Source: Halorussus marinus
GTDB taxonomy: Archaea > Halobacteriota > Halobacteria > Halobacteriales > Haladaptataceae
NCBI RefSeq assembly: GCF_004765795.1
Contig: NZ_SBIV01000007.1
Span: 124,001-188,000 of the forward strand
Length of the DNA stretch: 64,000 nt
Direction: 5' to 3'
Translations under genes and position numbers: made by a program
Notes under the pieces: generated by a model
Told to the model about the DNA's origin: nothing
What the model saw: only the letters and a program-made list of their open reading frames with translations
Database searches by the model: none
Part shown: one piece after another, positions 1 through 64,000 of the stretch
Numbering within the stretch: the stretch's first letter is position 1
Layout of the letters: every line of letters starts with the position of its first letter

Positions 1-30
1 CACTTTCGTGGAGACAACCGAATCAGAGGA

Positions 31-75
31 TCTTACCAAACAATAGCAATCTTCACACCTATTCGTTAGGTAAGA
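31..75. repeat. Inverted-repeat site copy 1 (TCTTACCAAAC-N23-GTTAGGTAAGA)
   Basis: Arms at 31-41 and 65-75; the same arms recur at 10191, 16974 and 18841. Confidence 0.85.
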
Positions 76-212
76 CATCGTCTCGAAACATCATATCACC
101 ACGTTCTCCCCGTTAGTCAGCCAAAAGACCGAAGTTAGGATTGCTAAACTCAAATGGGAAATGTGTTTCTAGCACCCAAACTACTATGTGGTCGTAGTGT
201 GCCAAACAAATT

Positions 213-863
213 ATGCGCCTCACGGAGGCTCGTGAAGGGAAAACCAGAACCCAGGTCCTTGCGGCCGTCGCAGACTTACAGCGGAGCGATGGCCCGCCGA
301 TCCAGAAGGACCTCGTTGAGAAGCTCCCGATGACGAAGGGTGCCGTCTCACAGAACTGCAGTCGACTCGTCGAGGAGTCACTACTGCAAGAACACGATGG
401 CCGGTATCGCGTCGATACAGGCCGTCTCCTCGATGATTATCGAGAGCACTTCGAGGAATACCTGCGACGCGCACCACAGAGTGAGCTCTACGAGCAGGAG
501 GTAGCAGATACCAACGAAACCCGCACGCGGACCAAGCGCTCGGCGACTGAGTACTTCGAAGCCGACCTCCTCGAAGACATCCTCCTCACGTCGCTCGTGA
601 GCTCGCTCGGAAAGAACAATATCCAGACCCTCCGGGAGGTGTTCCTGTACACGGACGATATGCTCTACCACGTCGCCTACCGTGCTGTGAGCGCGGAGAC
701 CGACGTGCCAGCAGAACTGAAGCCGATCCTCAGGCTGGCGGCGTGTCTGGACACCAGTCCTGACCTGGTAGAAGAACTCGCGAACAGACACGGTCTCCAC
801 GCCGAACTCGCTGGCCAGTCGCCGGCGACCGAGATCGCCAAACACGCCTACGGAGGAGCCTAA
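213..863 (+). CDS. Winged-helix (MarR-like) transcriptional regulator heading the type I R-M operon
   Basis: N-terminal HTH (IQKDLVEKLPMTKGAVSQNCSRLVEESLL); stop lies 2 nt before hsdM. Confidence 0.7.
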   Translation: MRLTEAREGKTRTQVLAAVADLQRSDGPPIQKDLVEKLPMTKGAVSQNCSRLVEESLLQEHDGRYRVDTGRLLDDYREHFEEYLRRAPQSELYEQEVADTNETRTRTKRSATEYFEADLLEDILLTSLVSSLGKNNIQTLREVFLYTDDMLYHVAYRAVSAETDVPAELKPILRLAACLDTSPDLVEELANRHGLHAELAGQSPATEIAKHAYGGA

Positions 864-865
864 CT

Positions 866-2371
866 ATGTCAAAGATCACCTCGTATACTGACTCGATCAC
901 GCTGGAAGAGCTCGAAAACCACCTGTTCGAATGTGCGGACATCATCCGCAACACCGTCGACAAGACCGACTACAAGGACTACATTCTCCCGATGGTCTTC
1001 TACAAGACGCTCAGCGACACGTACGAAGACCAGCGGGAGGACGTCCTCGAGGAGTTCGGCGACGAGGAAATCGCCGACGACCCGAGTTTCTACGACTTCC
1101 CGATTCCCGAAGGCTACCGGTGGGCCGAGCTCCTCGATACGAACAAGAACGTCGACGAGTTCCTGAACGAGGCGTTCGAGGCGATCGAACGGGAGAACCC
1201 GGAGCTGCAGGATGCGTTCCGGGCCGACTACGTGAGCGCCGACGCACTGGACGACGACCGCCTCAAGGACCTCGCCCACCATCTCGACACGTACAATCTG
1301 AGCGCCGAACGCGTCCCGCCGGACATGCTCGGCGAGGCGTATATGGACCTCGTGAAGCACTTCGCCAGCGAGGAGGGGAAGGAGGGCGGCGAGTTCTTCA
1401 CCCCGCCGAATATCGTGAACATGATGGTCCGGCTTCTCGCACCCTTCGAGCCGGGCGATTCGTTCCACGACCCGACCTGTGGCTCCGCCGGGATGCTTGT
1501 CGAGGCGGCCCGGAACTTCCGGGAGGAGCAAGACGGCGATCCTACGAAGCTCCGGCTCACGGGCCAGGAGATGAATCCCGACGTCGCCGCTATCGCGAAG
1601 ATGAACCTATTCATCCACCGGTACGAGGGCGAGGTCGCACGGGAGGACTCGCTTCGCAATCCGCAGTTCACGACCGGCGACGCCGACCTCGAGACCTTCG
1701 ACTACGTCCTCGCCAATTTCCCGTTCTCGGCTGATTGGGCGAAAGACCAGCTGCAAGAGGACAAGTTCGGGCGCTTCGACTGGGCCAATAAGCTCCCCCG
1801 TGCGGATCGTGGCGACTATTCCTTCATCATGCACATGGAGGAACAGCTCAACGAGACAGGGCAGGCGGCGATTGTTGTCCCGCACGGCGTGCTGTTCCGA
1901 AAGCACGAGCAGCGGTATCGAGAGCCGATGATCGACCGCGACATCGTTGAAGCGGTGATCGGCTTACCCGAGAACCTGTTCCAAAACAACTCGATTCCGT
2001 CGGCGATTCTAGTGCTCAATGAGAACAAGCCCGAAGAGCGAGAGGACGAAGTGCTCTTCGTTCACGCTGCGGACGAGGCTTTCTATCGGGAGCTCTCGAA
2101 TCAAAACGAGCTTACAAACGAGGGGCTGGACCACGTTGTCGAGAACTTCGACGCGTGGAAAACAGAAGAGCGGGTGAGCCGTGCTGTCCCGCATGAGGAA
2201 ATCCGTGAGAACGACTATAATCTCAACCTCGCGTTGTATGTCGACACAACCGAGCCCGAGGAAGAGATTGATATAAGTCAAGAAGTGGAAAAGTTACACG
2301 AATTACGTGCTGAACGGGATCGGATAGAGAGTCGTATGGATGAGCACGTGGAGGTGTTGGGATATGAGTGA
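866..2371 (+). CDS. hsdM: Type I R-M methyltransferase subunit M1
   Basis: GEFFTP, motif I DPTCGSAGML, motif IV ANFPF, PHGVLFR, C-terminal YNLNLALYV. Confidence 0.95.
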   Translation: MSKITSYTDSITLEELENHLFECADIIRNTVDKTDYKDYILPMVFYKTLSDTYEDQREDVLEEFGDEEIADDPSFYDFPIPEGYRWAELLDTNKNVDEFLNEAFEAIERENPELQDAFRADYVSADALDDDRLKDLAHHLDTYNLSAERVPPDMLGEAYMDLVKHFASEEGKEGGEFFTPPNIVNMMVRLLAPFEPGDSFHDPTCGSAGMLVEAARNFREEQDGDPTKLRLTGQEMNPDVAAIAKMNLFIHRYEGEVAREDSLRNPQFTTGDADLETFDYVLANFPFSADWAKDQLQEDKFGRFDWANKLPRADRGDYSFIMHMEEQLNETGQAAIVVPHGVLFRKHEQRYREPMIDRDIVEAVIGLPENLFQNNSIPSAILVLNENKPEEREDEVLFVHAADEAFYRELSNQNELTNEGLDHVVENFDAWKTEERVSRAVPHEEIRENDYNLNLALYVDTTEPEEEIDISQEVEKLHELRAERDRIESRMDEHVEVLGYE

Positions 2372-3638
2372 CGACGCAAGTCAACAGACAAGTCTGGACG
2401 AGATCGTGGGAGAGTACAATAGAGAGACAGAGGACGAAGCAGTAGATGCTGGTAAACTCCAAGAAATAGATGAATCTCCCGTAGAGGGATGGGAATTGTG
2501 TCGGTTGGGAGAAATATTTTCCTTAGAGTACGGGGAAAACCTCACAGAAGACGCACGGGACGGCGGTCAATATCCCGTTTACGGATCTAATGGACTGGTA
2601 GGTAGTCACTCGGAAGCTTATGTTGATTGTCCTGGAATAATTGTTGGGAGAAAGGGATCGATAGGAGAAGCCGAGTTTTCCGAAGGCCCATTCCACCCAA
2701 TCGATACGACATATTATATCAGCGAATATGAGACGGATGAAAATCTTCGATTTGTACATTATCTCCTTGAGAATATACAGTTAAGTAGGTTAAATGCAGC
2801 ATCAGCAATTCCAGGGCTAAATCGAAATGATGCTTATAGCCTGAAAGGCCTCCTTCCCCCTCTCCAAGAGCAACGTAAAATAGCGAGTGTGATCTATAAC
2901 GTTGATAAAGCGATACAGAAGACAGAAGAAATCATTCAACAAACAGAGCGATTACATACCGGGCTAAGGAGAGAGTTAGTGATAGCGGGGATTGATCATA
3001 CTGAATTTCAAGAGATGCGGGTAGGTCCATTCACCTTAGAAATCCCAGCAAGTTGGGATATTGTTTCTATTGATGAAGCTTGTAAAAACTTAGACAGAGA
3101 CAGAATACCCGTTAAACAAGCAAAAAGGGAAGAAATGCAAGGAGATATCCCTTATTACGGAGCATCAGGTATCATTGATTATGTTGATGACTACCTCTTT
3201 GATGATGATCTAATTCTCCTAGCTGAGGACGGCGAAAATCTACTCTCGCGAAATCTACCAATCTCCTTTAAGATATCTGGCAAAGCATGGGTGAATAACC
3301 ATGCTCACGTACTCAAACCGAGAGAAGGGTTTGATATTGATTATCTAGTGGAATATTTCGAACGATTGAATTATGAGCCGTTTGTGACTGGATCTGCCCA
3401 ACCCAAATTAACACAGACCAATATGGATATGTTGTCAGTACCCAAGCCTCCTGAAGAAGAGCAGACCGAGATCTCGTCAAAACTGACCTCCGTTTCTGAT
3501 CACAAGAATAGAAGTGAGCAATATAAACAACAACTACAGCGATTAAAAAAAGGTCTTATGCAAGACCTCCTCTCGGGCAAGGTTCGAACTCACAGCAAGG
3601 ACATCGAAGTACTCCCAGAGGTGGAAAAACATGATTAG
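2364..3638 (+). CDS. hsdS: Type I R-M specificity subunit
   Basis: Two TRD-like halves (YPVYGSNG / IPYYGASG) with conserved repeats LPPLQEQRKIA and KPPEEEQTEIS...LKKGLMQDLL; ATG at 2364 overlaps the hsdM stop; AT-richer than its neighbours. Confidence 0.92.
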   Translation: MSDDASQQTSLDEIVGEYNRETEDEAVDAGKLQEIDESPVEGWELCRLGEIFSLEYGENLTEDARDGGQYPVYGSNGLVGSHSEAYVDCPGIIVGRKGSIGEAEFSEGPFHPIDTTYYISEYETDENLRFVHYLLENIQLSRLNAASAIPGLNRNDAYSLKGLLPPLQEQRKIASVIYNVDKAIQKTEEIIQQTERLHTGLRRELVIAGIDHTEFQEMRVGPFTLEIPASWDIVSIDEACKNLDRDRIPVKQAKREEMQGDIPYYGASGIIDYVDDYLFDDDLILLAEDGENLLSRNLPISFKISGKAWVNNHAHVLKPREGFDIDYLVEYFERLNYEPFVTGSAQPKLTQTNMDMLSVPKPPEEEQTEISSKLTSVSDHKNRSEQYKQQLQRLKKGLMQDLLSGKVRTHSKDIEVLPEVEKHD

Positions 3639-5145
3639 ACATCGTATGCTAACCGATGGTGGTTCTAACGCTCTAGTCAATGCCTTTGAAGAATGTATAA
3701 ATGAGATGGAATCTGACGATGGAATAGATAAGACGGAATACAGAGAGTTCCTGCTTCCTCTCGTCTTCTATAAGACCGCCAACGATACATACCAAGACGA
3801 GTACGAGAACGCCGTCGCCGATTTTGGAGAAGAAATTGCAGGTGAGGATCCTGCTTTCTATCGGCTTCAGATACCGGATGGTCTTTTTTGGGAAGATCTA
3901 ATGTCTACTAATAAGCGGGTTGATGAGACCCTGAATGAAGCTCTTGAATCATTTGAGGAATTAAATTATGATCTCAAAATATCCTTTGAAGTTGATTATC
4001 TATCATTCGATATTAACGAATCGACGCTTAAGACTCTGCTCCAAGAGTTAGATACAATCAATCTGAGTGTCGAGAGTGCTGATTACCAAGCAGTCTCGGA
4101 GGCATACATGGGCCTAATACGGAGATTTGCGGAGGAAGAAAACAGGGACGCTGGGGAGTTCTACCAACCGGAGGAGGTGATAGAGATGGTTGTTCGGATG
4201 TTAGCCCCTTTCGAAGATGGTGACTCATTCTATGATCCAACTGCTGGCTCTGGGGACATGCTGGTCGGCGTTGCGAGCCATTATCGAAAGGAAGGCAGAG
4301 ATCCAAATAAACTGACGCTCGTCGGACAAGAATCGATTAAAGGACTGACAGAAGCTGCCAATCTCAATTTCTTTTTGAACGATCTTGAGGCAGAAATCGA
4401 GGCTGCAGATCCCCTAAATGATCCGATGCAAACGAGCGATGGATCACTGCGGGAGTTTGATTACGTCCTTACCAACTTCCCCTACTCCGAGGATTGGAAC
4501 AAATCCGGGTTGAAGGATGACGCCAGATTCGGGCACGTCGACAAAGATCCCCGCAAAAATCGCGCTGATTACGCCTACATCCTACATATGTACAGTAGTC
4601 TGAACGAGACAGGGCAATTAGCCACCTTGGCACCCCAAGGAGTCCTTTTCAGAGACAACGAGTCTCCGTTCCGGGAATTCCTGATCGACGAGGACCTTGT
4701 CGAGGCGGTTATCAATCTACCAAAGAAGCTGTTCGGTGAAGACACGGGGATTGCCCCTGCAATCTTGTTCCTCAATAAGGACAAGCCCGAAGAGCGCGAA
4801 GGGGAAGTGCTATTCCTCAACGCCGCACACGAGGACTTCTACCGAGAGCTCGATAACGAAAATCAGCTGACTCCGGAAGGCGTCGATAGAGCAGTTGAGA
4901 TATTTAACGAGCGGGTATCAAAAGAACGCAAGTCGAGAGTGGTCGAGGTTGAGGAGATAGAAGAGACGGACTATAATCTCAATCTCGCACTCTACGTCGA
5001 CACCACTGAACCCGAAGAGGATATAAATACGATAGTCGAGGCACAGGAGTTAGCCAAGCTCGAAACCGAACTCTCGGAGATACGTGACCGGATGAAACAC
5101 GATCTCCGAGAGCTGTATGGCGAGGGAGTAAACCAGTATGAGTGA
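3631..5145 (+). CDS. hsdM: Second type I R-M methyltransferase subunit M2
   Basis: GEFYQP, motif I DPTAGSGDML, motif IV TNFPY, PQGVLFR; collinear with M1; overlaps hsdS and hsdR. Confidence 0.92.
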   Translation: MIRHRMLTDGGSNALVNAFEECINEMESDDGIDKTEYREFLLPLVFYKTANDTYQDEYENAVADFGEEIAGEDPAFYRLQIPDGLFWEDLMSTNKRVDETLNEALESFEELNYDLKISFEVDYLSFDINESTLKTLLQELDTINLSVESADYQAVSEAYMGLIRRFAEEENRDAGEFYQPEEVIEMVVRMLAPFEDGDSFYDPTAGSGDMLVGVASHYRKEGRDPNKLTLVGQESIKGLTEAANLNFFLNDLEAEIEAADPLNDPMQTSDGSLREFDYVLTNFPYSEDWNKSGLKDDARFGHVDKDPRKNRADYAYILHMYSSLNETGQLATLAPQGVLFRDNESPFREFLIDEDLVEAVINLPKKLFGEDTGIAPAILFLNKDKPEEREGEVLFLNAAHEDFYRELDNENQLTPEGVDRAVEIFNERVSKERKSRVVEVEEIEETDYNLNLALYVDTTEPEEDINTIVEAQELAKLETELSEIRDRMKHDLRELYGEGVNQYE

Positions 5146-8107
5146 CACCAGTCCCGAACCTGTCGAAACGCCCAGCGAAACCGGCGTCGAGATCGATGTC
5201 CTCCAGTGGCTCGATGAGATGGGCTGGGAGACGTACGGGAAAGACGGCGGCTACGGCGCGACCGTCATAGACCAGCAGTATGACCGCGATCTCTCTGAGG
5301 TCGTCTACTGGGAGATCCTCAAAGAGCAGCTCATCGCGCTGAACGAGAAGTTGGACGAGCGGGAGGCCGACCGGTTTCTCAACTCGTTGCAGCGGGAACT
5401 TCGGACCGAGAACCTCGTCGCGGCCAACGAGAAGTTCACCCAGCTCCTCAGAAACGGAAAGAAGCACACCTACGACGACGGCGAGACCGAATACGTCACC
5501 CTCGTCGATTTCGAGGAGCTCGACGAAAATCGGTGGATAGCAGCCAACCAGTTCCGCGTTCATCGGGAGAAGGCGATCCGGCCCGACGTCGTCTGTTTCG
5601 TCAACGGCATCCCGCTCGTCGTCTGGGAACTCAAGTCGGCTACCCAGGGAAACACCTACCAAGATGCGATCACGGACCTCGTCTCGTATCAGGACGATGT
5701 GCCCCGGCTCTTCGTCCCGGTGCTGTTCAACGTCGCTGCCGACGACCTCGAGTTCAGGTATGGCTCCGTGAACGCGCCGGCGGAGCACTACTACCCCTGG
5801 CGCGATGACGACACGGACCTCGGCAACGACCTCAAAGAGGCGGTCGTCGCGCTCTTCCAGAAGCAGGTGCTGGCGGATCTCCTCGACAGGTACGTCTTCT
5901 ACGAGGAGGCGGCCGGCGGCGATCTCAAGATCGTGCCGCGATACATGCAGTACTACGCGACCGAGGCGATCCTCGACCGCGTCGAGGATCCGGACAATAA
6001 TAGCGGGCTCGTCTGGCACACCCAAGGGAGCGGAAAGTCGTATACGATGGTCTTCGCGGCCTGGAACCTGCTGGAGCGGAGCTTCCTCGACAATCCGCAG
6101 GTCCTGCTCGTCGTCGACACCGACAAGCTCAGGACCCAAATGGAGAACACTCTCTCCAACATCGAGTTCCCGCGGTTCGAGGTCGCGGAGAGTATGGATC
6201 ACCTGCAGGAGCTGCTCGAAGAGGGCAGCAGCAAGCTCGTGCTCACCACGATCCAGATGTTTGAGGACGTCGACGCCGAGGTCCAGACGAACGATGAAAC
6301 CGTCGTGTTCGTCGACGAGGCCCACCGGTATATGGAGAAAGACCTCGGGATAAGCCTCCAGGCGGCCATCCCCGACGCCCAGCACTTCGGCTTCACTGGT
6401 ACGCCCGTCCGAGAAGAGGAGAGAGACACCTTCGACAACTATTCGCCAGAAGGAGAGGAGACGCTTCACCAGTATTCGATCAAGGACGGGATCGACGACG
6501 GCGTCGTTCTCCCGGTGCATTTCGACGTGCGACAGCAGGAGTGGGAGATCGACGAATCCGCGCTCGACGAAGAGTTCGAACGCTCCTTCGCTGATCTCGA
6601 CGTCGAGGAGAAAAGCGAGATCATCCGCAAGCACGTCACGCGCTCCGAACTCGCAGAGCTACGGCCGCGCGTCGAGAACGTCGTACTCGATATCGTTGAC
6701 CACTACGAGGAGAAGGTCGAGCCCAACGGCTGGAAATCGATGGTCGTCACACCCACCCGTCGCGCGGCGGCGCTGTACGGCGAGGAACTCCAGAAACTCC
6801 GCGACCCCGAGGATATCGAGGTCCTCGTGACCTCGCAGGGTGACGACGAGAAGCTCATTCAGAAGTTCCACACGACGAAAGAGCAGCGGGAGTCGATCGT
6901 CCAGCGGTTCAAGAACCCGGACGAATACGAGGACGACCCGAAGATCCTCGTCGTCTGTGATATGCTCCTCACGGGCTTCGACGCCCCACTCCTGAAGACG
7001 ATGTATCTCGACCGGAATCTCAAGAATCACAATCTCCTCCAAGCGATCGCCCGCACCAATCGGCCCGCCGACGGCAAGGTGAACGGCGAGATCGTCGATT
7101 ACGCGGGCGTCTTTGCGAGCGGCAACATCGAGGACGCACTCGAGTACGACGCCGAAACGCGCAACCACGCAGCGAAGGACGTCGACGAACTCCTCGACGA
7201 CTTCGAGGACCTCCTCGCAGAGACGATGAATCTCTTCGAGGAGGTCGAGAAGGTCGACAGCCAGGAGGCAGTGAACAACGCCGTTGCGCTCGCGAACGAA
7301 CATAGGGCGGAATTCGAAGACAACTACGCCCGATTGCAGGACATGTACGAGTCGATCGCCCCCGACAAACGGCTGGAGACACGGGGACTGCGGGACCCGT
7401 ACCAGTGGCTCAACCGGATCCACCTTGCCTATCGGCGGAGTCAGCGCGACCCGGACCCCGAAGAGGACGTGCGGGAGAAGACGCTGGAGATCATCGAAGA
7501 GAACGTCGACGTCGGCGAAATCAAGAACAATACGCCGATCTACAAGATCAGCGAAGAGCACCTCGAGAAGGTCCAGGACCTGGAGCCGAAGGCGAAGGCC
7601 ACCGAGATCGCCCATGCCACGCAGGACCACCTGCAGGGCCGCCGAACCACGAACCCCCGGTACCAGCGCATCAGTCAGCGCGTTGAGCAGCTGGTGAACG
7701 ATTGGCGGTCGGGTGAGCTGGAGGCACCGGAAGTCGCAGAAGAACTCGAAGAGGCCGAGAAAGAGGCTCTCGCTGTTGGTGAGCAACGGGACGAACTCGA
7801 TATGTCCGAGACGGAGTATGCAGTCTACTCCGCTCTCACGGACAGCTACGATGTTGCGGATGATGAAGCCGCTGCGATTGCTGCGGACATCCTCGACGGC
7901 TTCGAGGAGATCGATACCGGCTTCGACGGCTGGCATATGAGTGACCGCGTCCGGAAGGAGATCCGTCAGACGGTGATTCGCACACTGGTGGGCGAGCACG
8001 ACCGGAAGGACCTCTACGACAAAGAAGGGCTAGTCAGAGAGATTGTCGAGTACCTGATCCGCAACGAACAGGCCGAGCCCGACGAGTCTGCACCAGCGGG
8101 AGGGTAA
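5138..8107 (+). CDS. hsdR: Type I restriction endonuclease subunit R
   Basis: Nuclease RPDVVCFVNGIPLVVWELK, Walker A HTQGSGKS, DEAH, FTGTP, QAIARTNR. Confidence 0.95.
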   Translation: MSDTSPEPVETPSETGVEIDVLQWLDEMGWETYGKDGGYGATVIDQQYDRDLSEVVYWEILKEQLIALNEKLDEREADRFLNSLQRELRTENLVAANEKFTQLLRNGKKHTYDDGETEYVTLVDFEELDENRWIAANQFRVHREKAIRPDVVCFVNGIPLVVWELKSATQGNTYQDAITDLVSYQDDVPRLFVPVLFNVAADDLEFRYGSVNAPAEHYYPWRDDDTDLGNDLKEAVVALFQKQVLADLLDRYVFYEEAAGGDLKIVPRYMQYYATEAILDRVEDPDNNSGLVWHTQGSGKSYTMVFAAWNLLERSFLDNPQVLLVVDTDKLRTQMENTLSNIEFPRFEVAESMDHLQELLEEGSSKLVLTTIQMFEDVDAEVQTNDETVVFVDEAHRYMEKDLGISLQAAIPDAQHFGFTGTPVREEERDTFDNYSPEGEETLHQYSIKDGIDDGVVLPVHFDVRQQEWEIDESALDEEFERSFADLDVEEKSEIIRKHVTRSELAELRPRVENVVLDIVDHYEEKVEPNGWKSMVVTPTRRAAALYGEELQKLRDPEDIEVLVTSQGDDEKLIQKFHTTKEQRESIVQRFKNPDEYEDDPKILVVCDMLLTGFDAPLLKTMYLDRNLKNHNLLQAIARTNRPADGKVNGEIVDYAGVFASGNIEDALEYDAETRNHAAKDVDELLDDFEDLLAETMNLFEEVEKVDSQEAVNNAVALANEHRAEFEDNYARLQDMYESIAPDKRLETRGLRDPYQWLNRIHLAYRRSQRDPDPEEDVREKTLEIIEENVDVGEIKNNTPIYKISEEHLEKVQDLEPKAKATEIAHATQDHLQGRRTTNPRYQRISQRVEQLVNDWRSGELEAPEVAEELEEAEKEALAVGEQRDELDMSETEYAVYSALTDSYDVADDEAAAIAADILDGFEEIDTGFDGWHMSDRVRKEIRQTVIRTLVGEHDRKDLYDKEGLVREIVEYLIRNEQAEPDESAPAGG

Positions 8108-8108
8108 C

Positions 8109-8840
8109 ATGGGTGTGGGCAATACGAGGGCCACAGCCGAAATCGAGATCGCCGGCGAACAGATTGAGTATCGGGTGGTCGAGAGCGCTGACGCGACCCA
8201 ACCCCGGATCGACGTCGACATTCACGAGGTCAAAGTGGTCATCCCGGAGGATGGCGCCGTCGACCCGCACGAATTCGTTCGCGAGAACACTGACTGGCTC
8301 GCTCGGAAATGGCGCAAGTACGACGAGTACCGTGAGCGAGCCCCGGACAGGAGGTTTGAACCCGGCGAGACGTTCCCGTACCAAGGTGACGACCACACTC
8401 TTCGCGTCCGGGACGTGGATGAACACGAAATCACCGACGGGGAGATCGTTCTGGCCAAATATGCCGTCGAGGAGTCATCCATCCAAGACGAGTTAGAGGC
8501 GCTCTTTCGAGAGCAGGCCCGGACGCTCTTCGAGGAAGTAGCAGCGGAGCACGCCGACGAAATGGGTGTTGAGTACGAGGGGCTCGCCGTACGGAACCAG
8601 CGAACGCGATGGGGGAGCTGCTCCCCAAAACAGAACCTGAGCTTCAATTGGCGACTCATTATGGCGCCGCCAGAGATCGCAGAGTACGTCGTCGTCCACG
8701 AACTCGCCCACCTACGGGAGCAGAATCACACCAACCGCTTCTGGCGTATCGTCCGCGAGCAGCTCCCGGATTACCGCGAACGGGCCAACTGGTTAGAAGA
8801 GCACAGCGTGGAGCTCATCTTTACCGAGGACGATCTGTAG
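8109..8840 (+). CDS. M48/SprT-like zinc metallopeptidase (YgjP/DUF45 family)
   Basis: RWGSCS and VVVHELAH motifs; usual position after hsdR. Confidence 0.88.
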   Translation: MGVGNTRATAEIEIAGEQIEYRVVESADATQPRIDVDIHEVKVVIPEDGAVDPHEFVRENTDWLARKWRKYDEYRERAPDRRFEPGETFPYQGDDHTLRVRDVDEHEITDGEIVLAKYAVEESSIQDELEALFREQARTLFEEVAAEHADEMGVEYEGLAVRNQRTRWGSCSPKQNLSFNWRLIMAPPEIAEYVVVHELAHLREQNHTNRFWRIVREQLPDYRERANWLEEHSVELIFTEDDL

Positions 8841-8842
8841 TC

Positions 8843-9418
8843 CTAGTGGCGCTGAAAGGTCACTTGTTGAGGCTCAATATCGGCGTGCGGCGCCGACTGA
8901 ATTGCGTTTTTCACTTCAGTCAGGTCACCGTTGAAGGGTTGCAACGTAGGAGGGACGCGAATAGGTTTGTCTCCTGGGTAATGGTCCTCGAAATCCTGAT
9001 GGTGGACGGGTTTACTCCATGGTTTTGGGACGACATCCCGGTAGTAGTAATGGACTTCATCGGTAAGCTGGATGGGGTTCGGATCGTACTCAGCCTCCCC
9101 ACTGACCGTAAACACGCCTACGACAACCTCCGTAGGTTTCGGGGCATAAACGATTACGTCATCGCCGATCTGGATGTTCTTGTCTTCATCCTCGTGTACT
9201 CCGAGGAATTTGAGCACCGGCATCCGATCATCTCCTGACGGGTTGTCTTCCCGCATCTCGCTGGCGCTGTATTTTCGAAAGTCCCGGTATCTGTCGTCTG
9301 ACAGGTCGCCAACCGACCATCCAATTGATATTTTGTTCTTGATGAGGTAATCTCGCATCAATTCACCATCCCGCCCCGCGTTGAGTATGAGTGCTACTGG
9401 CGTCTCAGCCATATCCAA
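8843..9418 (-). CDS. Stand-alone EVE/PUA-like domain protein resembling N-terminal domains of Mrr/McrB-type enzymes
   Basis: AGRDGE...ISIGW...GDLS, IQIGDDVIVY, VGVFTVSGEAEYD, YYRDVVP pattern; no nuclease motif seen. Confidence 0.5.
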   Translation of the reverse strand: MDMAETPVALILNAGRDGELMRDYLIKNKISIGWSVGDLSDDRYRDFRKYSASEMREDNPSGDDRMPVLKFLGVHEDEDKNIQIGDDVIVYAPKPTEVVVGVFTVSGEAEYDPNPIQLTDEVHYYYRDVVPKPWSKPVHHQDFEDHYPGDKPIRVPPTLQPFNGDLTEVKNAIQSAPHADIEPQQVTFQRH

Positions 9419-9559
9419 GCAGTGACAACCGTCCCCCTTGATATTATGTGATTATGTAGGCCCCGAAAATTGGCGCGTTTGCTATTCTGACTCACCACCA
9501 TATTTAAAATGGTGAATACTTCTACGGGAAAGTGAGAAACGATACTCAAGTACCGGATT

Positions 9560-10094
9560 TTAGCCGAGGTGCGCCCTGAGATGGTCGATTGCCTCTCGCG
9601 CCGTCGCTTCAGACATCGTTCCGCCGATGATGATCTTTCCGCTGGAGAATACAAGGAGCGTGACGTCAAGTTCTGGCGGTCGGTAAATCAGGGCAGGGAA
9701 CTGTTCCGGTTCGTATTCAGTTTGCTCGAGGCCGAGCTTGAGTACTAGCCGTTCCAAATCGAGGCTCCGATCTAACGTCTCCATGAAGACGGCCGTTCGT
9801 TGCTCAAAGGAGTAATCAGGAACCCCCAGCCCCAATCTCATCCAGCAGGTCAAGTAACCGACTCTGTGCTGCCTCAAGATCTGCTTCGGTCTTTGCCCCT
9901 CTGATTTGGATAGTGCCAGTCCGATAGAACTGATACGCAGCGCCATCCGGATCAAGCCGGACCGTAACCATTCCAGACCCGCTGAAATTTGCTGTGACAT
10001 CGTGGTCCACAGCCTCCTGTAGAGCGTCGACGAACACATCGAGATCCAGCTCGCGACCGAGCGAGCCCGAGCCCATCGTACTAACAATCTCCAT
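9560..10094 (-). pseudogene. tbp: Divergent TATA-binding protein (TBP-B), frameshifted near 9825-9835
   Basis: N-half in ORF 9816-10094 (ELDL...FYRTG); C-half in ORF 9560-10087 (YEPEQFPALIYR...LVFSSGK); frame changes in G-runs ATTGGGGCTGGGGG. Confidence 0.8.
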
Positions 10095-10190
10095 CAGTCA
10101 GGTTGTCACCTACTTCCCCCACCGACTGCTTATCTATTGTTGAATCGCGAGGTAGCCCCTGAAGACAGAAACGGCACAGCCGTGACTCTT

Positions 10191-10237
10191 TCTTACCTAA
10201 CATTAGTCGTTGTCCCGGATACAATTGTTTGGTAAGA
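10191..10237. repeat. Inverted-repeat site copy 2 (TCTTACCTAAC-N25-GTTTGGTAAGA)
   Basis: Arms at 10191-10201 and 10227-10237, between the two tbp genes. Confidence 0.85.
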
Positions 10238-10282
10238 CAGTCAGTGAAGAGCCGATCCACATCGCATTTCGACAGGGGCCAT

Positions 10283-10831
10283 TCAGACGACGGCTTGAAT
10301 CCGCCCTCCAAAATCGTCGACCGCTTCGGAGACAGCCTCCAGATCGGTGAGTCCAGTACAAAGGAGTTTCCCGCTCGCGAAGACGAGGATCACGTGGTCC
10401 GCTCCACGATACATCAGCGCTGGGAACTGCTCGGGCTCGTACTCGACGGCGTCCATCCCCAGCTCAAGGGTGAGCAGTTCCAGCGGAATCGGCGAGCCGA
10501 GGTCGCTCGTCGCCACGATATTGCTGATTTCAGCCGCCGGCTCGTACTCGAAGTCCAGCAGCTCACGCATAACCGCATTCACACGGTCGACCATCGTTTC
10601 GAAGTGCTCGATGGACCGACAGCCAGCGATCGAACAGCGCCCGGTCCGATAGAAGGCGACGTACGTGTCGTCGGGGGCAAAGCGCGTCTGTAACCAGTGG
10701 TTATCGGCCGGTTCGTAGGTGACGTCCGTAATTTCGTCCCGCTCGTCGAACGTCTCAGCAAGCGCCGCGAGGTCGAGTTCCTGCTGATAGGTGATCATCC
10801 CGACGACGTTGGCGACCTCGAGCTCCGTCAC
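10283..10831 (-). CDS. tbp: Divergent TATA-binding protein (TBP-A)
   Basis: Two TBP repeats: ANVVG...ELDL...FYRTGR and SNIVAT...YEPEQFPALMYR...LVFASGK; GTG start preceded by GAGGT. Confidence 0.85.
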   Translation of the reverse strand: MTELEVANVVGMITYQQELDLAALAETFDERDEITDVTYEPADNHWLQTRFAPDDTYVAFYRTGRCSIAGCRSIEHFETMVDRVNAVMRELLDFEYEPAAEISNIVATSDLGSPIPLELLTLELGMDAVEYEPEQFPALMYRGADHVILVFASGKLLCTGLTDLEAVSEAVDDFGGRIQAVV

Positions 10832-10940
10832 TACCTCGTCGTAGACCGCACCAGGGGAAAAGTCCGACTGATGACGCTCGTACGAACGAATTCACCGGGA
10901 CGACTGCGAAACCCGAGTGAGACGCCGAGGCTGCAACGAA

Positions 10941-13838
10941 TCAATCCCCCTCATTCATGAATTCCTCGAAGGTTTCGGGAACCTCCTCGTCCTCGGTCTG
11001 TTCTTCGTAGTCAAGCGAGTCGGCTTCGAGAATTCCCAGAAAGACCGGCCCTTCATCGGTGACGGTGATCATGTGGTCGGCATCATTGATGATGATGCGA
11101 CCGCCGCCGCGGAGGCGGTGGACGTACTCGGCAACCTCCTCGACTTCCGGAGTCGTGATATACTGACGGCCATCGGCTGTGTCACGAAACGGACGTCCCT
11201 GAGTGTCGACGCTCACAGTCCGCCCACGACGAGGCCCCTCATATGGATCCCCACGTACGAGGTCGGCCGGATCGGGAATCTCCGGTTGTTGATACGCAGA
11301 GACGTCCGGTTCGTGCTCCTTCGAAGGGCCCTCCAGTTCGCCTTTGATGATTTCGTCGCTGGTCTCCCACTTGTAGTAGTGATGGGTGCCGCCGATTTCG
11401 GCCTCCCAGTCGACTTCCTCGAAGATTCGTTCGTCAACTGTATCCTGGGCATAGAGCACGTACAGCGTCGAGGGCTTGTCCGGATCGTGGCCGGTTCGCA
11501 GGATGCGCCCGAGTGTCTGGATGCGATCACGGACGTTTCCAGACGAGACACGAATGATCCCAACGTCTGCCGAGGGGACGTCAACCCCTTCCTTGAGAGC
11601 CTGGACACTCAGCATCACGTTCGCAAACCCTTCGTCCCGGAACCATTCGATTCCCCACTCGTTCCACTCCGAATTGCGGTGCCCGGAGTGGTACATCACG
11701 GGTGCGTAATCGCGACGGAAAAACAGGTTTTCGAGGTCGCGATTGATATCGTCGAGTTCGTCCTCGTACTGTTGGTAGAGACTCGCCCGTTCGCTCTCCT
11801 TCGAGCCATACTTGCCCGTTTGGGTCTTCTCATCCCGCTGATCATACGGGGCGACCATCTGCTCCAGGTGTTTGATTCGTTCCTGGAATACGATCGTCTT
11901 CTTGTCCTCTTCGATTGCGTCCTCGAGGAGACGGTGTGTGATCGCTTGTCGGGAAACCGCCTCGGCGATCAGCTCACGCCGCCGTTTCGTGTACTCGAAG
12001 AAGTCGGCAATCGCCGGCGTCGGCGAGTCCGTCGACTCGCGAATCGTCTGTAGATTCTGTGAATAGTTTCCCCGCAATTCGGCGAGTCGGTGGCCGTGGC
12101 GCGCTTCAATATCCCGAACAGCGGATGACACCTTCTTCGAGAACTGTTCGTAGGTGTGACGTTCGGCCGGCGTTAGCTCGAAGCCGACGTAGTTGATGGT
12201 GAACTCGGAGATGAGGCCGCGGTCAGCTCCCTCGTCGTAACTCAGCCTGTAGAAAAGCGAGCCCAAGTTCTCGAGAAGGAACTCGTCGTCATCGGTGAGT
12301 TCGTCGTTCTCCGGATCGATCGTCGACAGCGGTGTCGCAGACAGCCCCATCGTCGCAGTGTTGGGATATTCGAGGACTTTCGAGTGGACATCTCCCGTAT
12401 ACCGGTGGCACTCATCGGCGACCAAGAGGTGCTCATCAGTATCGGCAGCGTCGAGCGACTGGGCCAGGAAATCGTCCTTGACAGCGGAGTTGACGATGCT
12501 CACGATGATGCGACGGTCACTATGATCGTCTTTGTGGCCTCCTCCCGCCCAGCCGATCTCCGACGGAGGGACGTTCAATTTCTCGAGGAACTCGCGGAGC
12601 CACTGGTGCATCAACACCTTCGTCGGCACAACAACCGTGACGACGCCGTCGGGATGCTTGTCCAGCCACTCGTCGATGGCACCAAGCGCCATCACCGTTT
12701 TACCGGCCCCCGTCACCACCTGCGCGATACCGCGTTCAGATGGGCTGGCCTCGTTGTCGAACCACGTGTCAATCGCTTCAGACTGCCAGTCGTAAAGCGA
12801 AAATCCAGCAGGGAACGTGTACGGTTCTCTCTCCTCGTCAAACGCATTTCTGACGTCCCGGCGGGAGATACCGGGGCTCGCCGCTGAGAGGAGGTCCTTG
12901 GCTTCCGCCTCGGTCTCGGCAGCGAGGATGTCCTCGAGTGTCTCGGCATAGAGTCCAGCGAGATCGCGGCCGTCGATATCATCGAATTTCGCTTTGATTT
13001 GTTCGCTGAGGGTGTCTCGAATGCGTTCATCCTCCTGGTATTCTTCGGACAGATGAATCTGGGGATGAGCCACGTCGCTCTCACGCGACGTCTCACGAAC
13101 ATAGTCGTCGAGGAAGCGGTTGTACAGGCTGCGGTGCCGTCCCCACCCACCGGACTCCCGGTACATGTAGTACTTTACGAGCGCCTGTTTGATGTCAGCA
13201 GCTGGGACATCGAACGTCGGGCCCCGATGATGGATCCACCGTTCGAGGTTGTGGAAGATGTCGACATCCCGCCACCGACCCTCGTAGGTGCTCGATCTAG
13301 GGCCAGGAACGTAGCCGTCGTCGGTTTCCCGGAGCGCACCGAGCTGAGTCAACAGTTCCGGATAGCCGCGTATCCCAGCATCGTTGTACTCGTATCCAAA
13401 CTCGTCGGTCAGCCGTTCACGAATCTCTCCCGCTTGTAACGGCCGATCAGCGTGTCGAACGACGTAATGCGCATCTCGGAGCCCTTCAATTCCTTCCGGA
13501 TAATTGCCTTGGAGAACCCAGCTCTGTTTGATGCCACGCCAGAGGAACTCCGCATACTCGATGTCGCTGTCGTGGAACCGGCGCGCGAACTCCCAGACGG
13601 TGATCTTATCGTCGCGTTCTCTGAGGACACCCATCTGGATGAACGTGGACAGTGTTCGTTCGATATAACTCGGCGAATACCGGCTGCCGTCGGGTTTGCG
13701 CAAGCGCTCACGACAGCGCTCCTCGAACTGATCTCGAGTGAATTCGTTGTCGTTCTCGATAGCGATCTCTACCAGTGTCGGAACCCATTCCGGTCCGCGT
13801 TCAATCCCGAAGATCGGTGTTGGAAAACGCCGTCCCAT
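10941..13838 (-). CDS. SF2 DExH helicase (XPB/Rad25/ResIII-like) with ~340 aa N-terminal extension and a novel C-terminal repeat domain
   Basis: LYDWQ, TGAGKT, VVVPT, DECH, LSATP, EGVDVP, QTLGRILR. Confidence 0.9.
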   Translation of the reverse strand: MGRRFPTPIFGIERGPEWVPTLVEIAIENDNEFTRDQFEERCRERLRKPDGSRYSPSYIERTLSTFIQMGVLRERDDKITVWEFARRFHDSDIEYAEFLWRGIKQSWVLQGNYPEGIEGLRDAHYVVRHADRPLQAGEIRERLTDEFGYEYNDAGIRGYPELLTQLGALRETDDGYVPGPRSSTYEGRWRDVDIFHNLERWIHHRGPTFDVPAADIKQALVKYYMYRESGGWGRHRSLYNRFLDDYVRETSRESDVAHPQIHLSEEYQEDERIRDTLSEQIKAKFDDIDGRDLAGLYAETLEDILAAETEAEAKDLLSAASPGISRRDVRNAFDEEREPYTFPAGFSLYDWQSEAIDTWFDNEASPSERGIAQVVTGAGKTVMALGAIDEWLDKHPDGVVTVVVPTKVLMHQWLREFLEKLNVPPSEIGWAGGGHKDDHSDRRIIVSIVNSAVKDDFLAQSLDAADTDEHLLVADECHRYTGDVHSKVLEYPNTATMGLSATPLSTIDPENDELTDDDEFLLENLGSLFYRLSYDEGADRGLISEFTINYVGFELTPAERHTYEQFSKKVSSAVRDIEARHGHRLAELRGNYSQNLQTIRESTDSPTPAIADFFEYTKRRRELIAEAVSRQAITHRLLEDAIEEDKKTIVFQERIKHLEQMVAPYDQRDEKTQTGKYGSKESERASLYQQYEDELDDINRDLENLFFRRDYAPVMYHSGHRNSEWNEWGIEWFRDEGFANVMLSVQALKEGVDVPSADVGIIRVSSGNVRDRIQTLGRILRTGHDPDKPSTLYVLYAQDTVDERIFEEVDWEAEIGGTHHYYKWETSDEIIKGELEGPSKEHEPDVSAYQQPEIPDPADLVRGDPYEGPRRGRTVSVDTQGRPFRDTADGRQYITTPEVEEVAEYVHRLRGGGRIIINDADHMITVTDEGPVFLGILEADSLDYEEQTEDEEVPETFEEFMNEGD

Positions 13839-13871
13839 GATGTTAGTCGACAGTCATTATTTGAGGGTGCG

Positions 13872-14762
13872 CTACTGATCCGGGTCCATCGCACTGTCTC
13901 CGAAGTAGCTGTTGTCAGTGACCACTGGTTTCGGAACGATCCCTCCGTCGAACTGTGAAATATGACCGAGATACACGGGAAGGAGACCGTTCGCAGCGGC
14001 CTCACTCTCAGTACGGTTCAGTCGACGAGTTACAAGTCGGCGTTCAGCATTCGACGCCGTTCGTTCCCACTCGTCGAAAGCGTCGCGGATCCGTCCCCGT
14101 TCGCTTGAGGGGACTGTATCGCGATCGACATTCCCCCAGATGTGACCGTGTTCGTTGATATAGATCCGCCCGCCCTCTGGACGGAGAGATTTGTACGCCG
14201 CAACAAGTTCCGGATGATCAAAGGCCGATTCAAAGCGGTAGTCCTGCCAGCTCCATCGGAGCACATCATCTGTACAAACCGCCCAAGTCTCGCCGTGATT
14301 GAACGGGAGGCCCGTCCAGATTTCCACGGCGTTCGTGTTGCTGGGCGGCGTAGGGTCGTTGGAGATCTCCTCGAAATCAAAGTCGCCATCGAGCTTGCCG
14401 ACATAAACGGGGATATGACCACGGTTAGCACGGGCCTGCGAAGTCCGTTGATACTGGTCAGCTGGGACTTTTGTCAGTACTTCCCCGGTAGCGGTCAGCC
14501 GAAAGCTCCCACGCCCGTTGGTTTTCCCGAGTTCGGTGAGGGCAGTTTTGAGTCTGCCCGGCCGTTCGGTCATCGCCTGGATGTCGCCCATGTGGCTCCA
14601 CTGGGCCACATCACCGAACTTCCGGGACGAAACGATACTGTATTTCGAACCGCGATATGCAGAGGGCCACGGATGTCCCGGTTCAACCGTCAGCTGTCGC
14701 CGGTTGACGGTCGGGACCTGGGTCGGCTCCTGCCTGAGCGACCCGTTTCCCTCAGCGCTCAT
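13872..14762 (-). CDS. Hypothetical protein with two copies of the novel repeat domain (paralogue B)
   Basis: PGHPWPSAYRG...GSFRLTATGEVLTKV...PVYVGKL and GGRIYINEHGHI...PVYLGHI; ATGA overlap with the upstream gene. Confidence 0.8.
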   Translation of the reverse strand: MSAEGNGSLRQEPTQVPTVNRRQLTVEPGHPWPSAYRGSKYSIVSSRKFGDVAQWSHMGDIQAMTERPGRLKTALTELGKTNGRGSFRLTATGEVLTKVPADQYQRTSQARANRGHIPVYVGKLDGDFDFEEISNDPTPPSNTNAVEIWTGLPFNHGETWAVCTDDVLRWSWQDYRFESAFDHPELVAAYKSLRPEGGRIYINEHGHIWGNVDRDTVPSSERGRIRDAFDEWERTASNAERRLVTRRLNRTESEAAANGLLPVYLGHISQFDGGIVPKPVVTDNSYFGDSAMDPDQ

Positions 14763-15646
14763 CGTGACCCCTCCCCCCGATCGTCGCGGCGGTGATCGTC
14801 TTCCGAGAGATCGCTCTCTTCGTAGGACCCCATCGCGGCGACCCAGGCCTCTAACGAGGCTTCCTCTTGCTCAGAGAGCGGATCGGTCAGCCGGGTCGGC
14901 TCTTCGACTTCGATCGGCCGCTCGTCAGCGGAGAGATGGCCAACGTAGACGGGGACCATATCGACGTTGCCGCGGTCGCGCCGAAGCTGGAGGAACCGTT
15001 TCACCGGGCGAGACAGCTCCCGGAATTGCGCTCGGATATCGGGAGGCGTTTTCTCGTTGGGGATCTGCGTGACGACGTCACCACAGGGCGTGATCACGAA
15101 CCGACCGCCGTTCATCCGAAGCCGTTTCAGCTCGTCGGTGATCTCTCGGGGCAACGTATCGGCAAATGAGTGCCGAAGCTTCGTTTCGCCGTCCTGCCAC
15201 CAGAACCGCTCGCCACTGAACGAGTACGTCGCTCCATCATAGACGCTCTTCCAGAGGTCGCCGGGATCGAGTCCGTTCGGACTGATCGGGACGGCGTGCC
15301 CCGGCTCATCACGGGGGACGAGCCGGCCGTCGAGGTCCATTTGACCGACGTACACGGTCTTGTACGCGTCTGAACTGCCGTCTCCGGTCTCGATTCGCGT
15401 GATAACGGCTCCGCCTTCGGTAACACGGAGAGCGCCACCGCTCCGTTTCAGCTCAAGCAACTCAGTGACGAGGCCGGATGGTACCGGCTCCAGGTCGAAA
15501 CGGTCGGTTCCGTTATACGCCTGCCACCAGATGTCGCCGTCCTGGTTTATGCTCAGCCCGTAGCCACGATAGTGGAACGGCCACTCATCACCAGGACTCA
15601 GCGCGTCGATCGTCGATTCGGGAGTGGATGTCTCGTTATCGGCCAT
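14759..15646 (-). CDS. Hypothetical protein with two copies of the novel repeat domain (paralogue A)
   Basis: LSPGDEWPFHYRG...GGALRVTEGGAVITRI...TVYVGQM and LDPGDLWKSVYDG...GGRFVITPCGDVVTQI...PVYVGHL. Confidence 0.8.
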   Translation of the reverse strand: MADNETSTPESTIDALSPGDEWPFHYRGYGLSINQDGDIWWQAYNGTDRFDLEPVPSGLVTELLELKRSGGALRVTEGGAVITRIETGDGSSDAYKTVYVGQMDLDGRLVPRDEPGHAVPISPNGLDPGDLWKSVYDGATYSFSGERFWWQDGETKLRHSFADTLPREITDELKRLRMNGGRFVITPCGDVVTQIPNEKTPPDIRAQFRELSRPVKRFLQLRRDRGNVDMVPVYVGHLSADERPIEVEEPTRLTDPLSEQEEASLEAWVAAMGSYEESDLSEDDHRRDDRGEGSR

Positions 15647-15665
15647 TGGTGTTAGTCTATTGAGG

Positions 15666-16802
15666 TTATGTGGATTCCGTGTCGTTGGATCGGAACGTCT
15701 CGCCGGCAGCTGTTAGTTCATAGGCAATACCTCGCTGACCGACCTGGCTCCGGTCGACCAGCCCCAGCTCGTACATTCGACTCGTGAGGCCAGAGCGAAC
15801 CGTCTCAGCCTGCGAATTCGACCACTCCGGATTCAGATAAGCCACCCGCTCGGTCAGCGACGTTGGCCGGTTGTCTCCCTCTTCGATTGCTTGAGCGACC
15901 TTTTGCATCGCCGTGTATTCTTCTTCTCGCACGCCCCGTACGTGCGAGATGTAGAACTCCTGCTCCTCCTGTGAGAGAGACGTGTCGGCGTCAACGCCGT
16001 CATCGAGAAGTGGGTTCGAGAGGCTTGCAAATTCCTGGCCAGCGTCCGTGAGCCCGATCTGCGGGGGGCTTTCTCGAACGATGTCGACGAAGGACAGGTG
16101 CGGTAGTGCCCCGGTTAATTCATCGTCGTGCTCGACGCGTCCAATGAAATGCGTCTCGAATCGATCCATCGATTTGTCGGGATCATCGCCCGTGGGCAAC
16201 GCGGCAGCGAGTTTCTCACCTCGTTTGCGCCCCGCTCGCTCGTCGTGTGTTGCGATTTCAGTCCCGATCTCTCGAGCCGTCCTCGCGGCGCGGCGCTGAA
16301 ACGGCTGGAGATCAAGCCACGGACCGTCGGGGAGCCCCTCCTCGGACGAGTCCAGCAAAGCATTCGCTAATCCCCGAACGACCAGCTTGACGGGGAAAAT
16401 ACGATTGTACTGTCCCCAGAGAGGACCTTTGTCCAACCGCGACTCGTCGGGCGGTGCAACCGTCGGAATGTCGTCGTACTGGCGTCGAGCCAGCGACAGC
16501 GTTGTCTCGTTCGTCCGATCAGCCGGCGGAGCATCGTCAGACTGTCGCTCTTGCACCTGTTCGTGAGCCGAATCGTCGGGCTGGGTGCCCTCAGGCGCTG
16601 CTTCTATTTCCGACTCTGGGTCTACAGAATTGAGGGCTTCGTCGAGTGATTTGACCTCCTGGGAAATCTCCTCCTCTTCGAGCTGGATTTGATTCTCGAT
16701 CGCCGTCCGAACGAACTCCTGTGGGTCATCGTAGCTGCCTGCAGCGACAGCGCGTTTCATCCGGCCGACGAGTGAATCGGGCACGTCTATTACGATATTC
16801 AC
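15666..16802 (-). CDS. Putative DNA-binding protein: N-terminal ribbon-helix-helix, acidic linker, C-terminal winged helix
   Basis: MNIVIDVPDSLVGRMKRAVAAGSYDDPQEFVRTAI (RHH-like); SRMYELGLVDRSQVGQRGIAYELT (wing). Confidence 0.6.
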   Translation of the reverse strand: MNIVIDVPDSLVGRMKRAVAAGSYDDPQEFVRTAIENQIQLEEEEISQEVKSLDEALNSVDPESEIEAAPEGTQPDDSAHEQVQERQSDDAPPADRTNETTLSLARRQYDDIPTVAPPDESRLDKGPLWGQYNRIFPVKLVVRGLANALLDSSEEGLPDGPWLDLQPFQRRAARTAREIGTEIATHDERAGRKRGEKLAAALPTGDDPDKSMDRFETHFIGRVEHDDELTGALPHLSFVDIVRESPPQIGLTDAGQEFASLSNPLLDDGVDADTSLSQEEQEFYISHVRGVREEEYTAMQKVAQAIEEGDNRPTSLTERVAYLNPEWSNSQAETVRSGLTSRMYELGLVDRSQVGQRGIAYELTAAGETFRSNDTEST

Positions 16803-16973
16803 CCTTTGTATCCCCTCGTACCCATTACCATACTCTATGAGTATTTATATTTTTCGTGGGTCTGTATGGGTTTGTGTGAGTACGTAAGAGAGCCCTTGAT
16901 ACGACCATTCCGGTGTTCCAGATGCTTTGCTACCTCTACCATTTCCGAGGCTTCTCCTGGAAATCCACCCGTT

Positions 16974-17019
16974 TCTTACCAAACATTAGCGGCGAGTACT
17001 GATCAGTAGTTTGGTAAGA
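16974..17019. repeat. Inverted-repeat site copy 3 (TCTTACCAAAC-N24-GTTTGGTAAGA)
   Basis: Perfect 11-bp arms at 16974-16984 and 17009-17019. Confidence 0.88.
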
Positions 17020-17052
17020 CACACCCAAAACCAGATAGTCGAGGCCAAGCAA

Positions 17053-18795
17053 TTAGAATGTGAATTGAAACTCCCCGCTGTCCATTATCGAATCGATAGC
17101 GTCTTCTCGAAGGTTGTCTCCAGCCCCTGTGATGCGTCGAGCACCCGGCGGGAACTCCCAGCCATTGCGCTTGTAGACGGCTAAGTAGTCAATCTCATCA
17201 GAACTGAAGGTTTTCGAGTTCGCATATTGAGTACCAGGACGCCGGAGTTGAACCGTCGTTTGCCGAGTTCGTTGCTGGACGTAGTGGAGAAGTCGCTCCG
17301 GGGACTCAAGGACCTCGACAAGTACCTGCAGGTCATAGATATCGCAGACGTACGGAACAGGCGTAATATCAAGTATTTTCGCGAAGTCGCGAGTCGCGAT
17401 TGACCCATACGATTCTCCAAGTACAAGCCACCGATGTGCATCCTCAAGAGTGGAGGGTTCCAAGCAGATCGTCGTCCCATCCGACGTGTCGATCTCAGTA
17501 ATCTGGCCGGATTGAACACCCGTCACCAGTCGATCAGCCTGGTGGTACGCGTCACCGATCCCTCGTTCGGTGTCCTCCTTGATCGGGTCGATGCCCCCGA
17601 AGTTTCCTTTCCGAGTCTCGGCGCGGAGCTTCTTCCCCTTACATTCGATTACAACGGGTTCATCGTCGTCGTGGAGGATCAGTATATCACCCTCCACTTC
17701 CTCTCCGTCGTACTCATAGGTGTAGTTCCGAATGATATCATCTTCCGAGAAGACCTTCAAGAGACAGTCCTCAGTCCATTCCTCGAGCCAGTCACCGAAC
17801 CGCAGCTGAAATTCGCCCTGATACTCCGAACCGATCAAATCGTAGTAGAAGGTGTTGGCGAGAGCATAGAGAACGGTACGGGGAAGCGGAAGCAAGTACT
17901 CATCACCAGTTCGAATGAACGGCGCTCGCTCTAGTGGATTCACATCTACCGGCGTGCGAAATCCGGAAGCAGTACCCGGTTCGACGGTTAGTCGTTCGAG
18001 AAAATTCTGAAAACGTGGGCTGTCGTCGCACCAGTCCACAAGAGTCTCGTCGGGCACCCACACCGCCTCGTCCGTGAGATCAATCGCTTTCTGAGAGAAA
18101 TCTAGCAATGACGGCGACCACCTCGCGACCTCCGTATCCTGTCCCTCTAATCTCGGTGTAATCCAATCCGTGAGTTCACGGGTATAGTAGACGGCATCCT
18201 CGATGGAAAAGCCGAGAAGTTCCTCCATCTCCTGCTCCCAGGGTTTGTATGCCCGGTATGCTTTTTCGAGCATCTGAAAACCATCTGCGTGACGCAGGGT
18301 CGTGAGTTCACGCCACACCATCCCGAAGTACGGATCCGCCATCGGTGAGTCGAGCGGAAGGTGTGAGCTACCCTGCCGAGCGTACCAGTTCTTGAGTTCG
18401 AGGAGATATGTCGCAATCTGCTCGAACGACTGTGGATCGGTCGTTTCAGTATCCGTCTGGAGGGTAATTCCGACGCCGAACTGGACGAGTCGCGGTGGGA
18501 GACCAGGATCTTGCTCCGGTGAGAGCTCTAGGCCAGTCGGATTCGATGGTGCGCGACTTTGATCTCCGTGCCGCAATAGACTCATTCGAAGGAGATTGTG
18601 GACATAGAACTGTGTTAGCGTCCGGCGAGTCCCATTCGTGCGAATCGTCTGAAGGAGAGAAGAGAGAATCTCATCGTGGTCGGAGTGGGCGAGGGAGTGA
18701 TTCCCGCGTTGGAGTTTCTCATCTCGGCGATGGACTTCAGAGGGGTCGAGATGTTCAGGAGAATTCACAAAGGGAGGGTCCTCATTCACGTCCAT
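17053..18795 (-). CDS. NERD/PD-(D/E)xK nuclease-domain protein
   Basis: GDWLEE...EVEGDILILHDDDEPVVIECK motif; start uncertain (ATG 18795 chosen). Confidence 0.6.
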   Translation of the reverse strand: MDVNEDPPFVNSPEHLDPSEVHRRDEKLQRGNHSLAHSDHDEILSSLLQTIRTNGTRRTLTQFYVHNLLRMSLLRHGDQSRAPSNPTGLELSPEQDPGLPPRLVQFGVGITLQTDTETTDPQSFEQIATYLLELKNWYARQGSSHLPLDSPMADPYFGMVWRELTTLRHADGFQMLEKAYRAYKPWEQEMEELLGFSIEDAVYYTRELTDWITPRLEGQDTEVARWSPSLLDFSQKAIDLTDEAVWVPDETLVDWCDDSPRFQNFLERLTVEPGTASGFRTPVDVNPLERAPFIRTGDEYLLPLPRTVLYALANTFYYDLIGSEYQGEFQLRFGDWLEEWTEDCLLKVFSEDDIIRNYTYEYDGEEVEGDILILHDDDEPVVIECKGKKLRAETRKGNFGGIDPIKEDTERGIGDAYHQADRLVTGVQSGQITEIDTSDGTTICLEPSTLEDAHRWLVLGESYGSIATRDFAKILDITPVPYVCDIYDLQVLVEVLESPERLLHYVQQRTRQTTVQLRRPGTQYANSKTFSSDEIDYLAVYKRNGWEFPPGARRITGAGDNLREDAIDSIMDSGEFQFTF

Positions 18796-18840
18796 TATCG
18801 ACTGATTGAGATGGTAATCCGATAAACCAACGCTTCCTGC

Positions 18841-18886
18841 TCTTACCAAACAATTTGTGCTATTTTGTTCCCAACATTTGGTAAGA
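18841..18886. repeat. Inverted-repeat site copy 4 (TCTTACCAAAC-N24-ATTTGGTAAGA)
   Basis: Arms at 18841-18851 and 18876-18886. Confidence 0.85.
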
Positions 18887-18927
18887 TATCGAGAGAACCT
18901 CGTCAGCCCAAGGATTGAGCAACAGGA

Positions 18928-19287
18928 TTATGGCTGGGAGAGGTTCTCAAGCCGCTCGATGCCGTTGATTCCCCACTCAGATTTGTGCCCGTCTTCCTTC
19001 TTTTCCGCTCGGAGCGGAGTGACGAATGAATCCTTGGTAGCGGGTGTGATAAGCTCAAAAAAGTAGGTGTCAGCTTTCTGGTCGCCAGCTGGTGGTTGAA
19101 CATCAATTCGAGTCGTCGGGTTCTCTGTTTCGCTGTCAGGGAGAGACAACGATAGCGAGACTTCAGTTTCAAACGGAGAGTTTGGTTGATACTGGTGCGT
19201 ACTGAAGCTCCCGTCAAAATGGAATCGTACCTTGTCACCGGTTTCAATATCGCGAGCCACGGCAGCAGGGTCCGTTGAATTCGACAT
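18928..19287 (-). CDS. Hypothetical protein (119 aa, beta-rich)
   Basis: ATG start, acidic composition, no recognised motif. Confidence 0.55.
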   Translation of the reverse strand: MSNSTDPAAVARDIETGDKVRFHFDGSFSTHQYQPNSPFETEVSLSLSLPDSETENPTTRIDVQPPAGDQKADTYFFELITPATKDSFVTPLRAEKKEDGHKSEWGINGIERLENLSQP

Positions 19288-19636
19288 TTTGCTTGTGTAA
19301 TGGTTCGCTGTGCGTAATTAAATCATCCTCTGTAGAAGCGCCGTGAAGACGAGATCCATGCTCGAACGAATAGAATGACGTTCTGACTGAAGCCCCATCG
19401 GCCTACAGGTCATCTCAGTCCGGCTTCTGCTCGTTGAGCCAGACACCAAAGTAAGACGCGCCAGTCGTCTCCGGGGATGGGGATCTCGCTTATGGGGAGA
19501 CGAAACAAGTTATCGACGTCGAGCAGTACTGACTGACTCAGATTATTCTTCTGCGAAAGCCTTCTATCCAGCCAAATTGCGGATGAGCAATGTTGAAGCC
19601 CCGCTCGTTTTCATAGTCTATGTCCAAAGTGCAGGG

Positions 19637-20467
19637 ATGAACGACTCACAAGACACGCAAAATATACGACAGGGACTGTCCACCCGTGAAAGCCGACTTC
19701 TCTCACGACTCGCCGGCGCGGGCAACCAGATCATCTCCGTCGACGACATCGAGACGACCCTAGAGGTCGCCCCGAACACCGCCCGAGAGATCGCCTCCCG
19801 GCTCACTGAGAAAGGATGGCTGGACCGACTGTTCCCCGGTCGGTACCTCATCATCCCGCTCGCGGCCGGTGAAGAGGGTCTGTATACGACGCACGAGTAT
19901 CTCATCGCCTCGCACGTCGCCGAGCCGATGTACGTCGGCTACTACAGCGCCCTCAACCACCACGGGCTGACCGAACAAGTGCCCCGGACGGTGTACGTCG
20001 TCACCCCCTCCCGGGCACAGAGTCGGGAGATCCACGGCGTCCCCTATCGCGTCGTGACGGTCACCGAGCGCAAATTCTTCGGGTACGAGCCGACGGCCAT
20101 CGAGGGTACCGCCGTGGACGTCGCAGACATAGAGAAGACGCTCGTTGACTGTGCCGACCATCCCGAGTTTGGTGGTGGCATCCGCGAACTCGCACAGGCG
20201 ATGGTCGCCGCGGACGATCGGGACTGTTCGTGGACGACGGTCGGTGAGTACCTCCAGCGACTCGACAATGGCGCTGCGACCAAGCGGATCGTCTACCTGG
20301 CAGACCAGCTGGGTATCGACCTCCCGACGCGTGAGACGCTCCTCGAGTCATTCACAAGTGGGTACTCGCTGCTCGACCCAACGCGAGGCAAGCAGGGAAG
20401 TTACGACAGTGAGTATCGCCTCCGAATCAACGTCGACTGGGAGAGACTCGATTCGATGGAATCCTGA
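19637..20467 (+). CDS. Type IV TA AbiEi-family antitoxin / transcriptional regulator
   Basis: wHTH (RLTEKGWLDRLFPGRY), YVGYYSALNHHGLTEQ, DIEKTLVD. Confidence 0.85.
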   Translation: MNDSQDTQNIRQGLSTRESRLLSRLAGAGNQIISVDDIETTLEVAPNTAREIASRLTEKGWLDRLFPGRYLIIPLAAGEEGLYTTHEYLIASHVAEPMYVGYYSALNHHGLTEQVPRTVYVVTPSRAQSREIHGVPYRVVTVTERKFFGYEPTAIEGTAVDVADIEKTLVDCADHPEFGGGIRELAQAMVAADDRDCSWTTVGEYLQRLDNGAATKRIVYLADQLGIDLPTRETLLESFTSGYSLLDPTRGKQGSYDSEYRLRINVDWERLDSMES

Positions 20468-20531
20468 TGCCAGGTCGGTCCGAAAGGTAGCGTGAATTAA
20501 GATGCTCCCCCAAGTACAGCGAATCAAGTAG

Positions 20532-21407
20532 ATGGGTCACGTCTATTATCACCATCCGGGCGACAATCAGTTCTCTCTTGATTTTGTCCACGAGGCTCCA
20601 TCAGAGATCGTTGCCAGGATTGTCGAGTACGACGATGACGTGGCGGTGAAGGTTCGCAAGTACGATCTTGACAGCGAGTTCTTCGGTATCTATACGTCTC
20701 GCGTCGATGGTGGGGACGTCGGGGATCTCGAATTCGATCTTGGCGAGGCACTCTCAGAGATGGGTGCTGATAACGGTACCATCGTTGCTCGGCTCCTCGA
20801 GATCTATCAAGCGCTCATAGCCCAGAACGAGGAAGAAGAAGGAGTTCCCGTTGAAGCGTACAAGAACATCGACATCGATGCACTCCCAGACGCGCTCAAC
20901 CGGGTGTCGTGGGAGGGCAACGCGACTGATGTTGCAGGCCGTCTCGCCTCAAATCTCATTCTCAAACACGCGCTTCCGAATGCGAACCATCGGACTGCTG
21001 TTGCCCTGATTCAGTTCTACCTCCGTCGGATTGCTCCCGATTTCTCGATGCCAGAGACCTCCGTGGAAATCGACTCAGAGACATACGACTGGCGGGAGTG
21101 GGTAAACGAGTATATTAACGAGTCAAAGCGTCTCTTGACGGTTCGTCGGAAGAATGTGCTCCTCAAGCATCTCTCTGACTTCGGAGCGACAACGCTTGAG
21201 CGGAAACACGAGGTCCAGATCGACCTGACGGCATACGATCTGGATATGTATCCCGCAGAAGCGAAGACAGTCTACGCAACAGCGCACGAGGAGCTCTGGG
21301 TCGAATTCGTCGAAGAGGCGGTTGAGCGCACCGACAACCCCAAGCTGATGGAAACCCCCGGACTATCTAAAGCGGAGTTCGCAGAGAAAATCCGGAATCT
21401 CGAGTAA
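20532..21407 (+). CDS. Fic/Doc-family protein
   Basis: HALPNANHRTA, a variant of the Doc motif HxFxDGNKRTA. Confidence 0.65.
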   Translation: MGHVYYHHPGDNQFSLDFVHEAPSEIVARIVEYDDDVAVKVRKYDLDSEFFGIYTSRVDGGDVGDLEFDLGEALSEMGADNGTIVARLLEIYQALIAQNEEEEGVPVEAYKNIDIDALPDALNRVSWEGNATDVAGRLASNLILKHALPNANHRTAVALIQFYLRRIAPDFSMPETSVEIDSETYDWREWVNEYINESKRLLTVRRKNVLLKHLSDFGATTLERKHEVQIDLTAYDLDMYPAEAKTVYATAHEELWVEFVEEAVERTDNPKLMETPGLSKAEFAEKIRNLE

Positions 21408-21417
21408 GCGGCGTACG

Positions 21418-21522
21418 TTAGTCCTGGAGCGTCGCGACCGTGCGGCCGGTTTCTTCGGCCTCTTCGCTCCGCGACATCCCGTATGTTGCGAGAGCTTCTT
21501 CAACAGCGTCGTCCAGACTCAT
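21418..21522 (-). CDS. Small acidic protein, 34 aa (MSLDDAVEEALATYGMSRSEEAEETGRTVATLQD)
   Basis: Read manually; TTTATA box about 30 nt upstream (21552-21557, minus strand); haloarchaeal-like codon use. Confidence 0.5.
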   Translation of the reverse strand: MSLDDAVEEALATYGMSRSEEAEETGRTVATLQD

Positions 21523-21581
21523 TGGTCAAACAAATCTTGGCTCTGCCGAGGTATAAAGTCTCGCACGATTTGCGTATCTGC

Positions 21582-22250
21582 CTAGGTACGCTCGGTTTCA
21601 CGGTAGGCAACGTCAAGATCGAGGTCCTCGTACATCCGGTCGAGCATCGCCAGCCCCGACTGGAACTGGGCGTAGTTCTCGCGCATATACTCGATTGTCT
21701 CTGCTCTCGGGATCACCGGGTAGCCCTCGACGTCCTTGATGTCGAGTGACGCGCGTGGCCGGAGGACGATCTGCAGAGGTTCGTCCAGTTCGTCTCCGGG
21801 CTGTCGCTCGAATGCAGTGGGGAGGCCGAACGACTCGAAAAACACCTCCCAAGCGTCGACGTCCTGCTCACGAACAGCGAGGAACAGTGGATAGTCATCC
21901 GGATTCCGTCCAACTTGGTAGCCGCCTTGGGTCCACACGTAGACGGCGTCGATCCGCGTGAACGCAAACGGCCAGTCACCGAACTGTGGGATGACGTACG
22001 TTTCCTCGATGGAGGGAGGACTGACGCCGGCGCTGGCAGCGACGAGCTCTCGTGCTGCGTCGCGTACGCGCTCGTCGACGACTGAGAGGCCGTCGTCATA
22101 GGAGACGTAGCCTGCGTCTTCGAGTCGGTTGACGGCCTGTCTCACCGTCTCGTATGGTGTGTGGAGGTGTTGGGCGACACGGCGGATGGAGTCACCACTC
22201 TCGATGACGAGGATAGTTTGTGCCGCCGTGTCGTCGAGCACCTCATACAT
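21582..22250 (-). CDS. HTH-domain protein (haloarchaeal, TA-antitoxin-like)
   Basis: DSIRRVAQHLHTPYETVRQAVNRLEDAGYV HTH; ATG at 22250 with a TTTTAA box about 30 nt upstream. Confidence 0.7.
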   Translation of the reverse strand: MYEVLDDTAAQTILVIESGDSIRRVAQHLHTPYETVRQAVNRLEDAGYVSYDDGLSVVDERVRDAARELVAASAGVSPPSIEETYVIPQFGDWPFAFTRIDAVYVWTQGGYQVGRNPDDYPLFLAVREQDVDAWEVFFESFGLPTAFERQPGDELDEPLQIVLRPRASLDIKDVEGYPVIPRAETIEYMRENYAQFQSGLAMLDRMYEDLDLDVAYRETERT

Positions 22251-22454
22251 TTGGTAGTTACCAATAATCCGGTAACAGTTAAAAGTATTACTCGAACCGG
22301 TGTTTCGAGTACGACGCAATCATCGCTGCCCATGGCTTCACTCCAAGCCCGGGACGACACTCCTCACTGACCGCCGTCTCGATATTGCTGCCTCACGCCG
22401 CAGTTCTCCCCCATCACTTACCCGTCTCGGGCAGGAACTGAAGCCTGTCAGTAG

Positions 22455-22892
22455 ATGAATCCCGGAGACTCGCCGCCCTATGACCCAGAGGAACCCCCGG
22501 AGCTGCCGCCGATGCAGTGTGACGCCTGCGAAGGAGCCCTCCAGTCGCCGGAACGCGACATGCTGTCGTTTCTGTTGCTCGACCAGCTTACAGCCCCCAT
22601 CATCGGGTGTGACGACCACTTCCAGCAGTTCGCCTCGATCTGTGGCTACACGACGGACACGACTGCTGACCTCCTCGACCATCGACCTGCCGGCGGCGTT
22701 CCCTGTCCCAGTTGTGGCCTTGCAGCACATACGCCGCATCAACCGCTCGTCCAGGTTGCCGGCGGTGCTGTCGCGATTCTCGCCTGTCCCGAGCATCAAT
22801 CCGAGCTCATCACCCGATTCCGAACCGGCCTCGACACACAGCACCAGCTGACAACCCAACTGGACACAGCTGGAACTCGCGACGTGCTGTAA
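22455..22892 (+). CDS. Hypothetical Zn-binding protein
   Basis: Duplicated CxxC...CxxH motifs (CDAC/CDDH, CPSC/CPEH). Confidence 0.65.
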   Translation: MNPGDSPPYDPEEPPELPPMQCDACEGALQSPERDMLSFLLLDQLTAPIIGCDDHFQQFASICGYTTDTTADLLDHRPAGGVPCPSCGLAAHTPHQPLVQVAGGAVAILACPEHQSELITRFRTGLDTQHQLTTQLDTAGTRDVL

Positions 22893-22999
22893 CGCCGTTG
22901 CCATTCAACCAGGAGCAGCCGTAGGTTCTCGCAATCGCCTTCATTGCGAGCTCCATCGCTTCGACCATCCCCGTAACCCCCTGACACACCGAAATATTG

Positions 23000-23934
23000 G
23001 GGCGTGTTTAGACGCTAGTAGTTTTGCCTAATTGTCGGGATTACTAGGAAGTGAAGCGGGAAGGAATCGAGTGTGTCAACGAAACTTTCCCGCTTCACGC
23101 GGAAGGTTGTATCTCTCGCTAAAAAGGCCGTCGGTGGCGACCCAGACCCAGCCGTCGAGAAGGGTGACGGTGGCTACGCCGACTGGGTAATCGTGGGATT
23201 GCACGGGCTTCGAGAGTATCTCGGGCATCCCTACCGCCGACTGCTGGACGTCCTACACGAGATGCCCGAGATTGTCGCGGAATTCGGTCTCTCGGTGGCT
23301 GAATTACCCGATTTCACCACAGTCTGCACGCGAAAACAAGCCCTAGAGATGCAGATTTGGCGCGTCCTCTTGCGATTATCGGCACAGCTGCAGGAAACCG
23401 GGGATGTTCAGGCGATCGACGCAACCGGCTTCGATCGCATCAGCGCAAGCCAGCACTACGCAAATCGCACGAACTACACCTTCAGCTCGGTGAAGACAAC
23501 CGCTCTCGTTGACTGTCAAACGAGTCTGATTCTAGATATACATTGTTCGATGAAACAACCGCACGATACACAGATTGGCTGGCAGGTGTTGAAACGAAAC
23601 CTCCACCGGGTCGAAACGATCACTGCGGACAAAGGATACGATTGGGACGAATTCCGCCACAATCTCCGCGAAGAAGGCGTGAGACCGGTAATCAAACATC
23701 GAGAATTTTCCTCGCTTGACGCCGCACATAACGCTCGAATCGACGACGAAACCTACCATCGACGATCAGTCGTCGAATCCGTCTTCGCCTCACTTCGGCG
23801 TCGCTTCGACGACACAATCCGAGCGAGAACCTGGTTCGGTCAGTTTCGGGAAATCGTCCTCAAAGCCGCCGTCAAAAATATCGAAGCCGCCATCAACCTC
23901 TGAAACCGCTGAAATCAAGCCTCTAAACACACCC
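23000..23934 (+). mobile_element. Intact IS5-family (ISH1-group-like) insertion sequence
   Basis: TIRs GGGCGTGTTTAGACGC / GCCTCTAAACACACCC; 8-bp target duplication AAATATTG at 22992-22999 and 23935-23942. Confidence 0.92.
23073..23903 (+). CDS. IS5-family DDE transposase
   Basis: AIDATG, TADKGYD, YHRRSVVESVF. Confidence 0.92.
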   Translation: MSTKLSRFTRKVVSLAKKAVGGDPDPAVEKGDGGYADWVIVGLHGLREYLGHPYRRLLDVLHEMPEIVAEFGLSVAELPDFTTVCTRKQALEMQIWRVLLRLSAQLQETGDVQAIDATGFDRISASQHYANRTNYTFSSVKTTALVDCQTSLILDIHCSMKQPHDTQIGWQVLKRNLHRVETITADKGYDWDEFRHNLREEGVRPVIKHREFSSLDAAHNARIDDETYHRRSVVESVFASLRRRFDDTIRARTWFGQFREIVLKAAVKNIEAAINL

Positions 23935-24138
23935 AAATATTGTGTTCTGGTTTTCCGAAACGACACCCCTCATTAAGGCGCGTTCTTACCAGCCTGAATT
24001 AGAGTGAAACTGCCGGTCAGTAGGTGTGCAAACTGAGCGGTGGGCTTTGAAGAGGTGCGCCGACCACTGTCGAAGTCGAAGTAGACCCGGACGAGATAGG
24101 GGCAAAACCTACTACTCAGGAAGTTCACCCGTTGGATA

Positions 24139-25434
24139 ATGGGTAATAGTGAGATAGTTGAGGAATTGTTTGATTATGTCGTTACTGTTCCCGACGGCAC
24201 GGCGATTGATATCGACCCCCATATTGAGAGTGGTGTGTCTGATGAGTTTTACTATAAATTAAATATATACTTTGACGAATGTTGCGCTTTAGATGTTCGT
24301 GAAGACCGTATATCAGCAGCCCATGCGTCGTCGGAGCTACGAGATATCTTATTAGATGTGACCAGCTCGGACAATCGAGTGGAAGAGTTCGAAAGGCGGG
24401 TGAAAGACTGGGTGTCAGAAATCAAGCAATCTGGATGGTATTCATACGAGGTTGCTTTTCCCCTCAACATGGTGGATAGCCCCAAGATGCCTGAGAATTT
24501 CTCAGTCACCGGCACCCAAATCAACAACATTACGCGGGACCAGTGGGTCGAGAATTACTTGAACCCCGCCCGTCAGGAAAACGATAGTCTCAGTAATTAC
24601 TTCAGCCGAATACCAAATGACCCATCAGACCGCGACTATACGTATTGGGTTCTAAAGTGTGAAGCCACAGATGGGGGATTTGCAACCCATACCGCGTTCG
24701 ACTACCTGAGGACATTATTGGCTAGAATAACATTTGCGGACTGTCTTTGGCGTCACAGACCGTCGAGCAGTAAGATACCACGAGTGCGTTGGTCCAGACT
24801 CCGAGAGCCATTTATGATTCTGGTTTTTGAAGATAGTTCATTCCACACACTCCAAATTCGAGACTACGACAACAGACGACCAGAGTCAATCCGGTGGCAC
24901 GATGAAGAAATGCGGGAAGTGTTCGATTCAATTCCCGATTTCTCAGAACCTCTATCCGAACTAGAATCAGACGTGAATGATGCTTTACGAGCGTATTTGG
25001 CGGGGATCACCGAACTCGATGTCAACGAATCATTCTTCGCGTTCTGGAGAGGGATTGAGATTCTGTCCCAGAAGGGCCGAGGTGATAATGCAGAAGTCGC
25101 TAAGAAGAGAGCTGATTTCGCACGAGAGTTTGTTGCCCCCGAGATGATTCGGGAAGATGTCTACAACGACGTTATTTCGGATTTTGAGGATATTCGTAAT
25201 GAAATTGCTCACGAAGGGTATTCTAGAACAACAGAGTATCACCAGATATACGCCAAGATTTTATTGGATAGTCTTCTGCGACTATATTTCGAGTATATGG
25301 ACGACCTTGATAAACAAGAACTGGAGTTCTTACTCGATTACGGAGCAGCTTCAGACGATGGCAAAGGGGAGCTGCGAACCCGAAATGAGAAACTTCGAAG
25401 GGTAATTGATTTTATCTCTGAAGAGACGGCGTAA
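24139..25434 (+). CDS. HEPN-domain protein (ApeA-like architecture), putative defence RNase
   Basis: FFAFWRGIEILS helix and RNEIAH (Rx4H) motif; AT-richer than flanks. Confidence 0.6.
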   Translation: MGNSEIVEELFDYVVTVPDGTAIDIDPHIESGVSDEFYYKLNIYFDECCALDVREDRISAAHASSELRDILLDVTSSDNRVEEFERRVKDWVSEIKQSGWYSYEVAFPLNMVDSPKMPENFSVTGTQINNITRDQWVENYLNPARQENDSLSNYFSRIPNDPSDRDYTYWVLKCEATDGGFATHTAFDYLRTLLARITFADCLWRHRPSSSKIPRVRWSRLREPFMILVFEDSSFHTLQIRDYDNRRPESIRWHDEEMREVFDSIPDFSEPLSELESDVNDALRAYLAGITELDVNESFFAFWRGIEILSQKGRGDNAEVAKKRADFAREFVAPEMIREDVYNDVISDFEDIRNEIAHEGYSRTTEYHQIYAKILLDSLLRLYFEYMDDLDKQELEFLLDYGAASDDGKGELRTRNEKLRRVIDFISEETA

Positions 25435-25703
25435 TAACCGCACTCGGACACTTGATGGGCTTTGACAAGATTTAGGCCCGTCGAGTTTTTGGAACTCCAG
25501 AAGGTGGTACTTCTCACACCCTCAATCGCTCAGCAGACAGACTGTAGTGGCTGGGCATTTAATCTTCTGTACTTACCGACCGAAGCCCAGAATCCGTCCG
25601 CAGTTGACGGGTTCAACAGAGCAACTCGTGCGCGTTCTACGGAACACTTGGAACGCGTCCAACCGTTACTCTGTCTACCGCAGCGTCTGCTCAGCCATTG
25701 CTG

Positions 25704-26102
25704 TCACTCCTCGAAGGTCATGCCGTAGCCCCACTCTTCGAGATGGCCTTCGACCTCGTCGAGATGGTCCAACCCGGCCTTCATCAGCGCCTCTCGAAGG
25801 TCGGTAAGCGAGACGTCGTCGTCGAAGCGGTCCTCAAGCTCTCGCTGGGCGTCACGTTCCGCGCTTTTGGTTTCGCCCTGCAGGAACAATGGGACGCGCT
25901 CGCGGCCATCCTGGACCCCATCACGCCGGAATTTGTACGGGATCTGCATCGACCGCTGCTGCCGAGCCGACTGCGGTGACTCCGTCTCCGCCGGTTCGGA
26001 CTCTGTCGCGGTCGTCTCAGTCGCTGTCGATTCCTCCACCTCAGTACTGTCATCGTTCGCTGCGAAGGGGTCCTCGCCGGCGCCTTCTTTCATGCCCGTC
26101 AT
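25704..26102 (-). CDS. ParA-partner small DNA-binding protein
   Basis: 4-nt overlap with parA; disordered acidic N-terminus and an RHH-like C-terminus. Confidence 0.65.
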   Translation of the reverse strand: MTGMKEGAGEDPFAANDDSTEVEESTATETTATESEPAETESPQSARQQRSMQIPYKFRRDGVQDGRERVPLFLQGETKSAERDAQRELEDRFDDDVSLTDLREALMKAGLDHLDEVEGHLEEWGYGMTFEE

Positions 26103-26974
26103 GCCGATAGCACCTCGTGGTCAAGATCGCCGGGTTCCGGTGGATTCGGGGCCTCGAGGCCGACCTGCTCCTCCAAGTGGCGAGCGATCCGATCGAACTG
26201 GGCGAGCGTCTCGATTTCGTAGTCCCGCCGGCGATCTCGATGTTCCCGGACGTACTCGAACGCCGAACACTGCTGCATCCAACAGCCCTCCATCAGCGAC
26301 GCCCGTTCCCCGATAATCTCGGGAATCGGGTAGTCGATTTCGTCGAGAATCGTCCGCTGGTCGCGCGTATCCTTGAACCCAATTGGGACCGCCGCAAGCA
26401 CGCCGACCTCGACGTCGAGCTGGTCCTCGAGGCCGCCGACAAGTGACTCGAGGCCTTCGACGGCCGCGCGCCCCTTTGCGCTCGGTTCGACGGGGATAAC
26501 GAGCGAGCGCGTGGCGTGTATCGCGTTGTAGAGATGCGGGCCCTCGGTTGCCGGTGGGTCACAGATGAGGACGTCATACTCGTCGGGCACGCCGGCGTCG
26601 CGGAGCACGCGGAGTAACTGGGCGTGCATGCCGAACGCTTCCCCCATTGCTTCTGCCTGGTCTTTCTCGCGCTGCAGGTATTCGGCGAGATCCGAGAGCA
26701 TGTTGTGTTCCGGGATGATGTCGACGCCTTCGACGGTTCGGACGAGGTCGTCGAAATCGCCGTTCGGGCGGCGAATCATGTGCCGGACGAGATTGTCAAC
26801 GGACTCGGTGCGGTCCGTGTCGACGCCGAAGAGCCGGGAGAGGTCGCCATCCTGTGGGTCGAGGGGGACGACGAGCGGGTTCAGGCCTGCTCGGGCGTGT
26901 GCGACTGCCAAATTCGCGGCGGTCGTCGTTTTGCCAACCCCGCCGGCTTCGCTGTACGTCGAGTACGCTAACAT
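26099..26974 (-). CDS. parA: ParA/Soj-family ATPase
   Basis: GGVGKTT, LDPQ, YDVLICDPP, LVIPVEP. Confidence 0.88.
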   Translation of the reverse strand: MLAYSTYSEAGGVGKTTTAANLAVAHARAGLNPLVVPLDPQDGDLSRLFGVDTDRTESVDNLVRHMIRRPNGDFDDLVRTVEGVDIIPEHNMLSDLAEYLQREKDQAEAMGEAFGMHAQLLRVLRDAGVPDEYDVLICDPPATEGPHLYNAIHATRSLVIPVEPSAKGRAAVEGLESLVGGLEDQLDVEVGVLAAVPIGFKDTRDQRTILDEIDYPIPEIIGERASLMEGCWMQQCSAFEYVREHRDRRRDYEIETLAQFDRIARHLEEQVGLEAPNPPEPGDLDHEVLSA

Positions 26975-27239
26975 GCTCACCCCATGGACACCATTCATCT
27001 TGAAAGTTCGGTGTGTTCATTCATTACTGTAGTTCGTTATGTGGTATGGTTGGGTCCAGTAGCGAACCCAACGAGTGAACATAGTGAATGAATAAGGCTA
27101 GTGAACACAAACAATGAATTGGTGGGGTGGATGTCGTTAATGAATGTGTGTGCTGATAATGGGTAATGGAGTGGATTAATGAATCATGTTCATGGTGTTT
27201 ACCACCGAATCCGATGACAGCGACGGGGTGGCGGGGTCG

Positions 27240-27671
27240 CTATCGGGCTTCGGGTTCGTGCAACAACTCCGCAAAGGCGACGGATTCCTTCACGTCGGTA
27301 ATCTCAACGTCGGCCTGATCACCGGGCTGGGTCCCAGGCACGATAACAATAAACCCTCGTTCGACCTTCGCAATCCCGTCCCCCTGGTCGCCCAATGTCT
27401 CGATCGTCACCGACCGCACATCCCCCACTTCAACAGGTGGATCCCCATTCTCGGGCTGTTCCGGACTCTGACCGCCTTCTAGAGCCGATTCCGCGGGGGC
27501 TGCTGCTTGCGTGTCGGGTTGGGCCGCAAGCAGAGCAACCCGGTACACATCATCGGTGGTTAGTGAGCTGTCGTCGACGACCGCGTTCGGGACCGGAATC
27601 ACGTATCGATCGTCGTGCTTTTCGAGTTGAGTTTCGTAGAGGAGTCGGAGCGAATCGGAAATCTCTGCCAT
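27240..27671 (-). CDS. TRAM-domain protein
   Basis: PPVEVGDVRSVTIETLGDQGDGIAKVERGFIVIVPG. Confidence 0.85.
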   Translation of the reverse strand: MAEISDSLRLLYETQLEKHDDRYVIPVPNAVVDDSSLTTDDVYRVALLAAQPDTQAAAPAESALEGGQSPEQPENGDPPVEVGDVRSVTIETLGDQGDGIAKVERGFIVIVPGTQPGDQADVEITDVKESVAFAELLHEPEAR

Positions 27672-27872
27672 TAGGGGCTGTTAGGCGGGCTGACTAAAGG
27701 AAATTTGGTTCCGCTGCGAATCAACCACCCTCCGAACAGTAGTTGAGACTGGCTGTCTCAATGCATATGGCTCCGATCGGCTTTGTAGCCATAGCCGGAG
27801 TAACTCCTTCAATATTTTCGTAGCTTTCACACCTAACACTCTTTGCAGTGGATGACGTATCTCTGCTCTACG

Positions 27873-28244
27873 ATGTCCATCGACCGAGATACCTTCGAGA
27901 ACACGAGCGAGGACGAACTCGCGGATCTCTCCGTCCCCGATCAAGTCCTCGGGTTTCTCGTCGCTAATGAGGATCGCGCGTTCAAGGCCCGCGAAATCGC
28001 GTCCCAGATCGGCGTCGACGAGGGTGCGGTCAGTACGGGGCTCTCACGGTTGAAGAACCGAGACCTCGTGGAACACAAGGCAACGTATTGGGCGGTGACC
28101 GACGACGAGGAACGTCTTGACGGGTACAGCGGCTACGAACGAGCGACCGCACTGTTCAACGAGCAGCTCGGTACAGAGGATGAAGAGTCCTGGCGTGAAC
28201 ACGCGCCAAGTGAGCCGCACCCCAGCGTCGAGGACGAACAGTGA
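27873..28244 (+). CDS. wHTH antitoxin-like protein
   Basis: AFKAREIASQIGVDEGAVSTGLSRLK; overlaps the downstream toxin gene. Confidence 0.75.
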   Translation: MSIDRDTFENTSEDELADLSVPDQVLGFLVANEDRAFKAREIASQIGVDEGAVSTGLSRLKNRDLVEHKATYWAVTDDEERLDGYSGYERATALFNEQLGTEDEESWREHAPSEPHPSVEDEQ

Positions 28245-28591
28245 CCAACGAAGAGACCCCAATTTTCGAGCGTAGCGACGTCGTCTACGGGGATGATCCG
28301 TTCAAAATCGTGGAGGACGCTCGTCCCTGGCTCATTCTCTCGAACCATGATGGCCGTCCGTTCCACGGCGAGCAGTATATCGCGGTGACGCTCACAACGA
28401 AATCATGGATGGACGGCTTGATCGAGATTCCAGCGGGGAGCTGGCATCGTGGTGGAACCCCGGATGAAAGTCGAATCGTTCCGTGGGGTGTCCAATCAAT
28501 CGACCACGAAGATATCGACTTCTGGCAAGGCCGGCTTGCCAGCGATCTCGTCGACGAGGCCGTTGCCGCTCTAGTCGAAGAACTTCAGTAG
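28241..28591 (+). CDS. PemK/MazF-family toxin
   Basis: ERSDVVYGDDPF...RPWLILSN...IAVTLTT. Confidence 0.75.
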   Translation: MTNEETPIFERSDVVYGDDPFKIVEDARPWLILSNHDGRPFHGEQYIAVTLTTKSWMDGLIEIPAGSWHRGGTPDESRIVPWGVQSIDHEDIDFWQGRLASDLVDEAVAALVEELQ

Positions 28592-29021
28592 CTTGACTCT
28601 GGTATTTTGTTCGGCTGGTATTCTGGTAAAACAGCCGTTAGGTAGAGATGCGATGGAAGTCCGTCTCTGTGATTATTTTGGGAAAATCCAAATACACTTA
28701 TTCGGGAACTAACTCTCGTGAGTTAATAGAGTGCGACGAGTGGGGCAGGAGAGACGCCACACCAACGAAGATTGAATATGTGGTTGAAGAAACCGAAACG
28801 ATCCCCCTTTGTGACGATTGTCGGGACGAATTCAAGGACGGCGGATTCGTTCAGGATGTTTCTCCAGTCGAGCAATAGGCTATCTGTACGTAACACTCAA
28901 CGTCGGTATCCCGAGCGAGCGAGATCGGGAGACACACCGTATACCGAGCGAAATATCGGCTTCTTTCAGCGGAAACGGTGGTGTGGAATAGGTGTTAAGC
29001 AGGTCGTTTTATGGCAGATGT

Positions 29022-29774
29022 GGCACTACCAGATTGAGGTCGATTTGAGAGCTTCGATCGGTGGCTGGTTCTGGAGTGCTTAGTGACTGCGGTGGTGATT
29101 GTAGTAACCGTGTAGCAGTCAGCCGGCGCTCCGCGCTGATCTGACTGCCGTTCCACGTCTCGTGAAAGCGTGCAATCTGCATCGTGAGCGTCTGAAAGAG
29201 CATCTCAACGAGGTTTCGCTCAGAGTAGTCAAGGTGTCCATCGAGGTTCGTCCGTGCAAGAGCAATGAGATAGTCCATTCCGTCAACAAGAAACTCCACG
29301 TCCTCGACGCGGTGTTTCTCTTTCAATTCATCAAGGAACTTTTCAGTTGGGTCATGGCCGCGATTCGTCGAAAGTCGTGCGTGGAGCACGACTTTCGACT
29401 CAACATCAATCGCGGCATAGAGCTACACTTTCTCTTTGTTTGCCAGCTGGATCTGCTTTTTCATCGACTGCAACGCGATCTGGATCAGCTGTGAACTCCT
29501 GCTCATAGTAGTCAGCGTAGGCTTGGTACCGATGACGGATGATGGCTCGGCGTCGTTCGACGCCGAACCACTTGCAGAGGTCACGACACTCTGCTAACGA
29601 CGCCGAATCAGCATGAGTGGCGCACGCCAGCCTGATCAGCCAGGCTGACGTGCGCGTCTGATCTTCGTCAAAAAACTCCACGTCCGTCGAGTCCGTTCCT
29701 CTATCTGGAGTACTTCGGGTATGTCCCACTTTCTCGAAGAACTCCGCTTACTTCAGCCTCAATCTAGCAGTGCC
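29022..29774 (-). mobile_element. IS6-family element with frameshifted transposase
   Basis: 17-bp TIRs GGCACTACCAGATTGAG / CTCAATCTAGCAGTGCC; fragments RVAVDEK, FLVDGM, RNLVE in different frames. Confidence 0.8.
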
Positions 29775-31255
29775 GTAAATTCGAATCGTGCGCCGCCATG
29801 TTTTGAGTCTGTTATCGAGAGGGTCCACCCGTGGGAGTCAGCAATATCTGAAACGATGCTCAGGCCTAATCCAGTTCCGTCGTCAGTGGTTGTGTGAAGC
29901 GGCTCGAGGACTTCTTCACGCTGTTCTTCAGGGATTCCGGTGCCATCGTCTTCGAAGTAGAACCCATCGGGGAGAGACCCGATCTCAATCGTCACATCGT
30001 CTCCAGCGTGTTCGAGACTATTCCGAAGGAGATTTTCTAGTAACTCTTTGAGCCGGGACGGGTTCGCCTTTACCGTTTTATCAGTCTCACAAACGAGTTC
30101 TGCATCCCCTGTATTAAAATATTTCCAACACGATTTGCTTGCGTTGCTCAGCGAGACTGGTTCAGTCTCAATATTGTCCTCTTGTTGCCGCGCACGAGTC
30201 AATAGATCCTCGATAAGCGCCTCCATTCGATCATGTGCATCGGCAACGGCGTCCAAGTGTTCACTCTCGTGTTCGTCCCGAATGAGTTCGAGTCGTCCTT
30301 CGGCGACGTTGAGCGGATTCCGTAAGTCGTGCCCAAGAACCTCCGCAAACTCTTCGAGGCGGTCGTTCTTCTGCTCCAGTGTTGAGCGAGCCTGCTCCCG
30401 CTCAATCTCGAATCCGATCCATTCCGACGCGAACCGGAGAAACGTTCGTTCCTCCTGGCTGAATTCCATCTCACGGGATTCAGAGCCTGCAAAACAGAGC
30501 GTTCCGTACAACTCTCCGTTAACAATGACCTTACTTCCGATGTAGCTCCCCAATTGGAACGTCTCATACGCGGGGTCATCAACCCATCCCGATTCAATTG
30601 CATCTTCAATCGCCAGAAGATCGTCCGTTTGGATTGTCTTCCGGCAATACGCTTTCGAGAGCGGACAGGTCTCTCCCGGTTGAAGGAGTTCATGTGGCCC
30701 AACTGCTTCAACGATCGTCTGAGCTCCTTCACCAGTGCTATGCTCTTGTGTGTCATGAGGCCAGTGTGCCGAACAATGCAGGTCAAGCACGGCACACGAG
30801 TCCGTATCGACCAGGGCCGTCGTTTTGAGCGTCCGTATGTGGCGATCCGAGCGATCGACGTAGTGGTTGGATGCCGCTTGTCGGTCGAAGAACGTGGCAT
30901 CCATGGCGCCGTGGTTGCCGGGATCGCAGGCGGCCGCAGATCGGTCGAGCAGTTGGCGCCAGACACGGGTGGGCACCCGCTCGAACGACCGCCACAGCGT
31001 CGAGGGTGCCGGGAACTCGATACGGGCCAACTGCAAGATGGCGCGCACTCGATCCATCTCGCTCGCCCAATCGACGATTTCGCGGTAGGTGGCTCCCATG
31101 TGAACCCGCAGGAAATGCAGCGTCAGATGCTTCCAGTCAGCAAATCCGTGGCCAGCCGGGTCGCTCACCACCGCCGTGGGGCTGGCAGCACAGCGCTTTT
31201 GAGCCAGCGATGCTGCTTGTTTAACGAAGCGGAAGAGGACTTCAGGCACATTCAC
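29759..31255 (-). CDS. In-frame chimera: IS5-family transposase N-terminal 170 aa fused to a partial GAF domain and histidine kinase
   Basis: AMDATFF, LKTTALVD, WPHDTQ then GAF (YCRKTI, YIGSKV, YGTLCF), HDLRNPL, ENLLRN, DDGTG, GTGLGL. Confidence 0.75.
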   Translation of the reverse strand: MNVPEVLFRFVKQAASLAQKRCAASPTAVVSDPAGHGFADWKHLTLHFLRVHMGATYREIVDWASEMDRVRAILQLARIEFPAPSTLWRSFERVPTRVWRQLLDRSAAACDPGNHGAMDATFFDRQAASNHYVDRSDRHIRTLKTTALVDTDSCAVLDLHCSAHWPHDTQEHSTGEGAQTIVEAVGPHELLQPGETCPLSKAYCRKTIQTDDLLAIEDAIESGWVDDPAYETFQLGSYIGSKVIVNGELYGTLCFAGSESREMEFSQEERTFLRFASEWIGFEIEREQARSTLEQKNDRLEEFAEVLGHDLRNPLNVAEGRLELIRDEHESEHLDAVADAHDRMEALIEDLLTRARQQEDNIETEPVSLSNASKSCWKYFNTGDAELVCETDKTVKANPSRLKELLENLLRNSLEHAGDDVTIEIGSLPDGFYFEDDGTGIPEEQREEVLEPLHTTTDDGTGLGLSIVSDIADSHGWTLSITDSKHGGARFEFTALLD

Positions 31256-31323
31256 CCTCTCCGCTTCGCTTCCACCTTCAGAGCGACGCTATCCTGCCGC
31301 TGTCAGCGGATTCAACAGAGCAC
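30746..31323 (-). mobile_element. Truncated IS5-family element (left end only)
   Basis: Transposase 5' half preceded by the TIR-like GCTCTGTTGAATCC; no right end. Confidence 0.65.
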
Positions 31324-31395
31324 TCTTAACTAAACACGACCGTTGACTAGGGGCTATCGTTTAAATACGAAGACGAGGCAGTACTACATTACTTG

Positions 31396-32286
31396 ATGAC
31401 TCAGCGGGACTCGGACCACCAAGAACTTCGGCCACTCGGCGAAGCAACGCATATTCCCGACAACAAACTCTCCAATAGTAGCGTCGAGGAGTCTCGCCAA
31501 CAGCGACTAGATGCAGTCGCTACAAGAGATCCAAACGAAACGACAGCAACGGAGAGCGAGTGTTCCTCCTGTGGAGCATCAATTCCTGCGGGGCGGACAA
31601 AGTGCAGGTTCTGTCTCGTGAACCACCTCGATAGCTCCGAAGAGGAACAGTCGAGGTCCGATACTGACAGGACACTGCTTCACGTTATTCATTTCGTCGT
31701 GGAAGCATCGACGTTCGACAGCGCCGTTGCGAAGGGTATTGCAGCTGCGGGCCTCCTCGTGAAGGCCGACAGAGACTCCGCAGTCAACGACTGCCAGCTG
31801 ATCTACGAGTTCGACGAAGAGCCTGCATCACAACTTGCCAGCAAATGGCCTTCGCTTCCCGAAGCAGTACGGATTACGTCCGGCTTGGGGAGACAGTTGC
31901 TCGAAACTGCCCGTGAACGAACCGAGTGGCAGGACACAACGCAGTCACGTCACGATGTCGAACATGCGACGTTCCTCTACGACGAAAGCGGACGTGGCGT
32001 TCATGATGAAAATCGTCTTATGACGCTTCTTGAGGACGCAGACGACGTGTGGCTGGTGCCTGCGATTGCATTCCAGCAATCTATCGAGGAGACCAGGACT
32101 GATAGCCACCAACGCGAGCGACCGAACAGGAGACACCTTGAGTGTCGTGGATGCGACCGCGATACGAGGCACCGATTCCTCGACTTCGAGAACGTCCCTG
32201 ACGACAAGTGGAGTGGCCAACCGATGTGGGAGTGCCGGGTATGTAGGATGCCCCGATACGGGCCGAACCCCCGAGCAGACCGGTAA
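31396..32286 (+). CDS. Hypothetical protein with N- and C-terminal zinc ribbons
   Basis: CSSC...CRFC and CRGC...WECRVC. Confidence 0.7.
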   Translation: MTQRDSDHQELRPLGEATHIPDNKLSNSSVEESRQQRLDAVATRDPNETTATESECSSCGASIPAGRTKCRFCLVNHLDSSEEEQSRSDTDRTLLHVIHFVVEASTFDSAVAKGIAAAGLLVKADRDSAVNDCQLIYEFDEEPASQLASKWPSLPEAVRITSGLGRQLLETARERTEWQDTTQSRHDVEHATFLYDESGRGVHDENRLMTLLEDADDVWLVPAIAFQQSIEETRTDSHQRERPNRRHLECRGCDRDTRHRFLDFENVPDDKWSGQPMWECRVCRMPRYGPNPRADR

Positions 32287-32399
32287 GCTGGAAATCAGGT
32301 TATTCAATAGTCAGAGAGGGCGTCAGCGAACGGTTCCTACGCCGGAAAGAAAATCAACTACGGAGGGGAGATGCCGCACGATCTCGCCCTGAACGCTAT

Positions 32400-32789
32400 T
32401 CACACGTCGTACGCGTGGGCTTTGAGCGTCTCCAAGTCCACGGCATCTAATACTGCCTCGTTGGTCGCTTCGAGAACTACAGGCGGGACAGTCGTCTCGG
32501 GGAGGCGTTCGGCCCGCGTGGCTTCGAGCGCTTCGACCCACCGTCCGAGACAGAGACACCAGCGATCGCCTGGGCTGAGTCCGGGAAACTGTAATGCCGG
32601 ACGCGGCGTCACGAGGTCGTTCCCCTGTTCTTTGCTGAACGTTAGAAACTCCTCGGTCATCACCGCACAGAATTCGTGTCTCCCCCGATCGTTGGGATGC
32701 GTTCCACAACAGCCGTCGCGCTCGTAGCCAGTCGTCGGATCAGTACTACAGGGAGCAAGTTCCCCGCCGAGAACGTTCTGTTCGGACAT
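32400..32789 (-). CDS. DUF2237-family protein
   Basis: NVLGGELAPCSTDPTTGYERDGCC...GNDLVTP...FPGLSPGDRWCLC. Confidence 0.85.
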   Translation of the reverse strand: MSEQNVLGGELAPCSTDPTTGYERDGCCGTHPNDRGRHEFCAVMTEEFLTFSKEQGNDLVTPRPALQFPGLSPGDRWCLCLGRWVEALEATRAERLPETTVPPVVLEATNEAVLDAVDLETLKAHAYDV

Positions 32790-33017
32790 ACTGGTCGGTC
32801 GTGTTGTGTAAGTAAAAATCTCTTCGTGTGACTGCTTTGATGACGCCCTCAACAAGTCGAGGGTTGTCTCGTGAATTGGTGGTTAATTATGGGCAAGTCA
32901 CAACTCCCGGTTGGTTGATTGTCGACCGCGTTTTTTCTGCGCCGGCAATGGGTGCCGGCGCACCAAGCAGTAGCGCGGCGTGTAGTCGCGTGCGTCGGCA
33001 GATCGAAGTGAGAACCA

Positions 33018-33509
33018 ATGCATATGTTGATTTACTCGCTGGTAGAGGCATCGACACGAGACGAAGCACTCGCGACTGGAAAGACGGTGTTCGACCGACT
33101 TGTCGGGGCCAGCCCACACGCAGATGCTGTGTTCGACTATTACGTGACGTTCGACGAGGCAGACACATCAGTCGCTGGGAAGGCCCGGTGGGGCGACCTG
33201 CCAGTAGCAATGCCTGTCGAATCCGACGATGGGCAAGAACTGCTGGAACGGGGGTGGGACGCGACGAAAAGCGAGTTCAATCGGAATCTTGACCGCGTCC
33301 GAGAGGTGCTTGAGGAACTGAGCGACGAGGAGATTATGCGCGACGACGGGCTCGCTCGGCATGCGTTCCACCAAGTCGGCGCATACGACGGTCCCACCAT
33401 CTTCCTGTATGACGAACACGGCAGCGGTATTCGGCATCGAAACCAGCTTGACCGCATCCTCGACGAGGGCGAAAATCTCTGGATCATCCCCGCTGACGTT
33501 CACTACTAA
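33018..33509 (+). CDS. Haloarchaeal plasmid-type hypothetical protein
   Basis: Acidic ORF; a paralogous 3' half recurs at 36288-36512. Confidence 0.75.
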   Translation: MHMLIYSLVEASTRDEALATGKTVFDRLVGASPHADAVFDYYVTFDEADTSVAGKARWGDLPVAMPVESDDGQELLERGWDATKSEFNRNLDRVREVLEELSDEEIMRDDGLARHAFHQVGAYDGPTIFLYDEHGSGIRHRNQLDRILDEGENLWIIPADVHY

Positions 33510-33607
33510 GCGGAGCGACAAGCTCCGCTACATCGAGCAGAAATAATTCAGCTTGCGTTAGATATATGACCGAGACTCTCGAACGGTTAGGAAACAGGAG
33601 GATAGTG

Positions 33608-34174
33608 ATGGATTTGACTGACACCCCTGAGGACGTTCGAGATCCGGGCGAGGAACCACCAGATTTCACCGAGTGGGATGCACCCGAAGAGGTCCTGAAA
33701 GGTGGTCCAACGAGGGAACGACTGCTCGGTGTTATCCTGCAACTCCGTACACCAACCAAAGTCGCTGAAATCGCAGACCAAGCAGACTGCGATACCGAGA
33801 CTGCGCGTGACTATCTCGAATGGTTCACCTCGATGGGGATGACGCGAGAGATTCCGGGGCGGCCGGTGAGATACGAGCGAAACGAGTCGTATTTGCGGTG
33901 GCGCAGAATCGAACAGATTCGGGAACAGTACTCCGAGAGTGAAATCGTCGAGGAACTCACAGAGACGATGGCGCAGCTTGAGGAGTACCGGGCGCGATTC
34001 GACGCTGACAGTCCGGATGACGTGTCGCTCGTAGACGATACTGGAGCGTCGGCGGTCGAAGAAATGTGGGAAGCGGTGAGTGAGTGGAAAACACTAGAGC
34101 GACGGGCAGAGCTGTTAGATACGGCGCGGCAGAACGGTCATCCGTCGAGTGGTGGTGCCAGAGTCGATGCCTGA
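33608..34174 (+). CDS. wHTH protein (antitoxin-like)
   Basis: PTKVAEIADQADCDTETARDYLEWF; overlaps the next gene. Confidence 0.7.
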   Translation: MDLTDTPEDVRDPGEEPPDFTEWDAPEEVLKGGPTRERLLGVILQLRTPTKVAEIADQADCDTETARDYLEWFTSMGMTREIPGRPVRYERNESYLRWRRIEQIREQYSESEIVEELTETMAQLEEYRARFDADSPDDVSLVDDTGASAVEEMWEAVSEWKTLERRAELLDTARQNGHPSSGGARVDA

Positions 34175-34613
34175 CGACCGGCCGGGTGACGACGAGGATG
34201 TCGCGGATGTTGGTGGCATTGATACCGAGATTCTCGAACAAATCGGTCAACACCTCGAACGAAGCCAACGGTTCTCGGAGGTCGTGTTCCAGACAGACTA
34301 CGCGCCAAGTTCCGTTGTGGCAGAATACGACATGGGATACTTTCCGGCGGCCATCGACCGAGCTTATCTCCAGATTCGATGGTACGAGACGGACGATTTC
34401 AGCGTCCACTACTCCGAGCAGTACACCGATGACGACCAATGGGAGTGTCGATGGGACCGCCATCCGAACAGCCACAACACTCGCTCGCACTTTCACCCAC
34501 CGCCAGATGCAACGACGCCCGGTGACGATGCAGAGTACACCAGCGACTGGCGAGATATACTCTCAAGCGTTCTTGAGGACTTAGACGATCGAATCGAAGC
34601 GTTCTGGGAGTGA
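34167..34613 (+). CDS. Hypothetical protein, putative toxin partner
   Basis: FSVHYSE...CRWDRHPNSHNTRSHFHPP His-rich motif; coupled to the upstream wHTH gene. Confidence 0.6.
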   Translation: MPDDRPGDDEDVADVGGIDTEILEQIGQHLERSQRFSEVVFQTDYAPSSVVAEYDMGYFPAAIDRAYLQIRWYETDDFSVHYSEQYTDDDQWECRWDRHPNSHNTRSHFHPPPDATTPGDDAEYTSDWRDILSSVLEDLDDRIEAFWE

Positions 34614-34749
34614 GTGTCAAAAGTCGTCTTCTCTTCTCGTAGGGTTCAGAACAGCTACTCAGTTAGTGGATCCGTGACGGAGTGACCGCGTGAGTTTTTC
34701 ACCCCCTAAGGGGTGCGGGGGCACTCGAAGTAGTCCCTCGAATCAAACC

Positions 34750-34895
34750 ATGAGTGGAACAACCGACTCGCAATCACTCGAACAGACACGGCCAAACCAG
34801 AAACAGGATATCGTCTACGTCGGCTACCGGCGACGCGGACGCGCTGTCGTAGAAAAACAACCCGGTCAAGAGCGGGTGACACCAGAGCCGAGTCT
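34750..34895 (+). pseudogene. 5' gene fragment truncated by the ISH3-family element
   Basis: MSGTTDSQSL...IVYVGYRRRG runs into the IS left TIR at 34896. Confidence 0.55.
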
Positions 34896-36287
34896 CAGTA
34901 CCTCACAAAGCCGGTTAGTTAGAACGTCTGCTTGCTGAAGATGTGTCCAAGCACCAGCAGCAAGCAGACAGTGAAATCCACGAAGACCAGCTCCTTAACT
35001 TCCTCGTCAAGCCGGTTGACGAGGAAGTTTCCCTGAACCTCGCCAACAACGCTGAAATCGATGCAGAGGACATCTACGAGGTTCTCGTCGGCGCAACCGC
35101 CGACGGAACCTCGATCTCGACGCTCTGCAACTCCAGTGACGACTCGCCATCGGCGAACACGATCCTCTACCATCTCCGGACGAAGTTCGAGCCCGAACGG
35201 CTCGAACAAGTCGCTAACACACTCCTTCGGCAGGATGTCGTCGAACTGCTTCCCGAGCAGGTGGAAGTCTGCGCAGACCTCCACCTGCGGCCCTACTACG
35301 ATGACGAAGACGACACAGACGCCCTCTACCACTCGGAAGCGAAGCGGGGAACCACCGCATTCCACGCGTACACGACGCTCTACGCACGCGTGAAGAACAA
35401 GCGCTATACGCTGGCGGTGCGCCGTCTCGAAGACGGCGACACCGCCAGCAGTGTCCTCGCTGAGTTCCTTGGTGTTCTCGACGGCCTTGACACCGAGGTC
35501 AAGGCCGTCTTCCTCGATCGTGGATTCTACGACAGCAAGTGTCTCACGTTGCTTCAAGCGCACAACTACGCGTACGTTGTCCCGATCATCCGGTGGGGTG
35601 AGGCGATTCAGCAAGAACTCTCGGAAGGGTGGAGGCGCGTCATCGAACACGATCTGACAGGGAAACTCGACGGTCACAGCTGGACCGTCGAGTTTCCCGT
35701 CTACATCGACTGTACGTACCTGAACGGGAAGTACGACGACCACGGCGTGGCGCGTCACGGCTACGCCGCTGACGCGCCGTTCATCGAGACTCCACGCGAC
35801 GCTCGATACCACTACTCGAAACGCTTCGGTATCGAGTCAAGCTATCGCTTGTCCGAGCAAGCGATAGCGACGACAACGACGCGAGACGCAACGGTGAAAC
35901 TGCTGTACGTCGTGGTGAGCCTGCTGTTGCAGAACACGTGGCGGTATCTGCACTACGAATATGTGGCGACGCCTCGCCGAGGCGGGCGTCGCCTCTGGTG
36001 GTGGCCGTACAAGGAGTTCGTGAATATGGTTCGGCGGGCTGCGTGGACGGCCCTCGCGGTGCGTCGGGCCGTCCCCGCGAACCGGCCGCCTGACGACCGG
36101 TTCTACCGGTAGTCACTGATCGAGCAAGCTCCCTTCACGAGTGGCAACGTTGTCGCGTCGGCGGCTGACCGCCGCCGACAGCGACAACTCCCTCTTCGAT
36201 CAGCGTTGCTTGACCAGTAGCGACGACTCATCCCAACAGAACAGGTGTCTCAGGTCAGGCTAACTGGCGATGCTTTGTGAGGTACTG
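34896..36287 (+). mobile_element. ISH3-family insertion sequence (1392 bp)
   Basis: Perfect 16-bp TIRs CAGTACCTCACAAAGC / GCTTTGTGAGGTACTG; flanks AGTCT vs AACCT (no target duplication). Confidence 0.92.
34943..36112 (+). CDS. ISH3-family transposase
   Basis: CADLHLRPYY, FLDRGFY, YSKRFGIESSYR. Confidence 0.92.
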   Translation: MSKHQQQADSEIHEDQLLNFLVKPVDEEVSLNLANNAEIDAEDIYEVLVGATADGTSISTLCNSSDDSPSANTILYHLRTKFEPERLEQVANTLLRQDVVELLPEQVEVCADLHLRPYYDDEDDTDALYHSEAKRGTTAFHAYTTLYARVKNKRYTLAVRRLEDGDTASSVLAEFLGVLDGLDTEVKAVFLDRGFYDSKCLTLLQAHNYAYVVPIIRWGEAIQQELSEGWRRVIEHDLTGKLDGHSWTVEFPVYIDCTYLNGKYDDHGVARHGYAADAPFIETPRDARYHYSKRFGIESSYRLSEQAIATTTTRDATVKLLYVVVSLLLQNTWRYLHYEYVATPRRGGRRLWWWPYKEFVNMVRRAAWTALAVRRAVPANRPPDDRFYR

Positions 36288-36512
36288 AACCTCGACCGCG
36301 TGAGAGACGCGCTTGAGGACCTGAGCGACGAGGAGATCATGCGCGACGACGGGCTTGCCCGGCATGCGTTCCACCAAGTTGGCGCGTACGAGGGCCCCAC
36401 CATCTTTCTGTACGACGAACATGGTAGTGGCATTCGGCATCAAGACCACCTCGACCGCATCCTTGAGGAGAACGAGAATCTTTGGATTGTCCTAGCAGAC
36501 GTTCACTACTGA
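36288..36512 (+). pseudogene. 3' fragment of a paralogue of 33018-33509
   Basis: NLDRVR...LSDEEIMRDDGLARHAFHQVGAY...ADVHY closely matches the 33285-33509 product. Confidence 0.8.
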
Positions 36513-36927
36513 GTCCCCGAGCTAGCCAGGGAACGTGACGGAGTGACCACGGTGAGTTTTTCGTTCTCCCGAAGGAGTGCATGAAGTCCGAGTTACTGTA
36601 GAGCGACCAACGGTTCGTCATTCGAGTATCGGTGGCTGGAACGAACTCCGAAATCGCTGTTTGTAAAGTAAAGCTGAAGACCCTTATATATCGCTTTAGT
36701 ATTGTTTGTCAAATAGCTACCACCGACTCGGTACGTTCCAGTCCAACACTAGTATAAAATTATCCGTAATTTTCCGTTAGCGGTTAGTGCGTTCTATCAG
36801 TTCGGTGAACACGCCGTTCAAAATGGAGATGGGATTGCCGTATCTTGAAATAAAACTCGACGATCCAGTCAATAGCAGTCCAGATAAAGATGATGGATAA
36901 GACGGTTGAATTCGTAGTGCCTTCGAG

Positions 36928-37356
36928 TCAGCTGAACGGGTTATCGGACGTATACAGCCGTGTCAGGCCGTTAATCGTGTCAAAGTCGTCATCAAAAGAG
37001 TAGAGGTATTCAATATCTTCCCGTTCCAGATACGCCACGAGAGTCGCATCCACGAAGGAGAGTTCATTGTACCGCCGGAAAAGGGCCTGTGCGGCGTTGA
37101 AATCCGCCTTCGGAGCGTGGACTATCTCGAAGTGCGCACCCTCGATAAGCCGGTCCAGCATCTGATTTGCCGGGCCTGCACCGAGTTTTTCACGTGAAAG
37201 GTTCAGCGTCTCCGCGACCACGTAGTTCGTGATGAGAGCGTCTGGGAGCTCACCGTGGTCGATTCCGCGGACGATCTCCCGGGCGCGGTCGTGGTACTCA
37301 TCGCGGGCACTGGCACTAGCGAAGAGAACGTTCGTGTCTAGGAGAGCAACTGCCAT
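36928..37356 (-). CDS. vapC: PIN-domain (VapC) toxin
   Basis: LLDTNVL, VVAET, LSFVDA, YSFDDDF. Confidence 0.9.
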   Translation of the reverse strand: MAVALLDTNVLFASASARDEYHDRAREIVRGIDHGELPDALITNYVVAETLNLSREKLGAGPANQMLDRLIEGAHFEIVHAPKADFNAAQALFRRYNELSFVDATLVAYLEREDIEYLYSFDDDFDTINGLTRLYTSDNPFS

Positions 37357-37601
37357 TACTCGGTCCCGAACTCGGCCTCAGCTTCAACCGCGTTCGTCTC
37401 CCCAGCGTCTACGGGTTCGAAGTCGTCAAAAACGCCCTCTCGCTGATGGACGATTTCGACCGAGAGACCTCCCTCTTCGTCAGTGGTCCACCGGAGCTTA
37501 TCGCCCGGCTCAATGTCGAGATACCGGCGGAGGTCCGCCGGGATTGTGACCATTCCGCGGTCGCTGACTTTCGTTTCCTCGGGCCCTTCTTCAGCTGCCA
37601 T
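37356..37601 (-). CDS. AbrB/MazE-family antitoxin
   Basis: TKVSDRGMVTIPADLRRYLDIEPGDKLRW; TAATG coupling to vapC. Confidence 0.88.
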   Translation of the reverse strand: MAAEEGPEETKVSDRGMVTIPADLRRYLDIEPGDKLRWTTDEEGGLSVEIVHQREGVFDDFEPVDAGETNAVEAEAEFGTE

Positions 37602-37865
37602 ACGTGGACGTACCCTCTCCACGCCTATACATGTTTCTCCACATGTGGGTTGGAGTGCATCGTCTACTCACTACACCCTCAGTCGACTCTGCCCGGGACG
37701 GCTCAGTGGCGTTGTTGTCGTCCAACCCCTCCAACGGACATTATCCGTTCAGGTATCTGCTTAAAGCTGGAGAAGAAGTGTTCGAGCGGGCAAGTGGCAG
37801 TTCCACAGGTCGCTGAACTTCACTCTCACAGCACCGTCGCTGACCCGCATGAGAGCACAGCCGTT

Positions 37866-38150
37866 CTAGATGATGCCGCCGATGATGAGCAGGCCGACGA
37901 TGACCAGTAGCGTCGCGCCCATACCGCTGGCCAGCAGCTTGTTCTCCAATGCTTTCTCGTGAAGCGGCATTTCAGCATATTCCTCACGGAACGTTTCGAG
38001 GTTCTCTTCGTCTAGAAGTACTTCGTCTTCAGCGCGAACCGCTCAGTGACCGCACAGCCTGTACAGACCGGCTCTTGTTCCAGCCGCTCGGTCTTGGTGT
38101 GGCGACCACAGGCAATCGCTCCACAGTTCGGACAGTACGTGTAAATCCGA
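37866..38150 (-). pseudogene. Frameshifted C-terminal remnant (Zn finger plus TM helix), probably of a haloarchaeal Mrr-like restriction protein
   Basis: YTYCPNCGAIAC...PVCTGCAVTERFALKTKYF, apparent 1-nt deletion near 38012, then DEENLETFREEY...LLVIVGLLIIGGII. Confidence 0.5.
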
Positions 38151-38223
38151 TTGAGACCTGCGATTACGATGTATTTTTCAACCCCAGAAAGGGTGCGGGG
38201 ACAACATTCCCTGTCCGAGAAAC

Positions 38224-38604
38224 ATGGCAACACTCCAAGCAGCAACAACGTCGAACGGTGTCACCGTCACCAATGCACAGGCAGTTCGGGAACTCTGCGA
38301 ATCATACTGTTTCGGAATGCTCGAATGGGAGGTCGACGACGACGACCGACTCTCGATTTGGGGCTACGACGCATTCGAGGTCTACGGGCGTCGAGAAAAC
38401 GGCCTGCCAGACTACGAAGCAGGACAGCAGACCCACGAGTTCCTTCGAGCACTCGCAACGTACGTCGAAGAGGACGACGAACTCGATATTCAAACGGCTG
38501 GGTTCACGAAGTGTCGGTTCTCAGTACTTGCCGCTCGATACGTCGTCCGGCGTGGCGACGTCCTGCGAGCAGACCTTCGGACTCTTGAGCCGATTGAGGA
38601 TTGA
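38224..38604 (+). CDS. Haloarchaeal plasmid-type hypothetical protein
   Basis: Acidic ORF directly downstream of the hairpin motif. Confidence 0.7.
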   Translation: MATLQAATTSNGVTVTNAQAVRELCESYCFGMLEWEVDDDDRLSIWGYDAFEVYGRRENGLPDYEAGQQTHEFLRALATYVEEDDELDIQTAGFTKCRFSVLAARYVVRRGDVLRADLRTLEPIED

Positions 38605-38721
38605 ATGGTGGCGCGTCCTATCAGGACGGATGTTGTCGCTGAACCCGGTTTCAGGGAGTGTCAGAAGAGGTTTCGTGAGTGACCCAAATACTGATTCAAC
38701 TTCGGTGGCAAGTCGACGAGG

Positions 38722-38952
38722 ATGTCGCGCCACGTTCGGCTTAATGACGACCTCTACCAGCGCATCGAAGCAAATAAACACGAGGGCGAGTCGTTTAGTG
38801 AGACTATCGAGCGCCTCATCGACAACCGTTCGCTCCGTGACCTTCAGGATGTCTTCGACAGCGAGCAAGTGGACGAGATGCGAGACGCGATCAAGCTACT
38901 AGAGGAAGAAGATGCTGCCGAGGTCCGTGAACTTGACGAGCGTTTCGACTAA
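38722..38952 (+). CDS. VapB-like (DUF217-type) antitoxin, orphan
   Basis: HVRLNDDLYQRIEANKHEGESFSETIERL. Confidence 0.75.
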   Translation: MSRHVRLNDDLYQRIEANKHEGESFSETIERLIDNRSLRDLQDVFDSEQVDEMRDAIKLLEEEDAAEVRELDERFD

Positions 38953-38995
38953 TCGGCAACACAACTATATTATGCGGGACGATGAACACGTACGT

Positions 38996-39430
38996 ATGGT
39001 GCATACAGACGACTCCGCGGTCGAACGCGTCGAACTCGACCGACTGCGGTCATATCTCGACCAAGAGCGAGTCGTCTTTGCGATTCTCTTCGGTTCGCAC
39101 GCACGCGGAACTGCTGAACCGGACTCAGACGTGGACATCGCACTCCGGTTCCCCGAGATGTTGGACGCTCGGGAACGATTTCAGTTGCGTAACCAGATCG
39201 ATGCGGACCTCCAGCAGTATGCCGAGGAGTTTGTGGACGTAAGCGATATCGAACAGCTCCCGACAGCTGTCGCACACGCCGCTCTCCAAGATGGTCTCCT
39301 GCTCACTGGCGACGAGCAGGTTGTCGAGACCTACCACGAGCAAATCAAAGACGAGTATGAGTCAACGGTCGACGAGCGAAAGCGCCAACAGCGTGAATTC
39401 ATCGACCGATTAGCAAGCGGAGACGTATAG
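38996..39430 (+). CDS. Minimal nucleotidyltransferase antitoxin (MntA-like)
   Basis: LFGSHARGTAEPDSDVDIA (GSx10DxD); start 38972 also possible. Confidence 0.88.
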   Translation: MVHTDDSAVERVELDRLRSYLDQERVVFAILFGSHARGTAEPDSDVDIALRFPEMLDARERFQLRNQIDADLQQYAEEFVDVSDIEQLPTAVAHAALQDGLLLTGDEQVVETYHEQIKDEYESTVDERKRQQREFIDRLASGDV

Positions 39431-39856
39431 ATGGTCAACGAAGACGTGTTCGTTGACAAACTCCGCCATATCAACCAATACATTGAGGACCTCAAACAGA
39501 TGCGAGGTCTCTCGAAAGCCGAGTACGTCGACGATATAGTGACCCAGCGAGCAGTCGAGCGGACGTTGATGAATCTTATTCAGGCGTGTATCGACCTCGC
39601 TCAGCACGTTCGGTCGACAGAGAATCTCTCCCCGAGCGGAACCGCCAAACAGGAGATACAGGCGCTTGGGGAAGCAGACATCATCTCGAACGAGACGCAG
39701 GCGAAACTCGAAGAAGCAGTCGGGTTTCGAAATATTCTCGCGCACAGATACGGCGACGTCGACCACGACGTTGTGTACGACGTGCTCCACGATGACTTGC
39801 AGTGGTTCACTCGCTTCCAACAGGAACTCGCTCAGTGGTTCCAACAACTCGATTGA
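39431..39856 (+). CDS. HEPN toxin (HepT/DUF86)
   Basis: AVERTL...GFRNILAHRY (Rx4HxY). Confidence 0.9.
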   Translation: MVNEDVFVDKLRHINQYIEDLKQMRGLSKAEYVDDIVTQRAVERTLMNLIQACIDLAQHVRSTENLSPSGTAKQEIQALGEADIISNETQAKLEEAVGFRNILAHRYGDVDHDVVYDVLHDDLQWFTRFQQELAQWFQQLD

Positions 39857-40032
39857 ATAACGACCCACCCAGATGCAGATAAGAAGCAGTTCTCGTCCAC
39901 AAAGAGAGTCGCTCCATACGTTTCAGAACGAGATAGATACGTCGCTTCAATGGACGAGTTAGAGCCGTTCGGTTAGTTTTTCTGCCCCCAAAGGGTGCGG
40001 GGCACTCCACTTCTCAGTGCCTCACGAACACA

Positions 40033-40479
40033 ATGACGACACCACTTGCAAGACTCAAGACGACGAGTAGCGTCCGGAAACGCGCCCAGTACGAAGCCCT
40101 CGAATTCGAACTCCAAAACGGTGATGTGCGTGTTCGGAACGGGAGCTACGCCGACCCAGAGAATCACGAGTACACCGTCCGAATCGAGGACGACCTGCCG
40201 ACAGCGTGTACGTGCCCGGCAGACGCGAAATACAGCGGGGAGTGCAAACACCGCGTCGCTGTTGCACTCCGCCGACCCATTCTCGACGCTGTCCGCCATC
40301 ACCAACTTCTCGCCGACGGTGGCGAGACTGTTCAACCCTCAAACCAAGTGCGTGACCACGAGGGGAACTCCGAAGAACAAGCGGAGGCCGACGAGCCAGA
40401 CTGCGACTGTGCGGACCTCTCTAGCGATTTCCCGTGCTGGGAGTGCTACCGGACTGGACGACGTGACCTCCCTGAATAG
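40033..40479 (+). CDS. SWIM zinc-finger protein
   Basis: CTCPAD...CKH; C-terminal CDC...PCWEC. Confidence 0.85.
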   Translation: MTTPLARLKTTSSVRKRAQYEALEFELQNGDVRVRNGSYADPENHEYTVRIEDDLPTACTCPADAKYSGECKHRVAVALRRPILDAVRHHQLLADGGETVQPSNQVRDHEGNSEEQAEADEPDCDCADLSSDFPCWECYRTGRRDLPE

Positions 40480-40713
40480 CACTCTGTACGTCAAGACGAC
40501 CCCTGTACGTTCTGCCACGCGGTATAGTTGCCTTTGTGATGAGAACAGCCGCTTGGAGAGCCATCTGGGGCAGTTCCCGCTGACCGAATCGGCCGGATTC
40601 ACGCATTACAGCCCCGATAAACCCGCCGTAGTCTCAACTTCCACGGCCTGACAGTAGTTGAGATCGGCCGTCTCAATGCATACGATTTGAGCCATAGATT
40701 GTCTATCCCGATA

Positions 40714-41724
40714 CTACGAAGATCCTCCTTCGATTGCCGTCACCCTGTAGCGGTCTCCTTGGAATGCGTACGTGCGAGTATCTTGAAGTCTGAATGGCGG
40801 TATCGAACGGCTGAACTCTTTTAGATGTACCTGACTGGCATCGTGTTTTTTGCTTAGAGCGATGGCGTCACGCAGTTGTTCATTGCGAACGACCTGCTCA
40901 ATGATTATCTGCTCTGCGTCAGTCGTGGAGTCGTCAATTCGTTCGAGAATGTATGTATCCCGTTGGTCAGTTTCCCCATCGGGTTCGCCGCACGTCGAAC
41001 GTGCGATGAGCGTATCGCCGTCCCATTCCGTCTCTGTGACTGCCTCCGTCGGCACTAACTGAAGCGGGTCGGCGTTCAACTCGAATCCTGACGCGAGCGC
41101 GATACTCTCCTTGTGGGAGCTGGTCGCGAACCATCCGTCAGTCCCGAACGCGTAGTGACCGCCGCCAAGGCCGGTAATCGTCAGTGATTCTGTTCCCTCT
41201 ACACGTTTGATATCGTCGCCGTCACTGACGCGACCGGTTTCTATCGTTACGGTCCAAGTGTGCTCGTCGCCAGACTCCAGCGGCGTTAGTGGTTCCGGCC
41301 AGAACTGGGGCGCGGTATAGTACCAGTCGCCGTCGACGCGTTTGTACAGTTGCCAGTGATAGAAATTGGTCTCGAACCGCTGTTCGCTCTGGTTTCTGAG
41401 TGTGAATTCGCTCGGCTGATCCGGTTGAACTGTTTGGACATCTGGAACGAGTACAATTGGCACCTCCTCGGGATCAACTGCCTCGTAACAGACGACCTGT
41501 TCGGTGCCATCGAACGGTGGGCACGCGTCTGAGGTGGTATCCTCGGGAAGGTCCGGAACCGATTGGTTCGTTCCAGAGGGCGTCGTTTCACCATCTCCTG
41601 TCGTCGTTGTGTCGGTTTCGTTCGTATCATTCGATTCTTTTGGCCCGGACGTACAACCAGCGAGGAGGGCACCACCACCTGCATAGAGGGCCGAGATAAC
41701 CTGTCTTCGGGAGGGCTGTTCCAT
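40714..41724 (-). CDS. Tat-exported lipoprotein, function unknown
   Basis: SRRQVI twin-arginine signal and LAGC lipobox. Confidence 0.8.
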   Translation of the reverse strand: MEQPSRRQVISALYAGGGALLAGCTSGPKESNDTNETDTTTTGDGETTPSGTNQSVPDLPEDTTSDACPPFDGTEQVVCYEAVDPEEVPIVLVPDVQTVQPDQPSEFTLRNQSEQRFETNFYHWQLYKRVDGDWYYTAPQFWPEPLTPLESGDEHTWTVTIETGRVSDGDDIKRVEGTESLTITGLGGGHYAFGTDGWFATSSHKESIALASGFELNADPLQLVPTEAVTETEWDGDTLIARSTCGEPDGETDQRDTYILERIDDSTTDAEQIIIEQVVRNEQLRDAIALSKKHDASQVHLKEFSRSIPPFRLQDTRTYAFQGDRYRVTAIEGGSS

Positions 41725-41822
41725 ATTTTTGCCCCCCAATGGTAGTGGTATATGTCTTCTGTTGATGCTCTGTACTCAACAGTTAGAGGGATTCTTGAGC
41801 ATGTCACGGCCAGTATCTGGTA

Positions 41823-43497
41823 GTGACTACGGATCGCGAGTCTCGCCGCGCTGTCTTCCAACAGATTGCTCAACAGTCGTATGTCGACTGGCCAGCGTAC
41901 GATTCTACGCCGCTGTTCGATCGCACCTCACTCCCGGCGCTAGAATCGGATGTGCGCGTCGTCGCAGAAGCGTGGTTCAAGCGGGACGAACACGAAGCAA
42001 TCGAATCATTCGTCCACTCGTTACCGCTTGCTACGTCCGGTTTGATGCCCACGACTACTACGCAGGTTCAACAAGCTACGAGATGGAGACGCTGTTTCGC
42101 CTGTTCCTGCTGAAAGAAATCTACGGTTGGGACCACGAAACCGCACTCGTCGAGTACCTCATCCAACACCCAAATCTCAGCGAACAGATGGGCTTGGAGT
42201 CGGTGCCGAACCAGTCAACACTGTGGCGCAGCTGGCACCAGCGTTTCACAGATTATCTCTGCGACACGGTCGAGACCGCAGCTCGAACGATTCTCATCAA
42301 AGCCCAGAACGCCGGGGTCGCAGTGCCGCGCGAGCCAGAACGACAGAGCCGCAACCACGGTGACAGGAGTAAGGGACCGGACCCTAGCGATCAGACCGTG
42401 CTAAAACAGGCGGAGACGGTCACTGAACACGTGGGCCACGTTGCTTTCCGGCGTTCTCACTGGACCGTGGCGAGGGCTGTGAGATCCACGAGAACGCCTA
42501 CTGGGCCCTCCAGACGTATCTGGGGCTCCGCGAGAATCTCGCCGTCAACGAGGGCGCTCGCAGTTTCATCCACGAGTCCAATAGGGAGCGGACACCGCTC
42601 GGCCACGCGCATCGCGAGCATATCCGTGATCTCTCAACCGAACAGATTCGAGAGATGTATCGACAGGTGGTGGGACGACTGCTGGACCGGGTGGCAGAGA
42701 CTGAAGAGTTCTTCCGAGCTGGTATCGTAGCCATCGATATTACCGAGTCCGACCCGTTCACCGGCGATCGAGTCGGCCACGAAGACGAGATTATTGGGAC
42801 GAAGGAGAAAACCGACGAGTATGCCTACCAGTGGGCGACAGTCCAACTGGTCGGGAATGCTGTTCCAATCGTGTTAGACGCGCGGCCAGTGCGCAAAGGA
42901 GATACGCGCAAGGAAATCGTCGAGGACCTCTTGGATTCGGCAGAGGCGGCTGTTCATGTCGATAACGTGCTGATGGACCGGGAGTTCGACAGTCAGCACG
43001 TCTTGGAGATGCTCAGCCAGCGTGGCCTGTCGTATGTCGTTCCCAAGCGGATGCAGACCAGCGAGAAAGCCCAGGCCAAACGATTGCTTCGACGTGATCA
43101 AGACCGCTACGAAACCGACCGGAAGCTCCACCTCGGCAAGAACGAATGGCACGAGACGACGCTGATCTACCGTCGGAAAGAAGATTCCGAGCACGACGAC
43201 CACCGGCAGTACTCGGTGTTCATGACGAATTGCGGGAGTGGGCACCTTACTGAGTACGGGTATCGATGGGAGATCGAGAGCGGCTACAGGTCGATAAAGC
43301 GGTTCATGGGGGCGACGACGTCGAAGAATTTCGGGTTGCGGTTCTTCTACTTCGCGTTCGCATGTCTGCTCTACTCGATTTGGCGAGCGGTCGATCTGCT
43401 TGTGCAGGTCGAACTGAACGGCGAGTACGAGCACGTGCCGGTCGTGACGGCCGATAACACACTGACGCTGCTGAAGAAGGAGACAGGTATCGGATAG
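41823..43497 (+). pseudogene. Long haloarchaeal IS4-superfamily DDE transposase with two frameshifts (near 42030 and 42448)
   Basis: Three consecutive reading frames; VAIDIT, LMDREFD, YGYRWEIESGYR. Confidence 0.8.
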
Positions 43498-43948
43498 TAG
43501 GGTCCTCGGTCTGGGTCAGCGCAGATTTCTGAGTGGCAACGCTATCGAGAGTCTCAGAAAACCACGATCTAGTCGATAGTTCGACAGGAAGACGCACACG
43601 AGAGGAGATTTGAAGCAGTTCCCGCTCCCTAATTCGTCAGAAACAACGCATCACAGCCGCGCTAAACCGCCTATAGTCTCAACTTCCCAACGACCGAGAT
43701 TTTGTATAGCGATATACGATATACAATATACTGAAGTGCGGAGTTCCGGCGCTAAGAGACTCTAGACCCCCGAATTCTCCCGATGGCTCGAAAACAACAA
43801 GTGGTCCTGATTATGCCCGTAATCACGACCACTTTGAAGTACCCCGCCGCCGTCGGTGAAGCACGAATGCTGCAACCGCCTCACGACGGCGCTTCCCCCG
43901 GGGTAGAGGCACCGAGACCGGGCCCGCAGGACGGTGGAGGGCCGGTGA

Positions 43949-45184
43949 ATGCCTGACCGAGCGCTTTCGACGCCGCTCGACGACAGCTACGAGCGCTACC
44001 TCCAAGACAAGGGGAAAGGCCGCGGCGGCGACGGTGGGAACTATCGACGTAACGCTGCACGCGAGCTCGAACGGTTCGCCGAGTGGGCCGCCGGCGACCG
44101 CGGCGCCGACGACTGGACCGGGATCGTCCCCGACGACGTCGACCGGGAGCCGACCTTCGACGATCTCGACGAACGCGTGTTCCGGGAGTATGCCCGGCAT
44201 CTCGGTGGAGATCGGGGACTCAAGCAGAACACGGTACAAACCTATTACCGCTATATCTCTGCGTGGTGTGGCTGGTGCGTCAACGAGGGATATCTTGAGG
44301 CCCACTACGCGCAGCGAGCGAGTGCGATGGCGCCGCTGCCGGAGGACGACGGTCGCAAGCCCGGCGACCAGCAGGCCTGGACGTCCGAACAGCGCCACGC
44401 CCTCACCCGTCACGTCGACGAACGGGCCCGCGACGCCGTCGAGGCGTACACGACACTCCCGGAGGATACTGATCCCCTCGACAAGCAGCGAGCACGCTAC
44501 GCGGCGTTGAAGGCGGCTCGTGACCGGGCGCTGGTGTTTGTCCTCGCGTACACCGCCGTCCGCGTTGGCGAACTCCTCCGCGATCCGAACGACCCGCGCC
44601 GGCGCGGCGTCCGCTGGGAGGACCTCTCCGTCGACGACGGGAGTATGGACGTCTACCGGAAGAAACAGCAATGGGATGCCGCGAGCCTTCCCGATCCGGT
44701 GATCTCGCCGTTGCGAAGCTATCGCCAGTTGATGGACCCACCAACGGAGCGCTGGCCGGTGTTTCCGACGTTCGACCAACGGACGCTCGCAGGGCTCGTC
44801 CGGGAAAACCTCGCCGAACGAGGGGAACGCCCAGAAGCAATCATTGAACGCCGTGCGGAGTACGCTCGCGACCTGCTGCTGGCGCTCGATGTGGACATTC
44901 GGCCGCCGTCGATCACGACGGACGGCGCACGGTCGATTCTCCAACGACTCTCGGAGGCCGCGGAGATCGACATCGACCATCCGAAACACGATTATCTTGC
45001 TCCGCACGGTGGCCGTCGTGGCATGGGCGAGGTTCTGGTCCGGGCATTCGGATATACTGTGGCGGCCCGATATCTCGATAATTCTGAGGAGATGGTTCGT
45101 GAGCGGTACTCGCATATCGAGGCTGGTGAGTTAGGTGATGTCGCTACTGAGGCCCTTGAGGAGATCGATAGTGTACCGCAGTAA
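43949..45184 (+). CDS. Tyrosine recombinase/integrase
   Basis: N-terminal SAM-like domain; RDRAL...AVRVGE, PHGGRR (HxxR), RERYSH (catalytic Y). Confidence 0.88.
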   Translation: MPDRALSTPLDDSYERYLQDKGKGRGGDGGNYRRNAARELERFAEWAAGDRGADDWTGIVPDDVDREPTFDDLDERVFREYARHLGGDRGLKQNTVQTYYRYISAWCGWCVNEGYLEAHYAQRASAMAPLPEDDGRKPGDQQAWTSEQRHALTRHVDERARDAVEAYTTLPEDTDPLDKQRARYAALKAARDRALVFVLAYTAVRVGELLRDPNDPRRRGVRWEDLSVDDGSMDVYRKKQQWDAASLPDPVISPLRSYRQLMDPPTERWPVFPTFDQRTLAGLVRENLAERGERPEAIIERRAEYARDLLLALDVDIRPPSITTDGARSILQRLSEAAEIDIDHPKHDYLAPHGGRRGMGEVLVRAFGYTVAARYLDNSEEMVRERYSHIEAGELGDVATEALEEIDSVPQ

Positions 45185-45217
45185 CTTATTTCGAGTGAGA
45201 GGGGTAGACCGTCGCGT

Positions 45218-45871
45218 TCACACCGCGTCGACGGTGAACAGCGAGTCGTCGCTGAGGACGACCTGTACCCGGCGGTGCCAGGCGTCAGCGAAAGCCTCTC
45301 GTTGCTGGTCAGTTGCCGATTCGTCGAGAATCCCTTGGAGGTTCCCGATTGCGGGTCCACCGTCAGGAACGTCGCTGACGTGGTAGGTCACTTCGACGGT
45401 CTCGTCCGTGTCGGTTCGCCGGAACCGGAACGTCGGGTCCGCCGTGTCCGGGTCGAACGCGTCGAAGCGCAGGAGGTCGCGGCGGCCGCCATAGCCGCCG
45501 GCGAGCCCGCTGAATCCGTCATCGCCGGTCGCGCCAGTCACGTACGAGATGATGCGGCTCATCACGCCGTACGCGGCATCGTCCTGCGGGCCGGCCGTCT
45601 GGACCTCGATTTCGCTCCGGACTGGATAGTCGTCGGGATACAGGGCGTCGAGCCCGAGCTGGACGATCCGATAGGCACCCGAGGCTGTCGGACAGGAGTG
45701 TCCGGCTTCTTTCACCGCGTCCCGGTAGGTGACGACGAACGGCTCGCCCGGTTTGAGGACGCCGAGGGCCTCCGCGACGGGGTCGCGGATTTCGATCGGG
45801 TCGGCGTCGTAGTCGACCTGCCAATTGGTTCTCGTCTGGGTCGTGTCAGTCGCAGTCGAATTCGATGTCAT
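45218..45871 (-). CDS. FmdE-like protein
   Basis: GHSCPTASGAY motif; downstream of the ATPase on the same strand. Confidence 0.6.
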   Translation of the reverse strand: MTSNSTATDTTQTRTNWQVDYDADPIEIRDPVAEALGVLKPGEPFVVTYRDAVKEAGHSCPTASGAYRIVQLGLDALYPDDYPVRSEIEVQTAGPQDDAAYGVMSRIISYVTGATGDDGFSGLAGGYGGRRDLLRFDAFDPDTADPTFRFRRTDTDETVEVTYHVSDVPDGGPAIGNLQGILDESATDQQREAFADAWHRRVQVVLSDDSLFTVDAV

Positions 45872-45899
45872 GAGTTGTGGTTGTGATCGTGTCTCGTGG

Positions 45900-47819
45900 T
45901 CAGTAGCGGAGCAGTCGCATCCCGTTGAGGATGACGAGGAGGACGCTGGCCTCGTGGACCAGCATTCCCGACGCGAGGGTGACGTAGCTGGTGAGCACGC
46001 CCGCGAGGAGGACGGTCACGGTCAGCACCGCGAGCCCGACGTTCTCGAGGACGTTCCAGCGCGTCGCCTTGCTGAGTTTGACCGCGTACGGGATGCGTTC
46101 GAGGTCGTCGGCCATCAACGCCATGTCAGCCGTTTCGATAGCGGTGTCCGTTCCCGCAGCACCCATCGCGATGCCGACATCGGCAGTGGCCAGCGATGGC
46201 GCGTCGTTGATGCCGTCGCCGACCATCGCGACGACGTGGCCGTCGGCCTGGTAGCCCTCGATGACGGACTGCTTGTCCTCGGGGAGGAGTTCGGCACGGT
46301 ACTCGTCGATACCGACCTCCTCGGCAACGGCAGCGGCCGTCCGCTCGTTGTCGCCGGTGAGCATCACCGTCTCGATGCCAGCGTCTTGGAGCGCCGCGAC
46401 GACCCCAGGAGCGGCCTCCCGGAGCTCGTCCCGCATCGCAATCGCGCCGATGATGTCCCCGTCCCGAACGACGTGGACGACTGTCTCGCCGCGCCCCTCA
46501 CGCTCGCGGACGTAGTCGGCGACCCGATCGGGGACATCGACGTCGCGGTCGTCCAGCAGCGCGCGGTTGCCGACGACGACTTCCTGGCCATCGGCATGGG
46601 CGATGACGCCCTTGCCGGCGACCACGTCGAAGTCGTCGGGATCGGGGACCGACCTGCGCCCCACGTCCGTATCGTCCGCTTGGGCGACCGTCGCTCCACC
46701 GTCCGTCGCAGCCGTCTGGCGTTCGCGGGCCATGTCGACGATGGCGTCCGCGAGGTGGTGTTCGCTCTTCTTCTCGGCGGTCGCTGCGAGCGAGAGGACG
46801 TCGGCGGCGGCGACGCCGAACCCCTCGATACCGGAGACGGTGGTCTCGCCCTTCGTGAGCGTCCCCGTCTTGTCGAAGGCGACGAGATCGATCTTGCCGG
46901 CGCGTTCGAGGTGTTCGCCGCCCTTCATCAGCACGCCCGACCGGGCGGCGTTACCGATGGCCGAGACGATGCTGACCGGTGGCCCGATGACCAGCGCGCC
47001 CGGACAGCCGATGACCAGCAGCGTCAGCGACAGGATCGCGTTCTGCGTGACCGCGTACGCGCCGATAGCCAGGGCAATGACGGCCGGCGTGTAGTACTTC
47101 GCGAACCGGTCGATGAGACTCTCCGTGGGCGACTGAGCCTCCTGGGCCTCCTCGACGCGACGGATGATCCGTTCGAGAGTCGTATCCGATCCCGCTCCCG
47201 TCGTCCGGATTTCTAGCGCGCCCTCCTGGTTGACCGTCCCGGCGTACACCTCGTCGCTGTCGGCCTTGTGGACGGGCGCGCTCTCGCCGGTGACCGGCGC
47301 CTGGTTGACTGCGCTCTCGCCGTCGACGACGGTTCCGTCGACCGGGATCTTCCCGCCCGGCTTTACGACGACGACTTCGCCCTCTTCGACATCGCGGGCG
47401 GAGACCTTTTGGAGTGTCCCGTCGCGACGGACGGTCGCCGTGTCGGGCGTCATCTCCAGTAGCTCCTGAAGTGCCGTCCGGGTCTTCCGCATCGTCCGGC
47501 CTTCGAGGTAGCTGCCAAGGCTGAACAGGAAGACGACGGCGGCGGCTTCCCAGTACTCCCCGATGACGATAGCACCGATGGCGGCCAGCGTCACCAGCGT
47601 CTTGATGCCGAGCGTCCGGTTGGTGACCTCGTGGTAAGCGGTCTTGGCGATGTCGTAGCCACCCACGACCGTCGCGAGGACGAGGATGGCGGCGCTTGCC
47701 ATCTCGAAACTCGTGAGGTAGCCGAGACTCCAGCCACCGCCGTACAGCAGGCCGCTTGTCGCCGTGACGATGGCCTTCCGGTGGTTCCGGTAGTACTGCG
47801 TGATCGATTGTTTGTTCAT
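45900..47819 (-). CDS. P1B-type heavy-metal-translocating ATPase
   Basis: TGES, CPG, DKTGT, GDGINDAP, C-terminal HEAS. Confidence 0.93.
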   Translation of the reverse strand: MNKQSITQYYRNHRKAIVTATSGLLYGGGWSLGYLTSFEMASAAILVLATVVGGYDIAKTAYHEVTNRTLGIKTLVTLAAIGAIVIGEYWEAAAVVFLFSLGSYLEGRTMRKTRTALQELLEMTPDTATVRRDGTLQKVSARDVEEGEVVVVKPGGKIPVDGTVVDGESAVNQAPVTGESAPVHKADSDEVYAGTVNQEGALEIRTTGAGSDTTLERIIRRVEEAQEAQSPTESLIDRFAKYYTPAVIALAIGAYAVTQNAILSLTLLVIGCPGALVIGPPVSIVSAIGNAARSGVLMKGGEHLERAGKIDLVAFDKTGTLTKGETTVSGIEGFGVAAADVLSLAATAEKKSEHHLADAIVDMARERQTAATDGGATVAQADDTDVGRRSVPDPDDFDVVAGKGVIAHADGQEVVVGNRALLDDRDVDVPDRVADYVREREGRGETVVHVVRDGDIIGAIAMRDELREAAPGVVAALQDAGIETVMLTGDNERTAAAVAEEVGIDEYRAELLPEDKQSVIEGYQADGHVVAMVGDGINDAPSLATADVGIAMGAAGTDTAIETADMALMADDLERIPYAVKLSKATRWNVLENVGLAVLTVTVLLAGVLTSYVTLASGMLVHEASVLLVILNGMRLLRY

Positions 47820-47823
47820 AGTG

Positions 47824-48039
47824 TTAGGCGGGCTGGGGAGTGTACCCCTGGTTTTCGATGGTCTCTGCGAAGGCGTCGGGGTCAGCGACGCTGTCGTCGT
47901 ACTCGATCTCGACGCGGCCGGTCGCGTAGTGGACTTCGACGTGCTGGACGCCGTCGACGTTCGACAGGGCGCGTTCGACGGTACTCGCGCAGGTCGGGCA
48001 GTCGAAGTCGAGGACGCGGAATTGGGTTGTGTCGCTCAT
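47824..48039 (-). CDS. HMA-domain metal chaperone
   Basis: FDCPTCASTVERAL. Confidence 0.88.
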   Translation of the reverse strand: MSDTTQFRVLDFDCPTCASTVERALSNVDGVQHVEVHYATGRVEIEYDDSVADPDAFAETIENQGYTPQPA

Positions 48040-48240
48040 TACAGTTTGAGATAGTGCCCGTACCTCAATAAGTATTTTTTATATGATATGTTTGAATTCG
48101 GATACGAGTCGTTGGAACAGTCAAACGGGTCGTCTAGGGCTTTCGCTATCGCGGGTCCATCCTGTACTGGATACCTCGACAGACACCTACCCGACTCCTG
48201 CCCCGCTACCTTTTCCCGCGTGCTCGCGCTCAGTCCTCGT

Positions 48241-48765
48241 ATGAGTGATTCCGATACCGACCACCGTCTCGACGACATCGCGGTGCGAGACACTCGGATT
48301 TCGGACGCCATCGACGAGCCGATGCGGGCGATGGTCCTCGACATTCTGTCCGAGGAAGCCCTAACTGCGACCGAGGTCCACGAACGCCTCGACGATCGCG
48401 GCATCGACCGGACGGAGAACACGGTCCGCCATCACATCAACGAGCTCCGGGATGCGGGCCTCGTCGACGTCGTTCGCTTCGAGGAGGGGCGTGGTGGGAC
48501 GACGAAGTACTACCACGCGAACACGATCGTCCTCTCGTACTCACTACCAGATTCGGCCGACGCCGCCGTCGAGGAGATGATCGACGCTGCCCAGCCCCAG
48601 ATCACGGACGCGCTCACTACGCTCACCGACGAGTACGACGACGCTATTGAGGAGATCGTCGAGGATATGCAGCCCTGCGAGCACTGCCAGACCCAGAAGT
48701 ACGAGACGTACGTTCTTCTGACCGTCCTGCGACGTGCGTTCGTTCGCGCCCACAGAAATTCCTGA
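48241..48765 (+). CDS. ArsR-like wHTH regulator with C-terminal CxxC
   Basis: TVRHHINELRDAGLV; CEHC; divergent from the HMA/ATPase operon. Confidence 0.8.
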   Translation: MSDSDTDHRLDDIAVRDTRISDAIDEPMRAMVLDILSEEALTATEVHERLDDRGIDRTENTVRHHINELRDAGLVDVVRFEEGRGGTTKYYHANTIVLSYSLPDSADAAVEEMIDAAQPQITDALTTLTDEYDDAIEEIVEDMQPCEHCQTQKYETYVLLTVLRRAFVRAHRNS

Positions 48766-48794
48766 GGGGGAACCACCCCTACGCTGGCAGGGTC

Positions 48795-50261
48795 TTAGAA
48801 GGAGAACCGATCACGCGCGGATTGCATCGCGAGGCGAGTCAGGAGTCGCGCAGGGCCACGCTTTGGGAGGTCCCGTACAGTCTCGATGCTGGTCGGCGGT
48901 TCACTACCACCAATGTCTAACTCCCAGCCTGTCTCGTCCATGAAGCGTTCGACAGCCTGATTTACTCGCTGTCGCACGTCGTCCGAGTCCATTGTCTCGG
49001 GCACACCATTCCGGAGGACGACGTCGCCGTCAACGATCACTGTCTCGACGTCGGCCGGGACCGCGTTGTTCACGACGTGTGCGGGAACGTTGGTCAGTGG
49101 CGTGAACTTCGGTTTGTCGACGTCGAGGAGGATAATATCCGCGCGCTTTCCCGCTTCGATACTGCCGATCTCGTCGCCCATCCCCAGCGCGCGTGCGCCC
49201 TCGATAGTGAGCATTCGTATCAGTTCCATCGAGTCGAACTGCCCGGCTGAACGCTTGAGATTTGCCGCCAGCCGAGCTTGCCGCGCTTCACCGAACATGC
49301 TGTACGAGTCGTGCCAGTAGTGGTCGTCAATCCCTACTCCGACGTCGACGCCGGCGGCTCGAAGCTCGGGAACGGGCGTCCACTGCGTCTCCCCGTCCGG
49401 ATTCCAGTAACAGAAGACGGACGGGCAGTGCGCAACAGCCGCGTCCGCCTCGGCGGTTCGCTGGATGTCCTCTTCGTCGCCGAGGCGGAAGTGAGCAGCG
49501 ACCAGTCGGTCGTCCAGGAGTCCAACGTCGTCGAGCAATCCTACCGAGTCCTCGCCACCGTTCGCTCGTGCCATCGTGTTACTCTCCTCGAGTTCGAGCA
49601 AGTGCGTGTGGACGAGCAGGTCCGGATACTCTGCGGCGAGGGATGCGGTCCGTTCCCACAGCTGCCGGGTACACGACCAGTCGTCGTGCGGGCAGATCGT
49701 CGCCCTGATTCGGCCGTCGTACGTGTCGTGGTACGTTTCGACGAACTCGCGAGCACGGGAGAACTGCTGATCGACTGGTTGGTCCCAGAAGAGGTCCGAG
49801 ATCGCCGGGCCGAAAAATCCGCGGAGCCCTGCTTCCCCGAACGCCTCTGCACCTGCGGCAGGCCGTGCGTCCATCGAGTTCACGGTCGTGACACCGCCCA
49901 AGAGGAAATTGAGCGCTGCGAGCTCGACGCCTGCCTCGACGAGGTACTCGAATTCGCCGTTCCCTAATCTGTTAAACAAGGCCGTCCCACTCCCAAGCAT
50001 CTCCGTCAGCTCGAGTTCGCTAAACGCACCGATGAGCGGTGTCATCTCCAAGTGCGTGTGGGCGTTCACCAACCCCGGCATCACCAGTTTCCCGTTCCCG
50101 TCGATAACGGTGGACGCTTCTAATTCTCCGTCTCCTGCACGTGATGGTCGGACTTCTTCGATACAGCCATCGGTGATGCATACTGTGCCGCGCTCGTACA
50201 GGCGGTTCCGCTCGTCGGCTGTGAGAACGAGTGCATCATGGATTGCCAGATCGACAGCCAT
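48795..50261 (-). CDS. Amidohydrolase (MTA/SAH deaminase-like)
   Basis: PGLVNAHTH, HTHLLE, AAH, GIDD, GSIEAGKRAD. Confidence 0.88.
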   Translation of the reverse strand: MAVDLAIHDALVLTADERNRLYERGTVCITDGCIEEVRPSRAGDGELEASTVIDGNGKLVMPGLVNAHTHLEMTPLIGAFSELELTEMLGSGTALFNRLGNGEFEYLVEAGVELAALNFLLGGVTTVNSMDARPAAGAEAFGEAGLRGFFGPAISDLFWDQPVDQQFSRAREFVETYHDTYDGRIRATICPHDDWSCTRQLWERTASLAAEYPDLLVHTHLLELEESNTMARANGGEDSVGLLDDVGLLDDRLVAAHFRLGDEEDIQRTAEADAAVAHCPSVFCYWNPDGETQWTPVPELRAAGVDVGVGIDDHYWHDSYSMFGEARQARLAANLKRSAGQFDSMELIRMLTIEGARALGMGDEIGSIEAGKRADIILLDVDKPKFTPLTNVPAHVVNNAVPADVETVIVDGDVVLRNGVPETMDSDDVRQRVNQAVERFMDETGWELDIGGSEPPTSIETVRDLPKRGPARLLTRLAMQSARDRFSF

Positions 50262-50589
50262 CGTAAATTAGGAAGTGGATGTGACAGTTACCGTACTGGA
50301 CAACCGAGCAGGCCGGCGAAGGCTGTTCTTCCAGGTGGTGTTCCCCTCATTTGGGATATCATCGGTCTCTACTGGTCCCATTAGCCTCTAATACGTCGGC
50401 GTGATTTAATCAGATTCCCCTTTTGAATCTGAAGTCGGATTCCGTGGAGCTTGTGGAGGTTTGCAATGTTTTCCCCTCTTCACGATAGATCATCTATGGC
50501 CGACGGTTACGATGCCATAGTACTGATACCCTCATAGGCAGTATATTCTAATCAAAACCGCAATAGATGATCCCTACAATGATACACCT

Positions 50590-51984
50590 ATGCAGGCGAC
50601 GATAATCGACGGAGTTCTTGAATCCCTTCGTATCGGTGTCGGATTTCTCTGGACGGCGGCGTGGGCGATCATCATGGGCCTCACGATTACGAGTCTGGTC
50701 CAGGTCTACGTCTCGAAGGAGCGGATGGCACAGGTGCTGGGTGAGGGCGATCTAACTGGACTTACCAAGGCGACTGTGTTCGGAGCAGCAAGCAGTGGCT
50801 GTAGTTTCGGCGCCGTCGCCATCGGGAAGGGCCTGTTCAAGAAGGGGGCGCACGCGGTGAACTTCCTCGCGTTCATGTTCGCGTCGACGAACCTCATCGT
50901 CGAACTAGGGCTGATGATTCTCATCCTGCTTGGCTGGGAGTTCCTCGTCGCGGAACTGCTCGGCGGCCTGATTCTCATCGCCGTCATGGCCGCCATCGTC
51001 CACCTCACGCTTCCCGAAAACCTGTTTAACGAAGTCCGCGAGAAGCTCAACGAGCGCGACCGCCAGGCGGGCGTCACGGAAGATCCCACCTGCGGGATGG
51101 AGGGGAAAGACGAGTACACGCTCACGACCGACGGCGGTGAGACGCTCAAATTCTGCTCGGAGGGCTGTATGGAGACCTATCGCCAGGAGACGTCGAGTAG
51201 CGGCGGGTGGCGTGACGAGTTGCTGTCGTGGGGTGGCTGGTACAAGGTCGGGAATCAGTACCGCAAGGAGTGGTCGATGATCTGGAAAGACATCGTCGCC
51301 GGCTTCCTTATTTCTGGGTTCGTCATCGTCTTCGTCCCGCAGTGGGTGTGGAACACGCTGTTCATTCAGGGCGACGGCCTGCTCGTGACTGCCGAGAACG
51401 CCGTCATGGGCGTCATCATCGCCGTCCTCAGTTTCGTCGGCAGTATGGGCAACGTCCCGTTCGCCGTCGCGCTCTGGGGTGGTGGCGTCAGCTTCGCCGG
51501 GATCATCGCGTTCGTCTACGCCGACCTCATCACCGTGCCCGTCCTGAACGTCTACCGGAAGTACTACGGCTGGAAGGTGATGCTGTACATCCTCGGCGTC
51601 TTCTTCGTCACGATGGCGTTCACCGGCTTCCTCATGGAGCTGCTGTTCGACGCGCTGGGTATCGTTCCAGATCTGGCGGGCGGCGAGACGGCGACTGAAC
51701 AGACGTACTTCGAGCTCAACTACACGTTCTACCTCAATATTATCGCCTTTGCGCTCTCCGGGTTCCTTCTGTATGTCTACCGGCGGGGACTCGGCGCACC
51801 AGGTCAGTATCGAGATCCGGTGTGCGGGATGCGAACCGACGATGAGGGCCCGAGTGCGTCCCACGATGGGACGACGTACTATTTTTGCTCAAAGAAATGC
51901 AAGCGTACGTTCGAAGAAGAACCAACGGAATTTACTAATCAAAGCCCGCAAATATCGAGCCACGATCACGATCATGACCACTGA
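50590..51984 (+). CDS. Permease (DUF318/ArsP-like) with two YHS/TRASH domains and a His tail
   Basis: SSGCSF; DPTCGM...FCSEGC; DPVCGM...YFCSKKC; HDHDHDH. Confidence 0.85.
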   Translation: MQATIIDGVLESLRIGVGFLWTAAWAIIMGLTITSLVQVYVSKERMAQVLGEGDLTGLTKATVFGAASSGCSFGAVAIGKGLFKKGAHAVNFLAFMFASTNLIVELGLMILILLGWEFLVAELLGGLILIAVMAAIVHLTLPENLFNEVREKLNERDRQAGVTEDPTCGMEGKDEYTLTTDGGETLKFCSEGCMETYRQETSSSGGWRDELLSWGGWYKVGNQYRKEWSMIWKDIVAGFLISGFVIVFVPQWVWNTLFIQGDGLLVTAENAVMGVIIAVLSFVGSMGNVPFAVALWGGGVSFAGIIAFVYADLITVPVLNVYRKYYGWKVMLYILGVFFVTMAFTGFLMELLFDALGIVPDLAGGETATEQTYFELNYTFYLNIIAFALSGFLLYVYRRGLGAPGQYRDPVCGMRTDDEGPSASHDGTTYYFCSKKCKRTFEEEPTEFTNQSPQISSHDHDHDH

Positions 51985-52109
51985 TGATCGCACTGTGGTT
52001 CATCCGCTGTGATGGGGTTCATCATCACAGTTTCAATCCGCAATTGTCACACCTACTGCGCTCAAATAGACGGTATGAATAGTCAAATCCCGCAACTCGG
52101 GGCTGTCAT

Positions 52110-52709
52110 ATGAATCGCCGTCGAGCAGATACTGTCGTCGGTGTGCTTCTCGGGTTCGTTCTCCTGGCCGGCGGGGTACTCAGTTGGCGGGCCTATCAAC
52201 AGCGTCGGGCTATCGAGCAATCGATGGGGTCAATGATGGGTTCATCTATGGGAACGATGCACGGCCCAGACCCCCTCTGGTACGTGGTTGGAACCCTGCT
52301 GGTTGCTGGCGTTATCGGTGGCGTCTATTACGTGGTCCGGGGAGAACTCACCGATCCAGAAGTGGCCGACACAACGGTGCCTGTCGATCCTGCACAGACA
52401 TCGGCGGCAACAGCTACGTCGATGGATGATGACGCTGCACCGGCGACGTCTATCAATCCTGAATCGGACCCCCAAGCACGCGTTCTCGATCTCTTACCGG
52501 ATGATGAACGACGCGTCCTCGAACCCGTCCTGAACTCCCCCGGAATCACGCAGATTGAACTTCGGGATCGATCTGAGTTCTCGAAGAGTAAAGTAAGCCA
52601 GACCGTGAGTTCACTCGAGGAGCGAGGTCTGCTGTATCGGGAACGACAGGGTCGGACCTATCGTGTGTATCCGAGTGATGACCTTCGGCAGCAACAACCG
52701 GGAAAATAG
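52110..52709 (+). CDS. Membrane-anchored wHTH regulator
   Basis: Two TM helices, Met-rich loop, GITQIELRDRSEFSKSKVSQ. Confidence 0.8.
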   Translation: MNRRRADTVVGVLLGFVLLAGGVLSWRAYQQRRAIEQSMGSMMGSSMGTMHGPDPLWYVVGTLLVAGVIGGVYYVVRGELTDPEVADTTVPVDPAQTSAATATSMDDDAAPATSINPESDPQARVLDLLPDDERRVLEPVLNSPGITQIELRDRSEFSKSKVSQTVSSLEERGLLYRERQGRTYRVYPSDDLRQQQPGK

Positions 52710-52877
52710 TCGCTATCTATCGGGCGCTCTCCCTCTCGAATTCCGTAGGTATGAACGGTCTCCCTCGAGCAAAACGGTTAGAAGATGTTATAGACGTTCT
52801 CGAACGTTCTCCTGTATGGATTCACACCCATGTCGATAACTCCCGAGCAGGCCTACGAGTAACCGAGGAGAGAGACA

Positions 52878-53198
52878 ATGACCAACTTCAAACTCGGCCG
52901 GTGGCTGCTCGTGGCGCTCGCGATTGTCGGACTCGCGTTCGCCGCACCGGCAGTCAGCGCACACGACAACGCAACGACCGCTGACGACGCGCCTACGGAC
53001 AATGCCACCGCAGATGAATGGGCCACTTGGATGGAGGCACAGATGACCGAACACATGGGCCCGGGTAGCGTCGAGTGGATGGAGTCGCACATGGGTGTGA
53101 CCGTCGACGAGATGGCCCAGGACATGGCTGACGGGGAATACCACGACGGGGCTGACGACGGCTACAACGGCGGGATGTACGGGCAGGGCCACTGCTGA
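52878..53198 (+). CDS. Small secreted Met/His-rich protein
   Basis: Signal peptide (VSA-H); WMEAQMTEHMG...WMESHMG. Confidence 0.75.
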   Translation: MTNFKLGRWLLVALAIVGLAFAAPAVSAHDNATTADDAPTDNATADEWATWMEAQMTEHMGPGSVEWMESHMGVTVDEMAQDMADGEYHDGADDGYNGGMYGQGHC

Positions 53199-53255
53199 CG
53201 GCTCTGGCCGTTTCGATCGCTCCAATCGAACACCACAACTCACCAACGCAAGATA

Positions 53256-53609
53256 ATGACGCAACTCACCACTCACATCGGACGCACTGCTCGGCGACTC
53301 GCGATCCTCGCCGTCCCGCTGCTAGTTGCGGCGACTGGACCGGCTGTTGCCCACGGTAGTGGGAGCTACGGCGGCGGCATGATGGGGGGCGGCTGGGGCC
53401 TCTTCGGTGGAGCGATGGGGCTCTGGGGGTTCCTCTGGATGGGGCTCCTCATCGCCGTTCCGCTCTACATTGTCTATGCGCTCCTCAATCGAGGCTCCGG
53501 TGGGAACGAAGAGCAGTCGCTGTCGGTTCTCCGTGAGCGCTACGCCCGCGGAGAGCTCTCGGATGACGAATTCGATCGGCGGCGAGAACAGCTCGAACGC
53601 ACCGGATGA
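53256..53609 (+). CDS. SHOCT-domain membrane protein
   Basis: LRERYARGELSDDEFDRRR. Confidence 0.85.
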   Translation: MTQLTTHIGRTARRLAILAVPLLVAATGPAVAHGSGSYGGGMMGGGWGLFGGAMGLWGFLWMGLLIAVPLYIVYALLNRGSGGNEEQSLSVLRERYARGELSDDEFDRRREQLERTG

Positions 53610-53704
53610 CTGGAGCAGCTGCTGTTCCAGCCGATACATCATATTCCCAACGGCCGCCGTTGCGGCACCCAACCGTTAACCCCGTAGACGGGGTATGATA
53701 CTTC

Positions 53705-54121
53705 ATGGAATACACAATACAGACTTCAGTCACCGGTGAGTTCGACGACGTCGTCGACACGACGATTGCGGCGCTCAAAGACGAAGGATTCGGCGTCCTC
53801 TGTGACATCGACGTCCAAGCGACGCTCGAGGAGAAACTCGGCGAGGAGTTTCGACAGTACTGCATCCTCGGTGCGTGCAACCCGGGGCTGGCACACGAGG
53901 GCCTGAACGAAGAGATCGAACTCGGCGCACTCCTCCCGTGTAACGTCATTGTCTACGAAACCGACGGCGGCGAGGTCATGGTGAGTGCCGTCGACCCACA
54001 ACAGCTCGTCGGCATCGCCGACAACGAGGCACTCGACTCGATCGCGAACGAGGTCCACGACCGGTTCGAACGCGTTCTCGCCAGCGTCGCGGACGAACTC
54101 GAATCATCGACCGAGATCTGA
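53705..54121 (+). CDS. DUF302-domain protein
   Basis: GFGVLCDIDV, ILGACNP, GALLPC. Confidence 0.88.
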   Translation: MEYTIQTSVTGEFDDVVDTTIAALKDEGFGVLCDIDVQATLEEKLGEEFRQYCILGACNPGLAHEGLNEEIELGALLPCNVIVYETDGGEVMVSAVDPQQLVGIADNEALDSIANEVHDRFERVLASVADELESSTEI

Positions 54122-54124
54122 ACC

Positions 54125-54478
54125 ATGACATCATCAAACCAACTCGACACCACAACCATCGTCCTCCTCATCCTCGGGGCGATCATCGTCCTCCCCTTGC
54201 TCACGATGGGGATGGGATTCGGCGGGATGATGGGATACGGTGGAATGATGGGTGGATACGGGACGACCAGCGGCTGGTGGCCACTCGTCGGGATGCTCGT
54301 CCAGCTGGTCTTCCTCCTCCTCCTGCTCGGTGGCGGATATCTCGTCTTCCGTCGCGTGACGGCATCGCAGTCGTCGCGGAATCCCGCAATGGAGGAGCTG
54401 CGTATGGCATACGCCCGCGGAGATCTCACCGAGGAAGAGTTCGAGGCGCGTCGGAACAAGCTCGAACGCTCGGAGTGA
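54125..54478 (+). CDS. SHOCT-domain membrane protein
   Basis: GMM repeats; LRMAYARGDLTEEEFEARR. Confidence 0.85.
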   Translation: MTSSNQLDTTTIVLLILGAIIVLPLLTMGMGFGGMMGYGGMMGGYGTTSGWWPLVGMLVQLVFLLLLLGGGYLVFRRVTASQSSRNPAMEELRMAYARGDLTEEEFEARRNKLERSE

Positions 54479-54601
54479 CGGTCCGACCACCAACCTCCGG
54501 CGTTACTCACGTCCGGCCCCTTGGAATCCGAAATCTGTGACCCTCACAGCTTTCGGATGTGAATAGAAGTGTGCTAAAAGCATAAGACCATACTAGCTAC
54601 T

Positions 54602-54910
54602 ATGACGGAAGTTATCCTGTTCACACAGGAGACTTGTGGAGCGTGCGCAACGCAGCGAGAGAAAAACGAGGGTATCGAAGATGCGTATCCGGATGTCGAG
54701 TTCCGGGAGGTCGACATCCAGACCGATCTGGAGACGGCCGAGGAGTACGGTGTCCGAAAGACGCCAACGACGCTCGTGTATGCAAACGGGGAACAGACGG
54801 CCGAGTTCATCGGCATCGTCGACCGGGACGAATTGGAGGCTGCCATCGAGAGCGCCGGCCAGCAATCGCCCGGACTCACGAACCGGCTCGCCAGCATCAT
54901 CCGTGGATAA
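54602..54910 (+). CDS. Thioredoxin-family protein
   Basis: CGAC; YGVRKTPT. Confidence 0.82.
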   Translation: MTEVILFTQETCGACATQREKNEGIEDAYPDVEFREVDIQTDLETAEEYGVRKTPTTLVYANGEQTAEFIGIVDRDELEAAIESAGQQSPGLTNRLASIIRG

Positions 54911-54929
54911 CAGAAGCCAACCAGCTACA

Positions 54930-55676
54930 ATGACAGACTACAGTAGACGCCAGTTCCTGGGAGCGCTCGGTGCTGGCACAGTCGCGAGTGCGGGATTCAC
55001 CCAACCAGTCGCCGCACAGGAGACGCCCGTCGTGAAGATGGGCAACAACTACTTCGACCCGATCGGGCTCCACGTCGAACCTGGCACGACCGTCCGCTTC
55101 GAGATAGCAGCCGGAGCTCACTCGGCGACGGCCTATCCGGACCGCGTTCCCGCCGACGCCACCGCCTTCGACAGCGGGACCATCTCGCAGGGGAGCTTCG
55201 AGCACACGTTCGAGGTGCCCGGAACGTACGACTACTACTGCATCCCTCACAAGACGGTCGGCATGGTCGGTCGCATCGTCGTTGGTAGCCCTGGCGGTCC
55301 AGCTGAAGACAGCCCGATCCCGGACGGCGAGGTCCCAGACAGCGAAACGATCGTCCAGAACGGCGCCGTTGCCGTCGGCTCGGACGTCGACGGCAGTGGG
55401 AGTACCGATGGCGGAATGATGGGTCCAGGGATGATGCACGGCCGGAACGGTGGATGGTTCGGTGGGCTGCCGTTCGTCGGCGGGGCACTCGGGATGCTGG
55501 GGCTGGTCGGCGGCTTCCTCTACTGGGCAATGGGTCGAGGCGATGCACCTCCAGAGAGTGACGATTCCGCTATGGAAACCCTCCAACGTCGTTACGCACG
55601 AGGCGAGATCGACGAAGAAGAGTTCCAGAAGCGTCGTGAACGGTTGGAGACTGGGAGTGAAGATCCATCTCGGTAA
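54930..55676 (+). CDS. Tat-exported plastocyanin/halocyanin-like cupredoxin with C-terminal TM and SHOCT
   Basis: SRRQFL; HSAT; YYCIPHKTVGM; RYARGEIDEEEF. Confidence 0.88.
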   Translation: MTDYSRRQFLGALGAGTVASAGFTQPVAAQETPVVKMGNNYFDPIGLHVEPGTTVRFEIAAGAHSATAYPDRVPADATAFDSGTISQGSFEHTFEVPGTYDYYCIPHKTVGMVGRIVVGSPGGPAEDSPIPDGEVPDSETIVQNGAVAVGSDVDGSGSTDGGMMGPGMMHGRNGGWFGGLPFVGGALGMLGLVGGFLYWAMGRGDAPPESDDSAMETLQRRYARGEIDEEEFQKRRERLETGSEDPSR

Positions 55677-55960
55677 GGCGCGGTGTCGTCGCCATTTCTA
55701 CACGCCCGAGGTCCCTCGCTCAGGAGTCCTTCGAAGACCTGTTCCTACGCCGCGGCACTTCTCCGCGGAACGTAAGCCGCACTCATCGGTGCCCAGAGAA
55801 CGAGGGACACAGCAGCAACCAGAGTCCACCGAACCGTTTGCCCGATCAGACGGTCGTAGTGAAATCCGAGTCAAACTATCCAATTGAGCGAAGCTGGATA
55901 TAGTGCTGTTTGGGTCTTCTCCCCTACAGTTACCGGAGTAAGTAGTCTACTGGCCTGATC

Positions 55961-56713
55961 TTACTTCTCCTGTGTAATTCGGTAGTAGACGCCGATTGTG
56001 AGGACAGCTACGAGGAGGAGGTATCCAGTAGCCCACACCAATGAGAGAGTCGTATCTACGTCCGTTGTGAGTCCGGTATCGACCATCACACGGACGGGCC
56101 AATAGCCGGGGAGTAGTTTCATCCACCATTCGGGCTCGGACTGGATGAACAGCGGATCCTGGAAGAGTCCGATATCGAGCATCGGGAGAATCAGCATTAG
56201 CCACATCCCGGCTAGGCGGTCGAAAACGGCCCCGACGAGCATCCCGATGAGACCATACGTGACCGAGACGACGAGCATCGCTGCGACGAACCACCAGAGA
56301 TGCTCAGGCTGGAAATCGACGAGCATCACGCCGACTGAGACGCCGGTAACGATGAGAGTGATTGCTGCGAGGACCCCAAACCGGGCAGTGATTACCTGTC
56401 GTGCACGATAGCCGGCGACTGCCAGACGACCGTCTGTGTCTTTGGCTTCTCGCATCAGGAACAACCCGGCGAGTCCCGCGATGAGGGCGCTCGTAATCGG
56501 CGTCATAATCACGCCGTGGACCTCAGGCATCCCTCGCATGACCGTCACCGTCTCACCGTCGACGAGCGTCCGAACCGGCATCTCGACGTCCTGGGTGACT
56601 GCGAACGCCAACGTGATGAACGAGACCGGTAGGACGACCAGTAGAGCGACGAGGACGTAGTTTCGCGCCTGTTCTTTGATGCCGATTGTGAACGCCGTTG
56701 TCGTACGACTCAT
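55961..56713 (-). CDS. ABC-2 type transporter permease
   Basis: About six TM segments, coupled to the ABC ATPase. Confidence 0.8.
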   Translation of the reverse strand: MSRTTTAFTIGIKEQARNYVLVALLVVLPVSFITLAFAVTQDVEMPVRTLVDGETVTVMRGMPEVHGVIMTPITSALIAGLAGLFLMREAKDTDGRLAVAGYRARQVITARFGVLAAITLIVTGVSVGVMLVDFQPEHLWWFVAAMLVVSVTYGLIGMLVGAVFDRLAGMWLMLILPMLDIGLFQDPLFIQSEPEWWMKLLPGYWPVRVMVDTGLTTDVDTTLSLVWATGYLLLVAVLTIGVYYRITQEK

Positions 56714-57447
56714 GCGGACCACCCACCACTGGTGCGCATCGTCACTCCGAACACTGCGGTGACGAGTACAAGCAGGACTAGCAGGTATCCGGCGACGAAG
56801 CCGAGATCACCCGTCGTATATGTGCCTTGGAACATCGCCTCCTGAAGGAGTTCCTTTGGATGATAGAGCGGGAAGTATTCCACGAACTCGGGAACGTCGG
56901 CGGCCAGCGGACTGTCGCCACTGAGGAACGCATCCATCATTGCAAGGAACACCACGACGAGCGAGCCTTCGAACAGTCGTGGAAGGAGCGCCCCGACGAG
57001 TGCGCCAAGAAACGCATAGACGAGGCCGGCAAGTACGAGGAATACGAACGTCAGGACAGGGGCTCCCGGTGAAATCGTCAGCCAGAGAACGCCGTAGTTT
57101 ACGGCAGCCACGACAACGGTCACTCCTCCGAGCGCCGCTAATCGAGTCGCAAGCAGTGTTCGGGGTGGATAGCCTGTCTGAACGAGTCGCCGATCGGCTG
57201 CACGCGCACTAATCATCTGCGCGAGTCCCATCAGGCCGGCAATGATGGCGACCCCGAATATCGCTCCGAGAAGGCGACCTAGCTCGATCGGAATCGCCTC
57301 GACCGTCGGCATACTTGGTAACCCAGCCATTGCTTGTCCCCAGCCTTCGATAACGACAATCGGAAGGAGAAGTGCTAGGACAACATTCAGGGGGGTTCTG
57401 AGGAAGGTGGAGACGTTCGCCCGAATCCCCGTCCAAACCCTATTCAT
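56710..57447 (-). CDS. ABC-2 type transporter permease
   Basis: About six TM segments, paralogous to its neighbour. Confidence 0.8.
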   Translation of the reverse strand: MNRVWTGIRANVSTFLRTPLNVVLALLLPIVVIEGWGQAMAGLPSMPTVEAIPIELGRLLGAIFGVAIIAGLMGLAQMISARAADRRLVQTGYPPRTLLATRLAALGGVTVVVAAVNYGVLWLTISPGAPVLTFVFLVLAGLVYAFLGALVGALLPRLFEGSLVVVFLAMMDAFLSGDSPLAADVPEFVEYFPLYHPKELLQEAMFQGTYTTGDLGFVAGYLLVLLVLVTAVFGVTMRTSGGWSA

Positions 57448-58171
57448 CGGTCTCTTCCCCCCGTTCACTGGCCGTTGCATCAGTCTCGCCTTCCTGGTCA
57501 GTCACGTCGTAGACCTGTCCGTCACGAACCTCATAGATGCGGTCGAGACGACTTTGCTCTTCGATCAGGTGTGAAATCATCGTGACAGCTGTTCCGTCGG
57601 CAGCGAGTTCCTCGGCGAGATCCCAGAACGTGAGATACGTTTCCCAGTCGAATCCAGTGTAGGGCTCGTCCAGCATGAGGACGTCCGGATCGTGCATCAG
57701 GGCGATACTGAGATTGATTTTCTGCCGGTTTCCACCACTGAGTTGGTCGATTCGGTAGTCAAGGTACTGCTCGAAATCGAGTTTCGACGCCAAGCGGTGT
57801 TTGGCCTCGTCGATTTCTTCGGCGGTCATTCCGTATCCGGAACCGAACAGTCGGAACGTCTCTCCGACCGTCAAGCGGTCGTAAAGCAGTGGTTCCTGTG
57901 GACACCAGCCAACGGTTCCCGTCCGTTCGACTGTTCCGGAATCCTGTTCGAGGACACCGACGAGGATGTTCATGAGCGTGGATTTGCCCGACCCGTTCGC
58001 GCCGACGATCCCGACGATTTCCCCCGTCCGAATTTCGAGATCGGCATCGGTGAGGACGGTCACTGACCGCGTAAATGGAAAACTCGATCCGTACGTTTTT
58101 TCAATCTCATTAGCACGGACGAGTACCTTGTTGCTTGTAGCTTCTCCTTTGGTGGTTGTGGACGCTTCCAT
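57440..58171 (-). CDS. ABC transporter ATP-binding protein
   Basis: GANGSGKS, LSGGN, MLDEP. Confidence 0.92.
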   Translation of the reverse strand: MEASTTTKGEATSNKVLVRANEIEKTYGSSFPFTRSVTVLTDADLEIRTGEIVGIVGANGSGKSTLMNILVGVLEQDSGTVERTGTVGWCPQEPLLYDRLTVGETFRLFGSGYGMTAEEIDEAKHRLASKLDFEQYLDYRIDQLSGGNRQKINLSIALMHDPDVLMLDEPYTGFDWETYLTFWDLAEELAADGTAVTMISHLIEEQSRLDRIYEVRDGQVYDVTDQEGETDATASERGEETDE

Positions 58172-58279
58172 AGGTGTATACACACGCTTCTAATTCACTG
58201 CGATTACTGTTTCAAATCAAAACTATTTGCAGCAAACTCGTAAGCAATCAGGAATTGAGTATACAGCTAATGCTAGACT

Positions 58280-58882
58280 CTAAGCATCAGATTTCTCTTG
58301 ACTTTCTGTATACTGTTCCCTATACGTTGTTTCACAGTTCTCACTGCAAAACTGCTGGAGTGAACCACCGACACGGGTGGCTAGTCCGTCTTCACCGACA
58401 GTGGTTCCGCAATTTGCACATTTGAGTGCGGATTCAGTCCCCTCGGCATACGCTGATTGAGCAGCGTTCGACAGCAGTTGTACGTCGTATCGCCGCACGT
58501 CAGTCAGTGGTAGATATTGCTGCGCCCAGTTTCCGACTGTATTCCGCGGCGGCGTCGCAACAGCTACGATTTCGCCCTCCGCAGTTGTGAATACGTGTTC
58601 TACGGCTGGGGTCTCGAGGATCGATTCTCGAAGAGAATCCGTCTTTCCGAGCTCAGGCTGGAGGCGTACCATGACGTGTATCCGGTTTTCGTACTGTGTG
58701 AGGTCGAGATCAACGGTGAATCGACGAATGACATCTTCTTGCTCCAACTGACGGACGCGTGCTGAAACGGACGGGGGTGAAAGATTTACAGCCTCAGCAA
58801 TAGTGCTGTAGGGTCGTCTCGCGTTCTCCGCTAAAAGACGGAGGATTTCGCGATCCGTGTCGTCAAGTTCTGGTTGGGTCAT
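58280..58882 (-). CDS. Lrp/AsnC regulator with C-terminal TRASH domain (copper-responsive type)
   Basis: LDDTDREILRLLAENARRPY; CANCG...FCSENC. Confidence 0.88.
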   Translation of the reverse strand: MTQPELDDTDREILRLLAENARRPYSTIAEAVNLSPPSVSARVRQLEQEDVIRRFTVDLDLTQYENRIHVMVRLQPELGKTDSLRESILETPAVEHVFTTAEGEIVAVATPPRNTVGNWAQQYLPLTDVRRYDVQLLSNAAQSAYAEGTESALKCANCGTTVGEDGLATRVGGSLQQFCSENCETTYREQYTESQEKSDA

Positions 58883-58941
58883 CGAAAGGCGGAATGGGGG
58901 TGGGTGTGGGGGAGCTACGACGCAGGTGTGGGGTGTGACGG

Positions 58942-59082
58942 TTAGACGTACTCCTCCGGTGTCGAGGTGAACGTCTCCTTGCAGCCCTCGGCACAGAAGT
59001 AGTACGTCTGACCGTCGTACTCAGCTGTGGCCGCCGGATCACTTTCATCGACGTCCATTCCACAGACTGGATCAGTTGCCAT
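58942..59082 (-). CDS. Stand-alone YHS/TRASH protein, 46 aa (not in the ORF track)
   Basis: MATDPVCGMDVDESDPAATAEYDGQTYYFCAEGCKETFTSTPEEYV read manually. Confidence 0.85.
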   Translation of the reverse strand: MATDPVCGMDVDESDPAATAEYDGQTYYFCAEGCKETFTSTPEEYV

Positions 59083-59431
59083 TCGGTTTCACCCCACATC
59101 AATGGTACGAGGGCCTGAATCAAGCAATTTGTTCTTAGCAATCCAAAGTCGGGATACATAGCGATTTGAGCCGTGCTGCACGGTTTGGCTTTTCTGACTC
59201 CACAATCAACGGTTAGTACCTCACAATCCCGAACTATCGTTCGAGTATACCAACGGATTCCTATCTGTGTCCTATATAAATACTGGAGTCTGAACCAATT
59301 CTAAACCTATGGGTCACGATCCACCACACGACAATCACGAGCAGTGAAGACCCCACAGGTCCATCCAAATTCGTGGATGCTCAAGCGTCGACGTGACGAT
59401 CCGATTCTTTCTTGCGCCGTGCAAGTAGCAG

Positions 59432-60313
59432 TCAAGTAGTCTCTAGTTCCGCAACGAAGATAACGTGTCGCAGGAACGGCAGCGCGTGGTGAGCCTTCCG
59501 TACCTGCTCAGTAATCGCTGGGGGATCGAGATCATACGCTCCTAACAGTCGTTCAATGAGAGCCCGGAGCGGGCTCGTGAGTAGCTGGAGGTACAGCGTC
59601 GTCCACTTTCGGAAGCGTCCGACGCTGTGTTTCGTGATATCTTCGACCGCTTTGAGCTCAAAGCTCGTCTCGTCGAGAGCAGCTTTGTATCCTTCAACAG
59701 TACCCAAGGACGGCATATCCCACGCATCCGCAAATGAATCGACCAATCTCCGTTCCGTTTCAGTCACGTCTGACTGCATCACGAGATCGGAGACTACGAG
59801 AACCCCCTCGGGTTCGAGGGTATCTGCGACTGTAGCGAAAACGCGATTCCGCTCGGGGAGGTATACGAGTGCGTCGATGGCTGTACACGCGGTAAACGAG
59901 TCCCTGGTAAACGGGAGTTGTGTCGCGTCACCGATGATGAACTCGGAATCGAGGTGCTTACCCCGTGCGTTCTCGGTTGCCATCTGGATGTTGTACGGAA
60001 CGAGGTCGACACCAGTGACGTTGAAGCCGAACTGATAGGCGAGGTGGAGGGCTGGACCCCCCCGACCGCAGCCGACATCGAGGAGGCGCACTCCGTCGGT
60101 TGTGGGTAGATGCGACGCGACCCTTGAGCCGACTTCCGTGACGAGGCGACGTTGACTCGAACCGGCTATATGTGGCTGGTACCACTCCGAGTAGCCGAGA
60201 TTGAGGAACTCGTCAGTATCGAACAGGAGGTCGAACGCCCGCCAGATATCGGCTCGCTCGCCGCGGTAAGAAAACTGGTCGGTGATTCGGTGGCGGAGAG
60301 TACTCTGATCCAT
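59432..60313 (-). CDS. Class I SAM-dependent methyltransferase
   Basis: LNLGY, LLDVGCGRGG, GDATQLPF. Confidence 0.85.
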   Translation of the reverse strand: MDQSTLRHRITDQFSYRGERADIWRAFDLLFDTDEFLNLGYSEWYQPHIAGSSQRRLVTEVGSRVASHLPTTDGVRLLDVGCGRGGPALHLAYQFGFNVTGVDLVPYNIQMATENARGKHLDSEFIIGDATQLPFTRDSFTACTAIDALVYLPERNRVFATVADTLEPEGVLVVSDLVMQSDVTETERRLVDSFADAWDMPSLGTVEGYKAALDETSFELKAVEDITKHSVGRFRKWTTLYLQLLTSPLRALIERLLGAYDLDPPAITEQVRKAHHALPFLRHVIFVAELETT

Positions 60314-60320
60314 CGGCCAC

Positions 60321-60692
60321 CTACTCGAGTTCGGAAACCTCCGAATAGCAGTACTCGGATTCGTCGCAGTACGCGAGGTCGGCACACCCGCGAGGACGCT
60401 GGTAGTCGATTCCCTTGTGCCGTCGGAGATACGTCACGTATCCGTCGTCGACGCGGTCCAGGATGTCGTGACAGATCCACTTCTCCCTAACCCACGTAGT
60501 GCCCAGATTTCGGTACGGACACAGGAAGATCGTCCGTTCGACCGAATCAACCTGTGGCGTCTCGACGATCCGGACACCGACAAGGCGATAGGCGATGCGA
60601 AGACGGGTAACGACCGATTCTGGCGTATTCGCGCCGAGGAAAAGGACGTATGCAAGCACGTATCCGAGATCGTGGAGGAGTCGTCGAATCAT
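60321..60692 (-). CDS. Small Cys-containing hypothetical protein
   Basis: CPY, ICH, GC...C...C; 7-nt gap to the methyltransferase. Confidence 0.6.
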   Translation of the reverse strand: MIRRLLHDLGYVLAYVLFLGANTPESVVTRLRIAYRLVGVRIVETPQVDSVERTIFLCPYRNLGTTWVREKWICHDILDRVDDGYVTYLRRHKGIDYQRPRGCADLAYCDESEYCYSEVSELE

Positions 60693-60744
60693 TGTTTAGG
60701 GTGTCGACTGCCGTCCCAAAGTATCTTGACCAGGTGTTTTCTGT

Positions 60745-61269
60745 TCAGATTTCGGTGTACACGTCACCTGTCTTTCCGCCGCCGAGTTTGTAGACGGTGA
60801 ATGTGTCGGACTTCGTCCCGCCCATCCCCGGCGATCCAGCCGGCATCCCGGGCAACGCGATGCCGTCAATCGCCGGCTCTTCCTCGAGCATCGTCGCGAT
60901 AACCTCGGCAGGAACATGTCCTTCGACGACGTACTCGTCGAGGACGAGTGTGTGACAGCTCTGTAGATCCGATGGAATACCGTGTTGGCGCTTGAGATCC
61001 GTCACGTCCTCGGTTTCGGTTTCCCCGAGCGTCGTGTCGAGCTGTTCCCGCAGGTACGACGCATATTTTCCACAACAGCTACAGCCTGGTGAACTGTATT
61101 GTTGGGCGTTCGTCACCGCTAGCGTTCCCTCGATATCCCACTCATCCCCACTCGATGACCCCAAACAACCGGCGGTTCCGAGTGCGACTGTCGTCGCACC
61201 GACCCGTAGTAGTTCGCGACGAGTTACGGCCCGTTCCATATGCTCGTCACTTGGCTCGGAAGTATTCAA
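60745..61269 (-). CDS. DUF411-family metal-binding Tat lipoprotein
   Basis: TRRELL, AGC lipobox, PGCSCC, SCHT, EGHVP, PGMPAGSPGM. Confidence 0.85.
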   Translation of the reverse strand: MNTSEPSDEHMERAVTRRELLRVGATTVALGTAGCLGSSSGDEWDIEGTLAVTNAQQYSSPGCSCCGKYASYLREQLDTTLGETETEDVTDLKRQHGIPSDLQSCHTLVLDEYVVEGHVPAEVIATMLEEEPAIDGIALPGMPAGSPGMGGTKSDTFTVYKLGGGKTGDVYTEI

Positions 61270-61695
61270 TTGTACGTCGACCTTTCCTGTGTATTGAGAA
61301 CGGATTCAAGCACGACGGGGAAGGTGACTTTCAGTTCTGAGGAGGAAACCCCAAAGGTCAGAGTCCCGTATTCGTCTCTATGTGGCGACCCTCATCGGTC
61401 GAGGGTGCTGCCGTGACGGTTTTCCGTCAACGAGCATATCGGCCTTAAATTGCGCCCAACATGACCCAGAGCATGACTCGTCGCACCGACTCCGACACTT
61501 CACTCCTCGAAACTGTGGGAAATACGCTCTCGTCGAACTGATGCGACTCCAAACGACGTCTCCACTCTTTTCGAAATAGACGTGCTATAGCGAGTTACTT
61601 GCGATAAAAGCCTCAAGTCACCACCCCAGAGACTGTTCTCCCGGTTTCGATTCTTAACAGAAAGCACGGTAAATCGTCGTTACGTATAGATATGT

Positions 61696-62694
61696 ATGAA
61701 CTCCCCCAGCCATCTAGAAGTTCGAGAAGGTGCGGACATCAACCTGTACAACCAGATCCTCATTCCACTCTACGGAGCTGATATAAGGGACTCAGTGGTC
61801 CAATATGGCCTATCACTTGCAGAAACGTATGATGCGGCTCTCCACGTATTATCTATTCAAGATGAGGAACGCACGGAGGTGGAATCCGACCAAGTCACTA
61901 AACAAGAGGAATGGGACGCAGCAGCGGTAATTGAACCCGTGGTGGATCAGGCCCACTCGCTCGGACTCAATGTGATACCAGCAGTGGATAGTGGGCACTC
62001 TCCAGGTGTTATTCGGGAATACGCTGAGGAGAATGATATCGATTTGCTTGTCCACCAGAAACCTACACAGACTAGATTAGCACGAATTCTCCGGAGAGAC
62101 GTCTCCAGCCACATCATTCAAAATATCTCTCTTCCTGTCTTGACGATACCTGATATGGATCCCTCTGGTCCGGTAGGAGAGTTATCTACTAGTCAGTTCA
62201 CAGATATTCTCGTGCCTACGGATGGATACGACGAGGCATCTGTGGCCTTCAAACATGGGCTACAAATTGCTAAACGGTATGATGCAACCCTACATGGACT
62301 TTTTGTCATTTCCGAACAGTCCTATTCGAGTCGGCCTGGATTCACGTGGGAAGAGGTCACTGACTCTTGGGAACAGCGGGGAACTCGGCTCTTGGAGGAC
62401 ATTACGGAGAAGGCAGCGACCTTGGACGTTCCTGTCCGAACTACGTTGAGCTTTGGTCAACCTCAGCAGGAGATTCTCAAATACACTGAGGTGACTGACA
62501 TCGATCTTGTTACAATGGGGACACGAGGATTGACTGGCATTCGTCGGCTATTACAGGGAAGCGTCGCAGCTCAAGTGATCGAGGAAGCAGATTACCCCGT
62601 TCTAACGATTAACCGGGGGACAGCTGAATTGAAAAAACACCCGTACACCTTTCTTCGAAAGACAAACCAGAATCGGAAGTCAAGGCTATATTGA
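61696..62694 (+). CDS. Universal stress protein, tandem UspA domains
   Basis: ILVPTDG, DLVTMGTRG...GSVA. Confidence 0.88.
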   Translation: MNSPSHLEVREGADINLYNQILIPLYGADIRDSVVQYGLSLAETYDAALHVLSIQDEERTEVESDQVTKQEEWDAAAVIEPVVDQAHSLGLNVIPAVDSGHSPGVIREYAEENDIDLLVHQKPTQTRLARILRRDVSSHIIQNISLPVLTIPDMDPSGPVGELSTSQFTDILVPTDGYDEASVAFKHGLQIAKRYDATLHGLFVISEQSYSSRPGFTWEEVTDSWEQRGTRLLEDITEKAATLDVPVRTTLSFGQPQQEILKYTEVTDIDLVTMGTRGLTGIRRLLQGSVAAQVIEEADYPVLTINRGTAELKKHPYTFLRKTNQNRKSRLY

Positions 62695-62958
62695 AATATT
62701 ATTTGTAGTATACTAATTTCAGTATTAAATTCGTAAATTTCAATTGCGTATTGATTTCCGTTTCTTCTACCAAACCAAAGAGTGTTAAGTTCGTTCTGCT
62801 GAATAAAGCGTGCGTACTGACCAGAAGGAAAACCAAGAAACGATAGGGCTACTCCTGAAAATCGTATTTGTCTTCACGTTTAGGTACATAAGATGGACGT
62901 TAGTGCGAGCAACGCGAAAAGTTAACTGGCAAATGGCTCCACGGACTGAGTTGTTGAA

Positions 62959-63246
62959 CTAGTCGTCCATGCCGGATGGGGTTTGGCCCGTAGTCGATCC
63001 CGACGGTGCCGACCCTGCGGCAAACTTGTAAACGGCGACGAGTCCCCAAATCACCAAGCCGAGCAGGATGATGCCCGCCCTAATGTCGATGGGGACCACT
63101 GCAGCGTGTTCGATTGCTCCCTCGCTATCGACTGGGTGCCCGGCTCCCAGTAGCATGTCGAGCAGGCCGATCACGACGACGCCCAAGACAACCAGGCCAC
63201 CGCCGACGTACATGGCGATTTGGTCGGCCGTTGATAAGTCACTCAT
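62959..63246 (-). CDS. Small two-TM membrane protein
   Basis: Two hydrophobic helices; 6 nt downstream of doxX. Confidence 0.7.
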   Translation of the reverse strand: MSDLSTADQIAMYVGGGLVVLGVVVIGLLDMLLGAGHPVDSEGAIEHAAVVPIDIRAGIILLGLVIWGLVAVYKFAAGSAPSGSTTGQTPSGMDD

Positions 63247-63252
63247 TGGTAG

Positions 63253-63786
63253 TCACCCGAGGAGTTTCCGTAATCGCGTGTTCTCGAACAGTTCCATCTC
63301 ACGCAGGCGGTTATCGACTGCCAGGACGCCGCCCGCTCCAAGTGCCACAATGGTTCCGAAGACCATGATCCCAAGGAGTTCACCCGTGACCATACCGTTG
63401 GCCCAGCCGCCACCGTAGCCGTTGATGAAGTAGAAGAACAGCATCATGAAGGCACCGAAGAAGGCGGCGGTCCTCGTGAGGACACCGAGTATCAGCCCGA
63501 GACCGATGGCGGTTTGCCCAAGCGGTACCGCCACGTTGACGAACGCCAACAGGATGCCGTCGCTGAACGGCGTGACGAAGGGGGCGAGAATCGTGCCCTG
63601 AGCGGCTCCGCCGACGAACCAGCTGGCGTCGAAGGGCCACGCCCAGATCTTGTCAAGGCCGGCGTGGAGCATCCACCACCCGGCGGTCAGCCGGAGCAGC
63701 AGGATCCAATACGACAACCAGGCTCCTGAGACCGAGAACGACGTCTCAGTTCCGAGAAATCTCGTTCGAATGGATTGTGTTGACAT
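63253..63786 (-). CDS. DoxX-family membrane protein
   Basis: LLRLTAGWWMLHAGLDK...IGLGLILGVLTRTAA. Confidence 0.82.
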   Translation of the reverse strand: MSTQSIRTRFLGTETSFSVSGAWLSYWILLLRLTAGWWMLHAGLDKIWAWPFDASWFVGGAAQGTILAPFVTPFSDGILLAFVNVAVPLGQTAIGLGLILGVLTRTAAFFGAFMMLFFYFINGYGGGWANGMVTGELLGIMVFGTIVALGAGGVLAVDNRLREMELFENTRLRKLLG

Positions 63787-64000
63787 GGCATACTTCACCT
63801 CACGACTGGGTTTATCAGAAGTGGTAAAAAGATTGGTGGTGGTTCGTGATCTCTAAGAGTCGGGGCTCATTGCAGGAACGCGGGTGTCAAAGGTGAGTTG
63901 GATGATCCTCAAGAAGGAATTCGGTCACCCTCAACGCACTGATTGTGTGCTGGGGCATGTAAGCAGGAGCACCGATGAATCTGAGCCCACCGATTTCTGG

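What the first reader, a model, noticed from the sequence alone, without database searches (positions are those of the whole stretch)
31..18886. Four conserved 45-47 bp inverted-repeat sites divide the defence island into cassette-like modules
Seen: TCTTACCWAAC-N23-25-RTTWGGTAAGA at 31-75, 10191-10237, 16974-17019 and 18841-18886. All four are intergenic, with near-invariant 11-bp arms (extendable to about 16 bp, TCTTACCWAACAWTWK) and unrelated cores. They bracket [R-M operon + EVE-like + TBP-B], [TBP-A + helicase operon] and [NERD nuclease alone]. Copies 2-4 each lie 33-45 nt past the stop codon of a minus-strand gene. I saw no complete copy in the other 45 kb. Inference: this geometry recalls integron attC or Acinetobacter pdif arrays and suggests a haloarchaeal site-specific system for acquiring or shuffling defence cassettes. 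The spacer is much longer than the 6-8 bp core of classical tyrosine-recombinase sites. The alternative is operators of a shared regulator.
Basis: partly seen in the sequence, partly recalled or inferred. Interest (0 to 1): 0.88.

Follow-up and report, generated by a model that had tools for sequence, protein, structure and literature searches.

The report
Paired DNA sites of plasmid protein
The four repeats are real, but they look like docking sites for a small, uncharacterised DNA-binding protein family (DUF6788) that marks archaeal and some bacterial plasmids with many such paired sites, rather than integron-like cassette joints.

Summary
Four sites confirmed (0 in 100 shuffles); a fifth lies 2.5 kb left of the window, none elsewhere in the genome. 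The motif occurs in 41 of 401 Halobacteria genomes and in other archaea and bacteria. The recurring neighbour is not a recombinase but DUF6788, a ~110-aa protein: 88 of 108 DUF6788-like genes start at a 10-11 bp arm / 19-27 bp core inverted repeat (24 of 950 other genes), arm sequence follows protein clade, and the core then often holds a TATA-like box (22 of 40). Sister families are dispersed over plasmids (TTAACCAACA type: 267 of 401 genomes, 17 sites here). Arms are 99% conserved, cores neutral, no hairpin selection, any gene orientation. In relatives, breakpoints mostly miss the window's sites, so the proposed cassettes are not units. Site-to-site exchanges exist (13 of 147 intergenic breakpoints in the sister family) but passive microhomology can explain that share; an IS1595-family element inserts at one fixed offset beside sister arms (51 of 52). 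Best reading: autoregulatory plus replicon-wide binding sites, KorB-like, orphaned here because this genome lacks the cognate protein. Binding is inferred. No description found in my searches or in the scan's notes.

The parts
31..75 (.). Site 1 (11-bp arms, 23-bp core), between the divergent OLD-like AAA gene (left of window) and the wHTH/type I R-M operon
   Evidence: G127 has a site with another core at the same distance from the wHTH block
10191..10237 (.). Site 2 (25-bp core) between TBP-B start and TBP-A stop; inherited inside one block 9579-10876
16974..17019 (.). Site 3 (24-bp core); inherited inside block 10941-19033
18841..18886 (.). Site 4 (24-bp core); intact in three relatives, destroyed in G193
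10110..10136 (-). Conserved stretch with a TATA-like word about 30 nt upstream of TBP-B, 55-80 nt from site 2; duplicated with a site-2-like copy in Haloarcula sp. NS06 pB (promoter role inferred)
213..8840 (+). Context: wHTH, hsdM, hsdS, second hsdM, hsdR, YgjP-like metallopeptidase
8843..10831 (-). Context: EVE-like gene (absent in relatives, ends 8840/9579, no site at either end), frameshifted TBP-B, TBP-A
10941..16802 (-). Context: helicase operon; its 3' boundary (10941) is 700 nt from site 2 and recurs as a breakpoint
17053..18849 (-). Context: single gene between sites 3 and 4 (no Pfam hit); a 72-74% relative in G281 has no such site in the 8 kb fetched
43949..45184 (+). Tyrosine-recombinase-like gene 25 kb from site 4; no evidence that it belongs to the sites
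   Evidence: PF13102 E 2.4e-6; PF00589 E 0.017

Best explanation
The sites are double-stranded binding sites of DUF6788-family proteins (~110-125 aa; two N-terminal helices or a coiled coil and a C-terminal beta-meander, usually with a C-C-C-H motif). Shown: gene-site linkage, clade-specific arms, arm selection, neutral cores, dispersal over plasmid-like DNA. Inferred: a dimer or two monomers grip the two arms. At the protein's own gene the arms straddle the TATA/-10 box and the start codon, giving autorepression. The many other sites, at any position relative to genes, mark the replicon for a plasmid-wide job, most likely global silencing and/or segregation and organisation, as KorB-OB does on RK2 (the A-type gene often sits beside orc1/cdc6 and parA). 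The window's five sites are orphans: this genome has no A-type gene, while a close relative (Haloarcula sp. NS06 pB) carries orc1, four more sites and the gene beside DNA matching window 19023-22284. As repeated 10-11 bp homologies, and as landing points for an IS1595-family element, the sites are secondary rearrangement hot spots, which gives the cassette-like look.
For: DUF6788 is the most recurrent neighbour, in 21 contig groups. 88 of 108 distinct DUF6788-like genes start at such a repeat vs 24 of 950 other genes; a 21-row clade (100/100) has TTAACCAAC arms in 20, a 10-row clade (100/100) CTT(A/G)TG(C/T)AAC in 8, and one long-branch protein inside the A group has both arms changed to CTTGGTAAAC. 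ATG 0-3 nt after the arm in 31 of 40 proximal sites; TATA-like word in the core in 22 of 40 vs 20 of 360 other site orientations. Same 11+24+11 layout before DUF6788 genes or operons on a Thermus and a Tunicatimonas plasmid, 2 of 4 bacterial loci viewed. 23 of 26 genomes with the closest homologue have exact sites vs 18 of 375 others. Arms 1000/1012 and 479/480 identical in orthologous junctions, cores 84% and 75%, like third codon positions. Flanks head-tail 44, tail-tail 29, head-head 28 of 101, like background 54/22/24%. Families of 17 and 33-35 sites per genome, 32 of 33 off contig C1 in G069. Arm damage seen only in genomes lacking the A-type gene. C-terminal fusions to DNA methyltransferases and nucleases.
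Against: No binding experiment; fold and PDB searches gave nothing informative. 16 of 41 site-bearing genomes, this one included, lack a close homologue, yet their arms are mostly perfect, so another, host-wide binder is possible. The A-type gene set was partly found through the motif, which inflates the linkage for that clade, and gene and sites travel on the same element. Arm centres are about 35 bp apart, far for a 110-aa protein. The plasmid-wide role is analogy only; 29 of 101 sites lie between convergent genes, which a plain repressor does not need.
Confidence: 0.6

Rival explanations
1. The sites are active recombination joints of a new cassette-shuffling system: DUF6788 (or a host recombinase it recruits) synapses two sites and strands are exchanged at an arm, so that whole cores are swapped and 1-3 kb modules enter or leave.
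For: In the sister (TTAACCAACA) family all 13 site-to-site breakpoints fall at offsets 9-15 or 42-52, the inner edge of the near arm or the outer edge of the far arm; site-bearing gaps hold breakpoints in 30 of 79 vs 78 of 500 other gaps. Empty/filled pairs: one site in G000 vs a two-gene module between two sites in G321; a 2.8-kb unit between two sites missing in G136. A family: four independent in-register ends at offsets 10, 12, 46, 47; one site in L009 vs two sites 1.67 kb apart in G006; DUF6788 alone between two sites in L051 and L182. Neighbouring sites resemble each other more in direct orientation (core identity 0.39-0.40 vs 0.31-0.35).
Against: Only 13 of 147 intergenic breakpoints are site-to-site, within the 7-22% share that arm-arm pairs have among intergenic 10-mer matches; Haloferax repairs breaks by microhomology (PMC12281630, passages). 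Tyrosine recombinase within 3 kb of 10 of 177 A and 1 of 96 B sites; none among 134 proteins near thermophile/WOR-3 sites except one IS607-type resolvase. 48 A sites have >=84% homology running through vs 11 with an end at the site. No site-to-site joint among the 15 of 25 joints shown for four metagenomes. DUF6788 shows no catalytic motif.
Confidence: 0.2
2. The sites are ordinary operators of a shared repressor that controls defence and accessory genes next to them.
For: Clear operator geometry at the DUF6788 gene; 72 of 101 sites have a gene start on at least one side; a promoter-like stretch is co-duplicated with site 2; neighbours are often TA, R-M and nuclease genes.
Against: No enrichment for promoter-side positions over background; 29 of 101 are tail-tail; distances to starts run from -31 to 1308 nt; TATA-like cores in only 20 of 360 orientations away from DUF6788.
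Confidence: 0.12
3. A chromosomal protein present in most hosts (for example XerA or another tyrosine recombinase) binds the arms; DUF6788 only rides along.
For: Arms stay intact in genomes without the A-type gene; 11-bp arms match dif arm length (PMC8371274, passages); some arms resemble XerD arms (recalled, not tested).
Against: Several arm families coexist in one genome and follow DUF6788 clades, not host lineage; spacer 21-27 bp, not 6; the A arm is shared by haloarchaea, Archaeoglobaceae, Bathyarchaeota and WOR-3 records.
Confidence: 0.08

Closest known systems
KorB-OB / KorA-OA of plasmid RK2 (PMC11790492, passages)
   Same: Plasmid-encoded protein with palindromic sites both at promoters and far from them; autoregulation and a link to replication/partition genes.
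   Different: OB is one 16-bp site and KorB a ParB CTPase; here the site is bipartite (arm-21-27 bp neutral core-arm) and the protein is a ~110-aa DUF6788 with no ParB domain.
Acinetobacter pdif (xrs) modules and their IS1202-family targeting (PMC11705084 passages; bioRxiv 2022.12.17.520857 abstract)
   Same: Many two-armed sites per plasmid between accessory genes in mixed orientation; an IS abuts the arm at a fixed offset (shown here only for the sister B family).
   Different: dif has 11+6+11 bp and needs closely related central regions; here 21-27 bp unrelated cores, symmetric arms, several coexisting arm families, an IS1595-family element, and only 9% of intergenic breakpoints site-to-site.
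Integron attC arrays and archaeal CALINs (PMC9668308, passages)
   Same: Some arms read RYYYAAC...GTTRRRY (consensus recalled); repeated sites between accessory genes without a nearby integrase.
   Different: Only the arm stem folds, no second conserved box; arms not selected for pairing; genes not co-oriented; multi-gene operons; no IntI found.

Membership tests
Integron attC | Conserved single-strand hairpin with two boxes, selected for pairing | tested here: not met
   Arm position 8 agrees within a site in 0.54 vs 0.59 of shuffled partners, inner positions at shuffle level; only the arm stem is common to the four folds
Integron attC | Tandem short ORFs generally in one orientation | tested here: not met
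   57 of 101 sites are head-head or tail-tail
Integron attC | IntI next to the array (absent in CALINs) | tested here: inconclusive
   No PF00589 match on contig C7 at E<=0.001; recombinase within 3 kb of 10 of 177 sites; absence does not exclude a CALIN
Integron attC | Complementary cores at the two ends of one cassette | tested here: not met
   Position-8 agreement 0.66 for module ends vs 0.61-0.62 for other between-site comparisons, 61 pairs
Xer dif / pdif | Two 11-bp arms with a 6-bp central region | tested here: not met
   Site lengths 44-49 bp in 112 sites; definition from PMC8371274
Xer dif / pdif | Gene-content differences bounded by sites | tested here: inconclusive
   Not so for the window's modules; a few empty/filled pairs in the wider families; 13 of 147 intergenic breakpoints site-to-site
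Xer dif / pdif | Recombination by host Xer proteins | not testable with these tools
   Needs genetics or biochemistry
KorB-OB type (ParB family) | ParB/CTPase protein | tested here: not met
   Pfam gives DUF6788 only; model is two helices plus four strands
KorB-OB type (ParB family) | Site at own promoter plus dispersed distal sites on the replicon | tested here: met
KorB-OB type (ParB family) | Repression and partition activity | not testable with these tools
   Needs experiments
DUF6788 cognate sites (proposed) | Family gene starts at an inverted repeat whose arm follows the protein clade | tested here: met
   88 of 108 vs 24 of 950
DUF6788 cognate sites (proposed) | Cognate gene in the same genome as the window's sites | tested here: not met
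   Best tblastn E 0.16 in G000 (37-contig draft); present in the relative NS06 pB
Known structured RNA | Rfam match | tested here: not met
   0 matches at gathering score in 1-20000

The most novel reading that the evidence does not exclude
DUF6788 proteins are stand-alone targeting adaptors: each clade marks its replicon with bipartite landing pads, bridges pads on different molecules and recruits a recombinase or transposase in trans, so that defence modules, replication origins (orc1/cdc6 bracketed by two sites) and IS1595-family elements are inserted or swapped at the arms. That would be a cassette system spanning Archaea and Bacteria with no dedicated integrase and programmable by a 110-aa protein.
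Probability: 0.2. Interest if true: 0.92.

Novelty: new variant of a known kind. Interest (0 to 1): 0.72.

Why it matters
It gives a first candidate function and DNA target to DUF6788, a family with no hit in the paper library, and reveals a code of paired sites on most haloarchaeal plasmids (one family alone in 267 of 401 genomes) that also reaches thermophilic archaea and bacteria. Cognate protein-arm pairs with changed specificity make the recognition code directly testable in Haloferax, Halobacterium or Thermus, could explain plasmid regulation or stability in archaea, and come with an apparently undescribed case of fixed-offset IS targeting in archaea.

Tried and rejected
Recombinase beside the array: none left of the window, none on C7 by PF00589, none recurring in loci. 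Cassette-end complementarity suggested by sites 1-2 did not hold up. Hairpin/terminator reading rejected. Core hypermutation rejected: cores diverge like third codon positions. Fold searches of the DUF6788 model were uninformative (best Z 5.5 over 58 residues; no viral match at E<=0.001); PDB profile search best E 0.034; PHROG 22659 is of unknown function; Atlas returned DUF6788 clusters only. A recalled likeness to the N-terminus of SSV1-type integrases got no Pfam support at E<=5. A general pattern was too strict and found nothing. Systematic empty/filled search gave 0 rows for the A family at its thresholds. No IS1595 end was found beside an A arm in the DNA held. Metagenome contigs cannot show rare circles. 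The homodimer prediction was never run because the queue stayed full, so dimerisation is untested. Literature searches with no description of the sites or the protein: DUF6788, 0 papers; arm sequences; listed hits unrelated; most subscription papers and all supplements were not seen.
Full report
Observation. The window lies on a 217-kb, 57.6% G+C contig of a 3.76-Mb haloarchaeal draft; the genome holds only one more site, 2.5 kb left of the window, beyond an OLD-like AAA gene. The exact motif occurs in 91 stretches of the genome collection, mostly Halobacteria but also Archaeoglobaceae, Thermococci, Bathyarchaeota and WOR-3 records, in 41 of 401 Halobacteria genomes with up to 18 copies and 0 for the reversed control, and in at least 129 metagenome stretches.

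Anatomy. In 112 non-redundant halobacterial sites the half-site is TCTTACC(A/T)AA(C)A with little information further in; length is 44-49 bp; the two arms of a site do not match each other better than shuffled partners. In orthologous junctions the arms are 1000/1012 identical while cores (84%) behave like third codon positions (88%). So two sequence-specific half-sites are selected, not a hairpin (folds). With my own codon-model gene calls, none of 101 classifiable sites lies inside a gene, and they are head-tail 44, tail-tail 29, head-head 28, like ordinary gaps (11 sites at locus edges were left out). One non-halobacterial site does lie within a 289-codon ORF.

The partner. Clustering 1760 ORFs around the sites gave one dominant neighbour, a ~110-125 aa protein in 21 contig groups, then Orc1/Cdc6 (18) and ParA (13). 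It is DUF6788, with no paper in the library. Its start codon lies 0-3 nt after an arm in 31 of 40 proximal sites, and the core then carries a TATA-like word in 22 of 40, against 20 of 360 orientations elsewhere. Paralogues fetched by protein similarity carry other repeats of the same geometry at their starts. Over all DNA held, 88 of 108 distinct family genes have such a repeat against 24 of 950 other genes; arm type follows protein clade, the window's (A) type being spread over the deepest branches; the four methyltransferase fusions have none (the A rows are partly circular because many were found by the motif, and the tree has few columns). Two of four bacterial plasmid loci show a perfect 11+24+11 repeat before the gene or its operon. 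Of 26 genomes with the closest homologue 23 have exact A sites, against 18 of 375 others. The model has two helices and a four-strand sheet (pLDDT 88); the domain is fused to methyltransferases, HNH, GIY-YIG and VRR-NUC nucleases and one integrase fragment. DNA binding is inferred from all this, not shown.

Sister families. This genome carries 17 exact TTAACCAACA-type (B) sites on four plasmid-like contigs and two B-type genes that start at a site. B sites occur in 267 of 401 genomes and the B protein on 222 haloarchaeal plasmid records. A further family has 35, 33 and 13 sites in the three genomes searched, nearly all off the largest contig in G069; others have 1-4. The minimal case is a single site at the gene's own start.

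Are they cassette joints? For the window, mostly no. In NS06 pB, G175, G206, G127, G067 and G393 homology runs through sites 0, 2, 3 and 4 and stops at places without sites; TBP-B, site 2 and TBP-A travel together, and the helicase operon with sites 3 and 4. The EVE-like gene is a site-less insertion. Site 1 is the exception: G127 has a site with another core at the same place and lacks the AAA gene. G193 has lost site 4. In four metagenomes none of the 15 joints shown (of 25) links two sites. Across A loci 48 sites are spanned by >=84% homology and 11 have an end at the site; four independent in-register ends fall at offsets 10, 12, 46, 47. In 968 kb with 96 B sites from 17 genomes, site-bearing gaps hold breakpoints 30 of 79 times against 78 of 500, there are two independent empty/filled cases and 14 rows of insertions with a site at one end, and all 13 site-to-site ends sit at arm edges. 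But they are 13 of 147 intergenic breakpoints, while arm-arm pairs make up 7-22% of intergenic 10-mer matches in five replicon pairs (the other matches are overcounted because shared blocks were not masked). Microhomology repair is documented in Haloferax (PMC12281630, passages), so passive exchange suffices. Tyrosine recombinases are rarely near.

IS targeting. An IS1595-family element (the ISH4 label is recalled; family and 8-bp duplication from PMC8101967, passages) abuts B arms: 52 matches in 28 of 371 genomes, 51 at one spacing out of eight allowed, control 0. It is not exclusive: 2 of 10 element ends in the DNA held were at that offset. This parallels IS1202-family targeting of xrs (bioRxiv 2022.12.17.520857, abstract). 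Passages on ISH4 in PMC7002104 and PMC7193027 did not mention such targeting.

Mechanism. Most likely: DUF6788 binds both arms, represses its own promoter and occupies dispersed sites for a replicon-wide role like KorB-OB (PMC11790492, passages). The window's sites are orphans (no A-type gene, best E 0.16), whereas NS06 pB has orc1, four more sites and the gene next to DNA matching window 19023-22284. Arm damage among orthologues of the window's sites appeared only in genomes without the gene (G000, G175, G193), but most orphan arms are intact, which counts against a simple decay story. Rivals: active cassette recombination (0.2), plain regulon (0.12), host recombinase sites (0.08).

Comparison and novelty. 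Not attC and not dif/pdif by tested features (PMC9668308, PMC8371274, PMC11705084, passages); not a ParB system, though it may work like one. Searches and passages of PMC3119063 and PMC7002104 gave no description; supplements and subscription papers were not seen. The scan's notes held nothing on this family. I rate it a new variant of a known kind (plasmid protein with dispersed sites) with a real chance of something stranger; interest 0.72.

Noticed in passing
G000:C7:1341-107546, C13, C14, C15 (outside the window): Seventeen exact TTAACCAACA-N20-23-TGTTGGTTAA sites and two 107-108 aa DUF6788-like genes without the Cys/His motif that start next to a site.
   Followed up: yes
L189:4102 and one search list: IS1595-family element inserted at a fixed offset beside B-type arms in 28 of 371 genomes; the 8-bp duplication overlaps the last arm base in the one case inspected.
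   Followed up: partly
window 9560-10831: Tandem pair of plasmid-borne TBP paralogues around site 2; TBP-B is frameshifted in this assembly, and metagenome contigs lack a base at 9830.
   Followed up: partly
L055:7824-10387, L043:210-2268, L015:7550-10389, L024:9660-12476, L042:1332-3456: orc1/cdc6 gene with its long upstream gap bracketed by two A sites, the DUF6788 gene divergent from it in the haloarchaeal cases.
   Followed up: partly
L111:1285-2478, L112, L113, L114: N6/N4 DNA methyltransferases with a C-terminal DUF6788-like domain; sister to the B clade; no repeat at the domain.
   Followed up: partly
window 866-5145: Type I R-M operon with two hsdM genes flanking hsdS.
   Followed up: no
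window 34690-34720, 38170-38200, 39972-40002: Three copies of a T-run plus GC-rich palindromic motif; similar GC-box/A-run motifs abut several B sites.
   Followed up: no
L011:10983-11028: An A site inside a 289-codon wHTH ORF in a WOR-3 record, and tandem sites 1-3 nt apart (L011:12874-12968, L070:2102-2192).
   Followed up: no
G000:C7:56949-56990: The arm of a B site supplies the stop codon of the adjacent 315-aa gene; the same slot holds different genes or a two-gene module in relatives.
   Followed up: partly
window 10941-16802: Helicase operon with two paralogous ~295-aa genes without Pfam hit; 70% relatives in G108 (ending 67 nt from a B site) and G235 (no site found).
   Followed up: partly
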